In this document: piece by piece, positions 1 through 35,029 of the stretch
How the letters are laid out: every line of letters starts with the position of its first letter
Numbering within the stretch: position 1 is the stretch's first letter
Source of the DNA: a virus
Lineage: Duplodnaviria > Heunggongvirae > Uroviricota > Caudoviricetes
Direction: 5' to 3' (one strand)
Virus record (IMG/VR): IMGVR_UViG_2737471845_000031
Coordinates: 1 to 35,029 of that record
Length of the DNA stretch: 35,029 bases
The notes under the pieces: model-generated
Told to the model about the DNA's origin: nothing
Databases searched by the model: none
The model's input: the letters and a program-made list of their open reading frames with translations, nothing else
Translations under genes and position numbers: made by a program

Positions 1-1122
1 TCACCAGTAAATATAAACTGCGCCATTTGCTCCGGCACCCGACTGACCCGTTGATGAATTAGGACATAATCCTGCACCGCCACCTCCAGGCCCAACTGCT
101 GATACCGCTTTTCCGTTAGCTGTATCTCTGAATGAACCTGCTCCTCCGGGGCCACCACCAGAACCACCATTACCAGCCCCCGATGCGGCAGAAGCAATGG
201 AACCTGGAGAACCTGGCCCAAGCGATGTATTAATTGTTCCCCCGACACCAACTGCGCCTAACCCTCCGGAAGGCTGGCCTCCGCTATAGCCTCCGGAAGC
301 TGACATGTAAGTCCCGAAACTGCTCGAGCCACCATTTTTACCGTTTACAGAAATACCAGACACAGGCGCACCACCGGCACCAACCGTAATCGAAACACTG
401 TTTATACCAGTTAAATCTACCAGTCCCTCAGCAACTCCGCCCCCACCACCTCCTCCGCCACATGTAACGGCTGAAGCGGTTGTTGAACCTATCCCTCCTG
501 ACGCACCGCCACCAATAACTTTGACGTAACATTTTCTTCCTTTGCGCAACTCTTCAGGAACAGTCCAGCTTGTTACTCCAGCCGTTGTGAAGGTAACCAG
601 ATTTCTGAACCCAAATGAACCTTCTCTCAAACCAAGGTTTTTGACAAACAGCGCAGGCTCAGGAATATCTGCGCCGTTCTGGTCTTTAGCCAGCTTTTCC
701 GCCAGCTTGTTCAGTACCGTAGTCGCAAAGTTTGGATCATTACCGAGAGCGTCAGCCAGCTCTTTAAGCGTATCCAGTGTCTCAGGGGCGCTGCCTGCAA
801 GTGCCGCAAGTGCTTTGGCCACAAACTCCGTCGTCGCCAGCTTTTTGCTGTTATCACCATTTGCAGGTGTAGGTGCTGTTGGTGTGCCGGTGAATGTCGG
901 ACTGGCTTTCGTCGCGTACTGGGTATGCGGGTCAACTGCCGCGATATGTGCAGCCAGGTCTGTTCCGCTTTTTTCGACCTTCTGTTTGAGGTATGACGTT
1001 CGGCTGGCCAGTTGTTTAGCCTGGCGGTTAGAAATTCCGTCAGGTCCGCCCAGAACGGGGTCAGAGACCTCAATCTGGTATATGCCGCTTTCCCACTGCG
1101 GGGTTTCGGGTAGATTTGCCAT
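1..1122 (-). CDS. tail fibre protein with Gly-rich C-terminal domain
   Basis: Complete 373-aa ORF (ATG 1122, stop at 1-3, GGGAGC RBS). Contains the conserved fibre motif PETLDTLKELADALGNDPNFATT found in P2 H / lambda Stf-type fibres. C-terminal ~170 aa is Gly/Ser-rich low complexity. Confidence 0.8.
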   Translation of the reverse strand: MANLPETPQWESGIYQIEVSDPVLGGPDGISNRQAKQLASRTSYLKQKVEKSGTDLAAHIAAVDPHTQYATKASPTFTGTPTAPTPANGDNSKKLATTEFVAKALAALAGSAPETLDTLKELADALGNDPNFATTVLNKLAEKLAKDQNGADIPEPALFVKNLGLREGSFGFRNLVTFTTAGVTSWTVPEELRKGRKCYVKVIGGGASGGIGSTTASAVTCGGGGGGGGVAEGLVDLTGINSVSITVGAGGAPVSGISVNGKNGGSSSFGTYMSASGGYSGGQPSGGLGAVGVGGTINTSLGPGSPGSIASAASGAGNGGSGGGPGGAGSFRDTANGKAVSAVGPGGGGAGLCPNSSTGQSGAGANGAVYIYW

Positions 1123-1124
1123 AA

Positions 1125-1703
1125 TTAACTGCTCCCGTGGTTGTAACTACCGTCATAACGGGTAGTACTGTTGTATCGAATGGCGACAGACTGATATTCC
1201 AGACTTGCCAGATGACAGCGAGCCGGAGCAAAGGCAGCAAGCGTCTGACGTAACAGCGCCGCCTGATCGTTAGTGATGGGTTGTTGAAGGATGACGCGAT
1301 AGACTGCCCAGGCTTGTGCATCACCATGGACGAAAAGCCCGTTGTACGTGTGTCTGCCGTCATAGCCAATCTGCCCCGTACCTTCAATCAGATCCACTTC
1401 GCCGAAGCCAAAACGGCGGATAATTTCCCGGATTGACCACGGTGTTCCTTTATAGCGGTGTAGCTCGATAGCGGATTTGATAAGCATGCGGCGTACATCG
1501 TCCGATTCCGCCAGTTCCCAGCCATCGCCGAACAGCGAGAACTGCTCGCCAAGCCATGGCAGCGCGGAACTGTCGACAATATCGACGAGACCGACCATCA
1601 GTACGCTCAGGTCGATGTTATCCAGCCGTCCGGCCAGTCTTCCCAGCGTTCTGAGACTGATATCACCCTCAAGCGGTGGCGGGAGTTGTAGCACCTCAGC
1701 CAT
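1125..1703 (-). CDS. baseplate protein (P2 gpI / Mu gp48-like)
   Basis: 192-aa ORF immediately upstream of the tail fibre and downstream of the J-like gene, with stop/start coupling; position and size match the P2 gpI-type baseplate protein. Confidence 0.6.
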   Translation of the reverse strand: MAEVLQLPPPLEGDISLRTLGRLAGRLDNIDLSVLMVGLVDIVDSSALPWLGEQFSLFGDGWELAESDDVRRMLIKSAIELHRYKGTPWSIREIIRRFGFGEVDLIEGTGQIGYDGRHTYNGLFVHGDAQAWAVYRVILQQPITNDQAALLRQTLAAFAPARCHLASLEYQSVAIRYNSTTRYDGSYNHGSS

Positions 1704-2799
1704 CGGACACCCCGGTCATGTTAAGAGTGATCGCCGTACAGTTTGCCCATTCGTTTTCTGCCACCACCCTCAGTGCCGGTGTCACCAGTTCGACCTGGTA
1801 CACCCCGGAAACGGACAACACGCTGATAATCTGGCTGGGAACAATATCGCGCCCCAGCGTGGCGGTACGGGATGCCACCCAGTTCTGTATGGCGCTGTTA
1901 GCGTTGTCCTTTACCAACCTTGCATCCTGATCACGATAGATCGTAATCCTGGCTTCAATGGTGTAATCCACCTGAACAGGTGTTTTAGCCCGCACGGTAT
2001 CAGTGAGTGGTCTGACTTTTTCGTCAGAACAGAAACTCTCTACCAGAGTGAGGATACTGCTGTCCGGCAGACCAGTGCTGAGCAGCGGATACAGCTCGAC
2101 AGTGCCGGGAGCGGGAGAAAGAACAGCAACGTCGACAATGCCGGGATGCGCCCCCATAGCATGAAAACGGTATGCACCACGGCTTCCGGCATTGGTGAAT
2201 GACTCCGGGGCCAGCCTGATACGCTCCCGGAGCCGGTCATCGTCTTCCTGCTCTGAACCGCCAGAGCTGGCCGTCAGATTGGTCACCAGCAGGTCAATGT
2301 TATCAATCTCATCGAGTAACTGACTGACCTGCGCCGGTTGCCAGCCGTTGCCAGCGGTACCCGGCTCGGTACAGGTGGCCGTGACATTGACCAGCAGCAA
2401 TCCGGCCTTCAGCACCACATCTGTATCGGTGGCAAAAATAATACTGTCGGAAGCGCTGACGCGGGTGCCTGCCGGGATCAGCACATCAATGGCCAGTGCC
2501 TCATCCACAGAGAACTGAAGTGTGGTGGTGGCAGGCTGCGCAGCAAGGCGGTATACACCGACCAGTTCACCGAGGTAATCAATCATCGGCTCACGGGAAA
2601 AAGCGACCAGATTCTGCTTCGCCGCCTCCTGTACTGCCACCCTGACCAGCATTTCGCGATAGGCCCACAGGTCAATCAGCAGACGTTCAGCCTGTGCCGG
2701 GTACAGCGTTTTTCCGGTATCCTCTTCATACTTCGCAATCATTTCTGCCGTGATTTTATCGGCATCGCGTTCAATAAAATCGGGTTCTGTCAGCGCCAT
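1696..2799 (-). CDS. baseplate J-like protein (Mu gp47 / P2 gpJ family)
   Basis: 367-aa ORF in the conserved position between the gp25-like wedge gene and the gpI-like gene; size and order typical of Baseplate_J proteins. Confidence 0.75.
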   Translation of the reverse strand: MALTEPDFIERDADKITAEMIAKYEEDTGKTLYPAQAERLLIDLWAYREMLVRVAVQEAAKQNLVAFSREPMIDYLGELVGVYRLAAQPATTTLQFSVDEALAIDVLIPAGTRVSASDSIIFATDTDVVLKAGLLLVNVTATCTEPGTAGNGWQPAQVSQLLDEIDNIDLLVTNLTASSGGSEQEDDDRLRERIRLAPESFTNAGSRGAYRFHAMGAHPGIVDVAVLSPAPGTVELYPLLSTGLPDSSILTLVESFCSDEKVRPLTDTVRAKTPVQVDYTIEARITIYRDQDARLVKDNANSAIQNWVASRTATLGRDIVPSQIISVLSVSGVYQVELVTPALRVVAENEWANCTAITLNMTGVSDG

Positions 2800-3137
2800 A
2801 GCAGTTCCTGAGTACGGGGTTGTCCGTCTGAGCCTTTCCAGCTCACCCGGAGCGTAAGATGTTCGCCGTCGACGGCGGGTTTAACCGACATAAGCTGGCA
2901 GCGGGGTTCCCAGCGCCTGATGGCATCGACGGATTCGCGAACCACATGCGGAATGGCCCGGTCGACAGGCCAGTCGATATAAAGGTGCAGATTGCTGCCG
3001 AACTCCGGGCGATGCGGGTCGCTGCCGCGGGGAGTCCGCAGGATGATCTGGATGGACTGCCGGATATCATCCAGCCCCCGGACGATTTCGCCGGGAGCCT
3101 GCAGAGCTGGTTGCCAGAATACTGAGGTCGTTTTCAT
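2790..3137 (-). CDS. baseplate wedge protein (GPW / T4 gp25-like)
   Basis: 115-aa ORF with the gp25/GPW-type motif region DDIRQSIQIILRTPRGS; sits between the gpV-like and gpJ-like genes. Confidence 0.75.
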   Translation of the reverse strand: MKTTSVFWQPALQAPGEIVRGLDDIRQSIQIILRTPRGSDPHRPEFGSNLHLYIDWPVDRAIPHVVRESVDAIRRWEPRCQLMSVKPAVDGEHLTLRVSWKGSDGQPRTQELLWR

Positions 3138-3193
3138 GGAGGCAGTATTGCCCCCGGGAAGTAAGCGCCGATATTAAAGGCGTTTAAGAAGGT

Positions 3194-3721
3194 TCAATGG
3201 GAATGGTGATTAGAGTTCTGACCATCAGCAAATATGTTACCCGTTGCATGGGCGCTTCCGTTGATTTCCAGATCACCATTGAGTGTCGCGGGGCCGTTGA
3301 TCGTGGTAACTCCCGTGAGGTCGAGGTTTTTCCCTTTGAGAGAGATATCAGCGGCAACCTCCACCACGATACGCTCAATACCTCCTCTGACCGTCAGCGT
3401 ATGGGTCGCGCGGTTATAACTGAACTCCGCGCCATCAGCGTATTTCGTACCCCGGACGTTTTTATCACTGAACGGCGGTTTATCGACGTCTGAGTACACC
3501 GCGCCCAGAATAACACCATCCTCGCCGTTGGCATCGAGCAGCACCTCAACCTGCTCCCCCACGTCAGGGAGCCAGTAATCCTTGTTATCCTGGGTATTGC
3601 GCTGTAGCACGTTAAGCCAGTTTGTGCGCAGATTATCGCATTCAGGCAGACGAACGCGGGCCTGAACCCTGTCGGCATCAACGGCACTGACCGTACCGAT
3701 CTGACGGGTGACACCAGTCAT
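3194..3721 (-). CDS. baseplate assembly / spike protein (P2 gpV-like)
   Basis: 175-aa ORF, Gly-rich beta-type sequence, placed between the gpD-like hub and gp25-like wedge genes as in P2/Mu tail modules. Confidence 0.7.
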   Translation of the reverse strand: MTGVTRQIGTVSAVDADRVQARVRLPECDNLRTNWLNVLQRNTQDNKDYWLPDVGEQVEVLLDANGEDGVILGAVYSDVDKPPFSDKNVRGTKYADGAEFSYNRATHTLTVRGGIERIVVEVAADISLKGKNLDLTGVTTINGPATLNGDLEINGSAHATGNIFADGQNSNHHSH

Positions 3722-4872
3722 TTTTTCTTCTCCTTAATCACCGTCGATGTACTGCCATCCGGGTGATAAACCGTGAGTTTCTGAGTTTTTTGTTTTTTCC
3801 CTCTTGTGACTGGCCCCCGTGCCACTTCCAGCTCTGTGGTGTAGCCGCTGTTACGCTCAAACGCATGGCGGGCAGTGATTATCAGCCATGGACCGGATAA
3901 CTGTCCAAAGCCCACCAGTTCAATTTTGTTGCCTGCTGTCAGTTGAGGCGTTCCCGTCAGCGTCAGGGAGCCGTTCTGCTGGTATTCGTTATGTCTGGCC
4001 AGTGCTGAATCCGCTTTAATCCGGGCACTGTCCGGGTCGCTGACGCGGCTGTTAACTTTAAGTGAGTCAGCGCTGGTAACCTTACCGCCTTTGAGCTTTT
4101 TGTCGCTTTCACGGGTACCACCATCAGCTTCGTAGACGATCAGTTTTTTACTGCTGCTTTTCTGGTGTTTTACCTTTGCAGATTTATAGACCCGGTTGAT
4201 GGTGTCACGCAGGGAAAAGCAGGCCACATCCTGCGGTTTTAACTGCCTGACCGGCTCCTGACTGCGCAGTGTGGCCAGATGAGAAAAAATCAACTGGTCA
4301 CTGACCACTTTCACTGCATAACCATACTCGCTGGCCAGCCGGCGCAGAAAACCCACGTCGGTTTCAGCATACTGGGTCACCCGGTCGATTCTGATGGACT
4401 CAATGCTGCCCACCAGTTTCAGCCGGTGCTTTCTGGCAATCCGCCCCGCAACAGCTGCCAGCGTGGTGTTCTCAAAACCACGGCTGGATTTAGTCCGCAG
4501 AGCACTGTTAACCGAGGTGGCCACCCCACGGATAGCGACAACGGACGCGGGCGAACTCACTTCGATCTCGTCTATTGAGAATGTACCGCAGGACAGCAGT
4601 TTCTCGCCCTGATAACCCATTTTCAGCGTCAGCGTGTCACCCTTGCCCGGATACCACTTATCCAGCCAGCGGCCATCGGTGTCGTCCAGCTCCACCTCAA
4701 TGGTATCGGACTCATTTTTGATGTTATCGCTCCAGACCACACGGGTGACATAAGGCGCGATATCAGAGGTGATGTTTTTCTGCAGATACCACAGAGTGAA
4801 TACCGGCGTCAGCACATCGCTGACGCCGGTTAACGCTGATGTGGCTTGCGCAGTACTGTTTATCTCAGCCAT
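3718..4872 (-). CDS. tail/baseplate hub protein (P2 gpD / Mu P-like)
   Basis: 384-aa ORF following the tail protein X-like gene; size and position match the 'late control D' tail proteins. Confidence 0.65.
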   Translation of the reverse strand: MAEINSTAQATSALTGVSDVLTPVFTLWYLQKNITSDIAPYVTRVVWSDNIKNESDTIEVELDDTDGRWLDKWYPGKGDTLTLKMGYQGEKLLSCGTFSIDEIEVSSPASVVAIRGVATSVNSALRTKSSRGFENTTLAAVAGRIARKHRLKLVGSIESIRIDRVTQYAETDVGFLRRLASEYGYAVKVVSDQLIFSHLATLRSQEPVRQLKPQDVACFSLRDTINRVYKSAKVKHQKSSSKKLIVYEADGGTRESDKKLKGGKVTSADSLKVNSRVSDPDSARIKADSALARHNEYQQNGSLTLTGTPQLTAGNKIELVGFGQLSGPWLIITARHAFERNSGYTTELEVARGPVTRGKKQKTQKLTVYHPDGSTSTVIKEKKK

Positions 4873-5075
4873 GGGGCAATATCCTCTTCTGTACGGGCAT
4901 CTTCAGCCTCAATAACCGGGATCAGTAACAACAACCCGGAGGGCAGCACCGGCGTAATGGCCACGTGCGGATTGGCTGCAATAATCCGGGGATAGCCCAG
5001 CGGGTCACCGTAGTACTGCCATGCCAGCGAATCCCAGCGCTCTCCGTCACGGGTAATATGTTCAAGAAACATCAC
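4860..5075 (-). CDS. tail protein X (LysM-like)
   Basis: 71-aa ORF; motif GERWDSLAWQYYGD...IIAANPHV...LPSG resembles the LysM-like P2 gpX family. Confidence 0.6.
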   Translation of the reverse strand: MMFLEHITRDGERWDSLAWQYYGDPLGYPRIIAANPHVAITPVLPSGLLLLIPVIEAEDARTEEDIAPWLR

Positions 5076-5956
5076 ACACTCCTCGTCAGTATTCTGGCGG
5101 CCATTGCACTTAATCCCGGAGACATGCGGTTGAATGCTGTGCCGGCGGCGTTAAGCTGCCCGGAAACGGTATCCAGAGCACCTGCAATATTTCTTTTGTC
5201 CACACCACTCAGCGCCGACTGCGCCTGCTGTACATACGTGGCTGCCTCACTGGCTGTTCTGGCCAGACTGATGGCATCGGGCATGGATTCAGAGAGTGCA
5301 TTAAACGCCGGAATACTTTTCCCCAGAGCGCCGGATATATTACCCAGTCCGCTCATCAGTCCCGGCACACGGGTCAGCGCGACAACGGGGTTACCCTTCA
5401 TTTTCTGCGCCACCCGAACGGCACTGATAGTGGTCTGGAGTACAGACTGCGCCTGTTTCGCATAGTTGACGCCGTTACGGACGAACTGCGCCACCCCGGA
5501 AGGCGATGGAACAGCACCCGATACAGCTCCGGCACCGGGAACCTGCCTGCGTATTGCCGGCGGTTGCAGAGGATTTTTCGGGTCACCGGTGTATTCCCGG
5601 AGAGACACGGTGGCACTGACAGCCAGCACGTTACCGGTGCTGTCTGTCTGCTCGCTGGTTGCGGTCACATCGGTAATCACGAACCAGCCGCGATAGTCAC
5701 CGTTGCCGAAGACCAGCGCCAGTGCCTGATGGGCCTTCATGGCTGTTCGCACTCTCGCCAGCTCCACGTCGGGCACACAATAATGCTGATGGAAGACCAG
5801 GCTTATCTGGATTTCGTCCAGCCTGTCGCCGACAAACTGCAGGCCGGGTTTACCCTCGATGCGGGCATGCTCCGCATAATCGACGCCAAACGTGGCCTCG
5901 AAGCCGTCCCAGTAGGTAATCAGTTCAAACTCAATATCACCCAGTACGGCAAACAT
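5072..5956 (-). CDS. tail protein downstream of tape measure (Mu N / DNA-circulation-like position)
   Basis: 294-aa ORF directly after the tape measure gene with stop/start overlap; the Mu N position. Family assignment is tentative. Confidence 0.45.
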   Translation of the reverse strand: MFAVLGDIEFELITYWDGFEATFGVDYAEHARIEGKPGLQFVGDRLDEIQISLVFHQHYCVPDVELARVRTAMKAHQALALVFGNGDYRGWFVITDVTATSEQTDSTGNVLAVSATVSLREYTGDPKNPLQPPAIRRQVPGAGAVSGAVPSPSGVAQFVRNGVNYAKQAQSVLQTTISAVRVAQKMKGNPVVALTRVPGLMSGLGNISGALGKSIPAFNALSESMPDAISLARTASEAATYVQQAQSALSGVDKRNIAGALDTVSGQLNAAGTAFNRMSPGLSAMAARILTRSV

Positions 5957-8421
5957 CAGCTGTACTCCTTACGTTGTTTCTGAGCCAGCAGACGCTCCAG
6001 CATTTTTTCCAGCTCATGCAGGCTCATATTCAGGGCACCAGCCAGCCCGGCAGGCGCTGCGGTTTCCTTACCATTGAGGAAAAACTGAGGATTAAAGCTG
6101 ACCTGGATACCGCCAGACGCTCCACCGCCGGTTGCAGTTGCGCCACGGCCTGAATATCCGGCAGCCATGATTTCCGGCGACGGGATACGGGGAACATCCG
6201 GTGTCATTTCAGCGGCCAGGCGCTGCCCGGCCAGTGCAGCAAGCGGAGTGGTCCGTTGCAGGCCAATGGCGGCACCCTGCGCGATATTGTCACCAAAGCC
6301 TATAAACACGCGACTCGGTGAATGGATGCCCAGCTTTTCGCTGAACCAGTCACTGATGCTGTCACCCATTCCGGTTATGCTGGTTTTCAGTGACTCCCAT
6401 TTGTTTCTGATGCCATTTATCAGCCCGTCGATAAGATGACCACCGAAGTCGGTGAACTTCGCCGGCAAATCAACGCCGAGATATTTCAGCGCAGCCGCAA
6501 AGGCTTTATAAAGCAGACCCGCCGGAGACCAGTTAACCAGCAGTTTACCAATTCCCGCGATGCCGCCGTTAAAGGCTTCCTGAATGTCAGCCCAGCGCTG
6601 TTTAAACCAGCTACTGACTGCGCCCCAGTTGCGGTAGATAAGGTAAGCTGCTGCCGCGACGGCGGTGATAGCGAGACCGATGGGATTCATCATCAGCGCC
6701 CGGCCAATCCAGAGAAGGGCACGTGCAGCAATCATAAAACCGCGAACGAGGCTGCCCGCCAGAACTTTGCTGAGTTTCAGTCCTCCGCTGGCCAGCCGGC
6801 TGAATCCAGTGACAAGCCAGCGTAATTTGCCACCTTCTCCGAGTGCGGTAGTCAGTCGACGCCAGTTGGTCCGCAGTAAAACAGCATTTTTCCAGACGCT
6901 TACAAAGGGGGAAATAAGGAGATTCAGCCCAAGCTTGAGACCGATAGTGGCCATCCTGAAAGCGAGTAATGCGCCCACAACCTTTATGGTGCTGCTGACG
7001 AGCTGCGGATTTGCCGCTATCCATTTGCCGACGCTGTCCATTAAAGGAATAAATGTTTCACCCAACTGGAGCAAAGCCGGACGCAAGGATTGCCCGATGC
7101 TGATAGCAGAATCATTAAAGCCGATCTGCATTCTGCGCCAGCGACCTTCAAGCGTATCATTCTGCTTTGCAGCATCCTTATCCAGGGTAGACATTGCAGC
7201 CGGAGCATTCATTTCCTGCTTACTGGAAAGGTATTTATCCCAGCCCTGTCGCATTGACAGTAAATGGTTGACAGTCTGAATATCGGTAAAGACCTCAGCC
7301 AGACCAAATGACTCCATGAGTTTCTGCTGACCTTCCTGATCGCCTCTTGCTCCTGCAGCTTTCCATTGCTGCAAAAACGCTTTGCCTTTACTGTCGATAA
7401 AACGGTTGGCAATCATCAGTGAAGCTTCGTACTGCGAAAAACCCTGAGCGACGTAATTCTGCATTGACCCCTGGTAATCCACCCCGGCTTTAGCATATTT
7501 CTGGATGGTATCTCCGCGGCCCATTGCTGCCAGCCAGTTGGACATATTGGTGACCGCTTCCTCTGCAGAGCCACTACCTTTACCGACCTCCAGACTGGCA
7601 ACAATCTGGGTAATCGCATCTTTTCCATAAATGCCACGGGCAGCGAAGGCTTTAGCCATACCGGGTAATGCTTTTGCCATATCCTTCAGCTCAAATGACC
7701 CAAGTTTGGCTCCTGTTGCCGCAATACCAAATGCCTGTTCAAGTTCTTTCGCATCAGTGATTCTGAGTGCATCGCTGAAGGCATAAGTCATTTTGGCAAG
7801 GTCGGTCATATCGGCTTTGGTTGCTGTAGCGGTCTTTCCAAGCATCTCTGCAAACGTTGCTGCCCGTTCGGGGGCCATACCATCAGCAACTAATTGTCCG
7901 ACTCCCCCTAACAGAGACTCCTGCAGTTGGTTAACCTTCAGCGAGGCCTGTCTGATAGCCAGGCCAATTGCACGTTCCTGTTTTGCATCCAGGTCTCCTG
8001 TGACACTGATATCCCGTAACTGTGATTCAAACGAGGCATATTGTTTAACCGAGGCCATGACCGGTGCGCCCAGCGTTCTGCCAATAGCATAGGTTTCTGC
8101 ACCCTGACCATAGAGCGCCAGGCGGTTAGCCTTCAACGCATCACCGGTGGCTGATACTGCTGACAGACGGCGCTGCTGACGTTCAATTTGCTCCATGGTG
8201 CGGCTTACCCGCAGCAACTCGCTGTTGAGATGCTGCATCCGGGAAGAACCCAGTTGACCATAACGTTCTGTTGCCCGGGTTAAGGCATTCTGGCGTTCCT
8301 GCAGACGGCGGGAGGTATCACCAAGGGAATCAAGGGCGCGTCGGGTGCCACTGACGGCTGAGCGGAAGCTGCTCCCGACAATGCCGCCAATAATGACGCC
8401 GACTGAAAATTCACTGGCCAC
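5956..8421 (-). CDS. tail tape measure protein
   Basis: 821-aa ORF, the longest in the tail module, mostly helical/Ala-rich with hydrophobic segments; located after the chaperone gene. Start is GTG at 8421 (AGGA RBS). Confidence 0.85.
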   Translation of the reverse strand: MASEFSVGVIIGGIVGSSFRSAVSGTRRALDSLGDTSRRLQERQNALTRATERYGQLGSSRMQHLNSELLRVSRTMEQIERQQRRLSAVSATGDALKANRLALYGQGAETYAIGRTLGAPVMASVKQYASFESQLRDISVTGDLDAKQERAIGLAIRQASLKVNQLQESLLGGVGQLVADGMAPERAATFAEMLGKTATATKADMTDLAKMTYAFSDALRITDAKELEQAFGIAATGAKLGSFELKDMAKALPGMAKAFAARGIYGKDAITQIVASLEVGKGSGSAEEAVTNMSNWLAAMGRGDTIQKYAKAGVDYQGSMQNYVAQGFSQYEASLMIANRFIDSKGKAFLQQWKAAGARGDQEGQQKLMESFGLAEVFTDIQTVNHLLSMRQGWDKYLSSKQEMNAPAAMSTLDKDAAKQNDTLEGRWRRMQIGFNDSAISIGQSLRPALLQLGETFIPLMDSVGKWIAANPQLVSSTIKVVGALLAFRMATIGLKLGLNLLISPFVSVWKNAVLLRTNWRRLTTALGEGGKLRWLVTGFSRLASGGLKLSKVLAGSLVRGFMIAARALLWIGRALMMNPIGLAITAVAAAAYLIYRNWGAVSSWFKQRWADIQEAFNGGIAGIGKLLVNWSPAGLLYKAFAAALKYLGVDLPAKFTDFGGHLIDGLINGIRNKWESLKTSITGMGDSISDWFSEKLGIHSPSRVFIGFGDNIAQGAAIGLQRTTPLAALAGQRLAAEMTPDVPRIPSPEIMAAGYSGRGATATGGGASGGIQVSFNPQFFLNGKETAAPAGLAGALNMSLHELEKMLERLLAQKQRKEYS

Positions 8422-8513
8422 GGTGGCTATCCTCTGAAAGCAAAAAAACGGAAGGGAAGTGTCTGAACCCCATGCAGAACAGCCGCGACTGGCGGCTGTT
8501 AAGTGATACGTTG

Positions 8514-8771
8514 TTACTGATTGTCGCCGAACTCGCTTTTGATTTGCTCTTCAGCCTGCTCCAGCCACATCTCCAGATCGTCAGTATCGAGGGCATCAAT
8601 CTCCCCCGGCTGAAACCTGAACCATCTCGCCAGCAGGCCCTGCGCCTGCATCAGTGTTTTTGTCGCTCTTGCCCAGCCCAGTGATTTTCTGAAATCGTTT
8701 CTGCAGCTCCATATAGTCGGCAAGATCCATGTTATCGAGGTCTTCCGGGAGGATACCGGTGCTACGGGCAA
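8514..8771 (-). CDS. putative frameshift extension of the tail assembly chaperone (E'-like)
   Basis: Second ORF overlapping the 3' 176 nt of the chaperone gene. Frame opens at 8771 directly after a stop, has no ATG, and encodes an acidic tail (DDLEMWLEQAEEQIKSEFGDNQ). It is in the +1 frame relative to the chaperone. Confidence 0.3.
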   Translation of the reverse strand: MPVAPVSSRKTSITWILPTIWSCRNDFRKSLGWARATKTLMQAQGLLARWFRFQPGEIDALDTDDLEMWLEQAEEQIKSEFGDNQ

Positions 8772-8937
8772 TCAGTGGTTCGTCCCAGTCTGCCGGGTCT
8801 TTGTTGATTTTGCGCACCTGCTTCAGGTCTTTTACTGTCAGGCGTTTCAGTTCAATCTGTTCAATTCTGGTACCTGCAGCAGTGGTGAAAGGATAAGACA
8901 GCGTAAAAGTATCGGACTGGGTCTGTGACATGATCAT
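8596..8937 (-). CDS. tail assembly chaperone (P2 gpE / Mu gp41-like)
   Basis: 113-aa ORF between tube and tape measure genes; ATG 8937 with AAGGAG RBS; sequence pattern LKRLTVKDLKQV...ADYMELQKRF typical of this chaperone family. Confidence 0.65.
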   Translation of the reverse strand: MIMSQTQSDTFTLSYPFTTAAGTRIEQIELKRLTVKDLKQVRKINKDPADWDEPLIARSTGILPEDLDNMDLADYMELQKRFQKITGLGKSDKNTDAGAGPAGEMVQVSAGGD

Positions 8938-9028
8938 ACTCCTTTGTAAATTCAGAGCAGTATGTCTGGCGGTGGACGTGACGGATATTAAAGGAGATTA
9001 AGAAGAAGGGGCCGGAGCCCCTGTGATG

Positions 9029-9310
9029 TCAGCAAGTGCGAAAACCCTTGCAGTTACGCAGGAAAGCGATGAGAAGCGCCTTTCCCTCAGATTTGCCGAT
9101 GCCGGAGAACCAGTGGTCGGGCGGCTCCCATGCTTCAATCAAATCGGCCAGTTTGCGGGCCTTTGAACGTGTGCAGTCAATCGGGTCATTGGTTTTACGG
9201 GTATTAAAAAGGGTTTCCACCCCCGGAATATCAAGGAGGGTAAACCACGTACCATTTGACATGCCCAGTGACGCACATCGCCCTCCTTTGTCAGTCAGTT
9301 CAACACTCAC
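9029..9310 (-). CDS. hypothetical protein (small gene between tube and chaperone)
   Basis: 93-aa ORF, GTG start 2 nt after the tube stop with a CGGGGG RBS, followed by a GGGGC/GCCCC hairpin. No recognisable family. Confidence 0.35.
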   Translation of the reverse strand: MSVELTDKGGRCASLGMSNGTWFTLLDIPGVETLFNTRKTNDPIDCTRSKARKLADLIEAWEPPDHWFSGIGKSEGKALLIAFLRNCKGFRTC

Positions 9311-9312
9311 CG

Positions 9313-9834
9313 TCAGCCCCCGATATTGATCCGATAGTCAGTCAGTTGATCAACGCCACCGACGCGGAAGATGTTGGCCAGATAGTCCAGTTGCAGCAAC
9401 TCTTCACCATCCAGTACCTGTCTGATATACGTGCAGGTGAAGCTACTGGAGAACTCGGCGTTCTCGTGCTGTTTAAACGTCCCCAGCGGGTTCTTCTTGA
9501 ACATAATTGTCAGGAAGGTGACCAGCGGGATTTCGTCGATCAGCCCCTGCGAGCTGTAGCGCTGGACGCTGGAGCGACACTGCAGCGCCAGCGACTTGTA
9601 CGGGTTCGCGGCAGACAGCATCGCATCGCGGTAAAAGCTGTTCCATTTGATTTCGCCTTCCAGTTTGTCAAAACCAGCCGGGAGTTCCACCTTACCCACC
9701 ATCCCCAGTGCCTTGTGTTCCTGCATAATCATGGAGACATCGGGGAGTTTAACCTCCTCAGCCCGTCCCAGCAGGTTAGTACCATCCAGATAGATGTTGG
9801 CATTCGTGATTCGGTTTATCTCAATCTTTGACAT
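9313..9834 (-). CDS. major tail tube protein
   Basis: 173-aa ORF immediately after the sheath gene (TGATG stop/start overlap); C-terminal region ...YIRQVLDGEELLQLDYLANIFRVGGVD... resembles P2 FII-type tube proteins. Confidence 0.8.
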   Translation of the reverse strand: MSKIEINRITNANIYLDGTNLLGRAEEVKLPDVSMIMQEHKALGMVGKVELPAGFDKLEGEIKWNSFYRDAMLSAANPYKSLALQCRSSVQRYSSQGLIDEIPLVTFLTIMFKKNPLGTFKQHENAEFSSSFTCTYIRQVLDGEELLQLDYLANIFRVGGVDQLTDYRINIGG

Positions 9835-11261
9835 CAGTTGCCCCCTTTCAGGGTTAACAGGTATTCCGAGGTGATCTCAGTCTCAAACGTCAGTCGCTCC
9901 AGCGGCGGTGGTGGCGTATATTTGTAGCTCAGCAACAGGTGCCCGGCGGCCAGCTCCGTTTCCGGATTGCGGGCCGGATCAAACCAGCAACGGAAGCCCA
10001 GTACCGCGCCATCACCAGTCATTTTGCGACCGTAGGCGTTGACCGACTCCGTCAGTGCATCAATCAGCGCCTGAGTAATCGGCATGTCGATGTACTGCTG
10101 GCTGAAGTAACGAATGGACTCATTGATCACATCACCGGTGCGGCGAACGTTCTCAAAGTTACGCATATGGGTGACCGTTGGCCATGCTGCCGTCCGGTTA
10201 CCCCACAGACGAAGGCCGCTGCCGTAACTGCTGAATACCGTGGTGATCCCCTGTTCGTTAAGCAGGTTCACCTCGCTCTGCGGATCGTCAATCATTGCCG
10301 ACAGCTGGCGCTCCACGCCGGTGATCCCCAGAATTTCCTGATTGGAGGATGACCACCAGTACCCTTTGTCCAGGTCGACTTTGGCACGCAGGCCCGCCGC
10401 ACGCTGGCTCAGTGGCTCCAGACGTTCCGTGTTCGTCACCGGGTCATATACCTTCACATGCGGGTAGCACAGGCGGACACGGTCAGAGCTGGTATTAAAG
10501 TTAATGGTGCCTTCCGGGCCTCGTCCCGCCAGAGCCTGCGCAAAAGTGGTACCAACCGGCGCATCAATATAGGTTACTGCTCCCAGTTTCTCAGCCATGG
10601 CGATAAGCTCAACCGAGACGCTGTTCTGGGTGCAGAATACCGGAGCAATCAGGATTTTGGCGAAGTAGCCAAACAGGTTAAAACTGTCGTTAAGCAGCTT
10701 CATGCCGGTACGGTTGCCTGCAGCGTTAACGGTACCGATGATATCAGCCGGGGTGACTTTGGTCGGATCAGCATAGTTATAGCTGGCCTTCACCGTTGCA
10801 TCTGCAGCAATGCTTTTACCCAGGTTAGTAATCACCCCGGTCTGTGCATCAAGCGAGTAGTCCTGACCTTCAACATAAGGCTGACCGTCGCTGTCCGGTT
10901 TCAGTACCAGCTGCGCGACCACCGGATTAGCCAGCCGGGCTCTGCCTGTCGCCTTGTCGAACGACACATTCTCACTGACCACAGCGGTTTTATGCACAGA
11001 CGGATCGAGTACGTTAATGACCAGAACGGTGCCTGCACCATGGTCATAAATCGCATCCAGCGCCTGTGGAATGGTAAAGCCGGTGAACTGGCTGCCAAAT
11101 GCCGCAGCGTCTTTCTCAGACAGGCACTGTACCAGCGTATTGACATCCCCCATTGGTGCGGTACCAATCAGGCCAATAACGGCAGATTTCACCGTTTTAA
11201 CCGGGCGGGCACCGTTTTCCACTTCAATGGTTTCCGGACCATGCAGATAGTTAGCTGACAT
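9834..11261 (-). CDS. tail sheath protein
   Basis: 475-aa ORF with GGAGG RBS, located upstream of the tube gene; size and position characteristic of contractile-tail sheath proteins. Confidence 0.85.
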   Translation of the reverse strand: MSANYLHGPETIEVENGARPVKTVKSAVIGLIGTAPMGDVNTLVQCLSEKDAAAFGSQFTGFTIPQALDAIYDHGAGTVLVINVLDPSVHKTAVVSENVSFDKATGRARLANPVVAQLVLKPDSDGQPYVEGQDYSLDAQTGVITNLGKSIAADATVKASYNYADPTKVTPADIIGTVNAAGNRTGMKLLNDSFNLFGYFAKILIAPVFCTQNSVSVELIAMAEKLGAVTYIDAPVGTTFAQALAGRGPEGTINFNTSSDRVRLCYPHVKVYDPVTNTERLEPLSQRAAGLRAKVDLDKGYWWSSSNQEILGITGVERQLSAMIDDPQSEVNLLNEQGITTVFSSYGSGLRLWGNRTAAWPTVTHMRNFENVRRTGDVINESIRYFSQQYIDMPITQALIDALTESVNAYGRKMTGDGAVLGFRCWFDPARNPETELAAGHLLLSYKYTPPPPLERLTFETEITSEYLLTLKGGN

Positions 11262-11502
11262 GGGCGTCCTCCGTTTTCACCTCGCTGTCACCGCCGTTCC
11301 TGCGCTTTGGTGACTGCACAGCCGGTGTGCCGGCGGGTTTAATTTCTTCAGATACCGGCGTCAGATGCTTCAGCGCCACCAGTACCTTCACGTAGTCATG
11401 CTCCTCCGGCAGGGAAACAGTCTTCCCCGGCCAGAGCAGGATTTCGGTTCCGTCCGACAGCGTGACGCCGCTGGCCGGGCCGGAATAGCGGTATTCTTTC
11501 AT
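11251..11502 (-). CDS. hypothetical small protein (Mu gp38 position)
   Basis: ~83-aa ORF upstream of the sheath gene, ATG at 11502 overlapping the upstream stop (ATGA). Confidence 0.45.
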   Translation of the reverse strand: MKEYRYSGPASGVTLSDGTEILLWPGKTVSLPEEHDYVKVLVALKHLTPVSEEIKPAGTPAVQSPKRRNGGDSEVKTEDAHVS

Positions 11503-11966
11503 CACTCGCTTTCCTCATAGTTCACTTCAGTTAACAGCGGGCCGGACGGTAAATCGCTGTCTTCGATAAAGACGCTTTCAGTCGCGAAGTCGAGGGCGTA
11601 CTGCCACAGCCCCCTGACTTCACCGATAAACACCTCGCGGGTCAGCCAGATACGGCGGCGGCACCCGGGCGGGGTGTAGCCACCAAGAATGCGGCGGACA
11701 GCATCCAGGACATTAATCGCCCCTTTTTTACCGTTGAGCTGTCGGAAGACCACCGTGACGCAGAGCTGGATAGTCTGAGGCTGGATCACCGCACCGGTAT
11801 CATCCGGCCTGTCGAAACGCGATCCTGCATAGCTCAGCAGCAACGCCCCGACAGAATGATTGAGGCGGTATTCGGACGGCTTTTCCGGGAAGTACTCAAC
11901 CTGCAGCTGAGGCAGCTTCTCGCGCAACCGGGCCAGCACCGCATCAAGGACGGGCAGAACATTCAT
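11502..11966 (-). CDS. head-tail joining protein (Mu gp37-like)
   Basis: 154-aa ORF in the gp36-gp37-gp38-sheath order of Mu-like phages; translationally coupled to neighbours. Confidence 0.5.
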   Translation of the reverse strand: MNVLPVLDAVLARLREKLPQLQVEYFPEKPSEYRLNHSVGALLLSYAGSRFDRPDDTGAVIQPQTIQLCVTVVFRQLNGKKGAINVLDAVRRILGGYTPPGCRRRIWLTREVFIGEVRGLWQYALDFATESVFIEDSDLPSGPLLTEVNYEESE

Positions 11967-12412
11967 CAGTATTTCTCCAGTAAGCCGTCACGACCGCCGA
12001 AAGTGGCCGGGCGGCTGCGTACACGAAACTCTCCTGGCTCAGGCATATCTTTCTGAGTGGACGGCAGCCCCAGCGTAAGCCTGTTATCACGTAACTCCTT
12101 CAGTTGCCGCAGCGCTTCTTTGTGGTCATCCTTCACCGTATCCGGGAGGTCACCTTCCGGGCGGCGGGCGTAGAGCCGGTAACGGACCAGCGTGATGGCA
12201 ATGTCCCGCAGAACGGTCGGTATCTCCGCCAGCGGCAGGATATAGCGTCCGCGCAGATGGGCATCAATCAGCTCGTCGGCATAGCGGATACAGCTCTCCA
12301 CCACACGGGTATTCACTGTCGCAGGCGAGTCGAAGTCCATCTCTTCACTGGTGAGCTCGATCAGCGTTCGTTCCGGCACCTGCTCAAGCAAATCCTCCAG
12401 GGTGCAGTACAT
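11966..12412 (-). CDS. head-tail connector/adaptor protein (Mu gp36-like)
   Basis: Likely start is ATG 12412, 1 nt after the upstream stop (TGAcATG), giving ~148 aa; the ORF-track start at 12574 would overlap the upstream gene. Confidence 0.5.
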   Translation of the reverse strand: MYCTLEDLLEQVPERTLIELTSEEMDFDSPATVNTRVVESCIRYADELIDAHLRGRYILPLAEIPTVLRDIAITLVRYRLYARRPEGDLPDTVKDDHKEALRQLKELRDNRLTLGLPSTQKDMPEPGEFRVRSRPATFGGRDGLLEKY

Positions 12413-12413
12413 G

Positions 12414-12752
12414 TCACACCCCGCGCAGGATACGAATGACGTCGCCTTCACCCCCGGCTTCATCAAGTGCAATACCACAGGATTTACCGTCGCCGGACTG
12501 CGGCACGGCTCTGGCCTGAGCATCTGACTGAACAGCCACACCACGGCTGACCGCAGCACCGGCCTCAACAGCAATAATGCCCAGAACGCTCACCGGCGTG
12601 CTGTCGCCGGTAACAGCATCCACTTCGGCAACCCCGAGCGCTGCGGCACCGGCTTTACAGGGGGTATTATCTGCCCCGACAAAACGCTGCTGTGCCAGTT
12701 CTGCCCCTGCCGTTACGGTTGTAATCAGAATGACCTGCTGAGTGGTTCCCAT
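12414..12752 (-). CDS. small Ala/Gly-rich head-associated protein
   Basis: 112-aa ORF with a strong AAGGAGG RBS directly downstream of the major capsid gene; composition typical of small capsid-associated proteins. Function not established. Confidence 0.45.
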   Translation of the reverse strand: MGTTQQVILITTVTAGAELAQQRFVGADNTPCKAGAAALGVAEVDAVTGDSTPVSVLGIIAVEAGAAVSRGVAVQSDAQARAVPQSGDGKSCGIALDEAGGEGDVIRILRGV

Positions 12753-12761
12753 AACGCCTCC

Positions 12762-13715
12762 TTATTTACTGATACCGGTGATGAGATACCCGGCATCGCC
12801 ACCAACCACGGCGACTTTGTAGATATCGGTATAACGGCAGTACTTCACCTTGCCACCGGCACCGTCGTATTTGTCTGCAACAGGCATCCCCTTACGGCGC
12901 AGGGTGTAGCCGAAGGACGGCTCGTTCTCGTCCGCGCTGTCCGCCCCCGGCTGCGGCTTGCCGACGTAGTGCAGCATCAGGTTGTCTCCCCAGATATCCG
13001 CCGGCACGCTGTCCCTATCCATTGCCGCTTTCATGGATGGCAGGGAGACAGGGGCACCGATGACGATCTCTTCGATCTGAAAGAGGTCCTGCAGGATCTC
13101 CGTAGTGATGCGCTTGCGTTCGTTGGCTCCGATGGCAGCCTGAATCGCCGGGTGGAACTTCAGCAGCGCCATCACGCTGGCACCCATGGTCATCAGGTTA
13201 GGACGCAGCCCCGTGGCCGTACGGACCGCTTCCATACCGGCTTCAATCACCCCGATGGGGTCCCCCTTACCACCGGCCCAGCGATCACTGGCTGTCAGTT
13301 TTTTAACGTGCCCGGTACGGTAGACCTTTTCATCCTGAGCCAGACGGGCGGCGATAAGTTCACGGCGCAGATTCACGCCATTCGTGGCGCGACGGATGGC
13401 CTTGCTCTCCTCGTTAAACATGGACTCCGCCTGCTCGCGATAGTCCACCGGCGCAGCCAGATCGTGCTCACCCAGCACCAGATCAAGCGTGCCGGTTTTC
13501 TCACGGACCAGAACATTGCTGTCCGCCCCGACGGCACGCTCAGTGTCATATTCCACAAAGGCGGTTTTCCCGAAGGTCGGCACACGCACGCCTTCCTTGT
13601 CCGTCAGCACGACGGGGAAAATACGTTCGCCAATGAATGCGGCATTTTTATAGCCTCGGGCGATACTGGTCAGTACCGGATCAACGACACGTTTACCTTT
13701 TAAGTAATCAGACAT
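12762..13715 (-). CDS. major capsid protein
   Basis: 317-aa ORF with strong AAGGAG RBS, directly downstream of the protease/scaffold gene and upstream of connector genes; size and position match a major head subunit. Confidence 0.8.
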   Translation of the reverse strand: MSDYLKGKRVVDPVLTSIARGYKNAAFIGERIFPVVLTDKEGVRVPTFGKTAFVEYDTERAVGADSNVLVREKTGTLDLVLGEHDLAAPVDYREQAESMFNEESKAIRRATNGVNLRRELIAARLAQDEKVYRTGHVKKLTASDRWAGGKGDPIGVIEAGMEAVRTATGLRPNLMTMGASVMALLKFHPAIQAAIGANERKRITTEILQDLFQIEEIVIGAPVSLPSMKAAMDRDSVPADIWGDNLMLHYVGKPQPGADSADENEPSFGYTLRRKGMPVADKYDGAGGKVKYCRYTDIYKVAVVGGDAGYLITGISK

Positions 13716-13729
13716 GATTTCTCCTTAAA

Positions 13730-14845
13730 TTACAGGCAGCGTGCGACAGCAGCCTCATAGCTGATGCCTTCTTTTTTGGACAGGGCCACTGCTTTCTGAT
13801 GCAGGGCCAGACGCTCAGGATCGGCTTCCGCAAACTCCGCCACATCCACCTTCACCGTGTCGCCGACACGCTCCTTTGTGGCCTGTTCGGCGAAATTCAT
13901 CACCGGCTCCCCGTCGGAGAGCAATGAACGGAAGGCGGTGGCCAGCGGCGTGCGGCTTTCCCCCTCAGCAAACTCCACCGGCTTGTCGCCACCGGCGACG
14001 GCATCCAGCAGGGCAACCACCACGGAGGAGGCGCGGGGAGCCAGACGCCCCTCTGCGACCAGTTTTTCTGCAAAGGCCACATTGTCCTTATGCAGTTGCT
14101 CCTGTCTGGCCTGTGCATCACGCGCATCGCGATCAGCAGCCTGCTGCTTCAGGCGGCGGTTCTCCTCCTGAAGGGCTTCAATCTCTTCTTTTGTCATCGA
14201 TGATTCCTCGTTACTTGCGGAAGACGGCACCTGGCCTGTCTCACTGAATTGTGCACCTGCTGCATCCTGCGACGGTGTGTCGCGGTACGCCTCTTCGCGC
14301 AGATTGTTGAGCTGCCATTCCGGCAGGACTTTTTCTGCTTCGTCCAGACTGAAGCGGGCGATCAGAAAATCGCGCAGCTTTCCCCACAGGGAGGCATTCG
14401 TGATGGCCTGCCAGTCGGCGAACTCCACCACACCTTCTTCCTGCTCACTGAAGGACACCTGTTTCAGCCCCTTGACGGAAGGTGGCTGTGCACCGAGAAA
14501 GCCCACATGGCGAAGGTAGAGCACGCCGGGCTTCGGATTGGACGGTGAATCCGGGAGGTAGAAAGAGGCGGACACTTTTTTGAATCGTCCGTCGGTGACC
14601 ATCTCAGCAAACTGCGGGTCCAGCTGGGCAGGCTCTGCCATCAGATCGACGCCGCTGAGCGACAGGGCTTTCACCCAGCCCCACGCCGGGTCTTCCGTTC
14701 TGGGATGACCAATCACGAGTGGTGCTTCATGGACGGACGGGTCATAGGCTTTCACGCAGGCGGCAAGATCGTCTGGCGTGAACGGCAGTTTTTTGCCGTG
14801 CATATCGGTATGAGTACCGGCTTTAAAAATGTGAATGGCTGACAT
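13730..14845 (-). CDS. prohead protease / scaffold protein (Mu I-like)
   Basis: 371-aa ORF; N-terminal region followed by a charged coiled-coil region (EEIEALQEENRRLKQQAADRDARDAQARQEQL); position between G-like and capsid genes as for Mu I. Confidence 0.7.
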   Translation of the reverse strand: MSAIHIFKAGTHTDMHGKKLPFTPDDLAACVKAYDPSVHEAPLVIGHPRTEDPAWGWVKALSLSGVDLMAEPAQLDPQFAEMVTDGRFKKVSASFYLPDSPSNPKPGVLYLRHVGFLGAQPPSVKGLKQVSFSEQEEGVVEFADWQAITNASLWGKLRDFLIARFSLDEAEKVLPEWQLNNLREEAYRDTPSQDAAGAQFSETGQVPSSASNEESSMTKEEIEALQEENRRLKQQAADRDARDAQARQEQLHKDNVAFAEKLVAEGRLAPRASSVVVALLDAVAGGDKPVEFAEGESRTPLATAFRSLLSDGEPVMNFAEQATKERVGDTVKVDVAEFAEADPERLALHQKAVALSKKEGISYEAAVARCL

Positions 14846-14869
14846 TTTGCTGTCCCGCGTTATGTTGTC

Positions 14870-14908
14870 GGAGACAGTTTGTGAGAAATGCAGGCCCGGC
14901 GATTTTAA
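14870..14908 (-). promoter_or_regulatory. candidate activator-dependent late promoter and leader upstream of protease/scaffold gene
   Basis: Minus-strand TTAAAATC (-10-like), 23 nt, then CTGTCTCC; the same arrangement with identical spacing lies upstream of the holin gene. No good -35. Confidence 0.45.
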
Positions 14909-14970
14909 TCTGCTTTAGAAAACATCAGGGGAGAAGGACAGGGAAAGCAATGCGGTGAACCGGAGGCGGT

Positions 14971-15013
14971 TATAAAACAGAGGCTGTAAAGCCTTTATAA
15001 AGGTAATACAGCC
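14971..15013 (-). terminator. candidate intrinsic terminator after the G-like gene
   Basis: Inverted repeat GGCTGTA / TACAGCC enclosing the palindrome CCTTTATAAAGG, followed on the minus strand by TCTGTTTTATA. Confidence 0.5.
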
Positions 15014-15059
15014 CCTCATTCGCTGGCAATGATAAATCACCCGCCTGAAGAGAGAAAAC

Positions 15060-15518
15060 TCAGCGACGGGCCGCTGATTCAAGATGGCGGACAATGGTAT
15101 CTAGGATGGGGATTACCACTTCAGGCTGTAGTTCTCCATCCCCCGTCACCGGCAGGAACGGGCGGGCCGGAAGTTCAACAGACTCATTACGCCCCGTTTT
15201 ACCCCCGAACTGGTGAATGGCACCGTAAACAACGTTGGTCCCCACAACAGCCTGCCGGTCGTCATGGTCGGTTGATACTGACCCCATCAGACGCCCGGTA
15301 TCCTGCAGTGTCTGCCCGTCACGTTCTTCCGCTGCCAGCGAGGGCATCCACCCCGGACGCCCCTCATCAAGAAAGTTAAACTGTGTTTCCGCCAGCAGGG
15401 TTCCGGCGATTTTGCGCATCGCGGGCTCCAGGTCTGTGGCAGCAAGATCCAGCGCACGGAGGCTCCGGCGCAGGGATTTATCGTTAATGGTGATACTGAC
15501 CAGGTTATCGGAAGCCAT
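15060..15518 (-). CDS. virion morphogenesis protein (Mu G-like)
   Basis: 152-aa ORF with AGAGGA RBS directly after the F-like gene; conserved F-G order of Mu-like head modules. Confidence 0.65.
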   Translation of the reverse strand: MASDNLVSITINDKSLRRSLRALDLAATDLEPAMRKIAGTLLAETQFNFLDEGRPGWMPSLAAEERDGQTLQDTGRLMGSVSTDHDDRQAVVGTNVVYGAIHQFGGKTGRNESVELPARPFLPVTGDGELQPEVVIPILDTIVRHLESAARR

Positions 15519-15520
15519 TG

Positions 15521-16342
15521 TTATCCTCTCAGTTCCTGTTGTGCCAGTGGCTGAAGCGTACCCTGATAGCGGGCCAGGTCGGGACGGTATGCTGCCCCCG
15601 GTGCATAAGACCAGCCGACGTCGGTGGTCACCTTCGTGGTGCCGGTATTAAAGGTGGCCACGTTCCGCATTTCGCCGGTTTTCTCTGAGACCAGTTTCAG
15701 TTCCCGGCCCATGGCAGAGCCGGAGCTGATAACCTTCAGGCCACGGGCACGGACATCCGCCGCACTCAGGGCAATCACACTACAGCGGCAGCGCCAGCCG
15801 TTCGGCGGGTAAAATGCCTGCCAGAACGGGTCATCCCAGCGCAGCACCAGACCATGCAGCGCCAGATGGCTCCTGCGGGTATGGCTGTCGTTGATGCCGG
15901 TATACATCCAGTACGGCCTGTCGTCGACGTTTTCCATCTGTTCCGCCCAACGACCGGCGCTGTAGAGTACGGACATATTGGTGCGAAAGATGGTATCGAG
16001 CCGCCACGGACTGCCCTGCTGAATGGTGACCGGCTCACCCGTTACCGGGTCAGTCGTGTCACGCGGTCCCCACCATCCCTTGCGCTTCAGCGCCGGCTCC
16101 AGCTCCTGTCGGAACCAGCGATCGGTTTTTCCTTCATCGACAGCCTGCTGCAGTGCCCCACGAATATCTTCCAGGATATCCAGGCGGGTCACTTTAGCGA
16201 CGGTAAAGGCGCGGGCATGGGCTTCCTGCCACATTTCTTCCCAGTCCCAGGTAATCTGATACCCTTTGGACTTCAGGTAGCTGATTGCCCGCTTCGGGGG
16301 AAGCGTCATGCAGTACGCCAGTTCAGCCGTTGTCACGCTCAT
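15521..16342 (-). CDS. minor head / head morphogenesis protein (Mu F-like)
   Basis: Follows the portal gene. Likely start ATG 16342 (GGGGG RBS), overlapping the portal end by ~20 nt; the ORF-track start at 16369 is TTG. Confidence 0.7.
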   Translation of the reverse strand: MSVTTAELAYCMTLPPKRAISYLKSKGYQITWDWEEMWQEAHARAFTVAKVTRLDILEDIRGALQQAVDEGKTDRWFRQELEPALKRKGWWGPRDTTDPVTGEPVTIQQGSPWRLDTIFRTNMSVLYSAGRWAEQMENVDDRPYWMYTGINDSHTRRSHLALHGLVLRWDDPFWQAFYPPNGWRCRCSVIALSAADVRARGLKVISSGSAMGRELKLVSEKTGEMRNVATFNTGTTKVTTDVGWSYAPGAAYRPDLARYQGTLQPLAQQELRG

Positions 16343-17816
16343 GCAGACGCCCCCAGATATTTGCCACAAAGAGAATGCGGGCCAACCGTTCCTGCAGATC
16401 GTCCGTGTTCATCTGAGGGTAGAGCTCCGCCAGTTCGCCCAGCAGCTCAGACGGGTTAACCCCATTTTCGACCCGCTTAAACAGAGGTGCCAGGACGGGT
16501 TCCAGCGTGCCATTTAACACACCTCCGTTCATCAGAATGTCCAGCGCGTCGTCAAGCTGCTGTTGTGCATCATGATCGGCGCTTATCGCCTCGGCAAATT
16601 CCGCAGGCACTGCCCCGTCCGCAACCGGTGCATCAGAGAGGTCAATATCCCCCTCCTGCAGCTGGTACTCCCGCATGAAGTACTGCGGGGTCAGGCGCAG
16701 TCCCGCGCGGGTGAGTTTTTCGTCGCGGGTGGCGCGGGTGTCATCAATGGTCTCCTGTTCCCACATGGCCCAGACCGGACACGGCACATCGCCGAAGTTC
16801 AGGGTGACCACCGTTCTGATAACCTGATTCACTGCTGCCTGAATGATGTCCGCATCCGCATCGCGGATATCAGCCGTTACCTCCAGCCCGGCCTGTGCAG
16901 AGGCCTTGTTACTGTTCGCTTCCGTGGTCTGATTCTGACCAAGTAATGCAATGGAGATCTCACTGCGTGACAGTGTGATCAGCTCGCGGAATACCTCGCT
17001 GCTGTCCGCCTTACCATCCGCGGCTTTGAGTTCGATGCTGCTGTCATCGGGGATGGCGGCCACCGCGTCCTCCACCATCTGCTCCATGGAGTCCAGCAGT
17101 TTTTCAATCTCTGCATCATTTGCACCCCTCGGGTGCTTACCGATCACCCACGGGGAGCCAAACTTTTCGGCAAAGCGGAGCCAGAATTTCATCCCGCCTT
17201 TCTTGAAGGCGACCGGCCAGAAGCACATGGACAGGTCAGGGAAACCGTAAGGATTGTCATACGAGGCATCCTGTGCCGGCACCACGAATTTTGACGGTGA
17301 CAGCAGCTCACCCTCCACACCCGCATCACGCGCCCGGAAGCGCAGGCAGTTGTCCGTATCAAACTGAAACCACTCAGGCGGTTTGCCGACAATATCCGTC
17401 ACCGCCCACGCCCTGACCGAACGGCCCCACATGATTTCACAGGGCTGATACCCGTAGAGCACGGCATCGCTCATCTCACCGATGATGCGGGACAGATCCA
17501 GATCGTCGAGCATGTCGCGGATGAAACGGAAGACCCGGGCAGAAGCGTGACCGCGCTCCAGTCCACGCTCCAGCGATTTGAGCGCTGCTTTACGTCTGCG
17601 GATACAGCCCCCGACCAGCGGGTCGGTGCGCAGTTCGCGGTAGATACGGATATCCCGTCCCTGAGCCTTGAGAATGGGATCAGGATTGGGCAGATACATG
17701 CCCAGTCCGTAAAAGTCGATCGCGCGGCTGCGGGAGGCAATCTGCGCGGTCAGTGATTTCTGAGGCTCAGAAAAAGCAACAAATTCATCGGGTGAAACCC
17801 AGATACCCCTCGCCAT
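16323..17816 (-). CDS. portal protein (Mu gp29-like)
   Basis: 497-aa ORF immediately downstream of the large terminase (TGATG overlap), followed by the F-like gene; acidic C-terminal region. Confidence 0.85.
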   Translation of the reverse strand: MARGIWVSPDEFVAFSEPQKSLTAQIASRSRAIDFYGLGMYLPNPDPILKAQGRDIRIYRELRTDPLVGGCIRRRKAALKSLERGLERGHASARVFRFIRDMLDDLDLSRIIGEMSDAVLYGYQPCEIMWGRSVRAWAVTDIVGKPPEWFQFDTDNCLRFRARDAGVEGELLSPSKFVVPAQDASYDNPYGFPDLSMCFWPVAFKKGGMKFWLRFAEKFGSPWVIGKHPRGANDAEIEKLLDSMEQMVEDAVAAIPDDSSIELKAADGKADSSEVFRELITLSRSEISIALLGQNQTTEANSNKASAQAGLEVTADIRDADADIIQAAVNQVIRTVVTLNFGDVPCPVWAMWEQETIDDTRATRDEKLTRAGLRLTPQYFMREYQLQEGDIDLSDAPVADGAVPAEFAEAISADHDAQQQLDDALDILMNGGVLNGTLEPVLAPLFKRVENGVNPSELLGELAELYPQMNTDDLQERLARILFVANIWGRLHERDNG

Positions 17817-19339
17817 CAGAATCCCTCCAGCATACGGGCCGCCTGACGACGACGGCGTGAGCTTGCCTTCACCGGCCCTTTGTTAATTTCACGGCTGGCG
17901 AAATACGCCAGCGCCAGTGCGATGGCTGAATCCCCGTGGCGTTTACCACCATCAGCCTTTGCTTTTGAGCGTTGCTCCGGCACGCGGGGGACACCGTTCA
18001 CCACCTGAACGGCCCGCAGGTCATCCAGTGTGTCTTCATCCTTTGGTAAGTCCACCAGGTTACCGTCTTCCAGTGCAGCTTTGACCGGAGGCATATGCTC
18101 CCGGTACCAGCCTTCGGTTGGCATCACCTGCTGAACCCGGCTGGAGCCGTAGCGCTGCATGGCGTATTCAGCCAGATAGGCACCATTACCACGGGCATCA
18201 AACGCAGCACCCAGCAGACCGGGCAGGCCATCCATCAGATACCAGGTGATTTGCTCCTGCTGCCTGAACGGCACGTTACGCAACTCCAGTACGAATGGCA
18301 CGCGTCGTATCAGGTTCTTCTCCTGCAGCAGGGGATAGTCCACCGACAAATCACCGCTACGGCCAAAGTCGCGCCCCAGAAAAGAGCGGGCACCAGCGGG
18401 GAGCGCCTCCAGCAAGGGTTTCAGATGCTCATCAAGCCAGTCCTGCGTCTCGCGGAAGCGAACCTCATCAGACAGCAGCTCATAACCTTCCTTGCAGGTC
18501 AGACGCAATACCGGCGTATCAGCGGACATGCGGGACTCTATCAGGGCTCGGGACAGCCAGGCACCGCCACCGTTGGCCGGAATACAGTCAAGCTCTTCGG
18601 ATGCACCGGCACCGTAGAATTTGTACACTGACGCCATCCAGGCCTGCTCGGATGCCTCCGACCATTCCTTCCCGGTGCGCAGACAAACGCGCCGGAACAG
18701 CCCCTCAGATACGGCTTCCCGGAAAGTGATGCGATGTACGCTGCCTCCCTGACGTCCGGCACGGATATCCCCGATAAGCGTATTGAACGGATTGTCGTCA
18801 CCGTCATGGGTGGAGATAACGCGTACCTTTCCCCCCCAGATAAGCATCGCCAGCGCCGCTTTCAGCAGTTCGTCCAGTTGCTCATGGAACGCCGCTTCGT
18901 CGATAACAATAATACCCTGACGGCCACGCAGGTTAGACGGGCGGCTGGAGAGCGCAACAATACGAAAGCCGGAGTCAGGAAATTTGATGGTGTAAGTCCT
19001 GATGTGTTTGTCGTCGTCGTCCTCTTCCCAGAATCCTTCTTCAATTTCACTGGCCGCATAGTTGAATGCCCGTGCCCACATCGCACACGCCTGAATGTAT
19101 TCGACGGTCATGTCCTGGTTATAAGCGATGTAATACACATTCATCCCGCCTGCTGGCGCAGAAGAGGCGGCGGTCAGTACGTTATCGGATGCCTCAGCCC
19201 ATGTAATACCGGTACGACGGCTCTTTTCTATCACCTTAAGCGGAGAGGCATCTGCCACCCAGCGCTGCTGGTAGGGCAACAGAACGGGAGGGGCCTTATA
19301 ACTCGCGGTGTCAGGAATGTGCGGCGGCAGCTCCGTCAT
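17816..19339 (-). CDS. terminase large subunit (Mu gp28-like)
   Basis: 507-aa ORF with a P-loop-like segment (KSRRTGITW) and a Walker B-like IVIDEAAF; located between the gp27-like and portal genes. Confidence 0.85.
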   Translation of the reverse strand: MTELPPHIPDTASYKAPPVLLPYQQRWVADASPLKVIEKSRRTGITWAEASDNVLTAASSAPAGGMNVYYIAYNQDMTVEYIQACAMWARAFNYAASEIEEGFWEEDDDDKHIRTYTIKFPDSGFRIVALSSRPSNLRGRQGIIVIDEAAFHEQLDELLKAALAMLIWGGKVRVISTHDGDDNPFNTLIGDIRAGRQGGSVHRITFREAVSEGLFRRVCLRTGKEWSEASEQAWMASVYKFYGAGASEELDCIPANGGGAWLSRALIESRMSADTPVLRLTCKEGYELLSDEVRFRETQDWLDEHLKPLLEALPAGARSFLGRDFGRSGDLSVDYPLLQEKNLIRRVPFVLELRNVPFRQQEQITWYLMDGLPGLLGAAFDARGNGAYLAEYAMQRYGSSRVQQVMPTEGWYREHMPPVKAALEDGNLVDLPKDEDTLDDLRAVQVVNGVPRVPEQRSKAKADGGKRHGDSAIALALAYFASREINKGPVKASSRRRRQAARMLEGF

Positions 19340-19884
19340 GATACCACCCCCAGAATTTCCCGGCGCAGTGCCTGTACGGCTTCCGCAGAGAGCCCGCCCT
19401 TACGGGCAATTTTCTCGGCGGCAGCGGCAGCACGTTCAACCCTCTCTCTGACTTCTGCCTGATAGCGCTTGAGGTTGACCGAGGCGCGGGTCAGTGTGGC
19501 GATATTTTTTGAAGCCGTTGCCAGCAGTTTTGCCCGGGCGAAGGGATCGTCGTTTTCCCGCGACTCCTGCAGGCGCATCAGGATATCCGTCATTTCGGTC
19601 TGGACGAGGGTTATCAGCCCGGCTGAACGGTCATCAGGATCGTCTCCGGCCTCCCGGGCAAGCAGACGCGCTGCCTCGGTTGCCGCCCGCACCCGGGCCA
19701 GTTGCTGCTCCATTTTGTAGCCAAACCGCTGCAGGGAAGAGCGGGTGATGCTGTACCCCTTTTCCTTCAACAGACTTTCAAGCTCTGCATAGCCGGTGAA
19801 ATTATTCTCCGTCAGTGCCCGCTCAAGCCAGCGACGGACCTCCTTCGGCAGAGAATCAATGCTGCTGCGACGTCCCATAATCAC
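19336..19884 (-). CDS. terminase small subunit-like protein (Mu gp27-like)
   Basis: 182-aa ORF overlapping the large terminase start (ATGA); basic N-terminus and helical C-terminus. Start may be GTG 19884 or ATG 19878. Confidence 0.6.
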   Translation of the reverse strand: MIMGRRSSIDSLPKEVRRWLERALTENNFTGYAELESLLKEKGYSITRSSLQRFGYKMEQQLARVRAATEAARLLAREAGDDPDDRSAGLITLVQTEMTDILMRLQESRENDDPFARAKLLATASKNIATLTRASVNLKRYQAEVRERVERAAAAAEKIARKGGLSAEAVQALRREILGVVS

Positions 19885-20192
19885 TCACTCCAGTATTTTT
19901 CCGGGCGGGCAATACCGGGGCCGCATTCCACGGTGTATTCCACAATATCCACACCAAGGCGACTCAGATCGGCAAACCAGTCACCGGAAGGCCTCTTCTC
20001 CAGTTCCACCATCTTGCGATCTGCCAGGTAATCAAGCTCACGGCGCAGCTCCAGTTGCGTGGTGTCCGGGTAGATGGCGCGGGACACTTCCAGCAGCAGC
20101 GTCTCGCTGGCGGTATAAGGGCGGATTTTGTTCAGGGCAACCAGCAGACTCCAGCGCAGGGATTCACGGCGTACCCGGGTAATATCGACCAT
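19881..20192 (-). CDS. hypothetical late protein (Mu gp26 position)
   Basis: 103-aa ORF, translationally coupled within the late operon. Confidence 0.4.
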   Translation of the reverse strand: MVDITRVRRESLRWSLLVALNKIRPYTASETLLLEVSRAIYPDTTQLELRRELDYLADRKMVELEKRPSGDWFADLSRLGVDIVEYTVECGPGIARPEKYWSE

Positions 20193-20518
20193 TATTGACC
20201 TCCGGTATTGCGGTACTGCTGTACCACTTCCAGTTTGTTGTAGAGCGCGTCCAGTTTGGCCTCGATGACTGTCTGGCCACGGATATAATCCTCGCGACGG
20301 ACATAATTCAGCGGTAAATCCGCTTTAAATCGCATAAATTCTTTTTCCAGTTCGCCCCAGTTGGAGGCGGACTGTTGCAGGGCCTGCTCAAGGGAGGCGA
20401 ATCGTGCCGCCTGGCGTTCTTCTGTTTTACTGAACAACCATTTGGCGAGCCCTCCCACAAACCCCATGAAGGTGAGCAAAAAACTCACCACCGTCCAGAA
20501 TTCAACCTGCAGTGTCAT
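20192..20518 (-). CDS. membrane-anchored coiled-coil protein (Mu gp25 position)
   Basis: 108-aa ORF with an N-terminal TM helix (FWTVVSFLLTFMGFVGGLAKWLF) followed by a helical domain. Confidence 0.4.
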   Translation of the reverse strand: MTLQVEFWTVVSFLLTFMGFVGGLAKWLFSKTEERQAARFASLEQALQQSASNWGELEKEFMRFKADLPLNYVRREDYIRGQTVIEAKLDALYNKLEVVQQYRNTGGQ

Positions 20519-21168
20519 TTCTGTAATCCTTCCCGTTCATCCAGTAGCGCGTTTATCTGGTTTCGCCAGCGACGACATTGCCCTGCGTTGTCGATGATGT
20601 TGGCAAGGACGTCAAGCTGGGAGACACCCGAATTGCGTAACCGGGCGTCAGCGGTTTCAGGTTGCCCGGTCGCTGCGCCAGTGCCGGTGCCAGCGGCGGC
20701 AACTGAGTCTGAATGACCGGTGTCGACGGATGCGTTGTCGTATCCGAGTGCGGCGTTGTACTGGCGCACGAAACCGCGAGTAAACACGCACTCAATGGGA
20801 TGGCTCTTACCTTTTTCATCAATCCAGCGCTGTGTGACATCGTTAATTTGCCCCTGTAGTTGTTTGTTCTGGTCCTCCAGTTGAGCAATCTGCTCAAGAT
20901 AACCAGCTTCAGCCCGTTGCCCGGCGGCTACCTGCTCCTGATAACGCTCAGACCATGCGCGCAACGCCGCCACCTCACGCCGGGCCTGTTCTGCCCGGTA
21001 TCCGTCAAAATCCGCCTGCAGGCGGCTGAGCGCCGCCTGACCGTCAGCGGAGGCCCGGTCGTGGCCTGTGCTGTATCCCAGCCACCAGATCGCCAGCAGG
21101 AAGGTGTTCAGGAGAATGGCCAGCATAATGACCCGCCACGGCAGCGACCGTAACTTACGTACCCACAC
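20515..21168 (-). CDS. i-spanin (Rz-like)
   Basis: Basic N-terminus, one TM (MLAILLNTFLLAIWWLGY), then a long predicted coiled coil. Likely start GTG 21168 with GGGGAGGGG RBS; the ORF-track start 21270 overlaps the endolysin. Confidence 0.6.
   Translation of the reverse strand: MWVRKLRSLPWRVIMLAILLNTFLLAIWWLGYSTGHDRASADGQAALSRLQADFDGYRAEQARREVAALRAWSERYQEQVAAGQRAEAGYLEQIAQLEDQNKQLQGQINDVTQRWIDEKGKSHPIECVFTRGFVRQYNAALGYDNASVDTGHSDSVAAAGTGTGAATGQPETADARLRNSGVSQLDVLANIIDNAGQCRRWRNQINALLDEREGLQK
20553..20819 (-). CDS. o-spanin (Rz1-like lipoprotein), embedded in the i-spanin gene
   Basis: +1-frame ORF wholly inside the Rz-like gene: signal peptide MKKVRAIPLSACLLAVSC with lipobox-like Cys, then a short Pro-rich mature region. 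Confidence 0.55.
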   Translation of the reverse strand: MKKVRAIPLSACLLAVSCASTTPHSDTTTHPSTPVIQTQLPPLAPALAQRPGNLKPLTPGYAIRVSPSLTSLPTSSTTQGNVVAGETR

Positions 21169-21886
21169 AGCTTGCCCCTCCCCATGAGAGATAACGCGGG
21201 GCCAGCGTGAACAGGATGCGCTGGGGATAATGACGGTTCTCCCGCCAGCTGGCAGCATTGCGTCCGGCATTCACCGTGGCGACATGTCCGAACCAGCGGG
21301 TACGGTCCAGCCCTTTCTGTGATGCAAGTTGCCTGTCCCGCTGTACCCAGCCCAGACCACCGTTATAGCCCGACAGTGTCATGGCCATACGCTCGCAGTC
21401 GTTGGCGGCGCTGACGCGCTGCCACAGCCAGCGGTCATAACTGACCAGCGCCCGGATAGCCCATGCCGGATTAAACGGCTCTCGACTGCTCAGCGCCGGC
21501 ATCAACTGGCTTATCCAGTCGGCAGTGGCAGGCATAAACTGCGCCAGTCCCTGAGCGCCAGCCGGCGAGATCGCATCAGGTCGCCAGCCGCTTTCCTGAT
21601 GCAGTTGCGCAGCGAAATCAGCCACCGGCGCAGACAGTCCCCATTCAAGCCGGGCATTACGGATCACATCATCGCGATACTGCAGCGCAGCCTGCGGAGG
21701 CTGCGCTGCGCGGGCCTGACTGAAGAAGCCGCCACACCAGAGCAGCCAGACAATCACCAGGTTGCCAGTAAGTTGCCACCAGAAGCTGTATTTATCGTTA
21801 CGTGGTTCTCCGTGTCTGATGGCGGTTACGCCCAGACCAAAGGCGAACAGAATAATGAGGGTGATTTGAGGCCAGTTCATGGTCAC
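21155..21886 (-). CDS. lytic transglycosylase endolysin with N-terminal membrane segments (SAR-like)
   Basis: 243-aa ORF with SLT-type motifs (HQESGWRP, GAQGLAQFMPATA) and two N-terminal hydrophobic segments. Start GTG 21886 overlapping the holin stop, or ATG 21880. Confidence 0.75.
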   Translation of the reverse strand: MTMNWPQITLIILFAFGLGVTAIRHGEPRNDKYSFWWQLTGNLVIVWLLWCGGFFSQARAAQPPQAALQYRDDVIRNARLEWGLSAPVADFAAQLHQESGWRPDAISPAGAQGLAQFMPATADWISQLMPALSSREPFNPAWAIRALVSYDRWLWQRVSAANDCERMAMTLSGYNGGLGWVQRDRQLASQKGLDRTRWFGHVATVNAGRNAASWRENRHYPQRILFTLAPRYLSWGGASCVGT

Positions 21887-22233
21887 AGTCCTGTTGCCAC
21901 AGCCAGACAGATCGCTGCAACAATCAGTGCACGGCGGATTAACGCAGCAGCAAACACAAGGTGAAGGCCGGTCTGCACAGGGAAACGCCCTTCAGCCATC
22001 AGCCTGTCGTCATGTTTCAGGTACTGACCGGGACGGGCTTTGGGGAAGAGCGAACGGTCAAGCCAGTAACCCAGCACTGCTGCCAGCGTGATGAGTGCCA
22101 GCTTGTAGATCACAACAGGCAACTGCTGTGGCGAGACCAGAGCGATGGTGCCCAGCAACAGCACTGAGGTCAGCAGCCAGCCGCTGAGGCGAGGTTTTTT
22201 AACAGGGGGAATGAATTTTTTCAGGCTTTTCAT
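21883..22233 (-). CDS. holin-like membrane protein
   Basis: ~116 aa from ATG 22233 (AAGGAG RBS); three predicted TM segments; first gene of the lysis cassette. The ORF-track start at 22266 is less likely. Confidence 0.55.
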   Translation of the reverse strand: MKSLKKFIPPVKKPRLSGWLLTSVLLLGTIALVSPQQLPVVIYKLALITLAAVLGYWLDRSLFPKARPGQYLKHDDRLMAEGRFPVQTGLHLVFAAALIRRALIVAAICLAVATGL

Positions 22234-22252
22234 GTGTGTCTCCTTGTCTGGT

Positions 22253-22291
22253 GGAGACAGCATCACAAATACAGGGCGCGAAGGATTTTAA
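22253..22291 (-). promoter_or_regulatory. candidate activator-dependent late promoter and leader upstream of lysis genes
   Basis: Minus-strand TTAAAATC, 23 nt, CTGTCTCC, then ACCAGACAAGGAGACACAC-ATG; CTGTCTCC can pair with GGAGACA that includes the SD. Poor -35. Confidence 0.45.
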
Positions 22292-22363
22292 AGCGCGTTA
22301 AGAGAGCCGGGGATACGGGGTGTGCAGGATAAACGATGAATTATTCACAGAGGAGAATACGAT

Positions 22364-23107
22364 ATGACGCACACACTGAATCCGGTCATCACTGTCACTG
22401 TGTCCGGTCCTGTGGGCAGCGGTAAAAGTTACGTACTGGCGCGGATAGAAGAGATGGTGAAACAGGAACTCGGAAACAGCGTCATTGTCGATGCTGCTGA
22501 CGTGGAGAATGAGCGCCGTATGAGTGGCGATGATCTGACGACCTGGCAGAAGCCACGGGCTGGCACAGTGATCAGGCTGGAGGAATACACGGGACAGGGC
22601 CTGTTGTCATACGGCGAGGAGCGTATCTGTCGGACGAATGAGCTGCTGGATGTTATATGCCCCACGGGCCGGCAACCCTGGATACTGCCCGATGCACTGC
22701 ATGCCACCATTGCGGCACTGATGACAGTTTACGATCAGGAGCTGCTCATGAAGGAGTTACGTAAACTCGCTGGTCAGCCAACAGAATGTTTTTCGGCCCC
22801 GAAGTACGGGAAGCAGGAACACATCCCGGTGAACACAATCCCCGTTAACCAGCCTCCCCGGTTCTTCGACGAATACATTCTGACACCGGAAAATAAAGCT
22901 GAGCATGAAGAGATCAAAGCGGCGTTGTTCCGGGAAATCAGGAAGATTGCTGAAATGCAGCTGGAGGGCGGGCTGGACAGAGTGATGGCGAGAGGAGAAT
23001 GGGAATCGCTGTTTGAAAAAGTTTCCCCGGAATTGCTTCCCCTCGCACTGGCTATCGGGATTATGCAGACAACGGATAAACCTCACTTACGTTCATTAAA
23101 CACGTAA
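22364..23107 (+). CDS. hypothetical P-loop (Walker A) protein
   Basis: 247-aa ORF, ATG 22364 with AGGAGA RBS; N-terminal VSGPVGSGKSYVL Walker A-like motif; no further recognisable domain. Divergent from the late operon. Confidence 0.5.
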   Translation: MTHTLNPVITVTVSGPVGSGKSYVLARIEEMVKQELGNSVIVDAADVENERRMSGDDLTTWQKPRAGTVIRLEEYTGQGLLSYGEERICRTNELLDVICPTGRQPWILPDALHATIAALMTVYDQELLMKELRKLAGQPTECFSAPKYGKQEHIPVNTIPVNQPPRFFDEYILTPENKAEHEEIKAALFREIRKIAEMQLEGGLDRVMARGEWESLFEKVSPELLPLALAIGIMQTTDKPHLRSLNT

Positions 23108-23487
23108 CGCATAATCCGGGATACGCATTCAGCGATGACTGCATTTTCACCGGTTTTTACTGCATCCAGAAGCGACTCTTTAAATGGCACGGGCCGGGGC
23201 TGCAGAAAGGTCGGCATGGCATTGAGCAGACAGAGCGTTTTTTCCGTGAGGACGACATCAGCCGCTCCCACAGCCAGCAACTGAGAGTAACGAATATAGC
23301 TGTTATCCCGAAGCCATATCAGCGTATCAATAAAATACCGGCACTTTTTCTGGTCGTGATCAACCTGGTCCGGGATATCGAAAAAACCAGAATAAATCAA
23401 AACCTGAGGTACCGGATGCGTGTTCAGTAATCGGCAGAATATTTTGCCGGTGAGTACATAAAAATCATCATTTAAGGAGTGCATCAT
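23083..23487 (-). CDS. hypothetical protein, paralog B of the 23951-24331 gene
   Basis: 134-aa ORF filling the gap between flanking plus-strand ORFs. Alignable blocks with paralog A (IFCRLLNTHP ~ IFGRLYESFP, FIDTLIWLRDNSY ~ FLDTVDWLKNSGY, VVLTEKTLCLLNA ~ AVLTAKGLEVLNA). Confidence 0.45.
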   Translation of the reverse strand: MMHSLNDDFYVLTGKIFCRLLNTHPVPQVLIYSGFFDIPDQVDHDQKKCRYFIDTLIWLRDNSYIRYSQLLAVGAADVVLTEKTLCLLNAMPTFLQPRPVPFKESLLDAVKTGENAVIAECVSRIMRYVFNERK

Positions 23488-23701
23488 GAATCCCCGATTA
23501 ACGTTAACAGAACATCAGCGCCGTGCTGAAGCAGTGAACAATGTTCTGGAAGATATTATCCGGTTACATCGCGGAGAACTGAGTATCTGTCGTGCCACTG
23601 TTCATTTTCAGGAAATACAAAAGCAGTTTGATACTTCTGTTTTTGCAGAAGGGCTCACTTACGCCCTGGACCAGATAAGGTCAGAAAATCACCCCGGATA
23701 A
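23486..23701 (+). CDS. hypothetical small protein
   Basis: 71-aa ORF with AAGGAG RBS 6 nt upstream; its start overlaps the divergent paralog B start (CATG). It may instead be non-coding leader. Confidence 0.35.
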   Translation: MNPRLTLTEHQRRAEAVNNVLEDIIRLHRGELSICRATVHFQEIQKQFDTSVFAEGLTYALDQIRSENHPG

Positions 23702-23757
23702 TCCCTAAACCGCATTAACAGAAATCCCACTATCCCTGCCGCATCATGAAAGAACGA

Positions 23758-23785
23758 CCAGCCCGGCACCCGAAAGCCGGGCTGG
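23758..23785 (-). terminator. GC-rich hairpin (candidate minus-strand terminator)
   Basis: Perfect 10-bp inverted repeat CCAGCCCGGC / GCCGGGCTGG with 8-nt loop; minus-strand downstream sequence is TCGTTCTTTCATG. Confidence 0.4.
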
Positions 23786-23890
23786 CCATCGTCCCACAGG
23801 AATGCACTGTGAGCCGACCGAGGTTCAGTCAGTCTCGTGAGACCAGACTAGCCTGCCATATTTTTAATAATTGTAAAATGTTTACAGATT

Positions 23891-23992
23891 ATGAAAACGC
23901 AGACATTACCCATCGTTCCATGGATTGGTGGCAAACGCTGCCTTGCGATATTACATAAGACCACGAGACATATATTGCAGACCTATTCCTAG
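23891..23992 (+). pseudogene. diverged 5' remnant of a second Dam methyltransferase gene
   Basis: Encodes MKTQTLPIVPWIGGKRCLAILHK..., matching the Dam N-terminus MKEQSLPIVPWIGGKRRLAKHILPQ; stops after 33 codons and runs into the 3' end of the paralog A gene. Preceded by a ~90-nt leader ~70% identical to the leader of the intact dam. Confidence 0.5.
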
Positions 23993-24331
23993 AGTCTGGC
24001 TAACCAGTGATCGCAACGCTTCTTTCCCTTCAATTTTTATAGAGTCAGATATTCTGGCCCCCAACGGTTTTTCCAGACTTCCAGGCGTAGCGTTTAATAC
24101 CTCAAGACCTTTAGCCGTTAGCACTGCGTTGTGGATCCCCCCAGAACTACGCGCCCCGATTAAATAGCCACTGTTTTTAAGCCAGTCTACGGTATCAAGA
24201 AAAAAAGTAAGTTCATTCTGTCTAACGATATCAACTGCCTTTATATCAATTTTGACGGGGAAAGATTCGTAGAGTCTCCCAAATATCTCACCAACTATTT
24301 CATTAAACCGCTCAATATTTTTTGGGGCCAT
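23951..24331 (-). CDS. hypothetical protein, paralog A (possible winged-helix protein)
   Basis: Likely ~126 aa from ATG 24331 (GGGAG upstream); the ORF-track start at 24415 would cover a hairpin. Contains an LT-x-KG-like segment (AVLTAKGLEVL). Divergent from dam. Confidence 0.5.
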   Translation of the reverse strand: MAPKNIERFNEIVGEIFGRLYESFPVKIDIKAVDIVRQNELTFFLDTVDWLKNSGYLIGARSSGGIHNAVLTAKGLEVLNATPGSLEKPLGARISDSIKIEGKEALRSLVSQTLGIGLQYMSRGLM

Positions 24332-24378
24332 GGTATTAGTAACTCCCTTTAATTGTCGCCCATGAAATATGCAAATAA

Positions 24379-24411
24379 CATGAAAAGAGCGACTCACCTT
24401 GTGCAGCGAAC
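24379..24411 (-). terminator. hairpin (candidate minus-strand terminator or insulator) between dam leader and paralog A
   Basis: 13-bp inverted repeat GACTCACCTTGTG / CACAAGGCGAGTC (one mismatch) with 7-nt loop; minus-strand downstream sequence GCTCTTTTCATGTTATTTGC. Confidence 0.4.
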
Positions 24412-24525
24412 ACAAGGCGAGTCATCAACTTACAGGTATGAGCTGTGAGTCAACCGAGGCTCTTCCGTTCTCGAGAACAAGGGAAGCCTATCGCATTTTC
24501 ATCTAATGAAAAAGGCTTACAGATA

Positions 24526-25290
24526 ATGAAAGAACAATCTTTACCCATCGTCCCCTGGATTGGGGGAAAACGTCGTCTGGCCAAACACATTCTGCCTCAG
24601 TTCCCACTCCATACCTGCTATGTGGAGCCATTCTGCGGCGCAGCAGCACTTTATTTTCTCAAGACTCCCAGCAAGATCGAAGTCATTAACGATATCAACG
24701 GTGAACTGGTAAATCTGTATCGGGTAGTAAAGCATCATCTGGAAGAATTTGTCCGCCAATTCAAATGGGCGCTGGTTAGCCGGCAGATCTACAAATGGCT
24801 GCAGATCACCCCGGAAGAAACACTGACGGATATCCAGCGTGCGGCACGGTTCTACTACCTCCAGAAGCAGGCGTTTGGGGGCAAGGTGGCAGAGCACAGC
24901 TTCGGCACCTCCACCACCTCCCCGCCACGCTTCAACCTGCTACGGATTGAAGAAGAACTGTCAGCGGCACACCTGCGGCTTTCCAGAACGGTGATAGAAC
25001 ACATGGACTGGCACCAGTGCATTAAGCGTTATGACCGTCCGCACACGCTGTTCTACTGTGATCCGCCCTATCTGGGGACGGAAGGCTATGGTGTGGATTT
25101 TCCTGAAGAGAACTACACACTACTCGCAGAACTGGCACGGTGCATCAGAGGAAAGATGATTATCTCGGTGAATGACATTCCGCAGATGCGTCGGGTGTTC
25201 ACTGAACTGAACATACAGACGGTGAATATCAACTACAGTCTGGCGGGGAAACCCACGCCACGCCGTGAACTGGTAATCTGCAACTTCTGA
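24526..25290 (+). CDS. dam: DNA N6-adenine methyltransferase (Dam family)
   Basis: 254 aa from ATG 24526; N-terminus LPIVPWIGGKRRL, FCGAAAL SAM-binding-type motif and catalytic DPPY, as in Dam-family N6-adenine methyltransferases. No adjacent restriction endonuclease gene. Confidence 0.85.
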   Translation: MKEQSLPIVPWIGGKRRLAKHILPQFPLHTCYVEPFCGAAALYFLKTPSKIEVINDINGELVNLYRVVKHHLEEFVRQFKWALVSRQIYKWLQITPEETLTDIQRAARFYYLQKQAFGGKVAEHSFGTSTTSPPRFNLLRIEEELSAAHLRLSRTVIEHMDWHQCIKRYDRPHTLFYCDPPYLGTEGYGVDFPEENYTLLAELARCIRGKMIISVNDIPQMRRVFTELNIQTVNINYSLAGKPTPRRELVICNF

Positions 25291-25319
25291 ACAAAACCGG
25301 AAAGCACAATGCTTTCCGG
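25291..25319 (-). terminator. intrinsic terminator between convergent dam and repressor genes
   Basis: Perfect 10-bp stem CCGGAAAGCA / TGCTTTCCGG with 3-nt loop, followed on the minus strand by TTTTGT; sits right after the dam stop. Confidence 0.55.
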
Positions 25320-25405
25320 TAAACCAAACAACTTCCACTATGTCACTGGCGATGTTTTCTGAAAGCATCCAGATCAACCACGCGCCCTTTGTGTCCAGGT
25401 CAAAA

Positions 25406-25744
25406 TCAGCCTGCGAGTTTGCTTGGTTTGGGTTGAATGAAGACTTTGCCGACCTCAAGAATTGCCCTCCGTTGTTCGGGGCTCATTTCGTCGAATGCAT
25501 CCATTAACTCTTTCTTTTCTTGTGACACATAAGGTGCAACAACAGGCTGACTCCGCACCCCAGTAACTACATACAAAATATCTACACCGATTTCTGATAG
25601 TGCAGATAACTGCACTGCAGTAGGAGAAGTGCGATCTTTTTCCCAATCAATGAAAGTTCTCTTTGCCACACCTATAGCATCAGCCAACCCTTGCTGTGTA
25701 AGAGATAGACGCTCTCTTTCTTCTTTAATACGTAACCCGATCAT
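25406..25744 (-). CDS. XRE-family HTH lysogeny repressor
   Basis: Likely 113 aa from ATG 25744; HTH region LSLTQQGLADAIGVAKRTFIDWEKDRTSP. Divergent from the early operon, as for Mu c/ner. The ORF-track start 25897 would overlap the early gene by 53 nt. Confidence 0.75.
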   Translation of the reverse strand: MIGLRIKEERERLSLTQQGLADAIGVAKRTFIDWEKDRTSPTAVQLSALSEIGVDILYVVTGVRSQPVVAPYVSQEKKELMDAFDEMSPEQRRAILEVGKVFIQPKPSKLAG

Positions 25745-25768
25745 GTGAGTTTTTCTGCACTCTTTAAG

Positions 25769-25797
25769 TTGACTGGTGAGATAATCTGCACCATAAT
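25769..25797 (+). promoter_or_regulatory. early promoter (sigma70-like) with candidate operator repeats
   Basis: TTGACT (25769-25774), 17-nt spacer, CATAAT (25792-25797), ~47 nt upstream of the first early gene. TCTGCAC occurs twice (25754, 25785) and ATAATCT twice. Confidence 0.55.
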
Positions 25798-25844
25798 CTA
25801 TCACACATAAGGCAAACATCATTGCATCAACAAAGGAGACAACG

Positions 25845-26033
25845 ATGACTGCAGAACAAGTCAAAGCTCTCTTCCGCCAGCGCGGGATCACTTTCACCCG
25901 CTGGGCAGAAGAAAACGGCTACAACCGCAATGAGGTATACCGCGTTCTCAATGGGCAGACCAAAGCCCGTTACGGTAAATCCCATGAAATCGCCGTGAAG
26001 TTGGGGCTGAAATCAACAGCTCAGGCAGCCTGA
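25845..26033 (+). CDS. Cro/Ner-like small DNA-binding regulator
   Basis: 62-aa ORF, AAGGAG RBS 6 nt upstream, first gene of the early operon divergent from the repressor; helical basic protein. Confidence 0.55.
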   Translation: MTAEQVKALFRQRGITFTRWAEENGYNRNEVYRVLNGQTKARYGKSHEIAVKLGLKSTAQAA

Positions 26034-26085
26034 AGATTTTGAGTCTTTGTAAAAGGTTATCACATATCGCAAAAGAGGTATGCAG

Positions 26086-26394
26086 ATGAGTAAGACGAAT
26101 GTTTCAAGCTCCGGCAGTCGCATCCTCCGGGTACTCAAAGCGCTGCGCGGTCATGCCCTGAACGGTATTTCCAACGGTGAACTGGCGGCAGCACTGCACG
26201 AGTCACTGGCAAACATCAACCGGGCACTCAACACCCTCATTGAAGAAGGGTTGGCCCTGAAACTGGAAAACGGGCGTTTCGCGCCGGGCATCCAGTTACT
26301 GCAGATCGCTATGGCCCACAGTAACGAGATGGCACGTGCACAGGATCGCATTAACGAAATCAACCAACGTGTCATTTCAGGTAGTCGTTTGTAA
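26086..26394 (+). CDS. winged-helix DNA-binding protein
   Basis: ~102 aa from ATG 26086; HTH-like segment ISNGELAAALHESLANINRALNTLIEEGLA. Confidence 0.45.
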   Translation: MSKTNVSSSGSRILRVLKALRGHALNGISNGELAAALHESLANINRALNTLIEEGLALKLENGRFAPGIQLLQIAMAHSNEMARAQDRINEINQRVISGSRL

Positions 26395-26404
26395 GGAGTA
26401 ATAA

Positions 26405-27316
26405 ATGGGACGCACCAAATCACCGATTAACACTGAACTGAACGCCGAGGTACCGCTGTCGGATGATCTCAATGTCAGTCTGAACGCCATGACACAGCAT
26501 CGCATGGAGATCATGCAGCAGTTTGGCGATGGTCAGCCCTATGAGCGTGATCGCATAGTTCATGAGGCTCGGTTTTATATGGCACAGAGCGCTGAGGCCA
26601 TGCTGGAAGCAGGTAAACGACTTATTATTCTCAAAGAAAATGAACCACACGGGGACTTTGTTGGAATTGTAGAAGAACAACTTGGTCTGCATGTGCGCGC
26701 AGCACAACGAATGATGAAAGCATCTTTGAAATACCTTTCACCAAAACTAGAGCCAAAAGCGACAACGTTGTCGCTTTTAGGTAAGGCAAAATTATTTGAA
26801 CTTGTTGCTGAAGATGACGACGACCTTGCTGAACTGGCCGACGGCGGCACAGTCGCAGGACTGACGCTTGACGATGTTGATCGCATGTCAGTACGTGAAT
26901 TGCGTCAGGCCCTGCGCGAAGCGCGCGAAACCAACGCAGCACAACAGCGCGTACTCGCCGACAAAAATGAAAAAATAGACTCACTCTCCACCAGACTGGA
27001 GAAGAAATCCCGTATTCAGCCGCCTGAGCCTGATGAGGAGGTTAAGAAGCTGCGGGCGGAAGTGACAGCATTAGCGGTTGAGGCGGAATCTGCCATCGCC
27101 GTTCGACTGTCCAGCGCTTTTGAGACACTGTGCGCATATTGTGCTGAAAACATGATTGATACCCCCAGAGACTTCATGGCAGGCCTGGTCTGTCAACTGG
27201 AAAGCACAGCGCGTAGCCTGCGCTCCACATTTGACCTGCCGGACGAGCCAACAGGCGATGTCGCGCCTTCATGGCTGACTGAGCCGACGCCACAGATTAA
27301 CGGGCTGGAGGCATAA
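26405..27316 (+). CDS. hypothetical early protein with acidic and coiled-coil regions
   Basis: 303-aa ORF, AAGGAG RBS 6 nt upstream; located just before the transposase gene. Confidence 0.5.
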   Translation: MGRTKSPINTELNAEVPLSDDLNVSLNAMTQHRMEIMQQFGDGQPYERDRIVHEARFYMAQSAEAMLEAGKRLIILKENEPHGDFVGIVEEQLGLHVRAAQRMMKASLKYLSPKLEPKATTLSLLGKAKLFELVAEDDDDLAELADGGTVAGLTLDDVDRMSVRELRQALREARETNAAQQRVLADKNEKIDSLSTRLEKKSRIQPPEPDEEVKKLRAEVTALAVEAESAIAVRLSSAFETLCAYCAENMIDTPRDFMAGLVCQLESTARSLRSTFDLPDEPTGDVAPSWLTEPTPQINGLEA

Positions 27317-27319
27317 CCA

Positions 27320-29089
27320 ATGAATGCTGCCCTGACTGAACGACTGGTTTATGTCGCCCGCGCGGCACGTGACGCGGGGCATGGTAAACGCGGTGCAGTA
27401 TACGACGCTGCCTGTGCTGAACTTGGCATGTCCCGCGCCACTCTGCTGCGCAGGCTGAAGGAGGTCTCTGTGACTGATAAACGCAAAAAACGCGCCGATG
27501 CCGGGCGCAGCGCCCTGACCCGCGACGAAGCCGCGCTGATATCTGCCACACTGCGTGAGGCCACCCGCAAGAACGGTAAGCGTCTCTATTCCATCGCAGA
27601 TGCAGTGGAAACCCTGCGGGCTAACGGCTTTATCACCGCAGGCAGAACAGATGAAACCACCGGTGAGTTTTTCCCGTTGTCTGAAGATGCCATCAGCCGT
27701 GCCCTGCGTAACTATGGCCTGCACCCGGAACAACTGGATGCCCCTGCACCACATACCGAAGTGGCCAGTCTGCATCCCAATCATGTCTGGCAGATTGACG
27801 CCTCACTCTGCACGCTTTACTACCTGAGCAATGGACATAAAGGGCTGCAGGTGATGGACAGCGCGAAGTTCTACAAGAACAAGCCCGCTAACCTTGCCCG
27901 TATCGCCAGTGACCGCGTGTGGAGTTACGAGATTACCGACCATGCCAGCGGCTGGATTTACGTTGAGTATGTGACGGGGGCGGAATCCGGTGAGAACCTG
28001 TGTTCTGTGCTTATCAACGCCATGCAGGAGCGTGGCGGCGCAGACGTGCTGCACGGCGTGCCGAAAATACTCTATCTCGACCCCGGCTCGGCAAACACCG
28101 CGGGTATGACGAAAAACATGTGTCGCTCACTGGGCATCGACCTGATAGCGCACAAGCCGCATAACGCCCGCGCCACCGGACAGGTGGAAAAGGCGCGTGA
28201 CATTATCGAACGCAAGCTGGAGCCGGGTCTGAAGTTCCGGCCGGTTCACAGTCTGGAAGAACTCAACGCGCTGGCCGCGAAATGGCGCAGCCACTTTAAC
28301 GCCACGGCTGTTCACAGCCGCCACGGTAAAACCCGCACGGATATCTGGCTGAAGATTACTGCTGAGCAGCTGAAAAAAGCGCCTTCCGTTGAGGTATGCC
28401 GTGAACTGGCTGTGGCGGCACCAGAACTCCGCAAAGTCACGCCAAAACTTCGTGTCTCGTTCCGGGGCACTGAATTTGACGTATCAACGGTACCGGGCGT
28501 ACTGGTCGGTGAAAAACTGATGATTACCCGTAACCCGTGGCGCAGCGATGTGGCACAGGTGGTTCTGACCGGTGAGGACGGCCACGAGACGTTCTTCCTG
28601 GTCGAAGAGGTCAGAAAGAACGAGTTTGGCTTTGCTGAAGGCGCGGCGGTATTTGGCGAAAGTTACAAAGCCCTGCCGGAAACACCGGCACAGACGGCGG
28701 CAAAAGAAACCGAAGCGCTGGTCACCGGTACAGACAACGCCGCAGATGCAGCTGCCGCACGCAAGGCGAAGGCGCTGCCGTTCGGCGGGCGGCTTGACCC
28801 GTATAAACATATTGATGACGCCACACTTCCGGCCTATATGCCGAAGCGAGGTCAGGCCTCTGACGTACGCGGACCGCGCACTGAACAGCGTCCCATGACT
28901 CATGTGGAGGCCGCGAAAGCCCTGCGCGGGAAGTTCAGCGCCAACGGCCTTACCTGGACGCCGGAACATTACCGCCAGTTAACGGCACAGTACCCGGACG
29001 GCGTACCGGAAGCTGCACTGGATGAAGTCATGGCCACGCTGACCACGCCGGCCCGCAGCAGCGTTATCAGCATTGTTAACGGCAACTAA
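27320..29089 (+). CDS. phage DDE transposase (rve-type catalytic core)
   Basis: 589-aa ORF with candidate catalytic D (HVWQIDASL), D (LYLDPGSAN) and E (ATGQVEKA), the last pair ~36 residues apart (D,D-35-E); N-terminus unlike MuA. Confidence 0.85.
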   Translation: MNAALTERLVYVARAARDAGHGKRGAVYDAACAELGMSRATLLRRLKEVSVTDKRKKRADAGRSALTRDEAALISATLREATRKNGKRLYSIADAVETLRANGFITAGRTDETTGEFFPLSEDAISRALRNYGLHPEQLDAPAPHTEVASLHPNHVWQIDASLCTLYYLSNGHKGLQVMDSAKFYKNKPANLARIASDRVWSYEITDHASGWIYVEYVTGAESGENLCSVLINAMQERGGADVLHGVPKILYLDPGSANTAGMTKNMCRSLGIDLIAHKPHNARATGQVEKARDIIERKLEPGLKFRPVHSLEELNALAAKWRSHFNATAVHSRHGKTRTDIWLKITAEQLKKAPSVEVCRELAVAAPELRKVTPKLRVSFRGTEFDVSTVPGVLVGEKLMITRNPWRSDVAQVVLTGEDGHETFFLVEEVRKNEFGFAEGAAVFGESYKALPETPAQTAAKETEALVTGTDNAADAAAARKAKALPFGGRLDPYKHIDDATLPAYMPKRGQASDVRGPRTEQRPMTHVEAAKALRGKFSANGLTWTPEHYRQLTAQYPDGVPEAALDEVMATLTTPARSSVISIVNGN

Positions 29090-29100
29090 GGAGGGAAACA

Positions 29101-30266
29101 TGCTGGTACTGAAGCAGCAACTGAAAGAGGCCCGTATTCCACAGGCGGTGGTGGCGAGAGCTGTCGATGTTTCTGAGGCCACGCTGGCCCAGATTGTGAA
29201 TCATAACGCGTGGCCCCGCACCAGCCCCGGAGAAGTGCGCCGGCGTCTTGCGTCCTGGCTGGAAAGTCAGGGGATTGATACAGCGAAGAGTTTTGATGCT
29301 GTACAGGGCGCGGCCACGCCCCGTACAGCGGGTACCACAGATAAAACGAGCCTCAGTGAGGAAGAGAATATGTTACTCAAAAAACAGGTGTTATTTCCAG
29401 CAACCAAAAAAGCGTTTGGTCTTTTCCGTGACCCGTTCGCCGACGAAGCCATGCAGGGTTCTGATGATGTGTTCACCACCCCGGACATTCGCTACGTGCG
29501 TGAGGCGCTGTACCAGACAGCCCGTCATGGCGGGTTTATGGCTGTCATCGGTGAGTCCGGTGCGGGTAAATCCACGCTGCGCCGTGACCTGACTGAACGT
29601 ATCAACCGCGAGAATGCGCCGGTAATTATTATCGAGCCATACGTCATCGCCATGGAAGACAACGATGTGAAAGGGAAAACCCTGAAGGCAGCAGCGATTG
29701 CCGAAGCCATTATCAGTACCATCGCACCACTGGAAAGCATCAGACGCAGTCAGGACGCCCGCTTTCGCCAGCTGCATCGCGTCCTGAAAGACAGCCGCCA
29801 GGCGGGGTTCAGCCACGTTCTGGTGATTGAGGAAGCCCACAGTCTGCCCGTTCCGACACTGAAACACCTCAAACGCTTTTTTGAGCTGGAGTCCGGTTTC
29901 AAAAAACTGCTGTCCATCGTGCTGATTGGCCAGCCGGAACTGGCGACAAAACTGTCTGAACGCAATATGGAAGTCCGTGAAGTCGTTCAGCGCTGTGAGG
30001 TGGTCGAACTTCTGCCTCTCGACAATAACCTTGAAGAGTTTCTGACGTTCAAACTGCAACGGGCCGGTAAACAACTGACGGACATTATGGACGCCGGCGC
30101 AGTGGATGCCATACGTGCCCGCCTGAGCAATCCGGGAAGTCATCGTAAAAACAGGGTCAGCCTGCTGTATCCGCTGGCCGTCAGTAACCTGGTGATAGCC
30201 GCCATGAATCTGGCCGCTGAAATCGGGGTTCCACAGGTCAACGCTGACGTTGTCAAAGGGGTTTAA
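29101..30266 (+). CDS. transposition ATPase (AAA+ target-DNA activator, MuB/TnpB-like role)
   Basis: ~388 aa from ATG 29101 (GGAGGG RBS); N-terminal HTH-like region, Walker A GESGAGKST, Walker B HVLVIEEAH; directly downstream of the transposase. Confidence 0.8.
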
Positions 30267-30268
30267 TA

Positions 30269-30538
30269 ATGAAATCCATCACAGGTATCAACCAGCAAAT
30301 CAGCAAAGTGCAGTCAGCCATTATGGCGCTTATGGCAACGAACACGGATGTACAAAGCATCACCATCAGGGGCAATAAACCTGTCATCCGCGTTTCCCGG
30401 AGTGCGCATTGCATGCGCATGCTTGAACAGGGGAAAGCCAGTTATCTGTATACCGGTCATGACCACAGGGGACATTTCCGTCAGGGCGTTTTCGAACTGC
30501 ACGGCTGTCGCGTCGTGTGGCCGGAATCTTTGTGGTAA
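30269..30538 (+). CDS. hypothetical protein
   Basis: 89-aa ORF with AAGGGG RBS, between the ATPase and gam. Confidence 0.4.
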   Translation: MKSITGINQQISKVQSAIMALMATNTDVQSITIRGNKPVIRVSRSAHCMRMLEQGKASYLYTGHDHRGHFRQGVFELHGCRVVWPESLW

Positions 30539-30565
30539 TCAGCACAACCGGAGAAATCATAAAAT

Positions 30566-31096
30566 ATGGCAAAAAGTACAAAAGGGGCAAAACGTATCAA
30601 GTCCGCAGCGGCACTCTGGGTACCGGGGACACGCGAAGAGGTCATTGAGGGCATCAGACTGCTCGGTGACGCACAACGTGAACTGGTCAGGGCTGAAACA
30701 GAAATGAATGACGCCATTGGCGATATCACCGCACGTTATGCCCCGCTCACCGAGAGCCTGAAAAAACGCATGTCAGAACTGCAGTCCGGTATCCAGACAT
30801 GGTGTGAGGCACACCGTGATGAACTGACCGGCAACGGGAAGGTGAAGTTCGCTAACCTCACCACCGGCGAGGTGCAATGGCGAAACCGTCCGCCATCAGT
30901 CAGTATCCGTGGAGCGGATAATGTTATTGAACTACTGAGACGTCTGGGGCTTGAGCGCTTTATTCGTGTAAAAGAGGAAATAAATAAAGATGCCATTCTG
31001 AATGAAAAAGAGGCCGTGAAAAATATTCCCGGCATTACCATAAAAAGTGATATTGAGGATTTTTCAATAATTCCTTTTGAGCAGGATGTGCAGTAA
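30566..31096 (+). CDS. gam: host-nuclease inhibitor Gam (Mu Gam family)
   Basis: 176-aa ORF closely resembling Mu Gam along its length (KRIKSAA..., PPSVSIRG..., GLERFIR..., IEDFSIIPFEQ). Confidence 0.85.
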   Translation: MAKSTKGAKRIKSAAALWVPGTREEVIEGIRLLGDAQRELVRAETEMNDAIGDITARYAPLTESLKKRMSELQSGIQTWCEAHRDELTGNGKVKFANLTTGEVQWRNRPPSVSIRGADNVIELLRRLGLERFIRVKEEINKDAILNEKEAVKNIPGITIKSDIEDFSIIPFEQDVQ

Positions 31097-31193
31097 ACAC
31101 ACCACGTTAATTATTTAATAAAAACATTTTCTTTTTTATTCCGGCGTCAGCGCCGTGGGCTTCTGCACGCCGGAAACAGAGGAGAATTAAATT

Positions 31194-31388
31194 ATGATAT
31201 TTAAATGTATTCAGTGCGAGAGGGATATAACAGCCCTGCGTTTTCACAGCGCCATCGCCGTGATGTCCGGTAAATACCACGTACCTGCAGTACGCGTCAC
31301 CCTGGTCTGTCCGTACTGCAGTCAGCATTTTTCGGCAGATGTGCCCGTTATGGAATTCTCCCGCCCTGACAGGGAGGAAGCGCAATGA
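31194..31388 (+). CDS. small zinc-ribbon protein
   Basis: 64-aa ORF with GAGGAG RBS and two Cys pairs (CIQC ... CPYC). Confidence 0.4.
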   Translation: MIFKCIQCERDITALRFHSAIAVMSGKYHVPAVRVTLVCPYCSQHFSADVPVMEFSRPDREEAQ

Positions 31389-31657
31389 TTACCCCACAGG
31401 AAGCACATCAGCGCACCCGCGCCCTTGTTGAACGGTATCTCAACGAGTGTGAATGCCGTGACCTCACCGATATCATGTGCGCCCTGACGGCGTTAATCAG
31501 CATGGCCACGCAGGCCATTGTGGCGACTAACGGAAAGGAGGCCGCCCTGCAGATACTAGTGAACACACTCACCCACGCGGCAGAGCACGAGGTGCCGTAC
31601 CGGATGGAAATCACTGCAGAAGGCGACCTGCACATCATTGTTGACCGGAAGCACTGA
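31385..31657 (+). CDS. hypothetical protein
   Basis: 90-aa ORF translationally coupled to the upstream gene. Confidence 0.4.
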   Translation: MITPQEAHQRTRALVERYLNECECRDLTDIMCALTALISMATQAIVATNGKEAALQILVNTLTHAAEHEVPYRMEITAEGDLHIIVDRKH

Positions 31658-31666
31658 GGGCGCGGC

Positions 31667-31963
31667 ATGACACGGAACACCATACTCACCCGCACCGCCC
31701 TCTACCGTCTGGCCCTGCAGCGTTTCGGGCCGGACGCACAGGCCCTGAAACTGACAGAAGAGGCCGCTGAACTGGCGGCCAGTGCTGCCCGCAATCTGAA
31801 CGGACAGGGCAGCGAAAGCGACCTCGCGGCAGAGCTGGCAGACGTGGAAATCATGACAGAGCAATTGCGCCTTCAGGGGATGGACCGGCTGATTGACTTC
31901 CACAAACAGAAAAAACTGGAACGTCTGGCTGCACGACTGGGCGTGATTTACACGAACGAGTAA
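31667..31963 (+). CDS. MazG-like nucleotide pyrophosphohydrolase domain protein
   Basis: 98-aa all-helical ORF with MazG-type pattern LKLTEEAAEL ... ELADVEIMTEQL ... K..LERL. Confidence 0.5.
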   Translation: MTRNTILTRTALYRLALQRFGPDAQALKLTEEAAELAASAARNLNGQGSESDLAAELADVEIMTEQLRLQGMDRLIDFHKQKKLERLAARLGVIYTNE

Positions 31964-31977
31964 CCGGGAGGCATTCA

Positions 31978-32193
31978 ATGGCTGACATACTCAGGGAAAT
32001 CACCGCATGGATACTGATTCTTACTGGCCTGGCGACATGCCTCAGTGCGGGGGCAGCCCTGGCTGCCCTGCTGATGCACATAACAACACAGTGGTTATGG
32101 GAAAAGCTTAAAGCAGCATACAGCCTGAAAGAGCTGTCCGACGCTGTCCGGGCATGGAAACGGCAGAAAAATACCGGAGATACAGAACAATGA
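31978..32193 (+). CDS. small membrane protein
   Basis: 71-aa ORF with one TM segment (AWILILTGLATCLSAGAALAALL). Confidence 0.35.
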   Translation: MADILREITAWILILTGLATCLSAGAALAALLMHITTQWLWEKLKAAYSLKELSDAVRAWKRQKNTGDTEQ

Positions 32194-32873
32194 CAGACCA
32201 GAATAAACACATTGAGAAACTGAAAAAGTTGCTGGCGCTGGCCGCATCCGGCAACCCGCACGAGGCCGCTCTGGCACTGCGCCGAGCCCGTAAACTGATG
32301 GATGTTCACGGCATCACACATTCCGACATTGCTATGAGTGATATTGATGAAACCATCAGTCATTACTGGCCGACAGGCAGTCTCCGTCCACCGCGCTACA
32401 TGCTGGGCCTGATGAACATCATCCGCGAGGCATTTGGTGTTAACTCCATCATTCACCCCGGCACGCATCCGTCTGTGGGGTTCTACGGTAACCGGGAACG
32501 AGCGGCACTGGCTGCGTACACCTGGGAAGTGCTGGTCCGCCAGCTGAAAAAGGCGCGTCAGCAGTATATCAGCGCACAGAACAAAAGAATAAAAAACGCC
32601 ACCCGTACCAGCCGTGGAGACCAGTTTGCTGAAGGCTGGGTACTGGCCGTTATCAGTAAAATACAGTCCTTTGCCCTGACCGATGATGAGCGTGAACTGA
32701 TGCAACAGTGGCTGGAACATAAATACCCGCAAACGCAAACCACCAGGGCGCGTCAACCGGGAAGAAGCCGCAATGGCGACGCCTCGCGCTATGCGGGGTT
32801 TCGTGAAGGGCAGAACGTCAGACTGCACCGCCCGGTCAGTGGGCAGGAACAACAGAAACTGGAGGCCAGATGA
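32190..32873 (+). CDS. conserved phage protein (DUF2786-like N-terminal motif)
   Basis: ~227 aa from ATG 32190 (GGAGA RBS); N-terminal IEKLKKLLALAASGNPHEAALALRRARKLM motif typical of this prophage family. Confidence 0.5.
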   Translation: MTDQNKHIEKLKKLLALAASGNPHEAALALRRARKLMDVHGITHSDIAMSDIDETISHYWPTGSLRPPRYMLGLMNIIREAFGVNSIIHPGTHPSVGFYGNRERAALAAYTWEVLVRQLKKARQQYISAQNKRIKNATRTSRGDQFAEGWVLAVISKIQSFALTDDERELMQQWLEHKYPQTQTTRARQPGRSRNGDASRYAGFREGQNVRLHRPVSGQEQQKLEAR

Positions 32874-33100
32874 TTACGCTATCAGGTAACAGCCGGAAAT
32901 TAAAAGCCTGCCGAATATCTGCCAGATACCTTTTTGCCCGCGCCTTTTTTAAGAACGTCAGGCCGGGGATCACAATTGGTGTTATTGCCGGACGCGAACA
33001 GGTTGAAAAATACATGTCAGGTGCATGGTGGAATAACGACCCTGTCATTGCTGCCCGTAATATTCATATCAGTTGGGGGGATATTCAGAATGACTGCTGA
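32870..33100 (+). CDS. hypothetical protein
   Basis: 76-aa ORF coupled to the upstream gene; weak support. Confidence 0.3.
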   Translation: MITLSGNSRKLKACRISARYLFARAFFKNVRPGITIGVIAGREQVEKYMSGAWWNNDPVIAARNIHISWGDIQNDC

Positions 33101-33305
33101 ATCTGTTGTATGTGCCCTGTTCTGGTATTGTTTTGTCGGTTGGTGTACTGCTGAACTGCACCGCCGTTCAGGGTTTTATTCACGTTACAGTGGTGCCGGC
33201 TACTGGATTAGCTGGTCGGTGATGTTCCTGTGCTGGCCTGTGGCGCTTCCTTTATATGTCGATTATATCGGTGGCGCAGGTAAAAGGAGCAACGATGATG
33301 ACTAA
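33090..33305 (+). CDS. small membrane protein
   Basis: ~71 aa from ATG 33090; two hydrophobic segments. Confidence 0.35.
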   Translation: MTAESVVCALFWYCFVGWCTAELHRRSGFYSRYSGAGYWISWSVMFLCWPVALPLYVDYIGGAGKRSNDDD

Positions 33306-33747
33306 ACAACGTCTTATCCAGCTCATTCATATTGCCCGTAATGAACTGGGTATGGATGAAGACACCTACCGCCAGATGTTACAGGGGCTGACCGGTAAAG
33401 CCTCAACCAAAGGAATGGATACCACACAACTAAACTGCGTGCTGGAATCCATGAAAAGGAAAGGCTTTCGCGTTAAGCCTGCCGGAAAAGCCAGCTCCGG
33501 TTTACCGCTGGATAACCATCCGCAGTCCAGGAAAATCCGTGCGCTATGGCTTGAAATGGCTGCTGCCGGCATTGTTCGTGACCGTTCAGAAAATGCATTA
33601 GCGCGGTGGATCAAGCGGGAAACGGGCATCAGCGCCCTGCGCTGGCTCAATACTGAACAGGCAAGCAGTGTTATTGAGAAACTGAAGAAGTGGCAGCACA
33701 GAGCTGCGGGAGTAAAACATGAGCGACCTGAATCAGTTTCGAAGTAA
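33295..33747 (+). CDS. gemA: GemA-like regulatory protein (Mu gp16 family)
   Basis: ~150 aa from ATG 33295 (AAGGAG RBS); N-terminus KQRLIQLIHIARNELGMDEDTYRQML typical of GemA/gp16 proteins; immediately upstream of mor. Confidence 0.7.
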   Translation: MMTKQRLIQLIHIARNELGMDEDTYRQMLQGLTGKASTKGMDTTQLNCVLESMKRKGFRVKPAGKASSGLPLDNHPQSRKIRALWLEMAAAGIVRDRSENALARWIKRETGISALRWLNTEQASSVIEKLKKWQHRAAGVKHERPESVSK

Positions 33748-34117
33748 AGGGCCGGAACTCCTGGTGGAGCTGGCACAGCATACCTCTGAGACCGTTCGCG
33801 AGATTATTGATATTGAGCCCGCAATTGCCGACCAGATTGGTCAGGCCGTCGCGAACCGAATGATGCAGGTCTGGGGCGGGCAAAACGTTTATTTCCCGAT
33901 GGGCATGGTATGGAAGGTCAGTCAGCGCGACCGGGAAATCTTCAGGGAGTTTAACGGACGCAACCACCACGAACTGGCCCGCAAGTTTGGTGTTTCGCTT
34001 CAGTGGGTCTACAGCGTGGTTAAGCGGGTCAGAAAAGAAGAACTGGATCGGATGCAGGGCAGGTTGTTTGATGAAGATCTGCCAGAGGAGACGAAAGACG
34101 TTAACAAATCCAGATAA
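33719..34117 (+). CDS. mor: Mor/C-family transcriptional activator
   Basis: 132-aa ORF with the Mor/C C-terminal HTH region FREFNGRNHHELARKFGVSLQWVYSVVKR; last gene of the early operon; the only Mor/C homolog in the window. Confidence 0.8.
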   Translation: MSDLNQFRSKGPELLVELAQHTSETVREIIDIEPAIADQIGQAVANRMMQVWGGQNVYFPMGMVWKVSQRDREIFREFNGRNHHELARKFGVSLQWVYSVVKRVRKEELDRMQGRLFDEDLPEETKDVNKSR

Positions 34118-34160
34118 TTCCTGCTTGTTAAAGTCCTTTCAAAAATCTCCTTATTGTATA

Positions 34161-34193
34161 AAAGCACGGTAGACCCCTTACCGTGCTTTTTTT
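34161..34193 (+). terminator. rho-independent terminator of the early operon
   Basis: 11-bp perfect stem AAAGCACGGTA / TACCGTGCTTT with 7-nt loop, followed by a T-run, 44 nt after the mor stop. Confidence 0.75.
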
Positions 34194-34231
34194 ATGCTCT
34201 CTCTTTAGTATTCAGGATGCAGGGAGAAAAT

Positions 34232-34864
34232 ATGTTTGACGTTTCGTTGTTAAATCTGCCATGGGCAACACTGGTGACCCTGACCAGTGGCTATATTGGG
34301 TATTTTATTGCGAATGTGGGACTGAAGGATCACCACAAGCCCATTGAGGTGACTTTTTCTTCGCTGATTTTTGGCCTGACAGCAATGATGGCTTACCAGG
34401 CTGTTATGTGGGCAGGTCTGAATGCCTGGCTGGCAACACCACCAGCACTTCTGTGTGCCGTTACATGCGGTGCGTGGTGGCGCAGGTACGGTCGCAAATG
34501 GATGTACAGATTACTGTGGAATAATGATATTTCATGGTCTGACGATACCAGCTCAGCATGGCAGGCAATGTTTGATCAAACAGGCTTCAGCGTTACCGAG
34601 GTCAGAGTGATTCTTCGCGATGGTTCCGGTATGATGTCACGGCTGCCAGGGAACTTTGAAGAGTGGCCTAACGGTCCGTTTACCCTGGGGAATAAAGGCG
34701 ATATGGTTCTTTACGTCACGCACAGCAGCCCTTCAGGCAGTAACGAATGGGAAGAGTATAAAGGCGTGGTTGATAAGTACTGGGGAGCTCTGGCAACCTA
34801 TATTCCAGCAGATCAGATTGCCAGAGTGGAGATCAGGCGCGTTCGTGCAACGAACGATGAATGA
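34232..34864 (+). CDS. hypothetical membrane protein with soluble C-terminal domain
   Basis: ~210 aa from ATG 34232 (GGGAGA RBS); the ORF-track start 34154 overlaps the terminator. Three predicted N-terminal TM segments, then a hydrophilic domain. Phage or host origin unclear. Confidence 0.5.
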   Translation: MFDVSLLNLPWATLVTLTSGYIGYFIANVGLKDHHKPIEVTFSSLIFGLTAMMAYQAVMWAGLNAWLATPPALLCAVTCGAWWRRYGRKWMYRLLWNNDISWSDDTSSAWQAMFDQTGFSVTEVRVILRDGSGMMSRLPGNFEEWPNGPFTLGNKGDMVLYVTHSSPSGSNEWEEYKGVVDKYWGALATYIPADQIARVEIRRVRATNDE

Positions 34865-35029
34865 TGTTTATTTTTTCCCTGGGGCAGGGGCTGCCGGCAT
34901 AGTGGTTTTATTGGCAGAGGAAGACGATTCTCCTTTTCTACCGGAATCGCGCTCGAACGTCACGATGTGCTTGCTTTTGGGCTTTTCTGAGTAATCCAGG
35001 CTATCATGCTTATTGTTTTGAGTAGTCAT

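Follow-up and report, generated by a model that had tools for sequence, protein, structure and literature searches.

Phage Mu carries its early, middle, and late genes on one strand of its gene map, with only the repressor gene opposed, and its target duplication is 5 bp. Burkholderia phage BcepMu (AY539836; Summer et al. 2004) has the relatives phiE255, SalMu, PhotoMu, and ChromoMu; SalMu of S. Typhi has been named as such (PMC3417384). BcepMu was described as having two gene clusters and a Tn552-IS1604-type transposase and as lacking a fibre inversion system (PMC2771037). On its gene map, genes 1-13 form one cluster, in which Mor is outermost; the other, genes 17-52, contains the lysis, head, and P2-like tail genes. 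The Pseudomonas phage B3 group also uses a Tn552-related transposase, and the early operon of B3-like genomes is inverted relative to Mu (PMC5977238).

We analysed a 35,029-nucleotide stretch of viral DNA (the window) against these systems. The window very probably comprises the main part of one BcepMu-like transposable myovirus prophage of Escherichia coli that appears to be intact; it falls approximately 3.6-4.6 kb short of the fibre/invertase end and 196 bp short of the Mor end. The element would resemble Mu in lifestyle as a transposable, temperate myovirus of approximately 37-39 kb.

Gene order and relatives

The window has two arms that diverge from a central immunity region (Table 1). 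The late arm, comprising lysis, Mu-like head, and P2-like contractile tail genes, runs leftward on the minus strand from about 22.27 kb to position 1, with the holin gene first and the tail fibre gene last. The early arm runs rightward on the plus strand from 25,845 to Mor, and the two arms are separated by an immunity and accessory region of 3.6 kb. An earlier note had described late genes running leftward from 22.3 kb and early genes rightward from 25.8 kb, which agrees with the ORF directions and with the RefSeq annotation of a 99.81% identical copy. The note had also contrasted this layout with co-directional Mu and assigned it to the BcepMu/SalMu type; both points held, since all Mu genes except the repressor lie on one strand and BcepMu has the same two clusters. 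In tblastn comparisons, 35 of the 53 window genes matched BcepMu, strictly colinear and mirrored, whereas nine matched Mu. The central immunity region, the placement of GemA-Mor outermost in the early arm, and the order of the holin/SLT endolysin/Rz lysis cassette, Mu-like head, and P2-like tail were likewise shared with BcepMu.

Table 1. Positions of genes and sequence elements in the window.
Feature	Position	Strand	Remarks
Tail fibre gene	1-1122	-	373 aa ORF; stop codon at 1-3; N-terminal part 55% identical to BcepMu gp52
Fibre-inversion crossover site TTTGTCAAAAACCTTGGTTTGAGAGAA	620-646	-	Core AAACCAAGGTTT at 629-640; sequence read
P2-like baseplate/tail: I, J, W/gp25, V, D, X, U-like gene, tape measure (5956-8421)	1125-8421	-	RefSeq names on JB2 copy; tblastn to BcepMu gp44-gp51, 40-62% identity, in order
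Candidate late promoter element 4	3170-3187	-	Upstream of baseplate gene W
Tail assembly chaperone	8596-8937	-	Within 8596-11261
Candidate late promoter element 3	8984-9001	-	Upstream of tail chaperone gene
Small ORF	9029-9310	-	Within 8596-11261
Tail tube	9313-9834	-	68% identical to BcepMu gp40
Tail sheath	9834-11261	-	77% identical to BcepMu gp39
Head and connector module	11251-19884	-	Includes connector genes, DUF2190; RefSeq copy, tblastn
Major capsid	12762-13715	-	
Protease/scaffold	13730-14845	-	
Candidate late promoter element 2	14901-14918	-	Upstream of protease/scaffold gene; same position as Mu P_I
Mu G-like gene	15060-15518	-	
Mu F-like gene	15521-16342	-	Protein 48% identical to Mu's
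DUF935 portal	16323-17816	-	
TerL	17816-19339	-	62% identical to BcepMu, 49% to Mu
TerS	19336-19884	-	
Lysis cassette and small late genes	19881-22266	-	Includes membrane proteins; match BcepMu gp21-gp26
Rz-like gene	20515-21270	-	
SLT transglycosylase endolysin	21155-21886	-	
Holin	21883-22233/22266	-	
Candidate late promoter element 1 TTAACGCGCTTTAAAATC	22284-22301	-	CTGTCTCC 23 nt on; upstream of holin
Central accessory region	22364-24415	mixed	Lower G+C (~47%); four ORFs
Accessory ORF 1	22364-23107	+	phrog_3787 (unknown function)
Accessory ORF 2	23083-23487	-	
Accessory ORF 3	23486-23701	+	
Accessory ORF 4	23951-24331/24415	-	
Orphan Dam-type (D12 class) N6-adenine DNA methyltransferase	24445-25290	+	RefSeq start 24526; PF02086 1.5e-27; PADLOC MTase_II 1e-112
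Predicted cI/DicA-like HTH_3 repressor	25406-25897	-	HTH_3 3e-7; DicA-like 1e-10; 36% identical to BcepMu gp17
Candidate early promoter	25769-25797	+	TTGACT, 17-nt spacer, CATAAT; 48 nt upstream of first early gene
Early regulator region	25845-27316	+	Matches BcepMu gp16 (46%), gp10 (44%)
Ner-like HTH	25845-26033	+	
Winged-helix regulator	26080-26394	+	
DUF3102-like protein	26405-27316	+	Conserved early
Transposase	27320-29089	+	589 aa; rve-type DDE core D160, D254, E290
AAA+ (AAA_22, ExeA-like) transposition ATPase	29100-30266	+	AAA_22 2e-20; phrog_296 'DNA transposition protein'; 59% identical to BcepMu gp08
Semi-essential early region	30269-33305	+	Several small ORFs
Gam	30566-31096	+	PF07352 5.5e-41; 63% identical to Mu Gam
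DUF2786/DUF7168 protein	32154-32873	+	
GemA	33298-33747	+	PF06252 1.3e-40; 44% identical to BcepMu gp02, 36% to Mu GemA
Mor	33719-34117	+	PF08765 1.1e-43; 56% identical to BcepMu gp01, 31% to Mu Mor
Cargo ORF	34232-34864	+	210 aa
Cargo ORF	34868-35029	-	53 aa

At the nucleotide level, 30% of the window aligned with BcepMu at 67.5% identity, which is below the genus-level criterion; judging from these comparisons, the kinship lies at the level of proteins and architecture. Features that set the E. coli element apart from BcepMu are a Mu-type Gam, a Dam methylase, and, among its relatives, a serine invertase with as many as six crossover sites, whereas the SSB, HU, and acyltransferase genes of BcepMu were not found in the window. 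The four central accessory ORFs had no match in Pfam, NCBIfam, or PADLOC. The repressor gene is transcribed in the late-arm direction and overlaps the first early gene head-to-head.

Positions 616-35,029 matched the prophage of E. coli JB2 without gaps (99.81% identity). The closest deposited phage was PhiKM (PQ738613), an isolated Escherichia phage filed under Bcepmuvirus, with approximately 94% nucleotide identity, and Klebsiella phage KP12 clone 2 (OM835952) was 86% identical to the window. These phages, JB2, and the RefSeq-annotated E. coli prophages represent either the same element or relatives at the species level, and their genes follow one order throughout. Differences between copies fall in the fibre tip (window 1-615), in parts of the central accessory region, and in the cargo past Mor. 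The cargo stretch at 34232-35029 was covered in only 114 of 641 matching genomes.

Transposition genes

Alignment with the BcepMu, PhiKM, and KP12 proteins showed D160, D254, and E290 of the transposase to be invariant, with 35 residues between D254 and E290, as expected from the D,D-35-E core that the earlier note had recognized. The note had considered only the N-terminus to be unlike MuA, which proved too narrow. In Pfam, the only match was rve (PF00665, E=1e-8), apart from an HTH_8 hit at residues 30-48 that stayed below threshold; the four MuA domains (DDE_2, HTH_Tnp_Mu_1, HTH_Tnp_Mu_2, and Mu-transpos_C) were not found, and BLASTP against MuA gave no similarity (E=0.45), indicating that the whole protein, including its catalytic core, is non-MuA. 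The transposase was 68.5% identical to BcepMu gp09, a Tn552/IS1604-like protein that, as here, is followed by an ExeA-like AAA+ ATPase. This ATPase is the predicted functional counterpart of MuB, although BLASTP detected no similarity between the two. As in Tn552/IS481-family transposases, an N-terminal helix-turn-helix accompanies the rve DDE core of the protein. The relation to Tn552 is taken from the literature, and the sequence comparison was made with IS481 transposases, giving approximately 26% identity over about 360 aa (E~1e-12) and an NCBIfam IS481 hit of E=1e-18, below the cutoff. In contrast to IS481 transposases, the protein has a C-terminal extension of about 250 aa and works for a 38-kb virus that also encodes an accessory AAA+ ATPase.

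The earlier note had called Gam, GemA, and Mor Mu-type, and their Pfam matches were clear; GemA and Mor close the early operon. Gam had no tblastn match in BcepMu. These proteins, together with TerL, portal, F, and G homologues and a Gin-type recombinase acting on an invertible fibre segment, are common to Mu and the element, as is the presence of several late promoters (candidates here). The shared proteins and the fibre inversion system could suggest a true Mu-like phage of the Muvirus lineage in which recombination had inverted the early operon. This origin is highly improbable, and the transposase comparison contradicts it: in place of MuA and MuB, the element has an rve transposase and an AAA_22 ATPase unrelated to them in sequence. 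The tblastn counts favour BcepMu, the element has a P2-type tail, its early arm runs against the late genes, its target duplication is 6 bp instead of 5 bp, and it has one Mor/C paralogue where Mu has two.

The B3 group provides a second comparison, since its transposases were 56-57% identical to that of the window and its inverted early operon is likewise part of a genome whose left and right arms are separated by regulatory genes. However, B3 is a siphovirus, whereas the tail sheath, tube, and P2-type baseplate encoded in the window form a contractile tail; the transposase is nearer to that of BcepMu, and synteny with BcepMu spans the whole late arm. A B3-like phage is therefore a very poor candidate, and the BcepMu-like assignment is preferred.

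Ends and insertion sites

Near-identical copies occur at many unrelated places in the chromosome, flanked by a 6-bp target duplication. The earlier note had proposed searching beyond both sides for terminal repeats and a target-site duplication, and both were present in these copies. Their termini are TG...CA, and each holds two G(A/C)GATAAAY repeats, one approximately 11-20 bp and the other approximately 33-43 bp from the tip; the TG...CA ends of BcepMu likewise carry two G(A/C)GATAWWT repeats each, with identical spacing from the tip. The right end (...TGATCA; end motif ...CATTTATCTCATGTCTGATCA) lies 196 bp past the window, and the left end (TGATGCG...) lies left of position 1, beyond the invertase and the invertible fibre segment. 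Within the window, the terminal motif GAGATAAAT was not enriched and no end was recognizable, as the note had stated along with the stop of the fibre gene at the window edge. Its placement of the element end near 34.2 kb was not borne out, because about 1.1 kb of further prophage DNA, including two more ORFs, follows Mor.

A single pair of related ends enclosed the entire 37.7-38.9 kb in four complete genomes. The copies were inserted at fepE/fepC, LysR/inaA, yhfW, and kefF, and three carried 6-bp target duplications (ACAGGA, GCTAGT, and ACAGGA). When kefF was rebuilt with a single ACAGGA, the resulting empty site was 100% identical over 240 nt to sequence from other E. coli. A further 16 metagenome junctions all ended in ...TGATCA, with a different flank in each. 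A 6-bp repeat with TG-CA ends has been described as the footprint of B3/Tn552-family transposable phages (PMC8705779).

The shared ends, the 6-bp duplication, and the empty site indicate one element rather than two. The earlier note had named two separate elements, for example a defective prophage remnant beside an unrelated transposon, as the case against its reading. Here these would be a defective P2/Mu-like structural remnant (1-22.3 kb) and an unrelated rve-transposase transposon or island (25.8-34.1 kb). The arms do differ in ancestry (P2-like tail and Mu-like head versus an IS481/Tn552-kind transposase), and the centre is lower in G+C. Nevertheless, both arms occur together in BcepMu, phiE255, PhiKM, and KP12, and the copies inserted as one unit with the same two ends at different sites, without enrichment of the terminal-repeat motif inside the window, leaving this arrangement with almost no credibility.

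The JB2 copy lacks a target duplication because its two flanks derive from different loci, showing that such copies can be rearranged. The completeness of the window's own copy was deduced from its relatives. Since the window lacks both ends, its fibre tip is unlike that of all colinear copies in complete genomes, and rearranged copies such as JB2 exist, it could be a decayed or truncated, non-inducible remnant; this is unlikely. All 53 ORFs are open, and the match to JB2 is free of gaps. Moreover, the window begins and stops exactly at gene boundaries, suggesting that a larger sequence was trimmed to give the window, and not that the prophage was truncated. An intact BcepMu-like prophage thus remains the favoured reading.

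Fibre tip, candidate promoters, and proposed life cycle

Downstream of a Gin/Cin/Pin-type crossover site, the distal part of the fibre gene (1 to about 628) forms a variable tip cassette; the core of this crossover site has its sole match in the window at the position listed in Table 1. JB2 has six such sites at fibre cassettes adjoining a serine recombinase; the window itself contains neither an invertase nor a fibre assembly gene. Window 1-615 is missing from the otherwise identical JB2 prophage and occurs in invertible segments of pinE-type prophages, whereas no complete E. coli genome in the collection had this tip joined to the prophage in this orientation.

The candidate early promoter matched 10 of 12 positions in a consensus scan and may drive the early arm. 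A candidate late-promoter motif was found at four sites in the window, each in a late-arm intergenic gap, with a search pattern built from the same four sites that the search then returned. The motif is conserved in KP12 and occurs upstream of the BcepMu holin gene gp21, with a related site upstream of BcepMu gp49, the counterpart of gene W; a role as late promoters is inferred.

In a lysogen, the cI-like repressor would silence the divergent early promoter. Upon induction, the early operon would yield the Ner-like regulator, transposase, ATPase, Gam, GemA, and lastly Mor. Replicative transposition would be carried out by the transposase on the paired terminal repeats, with the ATPase on target DNA. 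Mor would turn on the four similar opposite-strand promoters (22.29, 14.91, 8.99, and 3.18 kb), leading to expression of the lysis, Mu-like head, and P2-like tail genes, followed by headful packaging from integrated copies. A Gin-like invertase encoded outside the window would swap fibre tips at the crossover site.

The right arm was present in approximately 640 of 5,426 complete E. coli genomes. The BcepMu-type prophage of E. coli is a known kind, common and already catalogued, and its identification here is correct and ordinary.

Gene Content of the Two Arms

Positions 616-35,029 of the window aligned with the prophage of Escherichia coli JB2 as a single ungapped block of 99.81% identity, so the JB2 RefSeq annotation could be transferred to the window (see the table below). 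In the six-frame ORF list of the window, minus-strand genes were unbroken from 22,266 to 1 and plus-strand genes extended from 25,845 to 34,117, the late and early arms being separated by a stretch of mixed orientation. Together with the JB2 annotation, this list bore out the divergent arrangement proposed in the earlier note, in which late genes run leftward and early genes rightward. The early cluster finishes with GemA and Mor at its outer end, and the opposite strand carries the repressor together with the genes for lysis, head, and P2-like tail. On the Mu map, in contrast, all genes except the repressor occupy one strand; co-directionality of the early, middle, and late genes, to which the repressor is the single exception, is a Mu trait that is absent from the window, as the note had also held. 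The fibre ORF has its stop codon at positions 1-3, in agreement with a fibre gene ending at position 1. The G+C content was approximately 0.56-0.60 in the arms, compared with approximately 0.47 at 23-26 kb and 0.48 at 34-35 kb, and no tRNA genes were found in the window.

Annotated and candidate features of the window
Feature	Position in window	Strand	Basis
Late arm, lysis: holin, SLT transglycosylase, Rz-like protein	from 22.27 kb leftward	minus	JB2 RefSeq
Late arm, head: TerS (DUF3486), TerL, portal (DUF935)	next in order	minus	JB2 RefSeq
Late arm, head continued: Mu F-like and Mu G-like morphogenesis proteins, protease, capsid, connector proteins		minus	JB2 RefSeq
Late arm, tail: sheath, tube, chaperone, tape measure, P2 U/X/D/V/W/J/I-like proteins, fibre		minus	JB2 RefSeq
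Early arm, first half: two small DNA-binding proteins, conserved 303-aa protein, "integrase catalytic domain" protein, ExeA-family ATPase		plus	JB2 RefSeq
Early arm, second half: Gam, small ORFs, DUF2786 protein, gp16/GemA-family protein, Mor		plus	JB2 RefSeq
Fibre ORF	1-1,122	minus	
Gin/Cin/Pin-type crossover site	620-646 (core 629-640)		
Tail chaperone gene with possible frameshift extension	8514-8937	minus	
Sheath gene	9,834-11,261	minus	
Central accessory ORFs (four)	22364-24415	mixed	
cI/DicA-like repressor	25,406-25,897		
Candidate early promoter TTGACT-17-CATAAT	25,769-25,797		
Overlap of repressor and first early gene	25845-25897		
ATPase gene	29,100-30,266	plus	
Right-end accessory ORFs: 210 aa (plus), 53 aa (minus)	34232-35029		
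Candidate Mor-dependent late promoters	22284-22301, 14901-14918, 8984-9001, 3170-3187	minus	repeated motif

Gam, GemA, and Mor matched Mu-named Pfam families with E values of about 1e-40, confirming that they are Mu-type; their identities to the Mu proteins were 63%, 36%, and 31%, respectively. The two ORFs between Mor and the right end of the prophage are of lower G+C content and had no match in Pfam, NCBIfam, or PADLOC. This stretch was covered in just 114 of the 641 matching genomes and therefore represents a position of variable cargo. The interval that separates the late arm from the Dam methylase contains four ORFs at approximately 47% G+C, and the sole library match there was that of the first ORF to phrog_3787, a family of unknown function. 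Searches of the central and right-end accessory ORFs with PADLOC, Pfam, and NCBIfam yielded nothing beyond the Dam methylase and the repressor.

The terminal codons of the tail chaperone gene are GCC GGG GGA GAT TGA, past which a +1/-2 frame stays open for about 30 codons to approximately position 8514; a run of G residues is located at approximately 8603-8607. A programmed frameshift may occur at this GGGGG run, in the manner of those annotated for the chaperone genes of Mu (-2) and BcepMu.

Transposase and Relationship to BcepMu

The 589-aa transposase contained rve as its sole Pfam domain, together with a sub-threshold Fis-type HTH at residues 30-48. Its catalytic residues are D160, D254, and E290, the latter two separated by 35 residues, and all three were invariant in an alignment with BcepMu gp09 and the corresponding proteins of PhiKM and KP12. 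BcepMu gp09, which was 68.5% identical across 98% of the length, displayed the same architecture in a Pfam scan (rve and a weak HTH_8), whereas the same scan of MuA returned DDE_2, HTH_Tnp_Mu_1, HTH_Tnp_Mu_2, and Mu-transpos_C. The BLASTP comparison with MuA was not significant (E = 0.45). The non-MuA transposase with a D,D-35-E core described in the earlier note was confirmed. A PDB search retrieved just marginal retroviral integrase cores (E of at least 0.007), with MuA not among the matches. Transposases of B3-group Pseudomonas phages were 56-57% identical to that of the window, and the nearest non-phage relatives were of the IS481 family (NCBIfam E = 1e-18, below the cutoff). In a tblastn search against plasmids, IS481-family transposases were approximately 26% identical (E of about 1e-12) and staphylococcal Tn552 was absent among the matches listed; the link between this transposase and Tn552 thus rests on the literature.

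The ATPase gene lies directly downstream of the transposase gene, and its product contained AAA_22 (2e-20) and was 59% identical to BcepMu gp08. AAA_22 is present in MuB as well, and BLASTP of the window ATPase against MuB was not significant (E = 1.6). The hallmarks of Muvirus, namely the MuA domains and MuB (Phage-MuB_C), were not found in the window proteins.

As shown by megablast, Escherichia phage PhiKM, which GenBank files under Bcepmuvirus, was approximately 94% identical over most of the window, and Klebsiella phage KP12 clone 2 approximately 86% across most of it. When the 53 window proteins were searched by tblastn, 35 matched BcepMu in strictly colinear, mirrored order, including the sheath at 77% identity (BcepMu gp39, annotated as P2 FI-like) and TerL at 62%, whereas only nine matched Mu and none of these matches was to A or B. 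On the BcepMu map, genes 1-13/16 occupy one strand and finish with GemA and Mor at the end of the genome; the strand opposite this early cluster carries the repressor, the lysis and head genes, and the P2-like tail genes. The BcepMu/SalMu-type layout named in the earlier note is therefore supported by both the colinearity and the map. Lavigne et al. described this two-cluster layout and placed the BcepMu transposase in the Tn552-IS1604 family as a distant member (PMC2771037), and SalMu, PhotoMu, and ChromoMu are published prophage relatives of BcepMu (PMC3417384). The early operon is also inverted relative to Mu in B3-group genomes (PMC5977238). The window nevertheless differs from B3-like siphoviruses, whose tail is non-contractile and which have no sheath gene, in that a sheath gene is present.

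At the nucleotide level, blastn aligned 30% of the window with BcepMu at 67.5% identity, and megablast of the window against BcepMu gave no match. The current ICTV criterion for a genus is a nucleotide identity of at least about 70% across the genome, and by comparison with BcepMu the window falls below this limit for Bcepmuvirus in the strict sense. As judged from these comparisons, its relationship to BcepMu is one of architecture and protein homology and not of genus-level nucleotide identity. The E. coli lineage further differs from BcepMu in having a Mu-type Gam, which tblastn did not detect in BcepMu, an orphan Dam methylase, and a fibre inversion system, which BcepMu is described as lacking (PMC2771037).

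Prophage Ends and Insertion Sites

Neither prophage end was recognisable in the window, as had been noted before: the terminal repeat motif was no commoner inside the window than expected by chance, and in the copies both ends lay beyond it. The ends, which are outside the window itself, were read in copies 99.8-100% identical to its flanking parts. Junction alignment of the copies placed the right end, ...CATTTATCTCATGTCTGATCA, 196 bp past position 35,029, and the left end, TGATGCGCCGCGCGATAAA..., lies 3.6-4.6 kb to the left of position 1, past a serine recombinase gene and a block of fibre-tip cassettes. The element length computed from the record coordinates of the copies was 37.7-38.9 kb. 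Each end contained two G(A/C)GATAAAY motifs, approximately 11-20 and 33-43 bp from the tip; the two ends of BcepMu have the same two-motif arrangement and align with those of the E. coli copies. Among species-representative genomes, the right-end 21-mer was found in one MAG only.

The right 2 kb of the window was found in 640 of 5,426 complete E. coli genomes, and the host genes flanking the examined copies varied (fepE/fepC, a LysR gene/inaA, yhfW, and kefF). Three copies in complete genomes were surrounded by 6-bp direct repeats (ACAGGA, GCTAGT, and ACAGGA). When kefF was rebuilt with one ACAGGA, it was 100% identical over 240 nt to the intact kefF of other strains, and this empty site was present in 5,417 genomes. 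A further 16 metagenome junctions all stopped at ...TGATCA with unrelated sequence beyond, and more than 20 different right flanks were obtained in total. Both the 6-bp duplication and the diversity of insertion sites were measured on relatives and not on the window's own copy. A 6-bp repeat combined with TG-CA ends is the footprint of B3/Tn552-family transposable phages (PMC8705779). The end repeats and target-site duplication that the earlier note proposed to look for were thus present in near-identical copies, as TG...CA ends with repeated motifs and as 6-bp duplications. Alternatively, the two arms would belong to two separate elements lying side by side. This is contradicted by the flanks of the near-identical copies, which have a single shared pair of ends, 6-bp duplications, varied insertion sites, and an empty kefF site, and which point to one element.

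The ACAGGA duplication was common to two independent insertions, those of KY180 (copy L008/L004, in fepE) and MS1494 (copy L010/L007, in kefF), and in both it sits within AACAGGA(T/G)G. A target-site preference for ACAGGA was considered and rejected, as 17 further right flanks together with PK8275 and JB2 showed no consensus; the recurrence is probably a coincidence. The JB2 copy (L003, positions 3696 and 42557) had no target duplication. Its flanks derive from different loci, ygjJ and, across the element, a lambdoid prophage with IS100 nearby, and matches were found at two places in JB2; these observations suggest a later chromosomal rearrangement between two prophage copies.

Proposed Regulation, Candidate Late Promoters, and Possible Fibre Exchange

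Homology to BcepMu, B3, and Mu allows steps of regulation and transposition to be proposed for the observed gene content and ends. The cI/DicA-like repressor would hold the early promoter off; upon induction, the early operon would yield the transposase and ATPase for replicative transposition, Gam would protect DNA ends, and Mor, the last early gene, would switch on the late genes. The repressor gene overlaps the first early gene in head-to-head orientation, by 20 bp (RefSeq start) or 53 bp (longest ORF), so that the promoter of each must lie inside the other gene.

The late arm has only four intergenic gaps, and each of them contained, on the late strand, the sequence YTAA-N5-WTTAAWATC followed 23-24 nt later by CTG(Y)CTCC; these four motifs support the proposed role of Mor in switching on the late genes. 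Shuffling statistics for the motif are circular because the pattern was derived from the same four sites, and it is conservation across genomes that is the real evidence for this candidate promoter motif: all four sites are kept in KP12, and BcepMu has related sites upstream of both the holin and gene W. No description of the YTAA-N5-WTTAAWATC-N23/24-CTG motif was found in the literature searched.

One Gin/Cin/Pin-type crossover site, TTTGTCAAAAACCTTGGTTTGAGAGAA, was located in the window, inside the fibre gene. In the JB2 copy (L003 4408-7972), six crossover sites surround six small fibre-tip cassettes and adjoin the serine recombinase gene, which makes it a BcepMu-type phage with a system for multiple inversions. 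The fibre tip of the window (1-615) was at least 99% identical to a cassette in the invertible segments of unrelated pinE/e14-type prophages in 57 E. coli genomes, and in no complete E. coli genome of the collection was it joined to this prophage. These results suggest that fibre tips are exchanged between prophage families.

Tentatively, and with somewhat less than even confidence, we propose that the enterobacterial lineage is a stable hybrid in which a BcepMu backbone acquired a Mu-type Gam and Gin-type fibre inversion, and in which a single Mor-family activator drives the whole late arm via four near-identical promoters. If this is true, the motif would be the defining sequence of the Mor regulon in the Tn552-type transposable phages.

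The two-arm observation was confirmed and its BcepMu-type interpretation supported, and the element belongs to a kind that has been described before and is widely annotated. A two-arm layout with a Tn552-related transposase was reportedly described for BcepMu in 2004, and Toussaint and Van Gijsegem are said to have described it again in 2018 for B3-like and BcepMu-like prophages; hundreds of E. coli genomes in RefSeq already include the element itself in their annotation, and it has been deposited as phage PhiKM. As a discovery, therefore, it matters little, the layout and the element being known. For annotation purposes, its exact ends, 6-bp duplication, and candidate late promoters have now been located. 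This non-Mu transposable prophage occurs in roughly 12% of complete E. coli genomes and, because it disrupts genes such as kefF, fepE, and yhfW, is a real source of insertional variation.

Follow-up and report, generated by a model that had tools for sequence, protein, structure and literature searches.

[quoted passage not shown] The pair of products would be the counterpart of E and E+E' in phage P2 and of G and GT in phage lambda. Frameshift-extended tail chaperones are a textbook feature of long-tailed phages; the lambda shift is a -1 shift. The original prediction, made from the order sheath-tube-chaperone-tape measure, was that the chaperone would have such an extension, and this is supported by the comparative evidence and the homology to P2 E' presented below.

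Two overlapping ORFs in a BcepMu-like tail module

The window belongs to the BcepMu-like (Bcepmuvirus-like) group of transposable myophages and is a prophage of E. coli. Across 85% of its first 25 kb, it shares 94% identity with Escherichia phage PhiKM, which is classified as Bcepmuvirus; for Klebsiella phage KP12 and Escherichia phage Phi06_2974 B, the identity was 85-86%. The 561-nt chaperone region was found in 637 of 5,426 complete E. coli genomes. The genes of the module are as follows.

9834-11261, minus strand: sheath gene (Phage_sheath domains, Pfam)
9313-9834, minus strand: tail tube gene, FII-like, the upstream neighbour of the chaperone (Pfam Phage_tube, 181 bits)
9029-9310, minus strand: small ORF between the tube gene and the chaperone (sub-threshold DUF7739)
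8596-8937, minus strand: tail assembly chaperone ORF, gpE-like, frame 0, 113 aa from ATG 8937 (ORF list, Pfam)
8514-8771, minus strand: overlapping ORF as called mechanically, 85 aa, TTG start (ORF list)
5956-8421, minus strand: tape measure protein gene, the downstream neighbour (Pfam PhageMin_Tail; named tape measure in records of relatives)
3' of the tape-measure gene, minus strand: gpU-like and gpX-like genes

The chaperone (8596-8937) and its extension (to 8514) thus form a gene pair between the tube and tape-measure genes, with one extra small ORF (9029-9310) intervening.

The chaperone ORF matched the Pfam family PF10109 (Phage_TAC_7) with 79.8 bits (E=1.5e-22; Pfam cut-off 25) and, by this match, is a bona fide tail assembly chaperone. 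No match to PF23746, the Gp41_Mu family, was found for it in Pfam, and an NCBIfam scan of both the chaperone and the overlapping ORF gave no match. The likelier start of the chaperone is ATG 8931, most probably giving a protein of 111 aa with the N-terminus MSQTQ. This ATG lies 7 nt from AAGGAG, a better spacing than that of ATG 8937. It is also the start given by PGAP at an identical E. coli locus ('phage tail assembly protein', 111 aa), and homologues begin with MSQTQ.

Three-frame translation placed the 85-aa ORF in the +1 (equivalently -2) frame relative to the chaperone, and therefore a -1 slip cannot join the two ORFs. The frame relation had been stated correctly in the original prediction, as had the existence of an overlapping ORF at 8514-8771 with an acidic tail; its C-terminus is EIDALDTDDLEMWLEQAEEQIKSEFGDNQ.

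Conservation of the extension and the frame under selection

Genome collections and collections of viral contigs were scanned twice for related loci, each time by alignment, and annotated phages were added, giving about 150 related loci overall from Enterobacterales, Pseudomonas, Ralstonia and Burkholderia. Three loci with a truncated chaperone (L152, L154 and L155) and one in which no extension was seen (L182) were excluded. The relatives share ancestry, so that the counts of loci given here are not counts of independent trials.

The original prediction had pointed to related prophages for comparison, and among them the downstream frame was conserved. The first set comprised 78 unique sequences, essentially all of which have ...GW.....AQGLLARWFRFQPGEIDALDTDDLEMWLEQAEEQIKSEFGDNQ* encoded in the +1 frame. 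The extension, which we call E', was in the +1 frame in all 78 loci but three: in L025 and L109, it has been fused into frame 0 by an indel, and the frame of L029 was not counted in this tally. The second set was more divergent; there, E' was located with an HMM of its domain and was in the +1 frame in 75 of 76 loci, the exception being a genome copy in which an indel fuses the frames. The same +1 arrangement was present in BcepMu, phiE255, Pseudomonas phage Komp_PAO1_1, Ralstonia phage YO107_2 and a Salmonella prophage. In Pasteurella phage AFS-2018a and Vibrio phage Valp1, E' is in the -1 frame, as in P2. Among the first-set relatives, the length of the ORF in the -1 frame ranged from 0 to 83 codons, and the frame-0 stop was found at codon 92, 96, 106, 108, 111 or 113.

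Profile comparison identified P2 E' as a homologue of the extension: in hhalign, aligned E' segments matched it with a probability of 78.6% (E=1.7e-5). The fusion predicted for the window aligned with positions 4-36 of the 37 in the profile PF06528 (Phage_P2_GpE), although its score of 17.4 bits is under the Pfam cut-off of 23; at E<=0.01, PF06528 was found in 8 of 19 predicted fusions, P2 itself among them. When the predicted fusion was compared with P2 E+E' by BLASTP, the E' part alone matched, and weakly (E=0.023). PGAP names the ORFs of relatives 'GpE family phage tail protein'.

For the per-codon analysis, substitutions were tabulated in 73 aligned enterobacterial relatives, with codons numbered in frame 0. 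The divergence in each block of codons was as follows.

Codons 60-80: frame 0, synonymous 0.39, amino-acid 0.14; frame +1, synonymous 0.10, amino-acid 0.43
Codons 81-82 (CGA UUU): frame 0, synonymous 0.014, amino-acid 0.0; frame +1, synonymous 0.0, amino-acid 0.014
Codons 95-106: frame 0, synonymous 0.054, amino-acid 0.211; frame +1, synonymous 0.209, amino-acid 0.096
Codons 107-113: frame 0, synonymous 0.0, amino-acid 0.347; frame +1, synonymous 0.205, amino-acid 0.062

At codons 81-82, selection on frame 0 gives way sharply to selection on frame +1; the only variation at these two codons was one CGG among the 73 sequences. As judged from the occurrence of E' in both sets and from these substitutions, which are synonymous in frame +1 within the extension, the +1 frame there is conserved beyond chance. 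The overlapping ORF of the window can accordingly be divided into two parts.

8695-8771, minus strand: 5' part of the mechanical +1-frame ORF (+1-frame stops in relatives and divergence pattern)
8514-8690, minus strand: E' coding segment, +1 frame, 58 codons and the stop 8514-8516 (frame +1 constraint, per-codon table, Pfam, hhalign)

In the 5' part, amino-acid divergence in frame +1 was 0.40-0.50 and synonymous divergence about 0.10. Because relatives carry +1-frame stops there (upstream of codon 81, at codons 59, 72 and 76), this part is regarded as open in the +1 frame by chance and not translated in it. The coding part of the ORF is, on the same comparison, the 3' part only. In that part (8514-8690), amino-acid divergence in frame +1 was 0.06-0.10 with synonymous divergence of about 0.2, and synonymous divergence in frame 0 was 0-0.05. 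The P2 GpE/E'-like extension (LLARWFRFQPGEID...) consists of a linker, in which one Trp is invariant, followed by the GpE-like domain LLARWFRFQPGEIDALDTDDLEMWLEQAEEQIK and the acidic C-terminus given above.

Could E' be a separate protein of about 45 aa, made by independent initiation inside the overlap without any recoding? In two E. coli genomes, PGAP has a 'GpE family phage tail protein' of 45-46 aa start at an internal ATG, and the window carries that ATG (codon 96, +1 frame). However, no start codon for E' was conserved among the 73 aligned relatives: the ATG was present in only 39 of them and replaced by ACG, ATT, ACA or CGT in the rest. Burkholderia and Pseudomonas relatives have no start at a conserved position, and no Shine-Dalgarno (SD) sequence precedes the codon-96 ATG. 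Constraint in frame +1, including that on the invariant Trp, starts about 8 codons upstream of this ATG. Moreover, the homologous E' of P2 is made only as the E+E' fusion (PMC3931495). We therefore consider independent initiation quite unlikely.

The fused versions in L025 and L109 raise another question, namely, whether RNA polymerase drops one base by transcriptional slippage or the locus is a pseudogene with a frameshift mutation. Public assemblies do hold fused ORFs that arise from 1-nt homopolymer deletions. The longest homopolymers in the interval permitted for the shift (see below) are of 3-4 nt, though, and such runs are far below what polymerase slippage needs. The split arrangement is kept in about 150 loci whose hosts span several orders of bacteria, and purifying selection acts on both of its parts. 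Either explanation is extremely unlikely.

The proposed UUU_C site and other candidate sites

Stops in relatives confine the putative shift to about 10 codons. The upstream bound is a +1-frame stop 4 codons before the Phe codon in 13 loci. The downstream bound comes from one group of relatives (L130-L137), in which the frame-0 stop follows 7 codons after the Phe codon (UUU CGC AGC AUG GUG GAC AAC UGA). The first strongly constrained +1-frame residue is the invariant Trp, at codon 88, which lies 3-6 codons downstream of the Phe codon across relatives. The Gly preceding it uses all four Gly codons; therefore, frame +1 is already read there. The four +1-frame residues directly after UUU_C are variable (for example, L, R, Q or P at codon 86).

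Inside this interval, the only universal feature was UUU followed by C. TTT was present in 123 of 123 unique loci, and the next base was C in all 123; three further loci that the search pattern had missed also have CGA TTT CAG. The residue after Phe varies (Q, R, L or H), yet its codon always starts with C, which points to constraint at the nucleotide level. In the high-GC relatives, UUU makes up a minority of the Phe codons (16-37%), so that its fixation there is not explained by codon bias. The proposed site in the window is as follows.

8689-8697, minus strand: proposed frameshift cassette CGA_UUU_CAG, with CGA at 8697-8695, UUU at 8694-8692 and CAG at 8691-8689 (conservation and selection switch)

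The codon before UUU differs by clade. In the enteric branch, it is the Arg codon CGA in 91 loci and CGG in 2, and CGA accounts for only 5% of the Arg codons in the window phage. In the other branches, where the preceding codon is NCC, NCU or GUG, the context is [U/G/A]C[C/U]_UUU_CG[C/G/U] or GUG_UUU_CGG. A common effect of context is thus not evident.

Known types of stimulator were not seen at the window site. There is no slow 0-frame A-site codon, as CAG accounts for 84% of the Gln codons in the phage; in the high-GC relatives, the 0-frame codon after UUU is CGC or CGG. No SD-like element was found close upstream of UUU_C in the window. The 140 nt at 8560-8700 folded no better than shuffled sequences (MFE z=-0.8), giving no sign of a downstream RNA stimulator, and no Rfam match was found in 8300-9400.

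The analysis thus shows how the frames are related, that both parts have homologues, where selection changes frame and that UUU_C is invariant; we infer from this that ribosomes shift at UUU_C, how efficiently they do so and whether the preceding CGA plays any part. Most ribosomes would translate the chaperone in frame 0 to its stop at 8596-8598, and a minority would shift +1 at CGA_UUU_C. Since tRNA-Phe can pair both with UUU (G.U) and with the overlapping +1 codon UUC (G-C), a P-site +1 slip is proposed. Peptidyl-tRNA-Phe (anticodon GAA) would slip from the G.U-wobble codon UUU (8694-8692) to the Watson-Crick codon UUC (8693-8691). Alternatively, Phe-tRNA might bind UUC out of frame, which would give the same product. 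The conserved rare CGA may act through its weak I.A wobble pair in the E or P site. Reading would resume at AGA (8690-8688) and continue in the +1 frame to 8514. The +1 slip obeys the re-pairing rules at UUU_C, while a -2 slip finds no re-pairing there. The original prediction had left the choice between a +1 and a -2 event somewhere within 8599-8771; the comparison supports such an event and narrows it to UUU_C (8694-8691), and the re-pairing there fits the +1 direction, not -2.

The predicted E+E' fusion would read ...ELQKRF-RKSLGWARATKTLMQAQGLLARWFRFQPGEID... and would have 138 aa if made from the likely start, or 140 aa if made from the first ATG. It would consist of the TAC_7 domain, a linker of about 15 aa with the invariant Trp and the GpE-like E' domain. 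If lambda and P2 are a guide, the two forms, short and long, would jointly coat the tape measure and bring in tube subunits, and both would be missing from the virion.

A shift slightly downstream of UUU_C has to be considered, at ACN_GGG_N just before the +1-frame UGG (8682-8678). Here, tRNA-Gly would slip +1 from GGG to GGN, giving ...ITG-WAR..., the junction seen in two database fusions (P0076 and P0086). GGG is found in 72 of 73 enteric relatives although it is a non-preferred Gly codon, and, as the +1-frame residues between Phe and Trp are variable, enteric conservation alone is compatible with this position. However, the motif has no counterpart in BcepMu or in the Pseudomonas and Ralstonia relatives, where the conserved Trp comes after AGC AUG G or CUG GUG G, and Brenneria alni has GGC. 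The base after GGG can be C, A, U or G, so that the re-pairing is not conserved. The conservation of GGG is accounted for by the coding of Gly-Trp in frame +1, whereas a shift at this motif would leave the invariance of CGA and UUU_C unexplained. A shift here is unlikely.

A run that would seem a promising slip site in the window lies further downstream.

8603-8607, minus strand: G5 run (GCC GGG GGA GAU UGA) just before the frame-0 stop, an apparent slippery run

A shift at this run, by a +1 slip of tRNA-Gly from GGG to GGG or by a Mu-like -2 event, would give ...VSAG-EIDAL.... The re-pairing would be perfect, a stop codon follows two codons downstream, and Mu likewise uses a G-run (CGG_GGG_CGA). 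Many 138-aa ORFs in databases share exactly the VSAG|EIDAL junction (P0010, P0011 and P0017). These fusions are nevertheless best read as 1-nt homopolymer deletions, as others join at A5, G3 and G4 runs. Frame 0 is closed by a TAG at codon 107, four codons before the run is reached, in 37 of 73 aligned relatives; in others it closes earlier still, at codon 92, at codon 96 or 7 codons past the Phe codon. The run is missing in Brenneria, Salmonella-type and Burkholderia relatives. Purifying selection in frame +1 starts about 25 codons upstream of it, and the product would be without LLARWFRFQP, the most conserved half of the GpE domain. These observations make the G5 run a very unlikely site.

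Two further leads were dropped. The A5 run (GAC AAA AAC, 8661-8665) was rejected as a slip site because it is not conserved. Nor was the junction taken from the 'fused' proteins in databases (138-144 aa): at least five different homopolymers serve as junctions among them, a scatter that suggests indel errors. UUU_C remained the preferred site.

Relation to known frameshifts and consequences for annotation

A +1 chaperone shift is an expected feature of a long-tailed phage in the less common direction, and it would not surprise a specialist. For tail chaperones, -1, -2 and +1 directions have all been recorded (PMC5009743), and 350 forward shifts have been annotated in actinophage chaperones (PMC10885494).

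The closest parallel to the proposed fusion is P2, in which the -1 frameshift that extends gpE to gpE+E' is experimentally established at T6G, with the site GGU_UUU_UUG (Christie et al. 2002, via PMC3931495). The position between the tube gene (FII in P2) and the tape-measure gene (T in P2) is also that of the window pair. Of the two Pfam modules of P2, the window fusion has TAC_7 and probably also P2_GpE, for which the match is under the Pfam cut-off. The lengths are also similar (140 aa in the window and 142 aa for P2 E+E'), as are the domain positions (TAC_7 at 10-86 and GpE at 102-134 in the window; 7-85 and 104-139 in P2). In both, E' is without an independent start and the shift, proposed in the window, falls on a UUU codon for Phe where TAC_7 ends. 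The window differs from P2 in the direction of the shift, which is +1 and not -1, and in the motif, which is UUU_C for a single P-site slip as opposed to the tandem U_UUU_UUG. A P2-type -1 site is absent, as there is no T6 run in the window and the extension is in the +1, not the -1, frame; the putative slippery sequence is of a +1 type and differs from the canonical X_XXY_YYZ. Vibrio phage Valp1 has a canonical G_GGU_UUU heptamer, which lies on a Phe codon at the C-terminal TAC_7 edge like that of P2.

In Pfam coordinates, the Phe codons of P2 and the window are about 3 positions apart and are not demonstrably one column; those of Valp1 and P2 both lie within about 3 Pfam positions of the window Phe. 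When the chaperone alignment was compared with the single sequence of P2 gpE by hhalign, only the N-terminus aligned, with a probability of 0.7%, so that exact column homology of the two Phe codons could not be shown.

Mu, whose gp41 tail assembly chaperone uses a -2 frameshift (PMC5009743), resembles the window in being a transposable myophage with its chaperone between tube and tape measure and with an extension in the frame reached by +1 or -2. Its shift takes place on CGG_GGG_CGA, 8 codons before its stop, whereas the G-run of the window has another phase and relatives can do without it. A Mu-type -2 shift does not fit the window: in 37 of 73 relatives, frame 0 has already stopped before G5 is reached, and UUU_C allows no -2 re-pairing. 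The window chaperone does not match Pfam Gp41_Mu, the family of Mu gp41, and the Mu extension has no obvious similarity to E'.

In its motif, the site resembles another class. UUU_Y is the apparent shift site of the Yersinia YopN-TyeA fusion, and the PA-X cassette of influenza A is UCC_UUU_CGU (PMC5009743). In the bacterial UUU_Y +1 sites (YopN-TyeA and an ICE activator with a UUU shift site) and in PA-X, a P-site UUU is followed by a pyrimidine, as in the window, so that tRNA-Phe can re-pair on UUC. The [U/G/A]C[C/U]_UUU_CG[C/G/U] of the Burkholderia and Pseudomonas relatives is almost the PA-X cassette. The window differs from these examples in lacking a rare or slow A-site codon, and the role proposed for its shift is in setting a structural chaperone ratio, not in regulation.

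BcepMu, the type species of the genus of PhiKM, has a TAC_7 chaperone (gp41) and a homologous +1-frame extension (gp42). In its GenBank record (AY539836), gp42 is treated as the analogue of lambda G, and slippage from gp42 into gp43 is proposed. Our comparison indicates instead that gp41 would be extended into gp42 by a +1 shift at UCC_UUU_C. In more recent records of Burkholderia phages, the chaperone alone is annotated.

It is conceivable, if rather doubtful, that the BcepMu-like clade fixed a dedicated, context-dependent +1 cassette. This would be CGA_UUU_C in enterics, with its rare I.A-wobble E-site codon, and NCC_UUU_CGN, essentially that of PA-X, in Burkholderia, Pseudomonas and related branches. 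The same Phe codon at the end of TAC_7 would then be a -1 site in P2-like phages and a +1 site here, and the direction might have flipped in evolution while the site stayed.

The site was unannotated in every record examined, including phage genomes such as that of BcepMu and RefSeq E. coli genomes. The records give a lone chaperone, an orphan 'GpE family' mini-ORF (45-46 aa) or, in one case, the chaperone as a pseudogene with an internal stop. No described +1 site in BcepMu-like phages was found in the literature searched, and within that literature the +1 site of this clade appears to be undescribed.

A simple rule, UUU_C at the end of TAC_7 with a +1 shift, would let annotators join both ORFs correctly. 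The locus also offers frameshift biology a natural, widely conserved candidate for a bacterial +1 site without a stop or a rare codon in the A site, and its unusually conserved rare E-site codon is a second point of interest. Anyone who builds tailocins or phages with this tail module must keep the short and the long chaperone in their natural ratio.

Small ORF and hairpins flanking the chaperone gene

In the tail operon of the window, three minus-strand features lie close to the gene for the tail assembly chaperone or to its proposed fusion partner E', the +1-frame extension.

9029-9310, minus strand: 93-aa ORF with a GTG start and a sub-threshold match to Pfam DUF7739
9007-9022, minus strand: terminator-like hairpin, AGGGGCTCCGGCCCCT followed by TCTTCTT
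8480-8498, minus strand: 7-bp hairpin (CAGCCGC-loop-GCGGCTG) in the gap separating the E' stop codon from the start of the tape-measure gene

The ORF, which scored 25.7 bits against DUF7739 (threshold, 27), is an insertion separating the tube gene from the chaperone gene. It is kept in Klebsiella phage KP12, Escherichia phage PhiKM and E. coli prophages. The corresponding position in BcepMu holds no more than a gap of 120 nt. The hairpin at 9007-9022 is immediately 3' of this ORF, with the tube gene on one side and the chaperone gene on the other, and could attenuate read-through to the chaperone and tape-measure genes. For the hairpin at 8480-8498, comparison of four close relatives revealed a conserved stem and a variable loop; no U-tract was present there.

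Fused and truncated copies

In several proteins (P0010, P0011, P0014-P0017 and P0028), a G5-to-G4 deletion, at window positions 8603-8607, joins the chaperone to the extension, resulting in the junction VSAG|EIDAL. This deletion was found in several independent public assemblies. It might be a real polymorphism; it is probably a homopolymer sequencing error. An indel also places the chaperone and E' in a single frame in genome copies from Apirhabdus apintestini (L025), where it lies upstream of the UUU codon, and from IMG/VR (L109/L188). These copies are possibly from degraded prophages. In three IMG/VR contigs (L152, L154 and L155), the chaperone is cut off directly after DLADSKAL; unrelated sequence takes over from there, and E' is missing. 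The point of truncation, which lies upstream of the usual predicted shift site by a few codons, is apparently a breakpoint of recombination or deletion.

Annotation of the BcepMu genes

In the BcepMu GenBank record (AY539836; L004, 4208-4969), gp42 is annotated as the counterpart of lambda G, with gp43 arising from it by slippage. Homology indicates that gp41 is the chaperone and gp42 the E' extension, reached by a predicted +1 shift at UCC_UUU_C. At the gp43 position, the phiE255 and vB_E274 records carry an annotated minus-strand ORF.

A chaperone variant with an early stop

Codon 93 of the chaperone is changed from CAG to TAG in E. coli ST131-type prophages (L009, L077 and L078) and in protein P0061. 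The variant is widespread (914 contigs) and is treated as a pseudogene by PGAP. If the proposed +1 shift at UUU_C is true, both products would still be expected, with the chaperone shorter by 21 aa. The frame-0 tail of the chaperone past the TAC_7 domain seems dispensable.

Follow-up and report, generated by a model that had tools for sequence, protein, structure and literature searches.

Four predicted Mu-type, activator-dependent late promoters in a BcepMu-like prophage of Escherichia coli

The window, by which we mean the whole stretch of 35,029 nucleotides that was analysed, is a Mu-like transposable prophage of E. coli of the BcepMu type (Bcepmuvirus-like). The sequence is a 98% match to Escherichia phage PhiKM, and an 84% match to a clone that was deposited as Klebsiella phage KP12. 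The record of this clone (OM835952.1, 'Klebsiella phage KP12 clone KP12_2') places it in Vequintavirinae, a taxonomy line that does not fit the sequence, as its content is that of a complete BcepMu-like transposable phage, with a transposase, GemA, a Mor-like gene, and a P2-like tail. The early operon of the window is encoded on the plus strand, where it contains the genes for a transposase and GemA and ends with a gene of the Mor family (33719-34117). The lysis, head, and P2-like tail genes are located on the minus strand, divergent from the early operon, which is the layout of BcepMu. Several late operons carry the tail and baseplate genes, which include P2-like gpV, W, J, I, FI, FII, E, T, U, and D. 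A scan of the whole window against Rfam returned no family at gathering threshold.

Between the lysis promoter and the repressor lies a variable cargo region (22364-25290), which consists of wholly different DNA in relatives. Encoded here are a P-loop protein (PHROG 3787; 22364-23107, plus strand), two paralogous members of PHROG 2266 (23083-23487 and 23951-24415, minus strand), and a Dam-like methylase (24445-25290). The P-loop gene is divergent from the holin gene, with 130 bp between both start codons. The region of the protease promoter was found in 637 out of 5426 complete E. coli genomes, in at most 3 copies per genome, and with an identity of at least 99% in 598 of the matching records. 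This prevalence, along with the multiple copies, is consistent with an active transposable prophage.

Two genes of the late region are preceded by the same two-part motif, TTAAAATC-N23-CTGTCTCC, on the minus strand. One copy (14908-14870; TTAAAATC at 14908-14901 and CTGTCTCC at 14877-14870) is found 25 nt upstream of the ATG at 14845 of a head maturation protease/scaffold gene (PHROG 976). The other (22291-22253; TTAAAATC at 22291-22284 and CTGTCTCC at 22260-22253) is found 20 nt upstream of the ATG at 22233 of a gene for a Holin_2-3 family holin, which is followed by a gene for an SLT-domain lysin. The original prediction, that the motif is repeated with a gap of exactly 23 nt upstream of both genes, was thus borne out at both places. 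When up to 3 mismatches were allowed, a search of the whole window returned the same two places and no third or fourth copy (0.15 expected), and 1 out of 100 shuffles reached 2 matches. Each 8-mer by itself is unremarkable, with 3 occurrences of CTGTCTCC in the window against 0.99 expected, and 2 of TTAAAATC against 0.64 expected. The same prediction had seen no good -35 here, in agreement with a sigma-70 consensus scan of the minus strand, which detected no -35/-10 promoter pair.

Phylogenetic footprints were made from relatives of the protease, the holin, a 113-aa tail chaperone, and a 115-aa gpW protein, all taken from IMG/VR. The DNA upstream of each gene was compared, covering about 270 related loci overall and giving 36 unique sequences for the holin promoter, 9 for the protease promoter, 35 for the tail-chaperone promoter, and 36 for the gpW promoter. 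Upstream of the holin gene, the unique sequences share a first block, CT.tTAAcGC.gTTTAAAATCC, then roughly 16 positions that vary in sequence and are fixed in length, and then a second conserved block, G-t-nATGCT-GTCTCC-A. The nATGCT of the second block is at least 90% conserved and lies 19 nt after the site contained in the first. The DNA upstream of the first block falls into at least 5 unrelated contexts among the holin relatives. Because of this, the C-rich stretch that had been noted upstream, while it does exist in the window, is unconserved at the holin promoter.

The same conserved-variable-conserved footprint was seen at the tail-chaperone and gpW promoters, among their 35 and 36 unique relatives. 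Across all four promoters, the site and the hexamer with its discriminator are at least 90% conserved in fixed columns, while the spacer and the DNA upstream of the site show free sequence variation. The hexamer, which ends in the "CT" of CTGTCTCC, keeps its A2 and T6 in at least 90% of the sequences of every promoter class. Within the first block, most protease-promoter variants, two holin variants, and BcepMu have TTAAAAGC in place of TTAAAATC; in the group of protease promoters with 74% protein identity, TTTTCTAAAGCAGATTAAAA is kept and TAAAAG replaces the TAAAAT of the window. The conserved blocks persist across hundreds of loci, including those of Burkholderia phage BcepMu, while the flanking DNA diverges.

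The site in the first block is a 14-bp imperfect dyad (TTAAA-N4-TTTAA). Two further promoters, both missed by the search with the exact motif, surfaced only after this dyad had been recognised. A search of the window for TTAA-N6-TTAAAA with 1 mismatch returned 11 matches against 0.79 expected, palindromic sites being counted on both strands. The relaxed site [CT]TAA-N6-TTAA[AT]ATC was found four times in the window against 0.003 expected, and 0 out of 1000 shuffles exceeded 1; as the pattern was partly derived from the same four sites, we regard conservation as stronger evidence than this shuffle test. All four relaxed sites are on the minus strand, in the four largest intergenic gaps of the late region. 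Aligned on the dyad, they read (T/C)TAA-N6-TTAA(A/T)ATC, followed by 19 nt (20 at gpW), a hexamer, a discriminator, and a purine. The dyad reads TTAAC-GCGC-TTTAA at the holin promoter and CTAAA-GCAG-ATTAA at the protease promoter, the latter being poor (3 out of 5 arm positions). The centres of its two TTAA half-sites are separated by 10 bp, or one helical turn, and 23 nt (24 at gpW) separate the dyad from the conserved hexamer downstream. If the seventh base after the hexamer is taken as +1, the dyad is predicted to be centred at -42.5 (-43.5 at gpW).

At the holin and lysis promoter, the predicted activator site is TTAACGCGCTTTAA followed by AATC (22284-22301, minus strand), conserved among the 36 unique relatives and containing TTAAAATC. 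Conservation and the spacing known from Mu point to GATGCT (22259-22264) as the -10 hexamer, preceded by TGT as in an extended -10. The discriminator GTCTCC (22258-22253) follows, with a predicted +1 at the A at 22252, placed by analogy to Mu, and then the SD region GGAGACA (22243-22237) and the start codon (22233-22231). We also considered the ATG inside GATGCT, which is in frame in the window, as part of a dual start for holin and antiholin. This was rejected, as the frame is not conserved in relatives (for example in L115).

At the protease/scaffold promoter, the predicted activator site is CTAAAGCAGATTAA followed by AATC (14901-14918, minus strand). The predicted -10, CAAACT (14876-14881), is identical to the hexamer of the Mu PI promoter, and is followed by the discriminator GTCTCC and a putative +1 at the G at 14869 (together 14869-14875), the SD-like GGGACAG (14856-14850), and the start codon (14845-14843). 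Upstream of this promoter are two terminator-like hairpins on the minus strand, one at the end of a G-like gene (15060-15077), where it closes the lysis-head operon, and one at 14981-14994.

The third late promoter (8952-9001, minus strand) lies upstream of the genes for a tail assembly chaperone (Pfam Phage_TAC_7) and the tape measure. Its predicted elements are the site TTAATCTCCTTTAATATC (9001-8984), the -10 CATACT (8964-8959), the discriminator GCTCTG, and a +1 at the A at 8952. A terminator hairpin, GGGGCTCCGGCCCC (9008-9021, minus strand), precedes it, the T-run of which enters the promoter's site; the hairpin is conserved as a structure in relatives. The chaperone open reading frame is listed from the ATG at 8937, 1 nt from which lies the SD GGAG (8942-8939, minus strand). 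This SD is 7 nt from the next in-frame ATG at 8931, from which relatives align, and 8931 is probably the true start.

The fourth late promoter (3137-3187, minus strand) precedes a gpW-like baseplate gene (Pfam GPW_gp25), with a predicted site TTAAACGCCTTTAATATC (3187-3170), a predicted -10 AATACT (3149-3144), and the discriminator GCCTCC. The ATG of gpW (3137) directly follows AATACT-GCCTCC, 7 nt past the hexamer and without an SD, an arrangement kept in about 80 loci. The A of this ATG is the predicted +1, so that the mRNA would be leaderless. An inverted repeat surrounds this -10 (GGGGGC-AATACT-GCCTCC, 3138-3155, minus strand). Similar repeats surround the -10 of BcepMu gp49 (GCGGC-AACATG-GCCGC, upstream of 30823 in record L296) and that of BcepMu gp21 (ATGCCGTC-CAAGAT-GACGGCAT, about 11512-11533 in the same record). 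Between the enteric and the Burkholderia phages, GGGGC/GCCCC is exchanged for GCGGC/GCCGC, a compensatory double change.

Taken in this way, TTAAAATC is probably the promoter-proximal half-site of the predicted activator site with its flank, at about -39 to -32. CTGTCTCC probably consists of the last 2 nt of the -10 and the 6-nt discriminator, at about -8 to -1, and the 23-nt gap between the two probably reflects promoter geometry, being a 19-nt spacer and 4 nt of the hexamer. The predicted start sites are then 22252, 14869, 8952, and 3137, all on the minus strand. CTGTCTCC had originally been read as part of the transcribed leader, which is probably wrong; as the end of the -10 and the discriminator, it is predicted to be absent from the late mRNA leader.

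The gene at 33719-34117 (plus strand), the last of the early operon, had been proposed as Mor-like, on which both Pfam (PF08765 Mor, E = 1.1e-43) and PHROG (532, 'late transcriptional activator') agree. It is the one gene for a Mor/C-family activator in the window. Its product shares 31% identity with Mu Mor, 35% with Mu C, and 56% with BcepMu gp01, and has a helix-turn-helix segment that is nearly identical to that of gp01 (ELARKFGVSLQW[V/I]Y). Near its C-terminus, QGRLF (34060-34117, plus strand) aligns with QRDLF of BcepMu gp01 and with QPDLF of Mu C, which we take to be the beta-clamp-binding motif of MuC. A C-terminal beta-clamp-binding motif is required for MuC-dependent transcription (PMC12867686). 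If QGRLF is such a motif, late transcription in the prophage may also be coupled to the sliding clamp.

Directly after this gene there is a site-like element, TTAAAGTCCTTTCAAAAATC (34128-34147, plus strand), whose half-sites are spaced differently from those of the four late promoters. Next come the terminator of the early operon, GCACGGTA...TACCGTGC-T7 (within 34128-34195, plus strand), and then a gene for a 210-aa membrane protein (PHROG 12870; 34232-34864, plus strand). Relatives with as little as 59% protein identity keep both the element and the terminator, separated by DNA that varies. In Mu, the Mor-activated promoter Pm, with a dyad centred at -43.5 and an activator of the same family, is located in the same position, directly after mor and overlapping the early terminator. 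Pm drives the gene for a second activator, whereas the four promoters in the window drive late genes.

We infer that the Mor/C-type activator most likely switches on all four late promoters. In the mechanism that we propose, this single protein would be made at the end of the early operon, and would bind the two TTAA half-sites, one helical turn apart and centred near -42.5 or -43.5. Once bound, it would enable RNA polymerase to reach a productive open complex in spite of the missing -35, the role that Mu C has at Plys, PI, and PP. Each promoter would be composed of the 14-bp imperfect dyad (T/C)TAAN-N4-NTTAA with its conserved 3' flank (A/T)ATC, a spacer of fixed length (19 nt; 20 at gpW) and free sequence without a -35, a weak -10 hexamer of the form nAnnCT, and a 6-nt pyrimidine-rich discriminator, G(T/C)CTCC, followed by a purine at +1.

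The Mu promoters provide the framework for this proposal. Mu C recognises a 16-bp imperfect dyad centred at -43.5, Plys requires -52 to -34 and the -10, and the Mu late promoters carry no -35 hexamers (PMC2582627). The contacts of Mor and C fall in two neighbouring major grooves, immediately upstream of a poor -35 (bioRxiv 10.1101/2025.05.02.651988). To position Plys, PI, and PP, we read against the Mu genome the oligonucleotides of PMC4461284 (Table 1), which extend 20 nt downstream of each S1-mapped start. Plys reads CATAATCCC-N20-TAGACT-GCCATC-A, PI reads CATAACCCC-N20-CAAACT-GACTGC-T, and PP reads CATAACCCC-N20-TATCCT, giving the common form CATAAYCCC-N20-hexamer-6 nt-+1.

Mu and the window share a number of features. 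Both have four late promoters, heading lysis/head, protease (I), and tail/baseplate operons, and in both the promoters lack a -35 and carry an imperfect dyad, located at roughly -50 to -36 and followed immediately by critical bases. The proximal half-site is equally far from the -10 in both, and the hexamers have the form nAnnCT in common, with CAAACT identical at the promoter of the I/protease gene. Leaders are short in both, terminators lie just upstream (in the window, before the protease and tail-chaperone promoters), and both activators belong to the Mor/C family of Pfam. The half-sites differ, with TTAA-N6-TTAA(A/T)ATC in the window and ...CATAAYCCC in Mu; the proximal half-site is ATAA at -40 to -37 in Mu and TTAA at -39 to -36 in the window, if +1 is the seventh base after the hexamer. 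In an alignment of the activators, the DNA-contacting residues Q113 and Q116 of Mu C are replaced by W and S. Unlike Mu, the window has one activator in place of the two-step cascade from Mor to C, late genes that are divergent from the early operon, one promoter predicted to yield a leaderless mRNA, and no equivalent of mom.

In BcepMu, the same site with the same 19-nt spacing was found upstream of the gp21 holin gene, gp32 (I), gp41, and gp49 (W), the same four positions as in the window, with the nAnnAT-type hexamers CAAGAT, GATGAT, GACAAT, and CAACAT, respectively. Two of these, gp49 (CAACAT-GGCCGC-ATG) and gp32 (GATGAT-GGGCGCC-ATG), are arranged like gpW in the window, without an SD, and their mRNAs, too, would be leaderless with a start 7 or 8 bases past the hexamer. 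The annotated start of gp32 (18850 in record L296) falls inside the predicted -10, and the ATG at 18863 is a better match to the N-terminus of the protease in the window.

As the tail and baseplate genes resemble those of P2, which also has several late operons, promoters of the P2 type were considered as well. The late promoters of P2 and 186 depend on zinc-finger activators (Ogr/B/Delta) and carry a TGT-N12-ACA element near -55. The activator in the window is of the Mor/C type and not of the Ogr type. Upstream of about -52 at the holin promoter, we found no conserved DNA and no TGT-N12-ACA. With no conserved DNA around -55 and no sign of an Ogr-type activator, promoters of this type were rejected.

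Mu-type late promoters dependent on an activator had been suggested for the protease and holin genes from the start. This is now very likely, given the support from the motif family, its conservation and spacing, and the activator gene. We consider it probable that these are sigma-70 promoters with the revised anatomy given here. Counting against this anatomy, the predicted -10 hexamers match TATAAT at only 3 to 4 out of 6 positions, and TAAAAT and TAATAT, both within the proposed activator site, themselves resemble -10 hexamers. In addition, the conserved complementarity of the core promoter to the SD and AUG of the holin gene would be simplest to explain if this DNA were transcribed.

At the holin gene, TGTCTCC pairs exactly with GGAGACA (22243-22237), forming 7 bp that overlap the SD. 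A partner of the form GG(A/G)GACA had been reported for both leaders; this is exact and conserved at the holin gene, while the partner in the protease leader is GGGACAG (14856-14850), so that pairing there needs a bulged T. RNAs that include the promoter fold into structures that bury the SD and AUG of both genes (holin, -15.9 kcal/mol, z -2.1; protease, -17.1 kcal/mol, z -1.9), while almost no structure forms in RNAs that begin at the predicted +1 (-0.5 and -5.9 kcal/mol, respectively). Among the 36 unique holin promoters, the mean unpaired probability from SD to AUG was 0.65 when the RNA began at the predicted +1, 0.18 when the native 40 nt upstream were included, and 0.43 when these 40 nt were shuffled. 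For 27 of these 36 sequences, it was below that of at least 38 out of 40 shuffles. Occlusion was also seen at the protease promoter of the window, and was weak in the group of protease promoters with 74% identity and at the tail-chaperone promoter.

A formal count of pairs among the relatives detected no covariation in the holin helix: 86% of cells were paired with 1 double change, and the covariation score of 0.096 was equalled or exceeded in 500 out of 500 shuffles. Wherever only one side of the 7-bp core has changed, the pairing remains wobble-compatible. Both arms are constrained otherwise, one being the core promoter and the other the SD, and the gpW promoter keeps GCC(T/C)CC though it has no SD to pair with. 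A wider claim, that such complementarity is general among phages with Mor/C-type activators, was dropped, since Mu Plys, Mu PI, and the BcepMu gp21 holin promoter showed no occlusion beyond shuffled controls. Only BcepMu gp41 did, out of the four Mu and BcepMu promoters; Mu Plys has a 7-nt complement (GCCATCA/TGATGGC).

These results bear on the anatomy that the original prediction implies, in which the TAAAAT in TTAAAATC is the -10, an activator sits on the C-rich DNA, and transcription starts near 22278 and 14895. As part of the same joint reading, CTGTCTCC would lie in a leader of 45 to 50 nt, where it would pair with the SD and throttle translation of holin and protease. The match of TAAAAT to TATAAT at 5 out of 6 positions speaks for this, as do the hairpins, the conserved occlusion of the holin start, and the wobble-compatible changes in the helix. 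However, the critical last T of such a -10 is lost in most variants of the protease promoter, in two of the holin promoter, and in BcepMu, all of which read TAAAAG, and the unconserved DNA upstream of the holin site would leave no site for an activator. The segment from TTAAAATC to the hexamer, variable in sequence and fixed in length, resembles a promoter spacer rather than a UTR. Furthermore, the spacing to the mapped start sites of Mu favours the downstream hexamer, and the helix lacks covariation. Lastly, a start 25 nt further upstream is disfavoured because the start codon of gpW would then be without a ribosome-binding site and directly behind a stable hairpin; with the ATG 7 to 8 nt after the hexamer and without an SD at gpW and at BcepMu gp49 and gp32, a start downstream of the hexamer is the only fit. 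We therefore consider both the upstream -10 and the leader that throttles translation unlikely.

A second alternative would be that TGTCTCC-N9-GGAGACA is a DNA operator for a repressor; either the repressor of the prophage or a protein of the host would then cover the start site and keep the lysis genes silent. The repeat is a perfect 7-bp inverted repeat at predicted +1 to +20, and it is conserved. Each arm is, however, explained by the constraint on the core promoter or on the SD, and the loop, which ranges from 9 to 16 nt among relatives, is ill-suited to a dimeric operator. The substitutions are wobbles of the G-U type, which matter for RNA and not for recognition of DNA by a protein, and no matching repeat is present at the gpW promoter, making an operator very improbable. 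Least credible is a chance resemblance or the remnant of a duplication without a regulatory role, as the individual 8-mers are not rare, but the combined pattern and the four-site family are (2 against 0.15, and four against 0.003, expected), and conservation of the blocks in hundreds of loci with diverged flanks already contradicts it.

Under the revised anatomy, the hairpin takes on a different meaning. If the start sites are as predicted, it cannot act on late transcripts, because its 5' arm lies upstream of +1, and it could act only in RNA that reads through from upstream. Of the translational control proposed originally, the conserved complementarity and the occlusion of the holin SD and AUG thus stand, while covariation is lacking, and control of the activator-dependent transcript by a leader hairpin is probably wrong. 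No intrinsic terminator was detected between 23083 and 22301.

This leaves room for a tentative suggestion, which we regard as possible rather than likely: the core promoter of the lysis genes may double as an anti-ribosome-site sequence, providing a fold-back safeguard. The region from -12 to -1 of the holin promoter is the reverse complement of the region from SD to AUG. Transcripts entering from the variable cargo genes would fold back and hide the start of the holin gene, leaving only the activator-dependent transcript, which would start past the 5' arm, open to translation. Fold-back inhibition of RNAs that read through into IS10 and IS50 has reportedly been worked out by Kleckner and Reznikoff. 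In these elements, a hairpin that buries the ribosome-binding site forms only in transcripts from outside, as transcription from the promoter of the element itself begins inside the hairpin. Under the revised anatomy, the same would be true of the holin promoter. In contrast to IS10 and IS50, the fold-back in the window is a prediction, its helix lacks covariation, and it is absent at Mu Plys and PI and at the holin promoter of BcepMu.

In the searchable literature, we found no late promoters described for BcepMu, KS10, or Bcepmuvirus, although the 2004 paper on BcepMu may mention some, and no start-site, footprint, or reporter data for the BcepMu-like group. The analysis yields a candidate late-promoter consensus for this group, (T/C)TAA-N6-TTAA(A/T)ATC-N19/20-nAnnCT-G(T/C)CTCC-R, along with a prediction of the full late regulon under a single Mor/C-type activator, comprising four operons. 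The relatives of the prophage reach as far as Burkholderia phage BcepMu, and the distinct DNA specificity suggested by the half-sites can be compared with the recent cryo-EM structures of Mor and C. Gene starts are corrected as well, and leaderless late mRNAs are probable. If the fold-back is real, it would constitute a built-in guard of the IS10/IS50 type against accidental lysis of the lysogen and, together with a leaderless gpW mRNA, would mean that these late promoters encode translational as well as transcriptional logic. The finding is not a new kind of regulation, but an extension of the Mu paradigm to the BcepMu-like phages.

Follow-up and report, generated by a model that had tools for sequence, protein, structure and literature searches.

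The window, a 35,029-nucleotide stretch of viral DNA, very probably carries the late-operon lysis set of a BcepMu-type (Mu-like) transposable prophage of E. coli, consisting of a Sec-exported and probably signal peptidase I-cut endolysin, a holin that acts as the trigger, and an embedded spanin pair. The genes for the holin, the SLT endolysin, the i-spanin, and the o-spanin are all located on the minus strand (Table 1). Sequence and comparison establish what these genes are, that the o-spanin gene is embedded and constrained by dual coding, and that the endolysin has the catalytic Glu, hydrophobic segments, and a conserved cleavage-type motif. BLASTP and colinearity revealed a gene-for-gene match between the cassette and gp21–gp26 of phage BcepMu (NC_005882; Summer et al. 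2004), where the genes are arranged alike: a holin, an SLT endolysin, an Rz gene that harbors Rz1 in the +1 frame, a small membrane protein, gp26, and the small terminase. All six BcepMu proteins matched window products in BLASTP, with identities of 53% (gp21 holin, E=2e-28), 61% (gp22 vs. the endolysin's catalytic domain, E=6e-77), 30% (gp23 Rz, E=2e-9), 39% (gp24, E=1e-4, or E=1e-10 without composition correction), 53% (gp25, E=2e-34), and 57% (gp26). Because of this match, the cassette belongs to a kind that is already known, though the host of the window is E. coli, whereas BcepMu is a Burkholderia phage. Kongari et al. (2018, PMC6139136) list the spanins of BcepMu/phiE255 and of B3 as two-component families of the embedded type. 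The original prediction of a lysis cassette whose spanin pair is of the embedded Rz/Rz1 type was thus borne out by family matches, colinearity with BcepMu, and conservation of the embedded ORF. The value of the result lies mainly in annotation. DNA at least 80% identical to the cassette was found in 638 of 5426 complete E. coli genomes. As a rule, the i-spanin is annotated as a hypothetical protein, with a truncated start in an identical RefSeq locus, and the o-spanin gene is missing from every database record inspected.

Table 1. Features of the lysis cassette and of the gene downstream of it (positions in the window).
Feature	Position	Strand	Basis
Holin, 116 aa (MKSLKK...)	21883..22233	-	PF13272, phrog_1528, BcepMu gp21 match
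Endolysin precursor, SLT-family lytic transglycosylase, 243 aa from GTG 21886 (241 aa from ATG 21880)	21155..21886	-	PF01464, phrog_669
Predicted endolysin N-terminal export module, residues 1–60	21707..21886	-	Hydropathy, composition, phrog_5479 match
i-spanin (Rz-like), 217 aa from GTG 21168	20515..21168	-	phrog_1403, GGAGG, relatives' alignment
o-spanin (Rz1-like), 88 aa, +1 frame inside i-spanin gene	20553..20819	-	Lipobox, conservation, BcepMu gp24 match
108-aa membrane protein (BcepMu gp25 homologue)	20192..20518	-	phrog_462, BcepMu gp25 match

Successive genes from the holin through the large terminase overlap by 1–14 nt, which suggests a single coupled operon. A promoter and terminator scan of positions 19800–22500 revealed no σ70-like promoter and one terminator-like site, a number below chance expectation. 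The lack of a promoter in this interval is uninformative alone and is consistent with activator-dependent late transcription. In the low-GC region adjoining the cassette, a PADLOC scan yielded nothing beyond a Dam-type methyltransferase and a repressor-like protein of the helix-turn-helix kind.

The holin matched PF13272 Holin_2-3 well above threshold (137 bits, E=2.6e-40; Pfam cut-off of 27) and phrog_1528 holin (E=1e-53 in PHROGs). As is characteristic of Holin_2-3 proteins of the BcepMu gp21 type, its gene adjoins that of the endolysin: the holin stop and the endolysin start share a GTGA overlap. An AAGGAG ribosome-binding site is present for the holin gene. The protein has two to three strongly hydrophobic, predicted transmembrane segments, with Kyte-Doolittle hydropathy peaks at ca. 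residues 15–43 and 88–116. A pinholin-type partner of the endolysin had been predicted at this position. The position proved correct, while the pinholin assignment found no support: in the Pfam and PHROGs scans only PF13272 and phrog_1528 scored, and the pinholins of the phage 21 S family (S21-68 type), whose first of two transmembrane segments is a SAR domain, gave no match. The size of the hole that a holin makes cannot be read from its sequence.

The endolysin matched PF01464 SLT with 54.5 bits (Pfam cut-off of 21.3) and phrog_669 endolysin with E=6e-69 (PHROGs). The Q-E98-S segment of the protein aligned with Q-E478-S of E. coli Slt70, which contains the catalytic Glu478, and Glu98 is invariant across 26 homologues. 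The above-threshold family match together with the catalytic Glu in an E-S motif identifies the protein as an SLT lytic transglycosylase. Two Cys, C162 and C238 (241-aa numbering), are also invariant in these endolysins and would fit a periplasmic disulfide. The catalytic domain is preceded by two uncharged hydrophobic stretches, residues 5–23 and 35–55, so the earlier description of the enzyme as an SLT-type transglycosylase with N-terminal hydrophobic segments was confirmed.

The N-terminal module is composed of helix 1 (residues 5–23), a loop (RHGEPRNDKYS), helix 2 (residues 35–55), and a predicted signal-peptidase site, SQARA↓A. An AF2 model built from a 26-sequence alignment, which was used for secondary structure alone in view of its modest to low confidence (mean pLDDT of 65.6), contained helices at residues 3–21 and 33–49 and a low-confidence linker at 56–60. 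The inter-helix loop carries three Lys/Arg and the N-tail none, which, by the positive-inside rule, would place the catalytic domain outside. Export of the endolysin is strongly indicated, and Sec-dependent export is the best reading of its N-terminus. The two-helix signal is unusual: BcepMu gp22 carries a 20-aa classical-looking signal, MRVLIAFVVALLGAAAPVAA↓Q, while the window enzyme has a 60-aa module at the equivalent place.

A small-x-small (A-x-A) site, conforming to the (−3,−1) pattern, is found straight after the hydrophobic stretch in 45 of 46 unique junctions between the N-terminus and the catalytic domain in relatives, and the Ala-Ala at the predicted cleavage site is invariant in 26 aligned endolysins. 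The N-termini themselves are swapped among relatives, being represented by the two-helix module, a one-helix deletion derivative of it, or an unrelated classical signal peptide. Since A-x-A is kept whatever the N-terminus, Sec export with cleavage is favored. A conserved A-x-A junction is a signature of processing by signal peptidase I, and SAR endolysins lack it. Cleavage is predicted here only on the strength of the (−3,−1) rule and of how well the site is conserved; to our knowledge, cleavage has not been demonstrated experimentally for any Gram-negative phage endolysin of this SLT family. The window enzyme resembles signal-peptide endolysins (Lys44 of phage fOg44 and, by prediction, the lysin of Burkholderia phage KS10, a homologue with 51% identity) in having a hydrophobic N-terminus followed by a signal-peptidase-type site and an adjoining holin gene, but adds an N-terminal helix and a conserved loop before the signal-like helix. 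For the KS10 lysin, a published SignalP analysis (PMC2628397) placed a cut at the corresponding site, AHA↓Q; this was the sole such prediction in the literature searched, which excluded the original BcepMu paper and contained no statement on whether BcepMu gp22 is a SAR or a cleaved enzyme.

The endolysin could instead be a SAR enzyme paired with a pinholin, i.e., exported by Sec, left uncleaved, tethered in an inactive state by its N-terminal helices, and freed when a small-hole holin depolarises the membrane. We consider this unlikely. The presence and conservation of the N-terminal hydrophobic segments agree with it, as do the moderate hydrophobicity of helix 2 (Kyte-Doolittle mean of 1.26, with Gln, Asn, Thr, and Gly present) and the precedent of SAR endolysins, the transglycosylase type included, in other Mu-like phages (PMC9239132). 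As in the SAR systems of P1 (Lyz), phage 21 (R21/S21), and Mu (gp22/gp25), the endolysin carries its own N-terminal membrane or export signal, and the Mu-like phage setting and the small, predicted N-out membrane protein downstream of the spanins recall Mu and its gp25. However, a SAR domain is a single, weakly hydrophobic, Gly/Ala/Ser/Thr-rich N-terminal segment, while the window enzyme has two segments joined by a charged loop that would need to cross the membrane for the hairpin to escape. The share of Gly, Ala, Ser, and Thr in these segments is 32% and 19%, compared to 59% in the validated SAR domain of Mu gp22, and that of Leu, Ile, Val, Phe, Met, and Trp is 58% and 67%, compared to 29%. 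Relatives that carry a classical n-h-c signal peptide are among those with the conserved A-x-A junction. The window enzyme is not a muramidase but a transglycosylase, and the holin, with its two to three predicted helices, belongs to a different family. A thiol switch of the P1 Lyz type acting via the Cys of helix 2 was also considered and rejected as unlikely, since this residue is Ser in several relatives and variable in free-standing homologues of the module. Of the SAR secretion route that had been predicted, the Sec-dependent export core thus stands, while the SAR specifics are disfavored by the two non-SAR-like segments and the A-x-A site.

In a further alternative, the two-helix hairpin is a permanent anchor, neither cleaved nor released, and the enzyme either works while tethered or is freed by a releasin-like activity of the 108-aa membrane protein, which may be part of the lysis cassette. 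This protein matched phrog_462 (E=1.6e-36 in PHROGs) and is found in both BcepMu- and B3-type phages; its LPLxYVRREDYIRGQTVIEAKLDA motif is conserved across genera. Behind its N-terminal transmembrane helix come KWLFSK and a domain that is charged and helical. The ATG of its gene overlaps the i-spanin stop, which couples the two translationally. The gene directly follows those of the spanins, holds the second position counted from the endolysin, and precedes gp26-/gp27-like genes; in both position and size, the protein corresponds to the Mu gp25 releasin. The predicted layout (by the positive-inside rule, a single pass with N-out and C-in, in a protein of ca. 100 aa encoded no more than five genes downstream of the endolysin) is also that of a releasin. 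However, a relationship to Mu gp25 (DUF2730) was not detected by BLASTP, by Pfam (no match to PF10805 at E values up to 10, with Mu gp25 itself scoring 50 bits), or by hhalign (probability of 0.2% with an 11-sequence profile), and homology to releasin was rejected; the two proteins are alike in position and topology alone. The 108-aa protein is also encoded beside endolysins with plain signal peptides (BcepMu, Photorhabdus), so its presence is independent of the hairpin. Moreover, a common E. coli variant of the endolysin (P0229, 1104 member sequences) has a degenerate helix 1. Permanent anchoring therefore appears improbable compared to export with cleavage.

The two-helix module has relatives outside lysis cassettes. 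Endolysin residues 3–56 matched phrog_5479 in PHROGs and aligned end to end with proteins of this family from Xanthomonas phage FoX5 (gp66), BcepB1A (gp72), and Mica (gp63), with the motifs WPQI, KHGxP, and GGFF in common. A full HMMER scan recovered 516 clusters of module homologues, most of them free-standing proteins of 53–62 aa, while a word-indexed search with the 56-aa module returned solely fragments of the same endolysin. Judged by these profile matches, endolysin residues 1–56 have their homologues in a large family of two-helix membrane proteins, uncharacterised and free-standing, a finding that is mildly novel. The phrog_5479 proteins are encoded among early/replication genes, whereas the window module is an N-terminal fusion, followed by a cleavage-type site and the enzyme. 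The link to an endolysin provides the first functional context for this widespread orphan family. The endolysin family, in turn, represents a natural series of interchangeable export signals placed before one catalytic domain, with the signal-peptidase-type site retained, and for this reason offers a convenient test of whether cleaved, secreted endolysins exist beside SAR enzymes in Gram-negative phages. A more speculative idea, to which we assign a low likelihood, is that the gene yields two products, a cleaved periplasmic transglycosylase and a leftover membrane hairpin of ca. 60 aa with a role of its own, e.g., in lysis timing or membrane action. The hairpin would then be a full-length phrog_5479-like protein (WPQI...KHGxP...GGFF), and endolysin export would be wired to a second membrane factor in a new way.

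Lysis of Gram-negative hosts usually proceeds in three steps that depend on the endolysin, the holin, and the spanins. For the window cassette, we infer how the proteins sit in the membrane, where the endolysin is cut, how the holin controls it, and what the spanins do as follows. The SLT transglycosylase would be made as a precursor whose N-terminus sends the catalytic domain to the periplasm by the Sec route. Helix 2, which follows the positively charged loop, would act as the signal or anchor, and helix 1 would be an accessory helix with its N-terminus out. Signal peptidase I would most probably cut at the conserved A-x-A↓A behind helix 2, giving a soluble periplasmic enzyme and the ca. 60-aa membrane hairpin. 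The PF13272 holin would then build up in the inner membrane and trigger at a set time, and the resulting collapse of membrane potential would unleash the enzyme; since the latter is already exported, hole size need not matter. Until the holin triggers, a cleaved, exported transglycosylase would have to be kept from doing damage, as is known of Lys44, the signal-peptide endolysin of Oenococcus phage fOg44. In the last step, the i-spanin in the inner membrane and the o-spanin in the outer membrane would form a complex that spans the periplasm and destroys the outer membrane after murein is cut.

The i-spanin matched the phrog_1403 Rz-like spanin family with E=7e-88 (PHROGs), and this was the only match of the window spanins to Pfam, NCBIfam, or PHROG families that recognize other spanins. 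A basic N-terminal tail, MWVRKLRSLPWR, is followed by a hydrophobic stretch, VIMLAILLNTFLLAIWWLGY, that forms the single predicted transmembrane helix; the periplasmic domain, largely helical and with a coiled-coil look by eye, contains two Cys. Such an arrangement is characteristic of i-spanins. The Rz proteins of B3 and phiE255 could also be aligned with it. The conserved start is GTG 21168, which has GGAGG 8 nt upstream and yields the MW..LPWR N-terminus common to relatives. ATG 21270, which opens a 251-aa ORF, was rejected as the Rz start, as it merely gives the longest ORF. At the identical locus of E. coli M-17, RefSeq lists a 203-aa version from ATG 21126.

The lipoprotein ORF was predicted to lie entirely inside the Rz-like gene in a different frame, and it does: the o-spanin ORF covers 0.53–0.94 of the i-spanin length. 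This is close to the span from 0.4–0.5 to 0.9–1 reported for about 70% of embedded spanins, and in most relatives the ORF ends 38 nt short of the Rz stop. The predicted lipoprotein signal is 18 aa long, MKKVRAIPLSACLLAVSC, followed by AS; its lipobox, AVSC, fits the PROSITE-style pattern. The Cys expected to be lipidated is Cys18 (codon 20766–20768), and Ala, not Asp, at +2 conforms to outer-membrane sorting. The mature part, of ca. 70 aa, is rich in Pro, Ser, and Thr.

Several features of this ORF would agree with a chance open frame, in which case the outer-membrane step would be done by something else: no Pfam, NCBIfam, or PHROG model matched the protein, its ribosome-binding site is weak, and its mature part contains no Cys, though many o-spanins carry one. 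The comparative data effectively refute such an origin, and we consider its likelihood negligible. Of 64 related loci from Enterobacterales, Pseudomonas, and Burkholderia, 58 retain the ORF, with its relative position unchanged, down to ca. 30% i-spanin identity and with a conserved LPPLxPAL..RP....PLTPGY motif; the conservation expected of a genuine embedded gene was therefore found. Divergence at Rz codon position 3 is 0.355 outside the overlap and 0.05–0.12 inside it, so that synonymous suppression is confined to the overlap, as expected when both frames are under selection. Alternative-frame ORFs with a lipobox were found in 1 of 46 other window ORFs of at least 150 aa and in 54 of 5000 codon-shuffled Rz genes; with a chance rate of ca. 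1–2% and retention in 58 of 64 loci, a chance origin is excluded. In addition, the protein is homologous to BcepMu gp24, annotated as ‘Rz1, out of frame, embedded proline-rich protein’. On the sequence evidence, the embedded o-spanin gene is real and has been overlooked by databases; its exact sequence is absent even from a collection of ca. 15 billion proteins.

The spanin pair resembles lambda Rz/Rz1, with which it was compared by description, in three respects: the full nesting of the lipoprotein (o-spanin) gene within that of the i-spanin in the +1 frame, an i-spanin with a transmembrane helix at its N-terminus and a periplasmic domain that is helical, and a Pro-rich o-spanin. It differs in the length of the mature o-spanin (ca. 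70 aa, compared to 40 aa in lambda) and in its lack of a periplasmic Cys, of which BcepMu gp24 has one. In the lysis region of D3112, the annotated endolysin is just 138 aa long, and the spanins belong to the overlapped DMS3/D3112 family.

Cassette genes were called by listing ORFs, inspecting their start-codon contexts, and searching against profiles (see the table). Downstream of the 108-aa protein gene follow homologues of Mu gp26 and Mu gp27 and then the large terminase gene. Successive genes of this run overlap by 1–14 nt, and no sigma-70-like promoter was found inside it, which suggests a single late operon. The cassette is of the already described BcepMu type, very common and partly unannotated; some novelty lies only in the two-helix export module of the endolysin and in the relationship of that module to small membrane proteins of a large orphan family.

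Features of the lysis cassette and the neighboring low-GC stretch
Feature	Position	Strand	Remarks
Holin, 116 aa	21883-22233	-	PF13272, E=2.6e-40; AAGGAG ribosome-binding site
Endolysin, 243 aa	21155-21886	-	PF01464 SLT; start overlaps holin stop
i-Spanin, 217 aa	20515-21168	-	phrog_1403, E=7e-88; GTG start, GGAGG 8 nt upstream
o-Spanin, 88 aa	20553-20819	-	+1 frame within i-spanin gene
Membrane protein, 108 aa	20192-20518	-	ATG overlaps i-spanin stop
phrog_3787 protein, 247 aa	22364-23107	+	weak P-loop match
Small ORFs, function unknown	~23000-26000		low-GC stretch
Dam-type orphan methyltransferase	24445-25290	+	low-GC stretch
Helix-turn-helix repressor-like protein	25406-25897	-	low-GC stretch

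The Rz (i-spanin) start at 21270 (251 aa) implied by the coordinates of the original prediction is that of the longest possible reading frame; in relatives, the protein starts at the position equivalent to GTG 21168, with the N-terminus MW...LPWR. In RefSeq (PGAP), the i-spanin (3416–4027 of the locus record L001) of the identical E. coli M-17 locus starts from ATG 21126 (203 aa), which drops the basic cytoplasmic tail. Since both the homologues and the ribosome-binding site support the GTG codon, we take it as the start. Among the E. coli records inspected, a single one labels the gene “lysis system spanin subunit”; in a collection of ~15 billion proteins, the i-spanin is a “hypothetical protein” present on >1000 contigs. 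The o-spanin is annotated in none of the RefSeq/GenBank records examined, and no copy of its exact sequence was found in the same collection.

The o-spanin ORF encodes a canonical lipoprotein signal, MKKVRAIPLSACLLAVSC, with Ala at position +2 (the outer-membrane sorting class), and a mature part rich in Pro, Ser, and Thr. We compared 56 related loci (one genome per species) and phage records. Of the 64 loci examined, 58 have a +1-frame lipoprotein ORF at an unchanged relative position; those without it include some whose Rz gene is interrupted or matched only in part. The ORF is kept in Pseudomonas phage B3 and in Burkholderia phage phiE255, with i-spanins just ~30% identical to that of the window, and the motif LPPLxPAL..RP....PLTPGY is common to loci including these two. 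In pairwise comparisons of 14 close Enterobacterales Rz genes, divergence at codon positions 1, 2, and 3 was 0.178, 0.134, and 0.355 upstream of the overlap, 0, 0, and 0.051 over the o-spanin signal peptide, and 0.141, 0.065, and 0.122 over its mature part. The synonymous freedom of Rz is thus reduced in the overlap, as predicted for a second constrained frame. An alternative-frame lipobox ORF was present in 1 of 46 other long ORFs of the window and in 54 of 5000 codon-shuffled Rz genes; the probability that the embedded one arose by chance is low.

In the BcepMu record, gp24 is described as “Rz1, out of frame, embedded proline-rich protein” within the Rz gene, gp23; the window o-spanin matches it in BLASTP with E=1e-4 (1e-10 without composition correction). 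The embedded Rz/Rz1 pair claimed by the original prediction is therefore well beyond chance, given the lipobox signal, its conservation, the suppressed synonymous variation, and the gp24 match, and on sequence grounds the embedded gene is real. BcepMu and phiE255, and likewise B3, JBD18, JBD25, and JBD67, have been described as embedded two-component spanin families (Kongari et al. 2018, PMC6139136). The o-spanin occupies 0.53–0.94 of the i-spanin length, near the usual range for embedded pairs. The mature o-spanin contains no Cys in the E. coli type, but at least one in the Salmonella, Photorhabdus, Burkholderia, and Pseudomonas versions. In the Pseudomonas branch (B3 and the Pseudomonas loci L040–L060), the o-spanin ORF extends 7–19 nt beyond the i-spanin stop, so that here the pair is of the overlapped, not the strictly embedded, kind. 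A single homologous spanin family thus spans two architectures that were kept separate by Kongari et al. 2018 (PMC6139136).

The partner gene upstream of the endolysin does encode a holin, with two to three hydrophobic segments, but not a member of the expected pinholin family: it belongs to the BcepMu gp21 type, and Pfam and PHROGs scans gave no match of the holin to the phage 21 pinholin family. Were the endolysin exported, depolarisation by the holin alone would suffice.

The endolysin's catalytic domain is an SLT-family lytic transglycosylase, 61% identical to that of BcepMu gp22. On alignment with E. coli Slt70, its Q-E98-S motif falls at the catalytic Glu478, and the Glu of the motif is invariant across 26 endolysin homologues. 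The N-terminus consists of an uncharged hydrophobic stretch (residues 5–23), the loop RHGEPRNDKYS, a second hydrophobic stretch (residues 35–55) ending in GGFF, and the sequence SQARA↓AQPP (the arrow marks the cleavage-type site). Three Lys/Arg residues lie in the inter-helix loop and none in the N-tail, so that by the positive-inside rule the N-terminus is likely out, the loop in, and the catalytic domain out. A low-confidence AF2 model (mean pLDDT 65.6) contains helices 3–21 and 33–49, a disordered linker at the A-x-A site, and an all-helical domain.

Among relatives, one catalytic domain follows several alternative N-termini. The two-helix module occurs, besides E. coli, in Salmonella, Pantoea, Serratia, Pectobacterium, Dickeya, Morganella, and Arsenophonus, at identities down to 65%; some variants, including one cluster of 1104 member sequences, carry charges that break the first helix. 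Unrelated classical n-h-c signal peptides precede the same domain in Brenneria, Lonsdalea, BcepMu, phiE255, and KS10. A one-helix derivative with an internal deletion is found in Photorhabdus (L023–L027) and in a further endolysin relative, P0317, with the signal MIMNWRQIIGIVLLWCSGMVSPALA↓DE; in it, the beginning of helix 1 (MNWxQI) seems to be fused to the final part of helix 2 (LLWCxG). Such a deletion, if so, would be a natural change of a hairpin to an ordinary signal peptide. Judged from these N-termini, the extra helix is optional.

A small-x-small site directly follows the hydrophobic stretch in 45 of 46 distinct junctions, all 26 aligned sequences have Ala-Ala at this site, and in the KS10 lysin SignalP predicts cleavage at the equivalent AHA↓Q (PMC2628397). 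The constant feature of the family behind its differing N-termini is thus a Sec-type signal with a signal-peptidase site, and the endolysin is probably exported with its signal cleaved. SAR-type retention in the membrane followed by release, as originally predicted, is unlikely, given the conserved site and the composition of both hydrophobic segments: the experimentally validated SAR domain of Mu gp22 is 59% Gly/Ala/Ser/Thr and 29% Leu/Ile/Val/Phe/Met/Trp, while the endolysin segments are 32%/58% and 19%/67%. Permanent anchoring of the endolysin appears more improbable still. An export signal of its own thus stands; the SAR mechanism probably does not, because the signal looks cleaved.

Endolysin residues 3–56 match the 53-aa profile phrog_5479, which has no assigned function; no Pfam model covers the family. 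A HMMER scan of 1.84 billion representative proteins (clusters at 50% identity) returned 516 clusters at E ≤0.001. Nearly all of the best 150 of the 516 matches are free-standing proteins of 53–62 aa that align with the module end to end. The family shares the motifs WPQI, KHGxP, and GGFF, and some members are tandem duplications of ~110–120 aa. In annotated phages (such as Xanthomonas FoX1–5, Burkholderia BcepB1A gp72 and Mica gp63, and a Rhizobium phage), free-standing members lie among early/replication genes, outside lysis cassettes; two Clostridioides difficile phage records also match. FoX5 gp66 has the C-terminus ...GGFFSQP and stops precisely at the point at which the cleavage-type site starts in the endolysin fusion. 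Cleavage at that site, if it happens, would leave behind a peptide that is a complete member of the small two-helix family.

The 108-aa protein encoded after the spanins is a single-pass membrane protein homologous to BcepMu gp25 (53% identity), with a near-invariant motif, LPLxYVRREDYIRGQTVIEAKLDA, in Enterobacterales, Pseudomonas, and Burkholderia. It resembles the Mu releasin gp25 in size, gene position, and probable N-out single-helix topology; no sequence relationship to Mu gp25 was detected by BLASTP, Pfam, or hhalign. It is present, too, where the endolysin has a plain signal peptide. Participation in lysis is possible but unsupported. The PHROGs label “lipoprotein” looks wrong for this family, since the protein has no lipobox.

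Over the 2.3 kb around the cassette, the DNA is 100% identical to prophages in the chromosomes of several E. coli strains, and 638 of 5426 complete E. coli genomes carry cassette-region DNA at ≥80% identity. The closest phage records are Escherichia phage PhiKM (classified as Bcepmuvirus) and Klebsiella phage KP12. The E. coli M-17 element is a complete transposable myophage with a transposase, a MuB-like ExeA protein, Gam, Mor, and P2-like tail genes. This prophage (1960219–1999962) sits in otsA (trehalose-6-phosphate synthase), leaving two annotated fragments, as expected of insertion by transposition. A low-GC stretch of the window (~23000–26000; GC content 0.47 against ~0.57 elsewhere) separates the lysis cassette from the early region; the methyltransferase is the sole defence-system match in this stretch.

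Follow-up and report, generated by a model that had tools for sequence, protein, structure and literature searches.

A variable accessory-gene locus between the holin and repressor genes of a BcepMu-type prophage common in Escherichia coli

The window, the whole 35,029-nucleotide stretch of phage DNA analyzed here, is a BcepMu-like transposable prophage of the type named Phi2 in the ST131 strain EC958. Prophages of E. coli M-17 and other strains are 100% identical to it, and the locus described below was found in 636 of 5,426 complete E. coli genomes. The nearest isolated phage is PhiKM (classification Bcepmuvirus). The region between the holin gene, the first of the late operon, and the immunity repressor gene (Table 1) had been described in an earlier note as a mosaic of accessory genes. 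All six of its open reading frames are real, and the RefSeq annotation of identical E. coli genomes has the same gene calls. The GC content is 43-47% over positions 23001-24500, and 55-63% in the flanks.

Table 1. Features of the holin-to-repressor region (window coordinates)
Feature	Position	Strand	Remarks
Divergent intergenic region, holin (first late gene, -) / P-loop gene (+)	22234..22363	.	ORF map
P-loop gene, 247 aa	22364-23107	+	GPVGSGKS; phrog_3787
Cassette 1, 860-bp insertion/deletion unit	22830..23689	.	BLAST breakpoints
wH134, 134-aa winged-helix protein	23083-23487	-	phrog_2266
71-aa helical protein	23486-23701	+	phrog_4490, E 5e-50
dam leader copy 1	23748..23890	+	orphaned by cassette 2; ~97% identical to ABU 83972/ST131 dam leader
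dam 5' remnant, first 19 codons	23891-23947	+	cut off by cassette 2; repeat D1
Cassette 2, unique core	~23947..24431	.	wH126 gene and its upstream region
wH126, 126-aa winged-helix paralogue	23951-24331	-	phrog_2266; RBS AAGGGAG
dam leader copy 2	24382..24525	+	precedes intact dam
P1 of leader copy 2, read antisense	24390..24424	-	15-bp stem, then CTCTTTTCAT; intrinsic-terminator-like, pointing away from dam
dam, D12-class N6-adenine DNA methyltransferase, 254 aa	24526-25290, or from GTG at 24445	+	PF02086
Hairpin between convergent dam and repressor genes	25296..25320	.	terminator-like on - strand, then TTTGTT; would end repressor transcript
Immunity repressor, Cro/CI-type HTH	25406..25864	-	context gene; start overlaps ner-like gene
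ner-like gene	25845-26033	+	overlapped by repressor start

The P-loop protein is predicted to be soluble and acidic (pI 5.2). Its relatives share a conserved 75-residue N-domain, which includes the Walker A motif and a VIVDAAD stretch, the middle and the C-terminus being mosaic; in this family a fixed Walker-A N-domain is combined with shuffled C-terminal modules. The Walker A motif (residues 15-22) fits GxxxxGK[ST], with G15, G20 and K21 invariant across the family and S22 changed to N in some members (e.g. P0065, P0089, P0090). In a natural variant of 182 aa, residues 53-124 are missing. Every Pfam match of the protein falls below its cutoff, PADLOC-DB 2.0 gives matches only at E >= 0.015 and to the Walker A stretch alone, and the match in a profile search of the PDB is limited to the strand, P-loop and helix element. 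The AlphaFold model, at a pLDDT of 40, is unusable. The dN/dS ratio of the gene is 0.2-0.3.

The two proteins of about 130 aa had been regarded as diverged paralogues, and they are (28% identity, E 4e-12). Both feature a three-helix bundle followed by a beta hairpin wing, and both are predicted to be soluble. Neither they nor a Serratia relative named DUF2513 by one source have Pfam matches at E <= 10, DUF2513/YjcQ included, and they are set apart from YjcQ/DUF2513-type and MarR/Rrf2/IclR-type winged-helix proteins by this lack of a Pfam match and by two extra C-terminal helices. The wH134 gene overlaps the P-loop gene by 25 nt at its 3' end, and at the other end shares 2 nt of its start codon with that of the 71-aa gene. 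The wH126 gene sits between two - strand P1 hairpins with U-rich tails, and no convincing sigma-70 promoter was found for this unit. The family is distributed over Enterobacterales and Pseudomonas, with conserved columns: wH134 is intact in Serratia at 53% identity, and wH126 orthologues (57% identity) adjoin dam in Photorhabdus. The winged-helix genes are divergent from the dam-containing unit in five of six BcepMu-type architectures; in Photorhabdus the gene is instead convergent with dam. In other Mu-like prophages, relatives are solitary single-gene inserts. No gene of the region apart from wH134 and wH126 has the look of a classic, self-contained moron.

The 71-aa gene is a constant companion of wH134-type genes. 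In ABU 83972/ST131-type (hereafter type-B) and Serratia prophages its immediate downstream neighbour is the dam leader, and in nine IMG/VR contigs it is likewise found upstream of the leader. The 73-aa Serratia orthologue is an intact ORF, 33-36% identical. The protein has one cysteine and no Pfam match. Substitutions in the wH134 and 71-aa genes are too few among E. coli copies to gauge selection. PADLOC-DB 2.0 holds no match for the 134-, 71- or 126-aa proteins. The earlier view that the non-methylase proteins have no assignable family thus stands for characterised families (Pfam, NCBIfam, PADLOC) and fails for PHROGs, since all fall into families of this collection, of unknown function.

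The methyltransferase is, as proposed, an intact orphan of the Dam family. It matches PF02086 (E 1.5e-27; 97 bits vs. a cutoff of 22, residues 38-261 of the long ORF) and PADLOC MTase_II (E 9e-113). Read in the translation, the catalytic DPPY lies in FYCDPPYLG, and the SAM-binding EPFCGAAALYF is a variant (FCGAA) of the FxGxG type. The protein shares about 25% of its residues with E. coli Dam and with DpnM; it scores 112.8 bits against NCBIfam TIGR00571, for which the cutoff is 114.85, and GATC specificity is not derivable from sequence. If the target is GATC, the phage enzyme duplicates host Dam. No nuclease or restriction-enzyme domain was found in the ORFs near dam (Pfam, NCBIfam, PADLOC), the same being true of all related architectures examined. 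The gene is under strong purifying selection (dN/dS ~0.07), and the copy in the window is a diverged allele with respect to that of ABU 83972/ST131 (dS ~0.5). The 5' remnant of a second dam is also real: it is ~97% identical to the ABU 83972/ST131 allele, and shares 72% identity with the start of the intact dam, 635 bp downstream. The window dam has an orthologue, M.EcoMIV, at the equivalent site of EC958 Phi2, a prophage of the same type (94% aa identity). In the EC958 lysogen it was transcribed significantly less than host dam (RT-PCR, one strain, one condition), and it was left without an assigned methylation motif (PMC4659465). The window differs from the M.EcoMIV locus in the added wH126 cassette, in the dam remnant and in the diverged dam allele.

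A structured element of ~150 nt precedes dam in every dam-bearing locus examined, and the window has two copies. Copy 1 has a hairpin P1 (23754-23792) and the dyad CACAG-N7-CTGTGAGCCGACC at 23795-23819. In copy 2, helices P0 (GAGC/GCTC), P1 (24390-24424), P2 (TACAG/CTGTG), P3 (CTTCCGTTC..GAAC..GGAAG) and P4 (TTTTCAT/ATGAAAA plus GCCT/AGGC) can be drawn, together with an alternative helix P5, CTGTGAGTC/GGCTTACAG, over the ribosome-binding region. In nearly all sequences AAAGGCUUACAG, which lies just 5' of the AUG, is a pairing partner in both P4 and P5. Rfam covariance models give no match at E <= 1 on either strand of 22000-26200. In the leader alignment 84% of cells are paired, vs. 35-44% with slid partners; 20 pairs are altered on both sides, and the observed values were reached by none of 500 shuffles. 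The outer part of P3 is poorly paired (24-61%). The motif occurs in 86 IMG/VR contigs, the dam start being 51-85 nt downstream in 81 of them; dam directly adjoins the holin gene in 43, and most loci have no small ORF upstream of the leader.

P1 and P5 differ in the strand on which they pair best. Over 97 distinct sequences, P1 is paired at 95% with 149 G-U pairs in the antisense RNA, and at 86% with 37 G-U pairs in the sense RNA; the excess of G-U pairs supports folding on the - strand. The U-rich tail that follows (GYTCTTTY) is conserved in the consensus of the 97 sequences, and P1 is a predicted intrinsic terminator on the strand opposite to dam. P5 is paired at 99% in the sense RNA, with 185 G-U pairs, and at 78% in the antisense RNA. 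It has two variable positions with transition-type, wobble-compatible changes and one invariant G-U, and no double compensatory changes; the data are suggestive, not proof, of a P5 helix in the sense RNA.

According to the earlier note each unit is bracketed by strong hairpins. Three strong hairpins do exist, at 23754-23792 (-26 kcal/mol, z -4.9), 24390-24424 (-26 kcal/mol, z -6.3) and 25296-25320 (-17.6 kcal/mol, z -6.9). Yet none was found at the holin/P-loop (z -0.3), P-loop/134-aa and 134-aa/71-aa junctions, and the bracketing hairpins are mainly the two copies of the conserved dam-preceding element. Five terminator-like sites were detected in 22000-26200, all on the - strand and none on the + strand.

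Two separable cassettes, each carrying one winged-helix paralogue, have been added to the region. Cassette 1 includes codons ~156-247 of the P-loop gene (the C-terminal extension), the wH134 gene and the 71-aa gene. It is missing from L125, L093 and L092, which have a P-loop protein of 158 aa. The tail of one such variant (P0015, ...EHTPDNP) equals the 3' end of the 71-aa gene of the window read out of frame, which suggests that the 158-aa form may be a deletion product arisen through CAC..CCGG microhomology. Cassette 2, a 635-bp insert by repeat spacing, duplicates the dam leader and the first dam codons on its right; it is missing from ABU 83972, ST131 and PhiKM, and present in L125-L128. 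It landed in a resident dam at codon 19, stranded the leader and first 19 codons of that gene, and supplied a replacement dam 5' region. All four combinations of presence and absence of the two cassettes, with boundaries mapped by BLAST, are found in nature; both cassettes vary independently between conserved neighbours and have atypical GC, as morons do.

The proposal of a mosaic accessory locus between late operon and repressor is borne out by comparison with related prophages, which differ in architecture and interval length. At least seven architectures occur within E. coli alone. In other genera, the distance from ner to holin spans 1.3-5.3 kb over 43 loci, whose cargo belongs to many unrelated families. 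About 67 bp of the holin/P-loop intergenic region, on the holin side, is kept in L129. Loci of this kind are known: the region is the swappable accessory-gene hotspot of a Mu-like (BcepMu-type) prophage that is common in E. coli; literature searches found no description of such a hotspot for BcepMu-like transposable phages. Counting dam as non-conserved cargo does not hold up. Found in 27 of the 43 cross-genus loci and in 81 of the 86 leader-bearing viral contigs, it is closer to a backbone gene.

The dam, 71-aa and P-loop genes share the strand opposite to the repressor, and look more like a lytic-cycle unit set back-to-back with the late promoter. Back-to-back promoters are presumed in the holin/P-loop intergenic region, where neither significant RNA structure (z -0.3) nor a sigma-70 consensus match was found. 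Neither scanning nor inspection of the leader consensus gave a sigma-70-like promoter for any unit of the region, and strand, spacing and terminators are therefore the basis of the operon structure inferred here. The three genes would form one rightward unit expressed mainly in the lytic cycle, and the methylase would modify replicating phage DNA, either protecting it from restriction or marking it. The leader may restrain dam translation by pairing of the sense-RNA helix P5/P4 with the ribosome-binding region. On the opposite strand, P1 and its U-rich tail would act as an intrinsic terminator and, with the hairpin past the repressor gene, would block leftward transcription of the repressor and winged-helix genes from entering the lysis genes. 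The winged-helix genes would be leftward, terminator-insulated, single-gene morons for small nucleic-acid-binding proteins, most likely regulating the adjacent rightward dam unit or incoming related phage DNA. The winged-helix fold is generic, and a + strand transcript would have to cross two antisense genes; both points count against the working model. A hotspot built by recombination from separable modules, taken together with all of this working model, has in our judgment slightly better than even chances of being right.

It had been proposed that the cargo serves lysogen-expressed defence, anti-restriction or exclusion. In this reading the P-loop, winged-helix and small proteins would be one or more new systems protecting the host against phages or restriction, dam being a modification partner. 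The variable position next to the immunity region, the low GC content and the organization of the winged-helix genes as insulated single-gene units on the repressor strand all suit it, as do some relatives: winged-helix genes adjoin large unknown proteins in Pseudomonas tohonis and DUF2441, an alternative cargo at the same hotspot, in Limnobaculum, and other E. coli prophages have alternative cargo sets directly downstream of the repressor gene, on the repressor strand. However, no non-methylase protein has a PADLOC match, effector-type domains (nuclease, membrane or other) were not found, and the proteins are all predicted to be soluble. L092, L093, L022, L024 and L030 have the P-loop gene but neither winged-helix nor 71-aa genes, and Serratia L005-L007 have the winged-helix gene but no P-loop N-domain; the components assort independently, and hence do not make up one system. 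P-loop relatives in other phages lie just upstream of HNH and terminase genes, the + strand genes look lytic, and the EC958 lysogen expresses its dam orthologue poorly (PMC4659465). With no known defence family matched by any gene, and the dam orthologue poorly transcribed, a variable accessory hotspot is supported and a lysogen-expressed defence island is not; host protection seems unlikely.

Equally doubtful is a regulated DNA-modification module similar to Mu com-mom, in which the winged-helix and/or 71-aa proteins would, as specific controller-like or Com-like regulators, unlock dam expression through the leader, with the P-loop protein as accessory factor. The structured leader does appear to pair with the ribosome-binding region, the 71-aa gene lies immediately upstream of it in type-B and Serratia prophages, and winged-helix genes are found next to dam, or one small gene away, at every BcepMu-type locus having them. 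Yet most dam-bearing loci have the leader without winged-helix, 71-aa and P-loop genes, dam adjoining holin in half of the leader-bearing contigs (43/86), and dam can thus do without them. Some phages with winged-helix relatives lack dam, and the single cysteine of the 71-aa protein makes a Com-type, cysteine-based zinc-binding site impossible. That the region is decaying recombination debris, functionless apart from dam, is very improbable. The truncated dam copy, the duplicated leader, the deletion-like 158-aa P-loop form and the lack of measurable selection on the wH134 and 71-aa genes in E. coli could be so read, but the ORFs are all intact in hundreds of genomes, the dN/dS of the P-loop gene is low, wH134 and the 71-aa gene are kept intact in Serratia, the winged-helix family has conserved columns across its wide host range, and the compact gene overlaps are kept across genera.

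The region can be compared with known loci. In BcepMu (AY539836) the interval from the Cro/CI-type repressor gp17 to the holin gp21 is equivalent in position and has three hypothetical genes, gp18-gp20; in contrast to the region described here, all are on the late strand. In tblastn searches none of them was homologous to the proteins of this region, and no dam is found there.

Mu Com works through a cysteine-based zinc-binding site. The region resembles com-mom in that a modification gene of a Mu-type phage has a 5' leader that may fold to hide the translation start, a late switch-on is expected, and a small ORF lies directly upstream. In contrast, dam encodes a D12 methyltransferase of the ordinary kind in place of Mom, a zinc-finger Com homologue is missing, the leader has no sequence in common with that of mom, and its first stem appears to be a terminator for the opposite strand.

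Prophage accessory hotspots are exemplified by lambda rexAB and sieB beside cI, and by the defence hotspots of P2 and P4. The region departs from these in that no cargo matches a known defence system, the phage is transposable and BcepMu-like, and half of the genes, the methylase included, are opposite to the repressor strand and appear lytic. It shares with them a fixed site, conserved flanks (here holin vs. repressor/ner), varied and often low-GC cargo, and cargo units some of which have their own, here predicted, terminators.

The window is a nearly complete BcepMu-like (Bcepmuvirus-type) transposable prophage of E. coli. Comparison with other prophages revealed that the island at 22364-25290 is made up of two discrete cassettes, each independently present or absent. 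All four possible combinations of the cassettes occur in nature: both reside in the window, only the first in the ABU 83972 and ST131 prophages and in phage PhiKM, only the second in loci L125-L128, and neither in locus L093.

Positions of the features found in the island and its surroundings
Feature	Position	Strand	Content
Holin gene	21883-22233	-	Holin_2-3; first late gene
P-loop gene	22364-23107	+	247 aa; phrog_3787
Cassette 1	22830-23689		P-loop codons ~156-247, wH134, 71-aa gene
wH134	23083-23487	-	Winged-helix gene, 134 aa; phrog_2266
71-aa gene	23486-23701	+	phrog_4490
dam leader, copy before remnant	23748-23890
Strong hairpin	23754-23792
Remnant of second dam	23891-23947		First 19 dam codons
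Cassette 2	~23947-24431		wH126
wH126	23951-24331	-	Winged-helix gene, 126 aa; phrog_2266
dam leader, copy before intact dam	24382-24525
Strong hairpin	24390-24424
dam	24526-25290	+	Orphan methyltransferase
Strong hairpin	25296-25320
Repressor gene	25406-25897	-
ner-like gene, start	25845	+
GATC-free stretch	26879-32968		6,089 bp

When cassette 1 is missing, the P-loop protein measures 158 aa and ends in TPDNP, residues whose codons come from the 3' end of the 71-aa gene, read in another frame; the short form is therefore probably a microhomology deletion product of the long one. The remnant and its leader share about 97% identity with the dam allele found in the ABU 83972/ST131 prophages, which are free of cassette 2, and the intact dam is diverged from the same allele (75-77% identity over the first 120 nt, dS about 0.5 overall). 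Taken together, these data point to the substitution of part of the resident dam by a donor segment carrying wH126 and the dam 5' region, the left crossover being illegitimate, at codon 19, and the right one homologous, within dam.

All the genes named in the earlier note are present, and the same genes are annotated by RefSeq in identical genomes. The 134-aa and 126-aa proteins are paralogous, as had been proposed (28% identity, E 4e-12), dam is an intact D12-class methyltransferase gene with no nuclease neighbour, and the alleged second dam piece was confirmed both by repeat D1 and by a three-way alignment. The notion that every unit is bracketed by strong hairpins has to be restricted to the three sites in the table, the other gene junctions featuring none. 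The PHROG families to which the non-methylase proteins belong are all of the function-unknown category. The GC content drops to 43-47% over 23001-24500. None of the non-methylase island proteins matched entries in a PADLOC search or has membrane segments, and the locus lies outside all known defence systems.

The late genes run leftward, the holin gene being followed by that for an SLT endolysin; the early genes run rightward from the ner-like gene, and include an IclR-type HTH gene, a DUF3102 gene and the gene for a 589-aa DDE transposase. The 22000-26000 interval is 100% identical in the prophages of E. coli M-17 and three other strains, and related loci were found in 636 of 5,426 complete E. 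coli genomes. About one complete E. coli genome in eight carries a prophage of this type; the pandemic ST131 clade C and ABU 83972, a therapeutic strain, are among the carriers. Of the isolated phages the closest is PhiKM, assigned to Bcepmuvirus. In EC958 (ST131) the same prophage resides at about 1.00-1.04 Mb, and corresponds to the published Phi2, because the tail-fibre inversion sites of the latter map at 1,005,540-1,007,607 (PMC4134206). For these genes, methylome papers were the only functional work that literature searches retrieved on BcepMu-like E. coli prophages, DUF2513 and the EC958 locus tags. The start of the repressor gene is ambiguous, the longest ORF encoding 163 aa and the RefSeq version 152 aa; either choice adds a hydrophobic N-terminal extension before the HTH domain, and overlaps the ner-like start. 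In ST131 prophages the same island lies beside a different, 118-aa repressor, of another immunity type.

Different cargo is found at the same site in other E. coli prophages, in line with the variable hotspot that had been surmised, and the locus adds one more case to a known class, that of prophage accessory hotspots. Alternative cargo in E. coli prophages of the same type consists of genes for 193-aa and 328-aa proteins, of DUF2441, or of an NA37 nucleoid-associated protein and its 401-aa partner; in some prophages dam is alone. Among 43 loci of other genera the ner-to-holin distance varies over a 1.3-5.3 kb range, and crude ORF clustering yielded many unrelated cargo families; one cluster, with a longest member of 324 aa, was found in 15 loci of other species. 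At the hotspot of the E. coli HN68 prophage (L095, 4242-6457), directly 3' of the repressor and on the repressor strand, reside the genes for the NA37-family protein (E 1e-80) and for the 401-aa protein, which has a weak PADLOC match to KwaA (E 8e-5); the pair recurs in Mixta, Pectobacterium and Brenneria loci (clusters C19 and C20). The 328-aa and 193-/203-aa proteins are encoded in the same position and orientation in two more E. coli prophages (L092, 1679-3337; L094, 1400-4003), and have no Pfam or PADLOC match. As their placement resembles that of lambda rexAB, they appear to be better candidates for lysogen-expressed cargo than the genes of the window. The 328-aa protein proved unrelated to the protein of equal length encoded next to the Pseudomonas tohonis winged-helix gene.

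The 247-aa P-loop protein has few full-length relatives. According to an exhaustive search, members of the family have only the first ~75 residues in common, followed by shuffled C-terminal modules. Similarity to known NTPases is limited to the strand, P-loop, helix element, and the AlphaFold model, based on 13 close homologues, has a pLDDT of 40. In BcepMu-type phages the P-loop gene always abuts the holin gene, in divergent orientation. Relatives of the 75-residue Walker-A N-domain were also detected just 5' of HNH endonuclease, TerS and TerL genes in HK97-like IMG/VR contigs (L112, L113, L117, L123 and L124); members of the family are thus encountered repeatedly where late or packaging operons begin, in phages of unrelated types.

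As inserts, the winged-helix genes are portable and consist of one gene each. Their relatives in further Mu-like prophages are solitary insertions, one antisense within head genes, one before the tape-measure gene; others adjoin different cargo (DUF2441 in Limnobaculum, a 767-aa protein in P. tohonis). P-loop and winged-helix genes are found together only in the E. coli type; the association of relatives of the two, noticed by eye in the viral contig L115, was unsupported by the family HMM. Foldseek searches of PDB and BFVD with the wH134 model returned nothing with E < 0.05. In the Limnobaculum parvum chromosome (L098, 5001-6058) a phrog_2266 relative resides directly 5' of the DUF2441 gene; the island that holds them is not a prophage, and lies close to a type VI secretion locus. 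The hotspot itself, in E. coli and Klebsiella, can have DUF2441 as its alternative cargo (L004, L094). A prophage remnant of Pseudomonas sp. GM74 (L101, 4430-5453) contains tandem relatives, one truncated (96 aa, HMM E 1e-15) and one full (150 aa), separated by a 67-aa ORF, and paired paralogues of the family thus recur outside E. coli. Small ORFs next to Pseudomonas and Stutzerimonas winged-helix genes were considered as homologues of the 71-aa gene, and discarded for lack of homology. The start codons of the 71-aa gene (23486-23488) and of wH134 (23485-23487) overlap by 2 nt, and the promoter and 5' UTR of each gene therefore fall inside the coding sequence of the other. Head-to-head packing, with a 1-nt gap, is found also in Serratia; this layout would make the 5' ends mutually antisense.

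In enterobacterial members dam is a near-backbone gene. It is under strong purifying selection (dN/dS about 0.07). E. coli Dam and DpnM are no more than distant relatives of the enzyme; its closest phage relatives are found in Burkholderia, Halomonas and Acinetobacter phages. M.EcoMIV was taken as the EC958 orthologue on the basis of prophage location, D12 class, and being the sole methylase annotated in the examined part of the prophage. No motif has been assigned to M.EcoMIV, and its transcription in the lysogen is significantly below that of the host dam (PMC4659465). GATC sites are depleted in the window (94 vs. about 135-163 expected), and the GATC-free stretch spans the DUF3102 and transposase genes, and genes downstream of the latter; in 300 Markov simulations the gaps reached 2,635 bp at most. 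EC958 Phi2 lacks GATC over the same stretch. In 13 related loci the transposase gene contains 0-1 GATC, and the phage dam is present in 12 of them; it is present in 13 of the 27 loci with 4 or more GATC.

A single conserved ~150-nt element, the dam leader, is present in two copies, and its first stem (P1) accounts for the two strongest hairpins. When the 170-nt segments preceding dam were compared across all loci, stem sequences proved wholly different between lineages, yet still complementary. Helices P0-P4 were drawn by hand on a MAFFT alignment of 31 sequences, imperfect at P3; 84% of cells are paired, against 35-44% with slid partners, both sides are changed in 20 pairs, against 6-11, and none of 500 shuffles reached the observed pairing values. 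The element has no match in Rfam. Its core motif, CACAG-N7-CTGTGAGYCRACC, was found in 86 IMG/VR contigs, with a dam start 51-85 nt downstream in 81 and a holin divergently upstream in 43. In four IMG/VR contigs (L138, L148, L187, L202) the motif has no dam within 200 nt downstream, and these could reveal what else the leader can precede; a distant transposase-like match near the motif in L187 may mean insertion.

Alternative views of the leader were weighed. A shared late-promoter or activator site, which the dyad CACAG-N7-CTGTG might represent, was rejected, as in the window the dyad occurs only at the two dam leaders, and not upstream of the holin. The folding strand was judged from the G-U vs. 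A-C asymmetry in 97 distinct sequences. P1 and P2 are better paired on the strand opposite to dam (95% with 149 G-U, and 95% with 58 G-U) than on the sense strand (86% with 37 G-U, and 87% with 2 G-U). The reverse holds for P5 (CUGUGAGYC/GGCUUACRG), which spans the ribosome-binding region (78% and 2 G-U on the opposite strand, 99% and 185 G-U on the sense strand). A conserved U-rich tail comes after P1 on the opposite strand, where a terminator scan flags this stem as terminator-like. The 97-sequence consensus yielded no convincing sigma-70 promoter from which a discrete antisense small RNA could start; hence, in our reading, P1 would be a terminator for leftward transcription rather than part of a defined antisense RNA. 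We also read the sense leader as able to hide the dam ribosome-binding site, with weaker evidence than for the P1 terminator, since P5 features no double compensatory changes.

The terminator-like sites in the region (five out of five) are all on the - strand, and no promoters were identified in the terminator/promoter scan or in the leader consensus. The P-loop, 71-aa and dam genes may form one rightward unit, back-to-back with the late promoter. Because repressor and lysis operon are both on the - strand, leftward transcription would have to stop before the holin, and the P1 stems, like the hairpin that follows the repressor gene, seem suitably placed to this end. Lying exactly between the two P1 copies, wH126 would be an insulated leftward unit. 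Expression of dam would fall mainly in the lytic phase, which fits the low transcription in the EC958 lysogen, and phage DNA would then be modified by the methylase while it replicates. For the winged-helix proteins the simplest view is that of small, putative nucleic-acid-binding proteins regulating the adjacent rightward unit, or related phages that enter the cell.

That the leader is an undescribed two-strand riboregulator timing dam, accompanied by cargo proteins acting as new conflict factors, is a tentative reading, to be held as rather doubtful. The sense strand would provide a translation-inhibiting leader with P2 and P5 as alternative helices, the opposite strand a structured RNA ending at the P1 terminator, and the two together would determine when the orphan methyltransferase of these widespread Mu-like prophages is expressed. 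In addition, phage-phage or phage-host conflict may involve the winged-helix and mini-P-loop proteins as new factors. As a riboregulator, the leader would define a new RNA family with a link to the modification of phage DNA; otherwise the locus stays an ordinary, well-mapped prophage cargo site. As far as searches show, the cassette logic and the conserved leader/terminator element are undescribed. In BcepMu the same interval holds three hypothetical genes, unrelated to those of the window. The locus has no Com homologue, and its likeness to the Mu com-mom system is a loose one, residing in the presence, in both, of a structured leader before a DNA-modification gene in a Mu-type phage.

What the first reader, a model, noticed from the sequence alone, without database searches (positions are those of the whole stretch)
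23083..24331. Two diverged paralogous small proteins, both on the minus strand
The proteins at 23083-23487 and 23951-24331 share alignable blocks along their length but are only roughly 30% identical, so this is an old duplication or a recombination between related modules. Both have an LT-x-K-G-like segment suggestive of a winged-helix DNA-binding fold.
Basis: seen in the sequence. Interest (0 to 1): 0.65.

Follow-up and report, generated by a model that had tools for sequence, protein, structure and literature searches.

The report
Two winged-helix phage accessory paralogs
Two small genes in a Mu-like E. coli prophage are real but distant relatives from a large, unstudied family of phage accessory proteins, were brought side by side by recombination rather than local duplication, and probably do not control the neighbouring DNA methylase gene.

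Summary
ORF A (23083-23487, -) and ORF B (23951-24331, -) are intact and 28% identical over 120 residues (E=4e-12). Both match phrog_2266 (unknown function). AlphaFold models of both give the same fold: a winged helix with a vestigial second helix, followed by three C-terminal helices.

They are not a local duplication. Each has hundreds of closer relatives than the other. ORF B arrived with a diverged second copy of the dam leader and dam 5' end, leaving an 18-codon dam stump. It occurs in 6 of 5426 complete E. coli genomes, against 499 for ORF A.

The window is a BcepMu-like transposable prophage, and this region is its low-GC accessory slot.

The family is large (1876 clusters at 50% identity). 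It usually appears as a lone counter-oriented gene inside late operons of unrelated phages. In 72 of 131 loci it has a small basic partner gene head-to-head, usually with start codons sharing CATG. ORF A has this partner (the 71-aa ORF at 23486-23701); ORF B has lost it.

A DNA-binding role at the dam leader is not supported. The putative recognition helix is acidic, dam is nearby in about 11 of 131 loci, and the leader travels with dam without this family. The function remains inferred.

The parts
23083..23487 (-). ORF A, 134 aa. A divergent member of the phrog_2266 winged-helix family and the copy that keeps the family's head-to-head partner gene.
   Evidence: ORF list. phrog_2266 E=8e-45. 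AF2 pLDDT 86.1 with the same topology as ORF B. The ORF A plus 71-aa ORF segment (23083-23701) is present in 499 of 5426 complete E. coli genomes at 95% identity or more.
23951..24331 (-). ORF B, 126 aa. A member of the main clade of the same family, an orphan without a partner gene, carried on an imported segment.
23486..23701 (+). 71-aa ORF (p71, phrog_4490). This is the partner gene of ORF A. It is divergent, and the two start codons overlap by 2 nt.
   Evidence: phrog_4490 E=5e-50. An HMM built only from the small divergent neighbours of family members in other phages hits p71 at E=4.5e-7 as a single target. The partner is present head-to-head in 72 of 131 loci.
22364..23107 (+). 247-aa ORF (phrog_3787). 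It has an N-terminal P-loop-like motif and a C-terminal partner-like domain (residues 176-244, 22889-23104). It is convergent with ORF A, and their 3' ends overlap by 25 nt.
   Evidence: Only weak P-loop hits. The partner HMM hits residues 176-244 at E=1e-11.
23702..23890 (+). dam leader copy 1. This is the resident copy, about 96% identical to the single-copy ABU 83972 type.
   Evidence: Alignments. Structured RNA fold, z=-4.9.
23891..23946 (+). dam 5' stump. It holds 18 codons (MKTQTLPIVPWIGGKRCL) of the resident dam, cut off 4 nt from ORF B's stop codon.
   Evidence: Read from the sequence. Alignment to ABU 83972 and PhiKM. Homology ends at 23946. The same stump is present in Salmonella L010.
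24332..24525 (+). dam leader copy 2. It is imported with ORF B and about 70% identical to copy 1 in the shared 151 bp.
24526..25290 (+). Intact dam (D12-class adenine methyltransferase). It is mosaic: 72-74% identical to the ABU type up to about 24630, mostly 85-97% over the rest of dam, and 97-100% beyond it.
   Evidence: Pfam PF02086 E=1e-27. RefSeq CDS. Sliding identity.

Best explanation
ORF A and ORF B are two non-sister members of a large, uncharacterised family of phage-borne accessory proteins, catalogued only as phrog_2266. The fold is an N-terminal helix, a winged helix whose second helix is vestigial, and three C-terminal helices.

They lie in the low-GC accessory slot between the lysis cassette and the repressor of a BcepMu-like transposable prophage of E. 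coli. They became neighbours by mosaic recombination. A segment holding ORF B, a diverged dam leader and the first 100-200 nt of dam was joined to the resident ORF A - p71 - leader - dam module. The left junction is 4 nt from ORF B's stop codon and the right crossover is inside dam. The order of events, insertion or later deletions, is not settled.

Shown: the paralogy, the shared predicted fold, the mosaic structure, and the accessory, patchy distribution. Also shown is the family's usual architecture. The gene is counter-oriented inside an operon and stands head-to-head with a small, mostly basic partner gene that runs in line with that operon. The two start codons usually share CATG.

Inferred, at about 30% confidence: the family protein is a protein-binding (non-canonical, acidic) winged-helix factor made from its own promoter, probably in the lysogen. 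The partner is made when the surrounding operon is transcribed, and that same transcription runs antisense across the family gene. The partner would then bind or counteract the family protein. Together this would form a two-state cassette, for example a prophage-expressed exclusion or regulatory factor plus the phage's own antidote. On this reading ORF A with p71 is a complete cassette. The 247-aa protein may be a second partner-domain protein. ORF B is a partnerless copy. Neither protein is a dedicated regulator of dam.
For: Paralogy and family: (1876 clusters at E<=1e-3, almost all stand-alone proteins of 135-155 aa).
Host element: BcepMu-like prophage.
Mosaic.
Not sister genes. No second copy near any other member.
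Accessory nature: GC 42-46% against 56% for the late genes. ORF B is in 6 of 5426 genomes and the ORF A plus p71 segment in 499. Unrelated genes occupy the same slot in KP12, and different neighbours occur in Serratia and Brenneria phages.
Insertion sites elsewhere: the family sits between terL and gpW, between tail tube and chaperone, or next to lysis genes in unrelated phages (neighbour roles were read from size and order, not from domain hits).
Partner.
Counter-orientation: in 38 of 54 distinct partner-bearing contexts both large neighbours are on the opposite strand.
Charge: family median pI 5.0, partner median pI 8.6. The recognition-helix segment has mean net charge -4.1 and the wing has no conserved basic residue.
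Against: No experiment or expression data were available, and no interaction prediction could be run.

Overall acidity does not exclude DNA binding; many MarR and PadR regulators are acidic overall (my own knowledge).

In this prophage the family genes point the same way as the late genes and the repressor. So the 'lysogen versus lytic' timing is extrapolated from other phage types.

Fifty-nine of 131 loci lack a detectable partner, so the protein can work without one.

No convincing sigma-70 promoter was found for either ORF. Terminator-like hairpins downstream of family genes are not enriched (27% against 22% in random windows).

Among close orthologues non-synonymous changes outnumber synonymous ones: 6 to 2 for ORF A and 6 to 1 for ORF B. 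The counts are too small to interpret.
Confidence: 0.5

Rival explanations
1. Both proteins are winged-helix DNA-binding transcription factors that bind the dam leader or hairpin regions and control dam, in the manner of a divergently transcribed regulator and its target.
For: The fold is a winged helix. The best Foldseek hits are Rrf2/CymR, MntR and MarR regulators, though weak at E 0.05-0.3. ORF B is divergent from dam across a 194-nt conserved, structured leader. C-terminal helices could serve as a dimerisation module.
Against: Across 268 members, positions 37-42 at the N-terminus of the putative recognition helix are 30-60% Asp/Glu. That segment has net charge -4.1. The wing is variable with no conserved Arg or Lys. 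Helix 2 of the helix-turn-helix is reduced to one turn plus an unconserved insert of 0-25 residues. dam is within 6 kb in about 11 of 131 loci. The dam match to KP12 begins inside the leader, and KP12's divergent gene is unrelated. In the common E. coli form ORF A is separated from dam by p71. The two leader hairpins differ in sequence but keep their pairing. That fits an RNA structure or terminator better than a shared protein operator.
Confidence: 0.2
2. The pair arose by tandem duplication in this phage lineage followed by long divergence.
For: There are two family members 460 bp apart on the same strand, flanked by two copies of the dam leader and dam 5' end.
Against: ORF A is 298th of 310 among ORF B's BLASTP hits, and ORF B is 120th of 261 among ORF A's. 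Pseudomonas proteins are 34-49% identical to ORF B, against 25-28% for ORF A. The flanking repeats are about 70% identical at DNA level while the ORFs share only 28% protein identity. The resident homology ends 4 nt from ORF B's stop codon, which is the signature of a junction. Single-copy forms of both types exist: ABU 83972 has A only and Salmonella has B only.
Confidence: 0.05
3. The family protein and its partner form a toxin-antitoxin or abortive-infection module. The small basic partner would be the toxic or effector part and the acidic winged-helix protein its neutraliser.
For: The two genes are tightly linked, with opposite charge (pI 5.0 against 8.6). They sit as accessory genes in prophages. 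The partner domain is also fused to a P-loop-like protein next door. Both are patchy among close relatives.
Against: No PADLOC, Pfam or NCBIfam hit for either protein. The genes are divergent, not co-transcribed as in known type II systems (my own knowledge). The partner is about 75 aa, aligns as a conserved 75-80-aa block and matches no known toxin family. Many family members lack a partner, including ORF B, which would leave an orphan antitoxin.
Confidence: 0.15
4. The protein is the late-gene activator of BcepMu-like phages, analogous to Mu C, because it sits just upstream of the lysis cassette in the same orientation.
For: In Serratia prophages the 146-aa homologue lies directly upstream of the holin gene on the same strand. 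In E. coli, Salmonella and Brenneria relatives a family member is always present between the repressor and the holin gene, in the late orientation.
Against: tblastn of ORF B against 50,697 phage records found one hit, in a Helicobacter phage, so BcepMu itself and KP12 show no detectable homologue. In most other phages the gene is antisense inside late operons. The Salmonella form lacks ORF A and the common E. coli form lacks ORF B, so neither is individually essential.
Confidence: 0.07

Closest known systems
PHROG family phrog_2266 (unknown function)
   Same: Both ORFs match over their full length, at E=8e-45 and 1e-35.
   Different: The family has no described function, structure or gene context.
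Pfam DUF2513 (PF10711) / B. subtilis YjcQ (PDB 2hgc)
   Same: Some relatives are labelled 'DUF2513 domain-containing' by UniRef. YjcQ is a Foldseek hit, with 31% identity over 78 columns and TM 0.54 on the target. The link between YjcQ and DUF2513 is from my own memory.
   Different: Neither ORF reaches any Pfam threshold. Only 3 of 26 relatives touch DUF2513, at E>=0.035. The N-terminal NIExF / LYExFP motifs and the C-terminal helices were not shown to be shared with DUF2513.
MarR / PadR / Rrf2 / MntR winged-helix transcription factors
   Same: Overall winged-helix topology. An LTxxG-type motif at the end of the wing (a PadR-like feature, from my own knowledge). Helices after the wing that could mediate oligomerisation.
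   Different: Helix 2 is vestigial, the putative recognition helix is acidic and the wing has no conserved basic residue. No significant sequence match was found; the best PDB profile hit is E=0.19.
Protein-binding winged-helix domains (cullin WHB, RPA32 C-terminal domain, Scc1/ScpB/JetB kleisin-partner domains, Rpn9)
   Different: No sequence relationship and unrelated biology. This is a structural analogy only.
Phage morons (independently transcribed accessory genes inserted between conserved phage genes)
   Same: Low GC, patchy presence among close relatives, and insertion at module junctions, often on the opposite strand to the neighbours. The general concept is reviewed for Burkholderia phages, including BcepMu, in PMC2920897.
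   Different: No enriched terminator and no clear promoter. The cassette has a second gene that is in line with the host operon and shares the start-codon tetranucleotide. I have not seen that described.
Self-immunity pairs in prophage exclusion systems, e.g. P22 sieB/esc (my own knowledge; analogy for the proposed mechanism only)
   Same: The proposed logic is the same: a prophage-expressed factor that would harm lytic growth, plus a phage-made antidote.
   Different: No homology and a different gene layout. Nothing about exclusion was tested here.

Membership tests
phrog_2266 | Significant full-length match to the family profile | tested here: met
   ORF A E=8.1e-45 (residues 2-133 on profile 1-142 of 144). 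ORF B E=9.6e-36 (residues 3-122 on profile 2-143).
Winged-helix fold | alpha1-beta1-alpha2-alpha3-beta2-wing-beta3 topology, with structural similarity to solved winged-helix domains | tested here: met
Pfam DUF2513 (PF10711) | Score at or above Pfam's gathering threshold | tested here: not met
   No Pfam hit for ORF A or ORF B at E<=0.1. Among 26 relatives, 3 hit DUF2513 with a best E of 0.035.
DNA-binding wHTH transcription factor (MarR/PadR/Rrf2-like) | Polar or basic recognition helix and a basic wing able to contact DNA | tested here: not met
   Positions 37-42 are 30-60% D/E. Segment 38-53 with its preceding insert has mean net charge -4.1. The wing (54-72) has net charge -0.4 and no conserved K or R.
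DNA-binding wHTH transcription factor (MarR/PadR/Rrf2-like) | Cognate operator (dyad or direct repeats) in its own or its target's promoter, and binding to it | not testable with these tools
   The two genes have no intergenic region. The only symmetry seen at the shared start is the pair of Shine-Dalgarno sequences, GGAG...CATG...CTCC. Binding needs gel-shift or footprinting assays.
dam-linked regulator | Consistent co-occurrence with dam and its leader | tested here: not met
   dam is detected within 6 kb in about 11 of 131 loci. The dam match to KP12 starts inside the leader while KP12's divergent gene is unrelated.
Phage moron | Present or absent among otherwise collinear relatives, and atypical base composition | tested here: met
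   ORF B is in 6 genomes and the ORF A plus p71 segment in 499 of 5426 E. coli genomes. The Salmonella form lacks ORF A. GC is 0.42-0.46 against 0.56 for the late genes.
Phage moron | Own promoter and terminator flanking the gene | tested here: inconclusive
   No convincing sigma-70 match directly upstream of either ORF. Terminator-like hairpins downstream of family genes occur at 27%, against 22% in random windows.
Family-plus-partner head-to-head cassette (defined here) | Small partner ORF divergent from the family gene, with abutting or overlapping start codons | tested here: met
   Met for ORF A: the p71 start at 23486 and the ORF A start at 23487 overlap by 2 nt, and p71 matches the partner HMM at E=4.5e-7. 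Not met for ORF B: only an 11-codon reading frame lies opposite its start (read).
Type II toxin-antitoxin or known defence system | Match to a known toxin, antitoxin or defence protein model, and a co-directional operon | tested here: not met
   No PADLOC hit for ORF A, ORF B or p71, and only chance-level hits for p247. The genes are divergent.

The most novel reading that the evidence does not exclude
The family protein and its small basic partner form a widespread phage accessory system that has not been described. It would be a head-to-head two-gene cassette whose start codons share one CATG. The surrounding operon's transcription would silence the acidic winged-helix gene by antisense or collision while expressing the partner. 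This would be a built-in lysogeny-versus-lytic switch for an exclusion or regulatory factor and its antidote. The window would then hold one complete cassette (ORF A with p71), a P-loop protein carrying a second partner domain, and an orphan copy (ORF B).
Probability: 0.2. Interest if true: 0.65.

Novelty: new member of a known kind. Interest (0 to 1): 0.4.

Why it matters
The two ORFs themselves are ordinary mosaic accessory genes of a common E. coli prophage. What deserves attention is the family behind them.

The family has well over a thousand sequence clusters and a confidently predicted but atypical winged-helix fold. It has no Pfam, NCBIfam or defence-system annotation. Its gene layout recurs across lambda-like, Mu-like and P2-like structural modules: counter-oriented inside late operons and start-to-start with a small basic partner.

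If the pair proves to be a functional switch or an exclusion-and-antidote unit, it would add a new class to the list of prophage accessory systems. It would be easy to test, because about 9% of complete E. coli genomes carry ORF A and p71, including the well-studied strain ABU 83972. The result also warns against reading 'winged helix next to a gene' as 'regulator of that gene'.

Tried and rejected
Domain and family searches:
- Pfam, NCBIfam and PADLOC scans of ORF A, ORF B and p71 gave nothing significant. p247 and several neighbours from other loci gave only weak hits below curated cut-offs.
- A profile search of PDB sequences gave a best E of 0.19.
- Rfam on 22000-26500 at E<=1 gave no match.

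Structure searches:
- Foldseek against PDB and BFVD gave only weak hits, E>0.04.
- The afdb50 library was not available.
The second job went to ORF A instead.
- The homologue search for p71 returned only close E. coli relatives, so the partner family was built from locus ORFs.

Sequence-signal tests:
- The promoter and terminator scan gave no more sites than shuffled sequence.
- Terminator-like hairpins downstream of family genes are not enriched over random windows.
- dN/dS between close orthologues rests on too few substitutions to mean anything.

Literature:
- Searches for DUF2513, YjcQ, and moron plus winged helix found nothing on function. The BcepMu papers gave only general moron background.

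Ideas rejected:
- Spurious ORFs, rejected on conservation and confident folds.
- In-situ duplication.
- Late-gene activator.
- KP12_281 as a hidden family member (hhalign probability 0.5%).
Full report
**1. What is in the sequence**

The minus strand carries two intact ORFs at the stated coordinates: ORF A (23083-23487, 134 aa) and ORF B (23951-24331, 126 aa). BLASTP gives 28% identity over 120 residues, E=4e-12. Both match one PHROG profile end to end: phrog_2266, unknown function, E=8e-45 and 1e-35. Neither reaches any Pfam, NCBIfam or PADLOC model.

**2. The host element**

The 3.65-kb region is 100% identical to chromosomal prophages of several E. coli strains. It is 93.5% identical over 75% of its length to Escherichia phage PhiKM (genus Bcepmuvirus).

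- Leftwards lie the holin, SLT lysin, terminase, portal and tail genes, all on the minus strand.
- Rightwards lie dam, a cI-like repressor (minus strand), then Ner-like and IclR-like proteins and the transposase.
- The finding therefore sits in the accessory slot between the late genes and the immunity/early region of a BcepMu-like transposable prophage.
- This slot has 42-50% GC, against 56% for the late genes.

**3. Fold**

AlphaFold2 on a 26-sequence alignment gives a confident model of ORF B (pLDDT 91.6, pTM 0.87). Its elements are helix 5-23, strand 28-31, a one-turn helix 32-34, helix 38-53, a beta hairpin 57-71, and helices 73-79, 90-99 and 103-125. ORF A gives the same order of elements (pLDDT 86.1).

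It is the family's best-conserved block.

**4. Is it a DNA binder?**

Probably not in the canonical way.

- In 268 distinct members, the segment holding the putative recognition helix and the variable insert before it has a mean net charge of -4.1.
- Positions 37-42 are 30-60% Asp/Glu.
- The wing is variable, with no conserved basic residue.
- Helix 2 of the helix-turn-helix is replaced by an unconserved loop of 0-25 residues.
- The family's median pI is 5.0.
- The strongest conservation lies in N-terminal motifs (N5, I6, F9, L20, Y21, F24, P25) and in core residues (W50, L51, G55, Y56).

This is inference from sequence, not a binding test.

**5. How the two copies came to be neighbours**

Most E. 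coli carriers have p247 - ORF A - p71 - leader - dam with one family gene. The ORF A plus p71 segment occurs in 499 of 5426 complete genomes, while ORF B occurs in 6.

Against the single-copy form (ABU 83972 type):
- Homology runs to 23946, which is 18 codons into dam and 4 nt from ORF B's stop codon.
- It resumes at 24432, at only 72-74% identity until about 24630.
- It is then mostly 85-97% over the rest of dam and 97-100% beyond it.

The window thus holds a dam stump (23891-23946) and two copies of a 151-bp leader/dam-5' block. The resident copy is 96% identical to the ABU type, the imported copy 72%, and the two copies are 70% identical to each other.

A Salmonella BcepMu-like prophage has the same stump - ORF B - leader 2 - dam structure but lacks 22830-23689, which covers the p247 C-terminus, ORF A and p71.

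ORF A ranks 298th of 310 among ORF B's relatives, and ORF B ranks 120th of 261 among ORF A's. None of about 119 other loci where a member was called has a second member within 6 kb. So the pair results from recombination between related modules, not from local duplication. Which of the three forms is ancestral is open.

**6. The family at large**

A profile search of 1.84 billion representatives finds 1876 clusters at E<=1e-3 and 1118 at E<=1e-10. Nearly all are stand-alone proteins of 135-155 aa.

In 115 loci from viral and genome collections, plus those from encoding contigs, the gene sits at module junctions of unrelated phage types:
- between the large terminase and gpW/portal of lambda-like head modules;
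- between the tail tube and the chaperone/tape measure of Mu/P2-like tails;
- next to holin, spanin or small-terminase genes;
- inside a Mu-like head module.

The functional labels for these neighbours were inferred from size and order, not from domain hits. The gene is usually the only one on its strand.

In enterobacterial BcepMu-like phages the slot content varies. Serratia has repressor - 327 aa - 206 aa - family gene - holin and no dam. In Brenneria, dam is convergent with the family gene. Klebsiella KP12 has an unrelated 188-aa gene there. dam is within 6 kb in about 11 of 131 loci.

**7. A partner gene**

ORF A's start codon (23487, minus strand) and that of the 71-aa ORF p71 (23486, plus strand, phrog_4490) overlap by 2 nt.

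In other phages a 70-95-aa ORF lies in the same head-to-head position. An HMM built only from those ORFs hits p71 at E=4.5e-7. It also hits the C-terminus of the neighbouring 247-aa protein (residues 176-244) at E=1e-11.

After iteration, 72 of 131 loci have the partner. It is always directly divergent, and in most loci the two start codons share one CATG. Each gene's Shine-Dalgarno sequence is encoded inside the other gene's first codons.

The partner runs in line with the surrounding operon, while the family gene runs against it. Partners are mostly basic, with a median pI of 8.6. ORF B has no partner; only 11 codons are open opposite its start (read).

In this window the plus-strand genes p247, p71, the dam stump and dam frame both family genes in the same counter-oriented way.

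**8. Proposed mechanism (inferred)**

The layout forces the two promoters to face each other across the shared start. Transcription of the host operon would cross the family gene in antisense and then express the partner.

I therefore favour, at roughly 30% confidence, a two-state cassette. An acidic, protein-binding winged-helix factor would be made from its own promoter. A small basic partner, made with the surrounding operon, would bind or counteract it. Candidate roles are an exclusion or regulatory function plus a self-antidote.

Rivals and my estimates:
- classical DNA-binding regulator, 0.2;
- toxin-antitoxin or abortive-infection pair, 0.15;
- late activator, 0.07;
- in-situ duplication as the origin, 0.05.

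None of these could be tested physically here.

**9. Verdict**

The dam-regulator reading is not supported. The paralogues are new members of a catalogued but unstudied phage family, juxtaposed by mosaicism. The family's conserved head-to-head partner architecture is the part worth following up.

Noticed in passing
window 23702-23890 and 24332-24525 (+): The two dam leaders are homologous and fold into the same four-hairpin architecture (MFE -48.8 and -47.8 kcal/mol, z=-4.9 and -4.3). The first and third hairpins differ in sequence but keep their pairing. There is no Rfam match. On the minus strand the first hairpin is followed by a short T-run, so it looks like a terminator facing ORF B (leader 2) or ORF A (leader 1). 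This may be an undescribed cis-regulatory RNA of phage dam genes.
   Followed up: partly
window 23486-23701 (+) and the start overlap at 23485-23488: The 71-aa ORF (phrog_4490) belongs to a family of small, mostly basic proteins. These sit head-to-head with phrog_2266 genes in 72 of 131 loci, usually sharing a CATG at the two start codons.
   Followed up: yes
window 22364-23107 (+): The 247-aa protein (phrog_3787) combines an N-terminal Walker-A-like motif (GPVGSGKS), which gives only weak P-loop hits, with a C-terminal domain homologous to the small partner family (residues 176-244, E=1e-11). Its 3' end overlaps ORF A's 3' end by 25 nt.
   Followed up: partly
window 23891-23946 (+), reading on to 23992: An 18-codon stump of the resident dam gene (MKTQTLPIVPWIGGKRCL) runs into the antisense of ORF B's 3' end and stays open for 33 codons. 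The same stump is present in a Salmonella prophage.
   Followed up: yes
L010 (Salmonella enterica contig DAAXYS010000083.1) against window 22830-23689: The Salmonella relative lacks the p247 C-terminus, ORF A and p71. Its 158-aa protein is 92% identical to the N-terminal part of p247 and ends close to the sequence that follows p71's stop codon in the window.
   Followed up: partly
window 25296-25320: An 11-bp-stem GC-rich hairpin with a T-run lies between the convergent dam (ends 25290) and repressor (ends 25406) genes. It is probably a shared, bidirectional terminator.
   Followed up: no
window 24526-25290 (dam): dam itself is mosaic relative to the common E. coli allele: 72-74% identity up to about 24630, 88-96% in the middle, 85-86% at 25031-25230, then 97-100%.
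   Followed up: partly
L004-L007 (Pseudomonas tohonis and related contigs), about 3800-8700: Here the family gene lies between a divergent 328-aa protein and a downstream 767-aa protein. Neither has Pfam or PADLOC annotation, and both are next to a Bro-N-like gene. This may be a different accessory island.
   Followed up: no
partner ORFs in L043, L056, L069, L083, L089, L111 and others (about 5770-6002, -): One subfamily of partner proteins ends in a cysteine-rich tail (for example RCRCCRCC), which suggests metal binding. p71 lacks this tail.
   Followed up: no
ORF A, ORF B and p71 against close orthologues (L002, L003, L010): Among close orthologues non-synonymous changes equal or outnumber synonymous ones: ORF A 6 to 2, ORF B 6 to 1, p71 7 to 3. 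The counts are too small to separate relaxed from diversifying selection.
   Followed up: partly

What the first reader, a model, noticed from the sequence alone, without database searches (positions are those of the whole stretch)
22364..23107. Unassigned P-loop protein divergent from the late promoter
This protein has a clear Walker A motif (GPVGSGKSY) in the first 25 residues but no recognisable Walker B or known ATPase architecture, and it is transcribed away from the lysis operon with its own strong RBS. Small NTPases in prophage accessory regions are common components of defence or abortive-infection systems.
Basis: inference. Interest (0 to 1): 0.6.

Follow-up and report, generated by a model that had tools for sequence, protein, structure and literature searches.

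The report
Mini P-loop phage protein, shuffled tail
The gene is real and under selection, but it is not an ordinary NTPase: it encodes a tiny (about 75-residue) phosphate-binding P-loop domain, typical of a rare phage-only family, joined to interchangeable helical modules, and what it does is still unknown.

Summary
The ORF at 22364-23107 (+), its Walker A motif (GPVGSGKS, residues 15-22), its GAGGAG ribosome-binding site and its divergent orientation to the holin gene are all confirmed. The window is a BcepMu-like transposable prophage of E. coli. The gene occurs in 583 of 5426 complete E. coli genomes and is PHROG 3787, function unknown.

A scan of 1.84 billion representative proteins found only 64 relatives. 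They share only residues 1-75, a mini P-loop domain with invariant G20, K21, I28, E50, L72 and E74 and a Walker-B-like VIRLEE strand. The domain also occurs as free-standing 70-90-residue proteins in unrelated phages.

The rest of the protein consists of short helical modules that are shuffled between E. coli, Salmonella and Citrobacter alleles. In one divergent prophage the same three parts are three adjacent genes. dN/dS is 0.25.

No Pfam, NCBIfam, PADLOC, PDB or fold match passes threshold beyond the strand-P-loop-helix element. The defence reading is neither supported nor excluded.

My best guess is an oligomerising phosphate- or nucleotide-binding core that carries variable partner-binding modules and serves the phage during lytic growth or host conflict.

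I rate it a new variant of a known kind, of moderate interest.

The parts
22364..23107 (+). Complete gene for the 247-aa modular mini-P-loop protein (stop codon at 23105-23107)
   Evidence: ORF list and sequence. Identical to E. coli M-17 WP_000149907.1. PHROG 3787 at E 2.4e-164. dN/dS 0.25.
22350..22355 (+). Shine-Dalgarno sequence GAGGAG, 8 nt upstream of the ATG
   Evidence: Sequence. GAGGA is invariant in nine aligned loci, including ones with only 47-58% protein identity.
22364..22588 (+). Residues 1-75: mini P-loop domain (strand 1, Walker A, helix 1, strand 2, a loop carrying E50-R51 and W61/P64, strand 3). This is the only part conserved across the family.
22406..22429 (+). Walker A motif GPVGSGKS (residues 15-22)
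   Evidence: Sequence. G15 is near-invariant and G20 and K21 are invariant across the family; S22 is near-invariant.
22568..22585 (+). Residues 69-74, VIRLEE: candidate Walker-B-like strand with invariant L72 and E74
   Evidence: Invariant columns in A5 and A7. Strand 69-75 in both AF2 models.
22589..22672 (+). Residues 76-103: variable linker, the most divergent stretch among E. coli alleles
   Evidence: Alignment A1.
22673..22771 (+). Residues 104-136: helical module PWILPDALHATIAALMTVYDQELLMKELRKL. It recurs as the C-terminal end of many family members.
   Evidence: BLASTP module map. dN/dS 0.04. Its homologue forms the end of the separate 161-aa gene in L045.
22772..22894 (+). Residues 137-177: proline-rich linker predicted to be disordered
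   Evidence: No secondary structure and pLDDT 26-28 in the AF2 model.
22895..23104 (+). Residues 178-247: helical C-terminal module (core about 191-235). It exists as a separate 76-aa gene in L045 and resembles the stand-alone PHROG 25421.
   Evidence: Helices in AF2 with pLDDT 52-67. L045_76 against window residues 191-220, E 3e-4. Weak PHROG 25421 hit. Its last 25 nt overlap the convergent gene 23083-23487.
22234..22363 (.). Divergent intergenic region shared with the holin gene. It holds the conserved motif TTTTAAAGCGCGTTAAGAG (22286-22304), with a TAAAAT -10-like hexamer on the holin strand and no -35, and the conserved GCAGGAT.
   Evidence: Alignment of nine loci. The consensus scan found no sigma-70-type promoter on the + strand. 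That this region is the late promoter is my inference.

Best explanation
The gene encodes a modular phage protein.

Shown. Its only family-defining part is an N-terminal mini P-loop domain of about 75 residues: strand, Walker A, helix, strand, loop, strand, with invariant K21, E50 and E74. That is far too small to be a complete NTPase core. The same domain exists as free-standing 70-90-residue proteins in other phages. The remainder is a string of short helical modules that are swapped between alleles and that are separate, adjacent genes in a divergent relative. The gene is a long-standing, purifying-selected resident of the slot beside the holin and late promoter in enterobacterial BcepMu-like prophages.

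Inferred. The mini domain binds a phosphate ligand (NTP, polyphosphate or nucleic-acid backbone) through the P-loop, S22 and the conserved acidic residues. It completes its sheet by self-association. It therefore acts as a ligand-dependent oligomerising core that carries the variable modules as partner-binding arms.

Inferred, and weaker. It works for the phage during lytic development or host takeover, for example as counter-defence alongside the neighbouring Dam methylase, rather than as a lysogen-protecting abortive-infection NTPase.
For: A full HMMER scan of 1.84e9 representative proteins found only 64 hits, and these align to residues 1-75 only, on proteins of 70-364 aa. Invariant G20, K21, I28, E50, L72 and E74 appear in alignments A5 and A7.

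The module mosaic is shown. The three-gene split in L045, in the same slot, is shown. Synteny beside the holin gene holds in 23 IMG/VR loci and L045, at 34-100% identity. dN/dS is 0.25. G+C content matches the backbone.

In a sub-lineage (P0028, P0051, P0052) S22, P16-G18, D46 and E50 are lost together. This suggests that these residues form one site and that the scaffold has a role beyond catalysis.

Free-standing homologues are co-oriented with late, packaging or replication genes. One overlaps the stop codon of LysC.

Engineered single strand-(P-loop)-helix polypeptides bind NTPs, polyphosphate and ssDNA as oligomers (bioRxiv 10.1101/2020.07.30.228619). A domain this small can therefore be functional.
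Against: There are no biochemical data. The AF2 confidence is only moderate: pLDDT 66, and the loop at residues 43-55 is below 50. Oligomerisation is inferred and was not modelled. No promoter or expression timing is known for the gene. In this phage it is transcribed away from the late operon, unlike the free-standing homologues. In-frame deletion alleles that lack strand 3 (182 aa, P0012 and P0014) and many truncated alleles persist in E. coli, so the full domain is dispensable at least in lysogens. Nothing identifies a target for the modules.
Confidence: 0.4

Rival explanations
1. Prophage-encoded defence or abortive-infection NTPase. The protein is expressed in the lysogen, its variable C-terminal modules sense an invading phage, and the P-loop domain then acts as a toxic or signalling effector.
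For: The gene lies in the variable region between the immunity and lysis genes, where BcepMu-like phages carry cargo. It is oriented against the late operon, so it could be expressed independently. The C-terminus diversifies quickly by cassette shuffling. From general knowledge: fused defence proteins such as CapRel SJ46 combine a conserved N-terminal effector with a variable C-terminal sensor.
Against: No PADLOC model matches beyond the P-loop (E >= 0.015). A 75-residue domain lacks the parts an NTPase effector needs. There is no partner gene. Free-standing homologues sit inside late or replication operons and on large phage-like contigs next to a ligase gene, which points to lytic-cycle expression. 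The gene is lineage-conserved in position rather than sporadic. No promoter was detected.
Confidence: 0.2
2. Accessory factor of the late or packaging programme, for example a small DNA-phosphate- or ATP-binding helper acting with terminase/HNH or on DNA ends.
For: Five independent free-standing homologues lie 0.1-1.5 kb upstream of TerS/TerL on the same strand (L006, L008, L009, L042, L011). Three of them are adjacent to homologous gp74-like HNH genes. Two others are adjacent to NAD-dependent DNA ligase. One lies between PolA and RNase H/primase. In this window the gene is about 2.4 kb from the TerS gene.
Against: Here the gene is transcribed away from the late operon. BcepMu itself and Klebsiella phage KP12 have the same lysis and packaging module without this gene. 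A hypervariable C-terminus and in-frame deletion alleles are not expected for a core packaging factor. The positions next to cos/terminase in lambdoid prophages are also classic sites for acquired accessory genes.
Confidence: 0.15
3. Lysis-associated factor. The protein would be released or activated with the holin and would bind a phosphate-containing envelope precursor, or it would tune lysis timing.
For: It is immediately adjacent to the holin gene in all BcepMu-like loci. The Yersinia homologue is the last gene of the lysis cassette and its start overlaps the LysC stop codon. One family member (P0081) is a fusion of PG_binding_1 (E 4.7e-15) to the mini P-loop domain.
Against: There is only one such fusion, and it is on a 2.9-kb contig. 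The gene is divergent from the lysis operon here, not co-transcribed with it. Most free-standing homologues are not next to lysis genes. The protein has no signal peptide or transmembrane segment.
Confidence: 0.08
4. Decaying or function-less remnant, in which the Walker A motif is a relic of a truncated NTPase gene kept only by linkage to the late promoter.
For: Many truncated, frameshifted and internally deleted alleles exist. Annotation pipelines give the fragments inconsistent names ('ABC transporter ATPase', 'KAP family NTPase').
Against: dN/dS is 0.25 overall and 0.04-0.27 in the structured parts. The Walker A motif, E50 and E74 are conserved down to about 30% identity across unrelated phages. 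The ribosome-binding site is conserved. Intact full-length alleles cover at least 80% of the query in 483 complete genomes.
Confidence: 0.07

Closest known systems
PHROG 3787 (phage protein family, function unknown)
   Same: Full-length match, E 2.4e-164, residues 1-247 against profile positions 1-242. The free-standing homologues hit the first 75 positions of the same profile.
   Different: The PHROG carries no function. It describes the fused E. coli-type protein, not the 75-residue domain that is the real conserved unit.
P-loop NTPase superfamily, especially the small P-loop kinases (PRK/uridine kinase/PanK-like, thymidylate, cytidylate and APS kinases)
Engineered 'P-loop prototypes' and de novo P-loop ATPases (PDB 6c2u/6c2v phosphate-loop protein; 9jix PL2x4_2)
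   Same: These are very small proteins built around one or a few strand-(P-loop)-helix elements. They are among the best sequence hits in the PDB: 9jix at E 8e-4 to 0.026 over residues 6-72, and 6c2u at 2e-4. The prototypes bind NTP, polyphosphate and ssDNA as oligomers.
   Different: Those proteins are artificial. This one is a natural, selected phage family with additional conserved residues (E50, R51, W61, P64, E74). No binding or oligomerisation has been shown for it.
Domain-shuffled phage regulators and effectors (Bro-N/KilA-N antirepressor-type proteins; CapRel-type fused systems). This comparison rests on general knowledge and was not tested.
   Same: A conserved N-terminal domain is combined with freely exchanged C-terminal modules among related phages.
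   Different: There is no sequence or fold relationship. The C-terminal type here does not track the repressor type: the same C-terminus occurs with at least three repressor variants. That argues against an antirepressor role.

Membership tests
P-loop NTPase fold | [quoted passage not shown] | tested here: met
   GPVGSGKS at residues 15-22, with strand 8-14 and helix 21-39. The motif is conserved across the family.
P-loop NTPase fold | Walker B: a hydrophobic strand ending in Asp or Glu | tested here: inconclusive
   VIRLEE at residues 69-74, with invariant L72 and E74. The spacing is hhhLxE rather than hhhhD/E, and its position next to the P-loop could not be verified at this model quality.
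P-loop NTPase fold | A complete alpha/beta core of at least five strands (about 150 residues or more) | tested here: not met
P-loop NTPase fold | NTP binding and hydrolysis | not testable with these tools
   This needs biochemistry.
ABC transporter ATPase (RefSeq name of the truncated alleles) | An ABC_tran domain with a Q-loop, the LSGGQ signature, Walker B/D-loop and an H-loop | tested here: not met
   Pfam ABC_tran scores 12.5-18 bits against a cut-off of 25 and covers only profile positions 7-51 of 137. The sequence contains no LSGGQ-like signature.
KAP family NTPase (RefSeq name of other truncated alleles) | A KAP P-loop domain of about 300 residues | tested here: not met
   Pfam KAP_NTPase scores 14.3-16 bits against a cut-off of 20 and covers only profile positions 16-56 of 293.
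Known anti-phage defence proteins (PADLOC-DB 2.0.0) | A significant match to a defence-system model, plus the partner genes of that system | tested here: not met
   The best hits are SngB at 0.015 and HerA at 0.029, over the P-loop region only. The neighbouring genes have no hits except the Dam methylase. There is no conserved partner gene.
PRK/uridine kinase-like P-loop kinases | A family-level sequence match including the acceptor-binding and lid regions | tested here: not met
Terminase or packaging ATPase | A TerL ATPase or other packaging-ATPase domain | tested here: not met
   PHROG 2666 (TerL) at E 0.1, over the P-loop only. The phage's own TerL is at 17816-19339.
PHROG 3787 | A full-length profile match | tested here: met
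   E 2.4e-164, residues 1-247. The family has no assigned function.

The most novel reading that the evidence does not exclude
The N-terminal 75 residues would be a naturally occurring, autonomously functional minimal P-loop domain, a living counterpart of the engineered 'P-loop prototypes'. It would bind NTP, polyphosphate or nucleic-acid phosphates only as an oligomer. In enterobacterial BcepMu-like phages it would be the constant subunit of a cassette-shuffling system of small helical modules, which can be fused or encoded as separate genes. Together these would make a previously undescribed phage-host conflict system, either counter-defence or exclusion.
Probability: 0.2. Interest if true: 0.75.

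Novelty: new variant of a known kind. Interest (0 to 1): 0.45.

Why it matters
The gene is carried by about one in nine complete E. coli genomes, including ST131-type strains, yet it has no function and is given misleading names such as 'ABC transporter ATPase' and 'KAP family NTPase'.

Recognising that the conserved unit is a 75-residue P-loop domain does two things. First, it corrects the annotation. Second, it offers a natural test case for how small a functional P-loop protein can be, a question so far addressed only with engineered polypeptides.

The module shuffling and the fused-versus-split gene forms give a ready-made experimental handle on which parts interact. The fixed position next to the late promoter in a transposable-phage lineage suggests a role that can be tested by simple deletion and induction experiments.

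Tried and rejected
1. Full-length AF2 with 12 close sequences gave pLDDT 46, so it was not used for fold search.

2. tblastn against 50,697 phage records, with both the full protein and the N-domain at E up to 10, found only phage PhiKM plus P-loop noise.

3. The search for related loci failed with the divergent alignment A3 because no stretch was conserved enough. With A4 on genome contigs the scan was swamped by the generic pattern VSGP[TV]GSGK, and only 2 of 600 candidates were real.

4. The AFDB50 fold library was not available. Foldseek against the PDB gave nothing at E below 0.39.

5. Literature searches for the accession numbers, the PHROG id, BcepMu-like E. coli prophages and prophage defence screens gave nothing on this gene.

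6. The consensus promoter scan found no sigma-70-type promoter for the gene.

7. Antirepressor idea: rejected. The same C-terminal type occurs with at least three different repressor variants.

8. Conserved two-gene system idea: rejected. Flanking small ORFs of the free-standing homologues are unrelated to each other, apart from gp74-like HNH genes. The phrog_2266 neighbours are present only in this window's type and in L045.

9. ABC, KAP, PRK/uridine kinase, zeta toxin and helicase assignments: all sub-threshold and limited to the strand-P-loop-helix element.

Full report
**1. The observation**

The ORF 22364-23107 (+) encodes 247 residues from an ATG start. GAGGAG at 22350-22355 lies 8 nt upstream of the ATG. 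GPVGSGKS occupies residues 15-22. Both structure predictions place it between a strand (8-14) and a helix (21-36/39).

The gene diverges from a holin gene at 21883-22233 (Pfam Holin_2-3, E 2.6e-40). The holin gene is followed by an SLT endolysin and a spanin-like gene.

**2. Context**

The window is a BcepMu-like (Bcepmuvirus) transposable prophage.
- It is 100% identical over the gene to E. coli M-17 (NZ_CP068394).
- It is 93.7% identical to phage PhiKM.
- On the minus strand are the late genes: holin, endolysin, spanin, DUF3486 TerS, TerL and portal.
- On the other side lie a Dam methylase, an HTH repressor, a Ner-like protein and the transposase.

The gene is found in 583 of 5426 complete E. 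coli genomes, always on the chromosome. In 483 of them the match covers at least 80% of the query.

RefSeq calls the full-length form 'hypothetical protein'. It calls truncated alleles 'ABC transporter ATPase' or 'KAP family NTPase'.

**3. Family searches**

| Library | Result |
|---|---|
| PHROGs | PHROG 3787, function unknown, E 2.4e-164 |
| Pfam | only sub-threshold hits from many P-loop families, confined to about residues 4-56 |
| NCBIfam | nothing above cut-off |
| PADLOC | nothing beyond the P-loop (best E 0.015) |
| PDB sequences | nothing beyond the strand-P-loop-helix element |

The word-indexed search of 5.8 billion proteins found only E. coli relatives of at least 64% identity.

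An exhaustive HMMER scan of 1.84 billion cluster representatives found only 64 proteins at E up to 1e-3. Nearly all of them match residues 1-75 only. These hits fall into three groups:
- Proteins of 125-364 aa from Salmonella, Citrobacter and E. coli with unrelated C-terminal parts.
- Free-standing proteins of 70-90 aa.
- One fusion behind a PG_binding_1 domain (P0081).

**4. The conserved domain**

Alignments of 18-31 N-domains show the following.
- Invariant: G20, K21, I28, E74. L72 is also invariant in A5. E50 is invariant in A5 and near-invariant in A3 and A7.
- Near-invariant in at least one alignment: G15, S22, V24, L32, G37. R51, W61 and P64 are majority (consensus) residues rather than near-invariant.
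- Position 46 is mostly acidic.

The third strand reads hhhLxE (VIRLEE, residues 69-74). This is a Walker-B-like element, so 'no Walker B' is too strong.

In one sub-lineage (P0028, P0051, P0052) four features are lost together: GKS becomes GKN, P-V-G becomes A-E-S, D46 becomes A and E50 becomes K. The scaffold is kept. I take this as evidence that these residues form one ligand site. I also take it that the fold has a second role, structural or in assembly.

AF2 on the domain with 18 sequences gives pLDDT 66 and pTM 0.56, with 73-83 over the strand 1 / helix 1 / strand 3 core and a poorly defined 43-55 loop.

Fold searches gave:
- Foldseek against the PDB: nothing significant.
- Foldseek against BFVD: one significant hit, an unnamed 72-aa phage protein at 36% identity.

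The domain is therefore a fragment-sized P-loop unit and not a member of any described NTPase class.

Engineered single strand-(P-loop)-helix polypeptides bind NTPs, polyphosphate and ssDNA as oligomers. This shows that such a small unit can be functional, and it motivates the oligomer hypothesis.

**5. The rest of the protein**

AF2 and the alignments divide the protein as follows.

| Residues | Feature |
|---|---|
| 76-103 | variable linker |
| 104-136 | helical module |
| 137-177 | proline-rich disordered linker |
| 178-247 | helical domain |

The 104-136 module recurs as the C-terminal end of many relatives and of the 141-aa E. coli alleles. Other relatives carry different modules in different orders. 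Some of these modules match other PHROGs of unknown function.

Locus L045 is the most informative. It is a BcepMu-like prophage whose N-domain is only 34% identical to this one. In the same slot, divergent from the holin gene, the protein is split into three co-oriented genes:
- an 88-aa mini P-loop protein;
- a 161-aa protein equal to the middle modules, ending in the homologue of residues 104-136;
- a 76-aa protein equal to residues about 191-225.

The parts are therefore independent units that belong together.

**6. Selection and residence**

Nei-Gojobori dN/dS over 10 distinct full-length alleles:

| Region (residues) | dN/dS |
|---|---|
| whole gene | 0.25 |
| 1-75 | 0.27 |
| 104-136 | 0.04 |
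| 178-247 | 0.18 |

In all 23 BcepMu-like IMG/VR loci and in L045, the gene sits about 130 bp from the holin start. Downstream content varies.

Its G+C content (52-56%) is like the backbone. The block at 23,000-24,600 is 41-48% G+C.

BcepMu itself and Klebsiella phage KP12 lack the gene.

The intergenic region has a conserved motif with a -10-like TAAAAT on the holin strand and no -35. That is consistent with an activator-dependent late promoter, which is my inference. The ribosome-binding site of the P-loop gene is conserved, but no recognisable sigma-70 promoter was found for it.

**7. Contexts of the free-standing homologues**

| Locus | Context |
|---|---|
| L006 (Yersinia prophage) | last gene of the lysis cassette, start overlapping the LysC stop codon, then HNH-TerS-TerL |
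| L008, L009 (Acinetobacter-type prophages) | directly after an HNH gene and before TerS; a Lar-like gene lies upstream in L008 |
| L042 | HNH, P-loop gene, two small ORFs, TerS/TerL |
| L011 | 1.3 kb upstream of TerS/TerL |
| L043, L044 | next to NAD-dependent DNA ligase on large phage-like contigs; an Acb2/Tad1-like gene lies nearby in L044 |
| L036 | between PolA and RNase H/primase |
| L038, L040 | near an integrase gene; HNH genes upstream in L040 |

No conserved partner gene exists apart from gp74-like HNH genes.

The trend is placement at the head of the late or packaging block, or among DNA-metabolism genes, and co-orientation with those genes. That placement implies expression in the lytic cycle.

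**8. Interpretation**

Shown:
- It is a real, selected gene.
- It has a minimal P-loop domain.
- That domain defines a rare, phage-restricted family.
- The rest of the protein has a shuffled, separable module architecture.
- The gene has a conserved slot in one prophage lineage.

Inferred:
- The domain binds a phosphate ligand and self-associates.
- The modules are partner-binding arms.
- The protein serves the phage, perhaps in counter-defence together with Dam, rather than acting as a lysogen-protecting NTPase.

I put 0.4 on this package. The rivals are:

| Rival | Confidence |
|---|---|
| defence or abortive infection | 0.2 |
| late or packaging accessory factor | 0.15 |
| lysis-associated factor | 0.08 |
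| decaying relic | 0.07 |

None of the rivals is excluded. The gene's divergent orientation here, and the persistence of deletion alleles that lack strand 3, are the main facts that my preferred reading does not explain well.

**9. Novelty and score**

P-loop proteins are known, and the gene family is already catalogued as a PHROG of unknown function. To my knowledge two things have not been described:
- the conserved unit is an autonomous P-loop domain of about 75 residues;
- in BcepMu-like phages it is combined with cassette-like modules that are either fused to it or encoded as separate genes.

I rate it a new variant of a known kind. Interest is 0.45: structurally intriguing and easy to test, but without a demonstrated function.

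Noticed in passing
window 23083-23487 (-) and 23951-24415 (-); L045 5965-6531 (-): Two paralogous genes of PHROG 2266, function unknown (27.5% identity, E 7e-11), flank the small gene at 23486-23701. A third homologue occupies the equivalent position, convergent with the P-loop gene cluster, in the divergent prophage L045. No Pfam, NCBIfam or PADLOC hit.
   Followed up: partly
window 23485-23488: The start codons of the minus-strand 134-aa gene and the plus-strand 71-aa gene (PHROG 4490) overlap back-to-back by 2 nt. Each gene's promoter and 5' leader must therefore lie inside the other's coding sequence. The 134-aa gene also overlaps the 3' end of the P-loop gene by 25 nt.
   Followed up: no
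window 22238-22258: An inverted repeat GTCTCC-N9-GGAGAC overlaps the holin Shine-Dalgarno sequence. It is invariant in nine loci, including ones where the holin is only 64-67% identical. It may be a hairpin on the holin mRNA that sequesters the ribosome-binding site.
   Followed up: partly
window 22285-22304: The conserved intergenic motif TTTTAAAG(C/G)GC(G/T)TTAA(G/T)AG contains a TAAAAT -10-like hexamer on the holin strand with no -35. It is a candidate Mor/C-type activator-dependent late promoter.
   Followed up: partly
window 24390-24424: A long inverted repeat (15 pairs, 5-nt loop) lies in the divergent region between the 154-aa gene and the Dam methylase gene. The terminator scan flagged it. 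It may be an operator or a regulatory hairpin.
   Followed up: no
window about 23000-24600: G+C drops to 41-48%, against 52-63% in the P-loop gene and the late genes. This suggests that the phrog_2266/phrog_4490 block is more recently acquired cargo.
   Followed up: partly
L005 4518-5066 (-), L045 6670-7224 (-), L041 (BcepMu) 10663-11199: BcepMu gp19, a Burkholderia phage protein of unknown function, has homologues at 53-65% identity in the same holin-to-repressor region of enterobacterial prophages. That is unexpectedly high conservation across such distant hosts.
   Followed up: partly
window 25406-25897 (-) and 25845-26033 (+): The repressor ORF and the divergent Ner-like ORF overlap at their 5' ends by 20-53 nt, depending on which start codon is used.
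   Followed up: no
L044 180-596 (-); L008 5096-5398 (+): Loci with free-standing mini P-loop genes also carry an Acb2/Tad1-hairpin-family gene (L044, 4.5 kb away) and a weak Lar restriction-alleviation-like gene (L008, 0.6 kb upstream). This may hint at anti-defence neighbourhoods.
   Followed up: no
proteins P0021, P0082: Near-identical fragments of the E. coli protein are deposited under Pseudomonas aeruginosa and Salmonella Montevideo on contigs shorter than 1 kb. The likely causes are contamination or very recent transfer.
   Followed up: no
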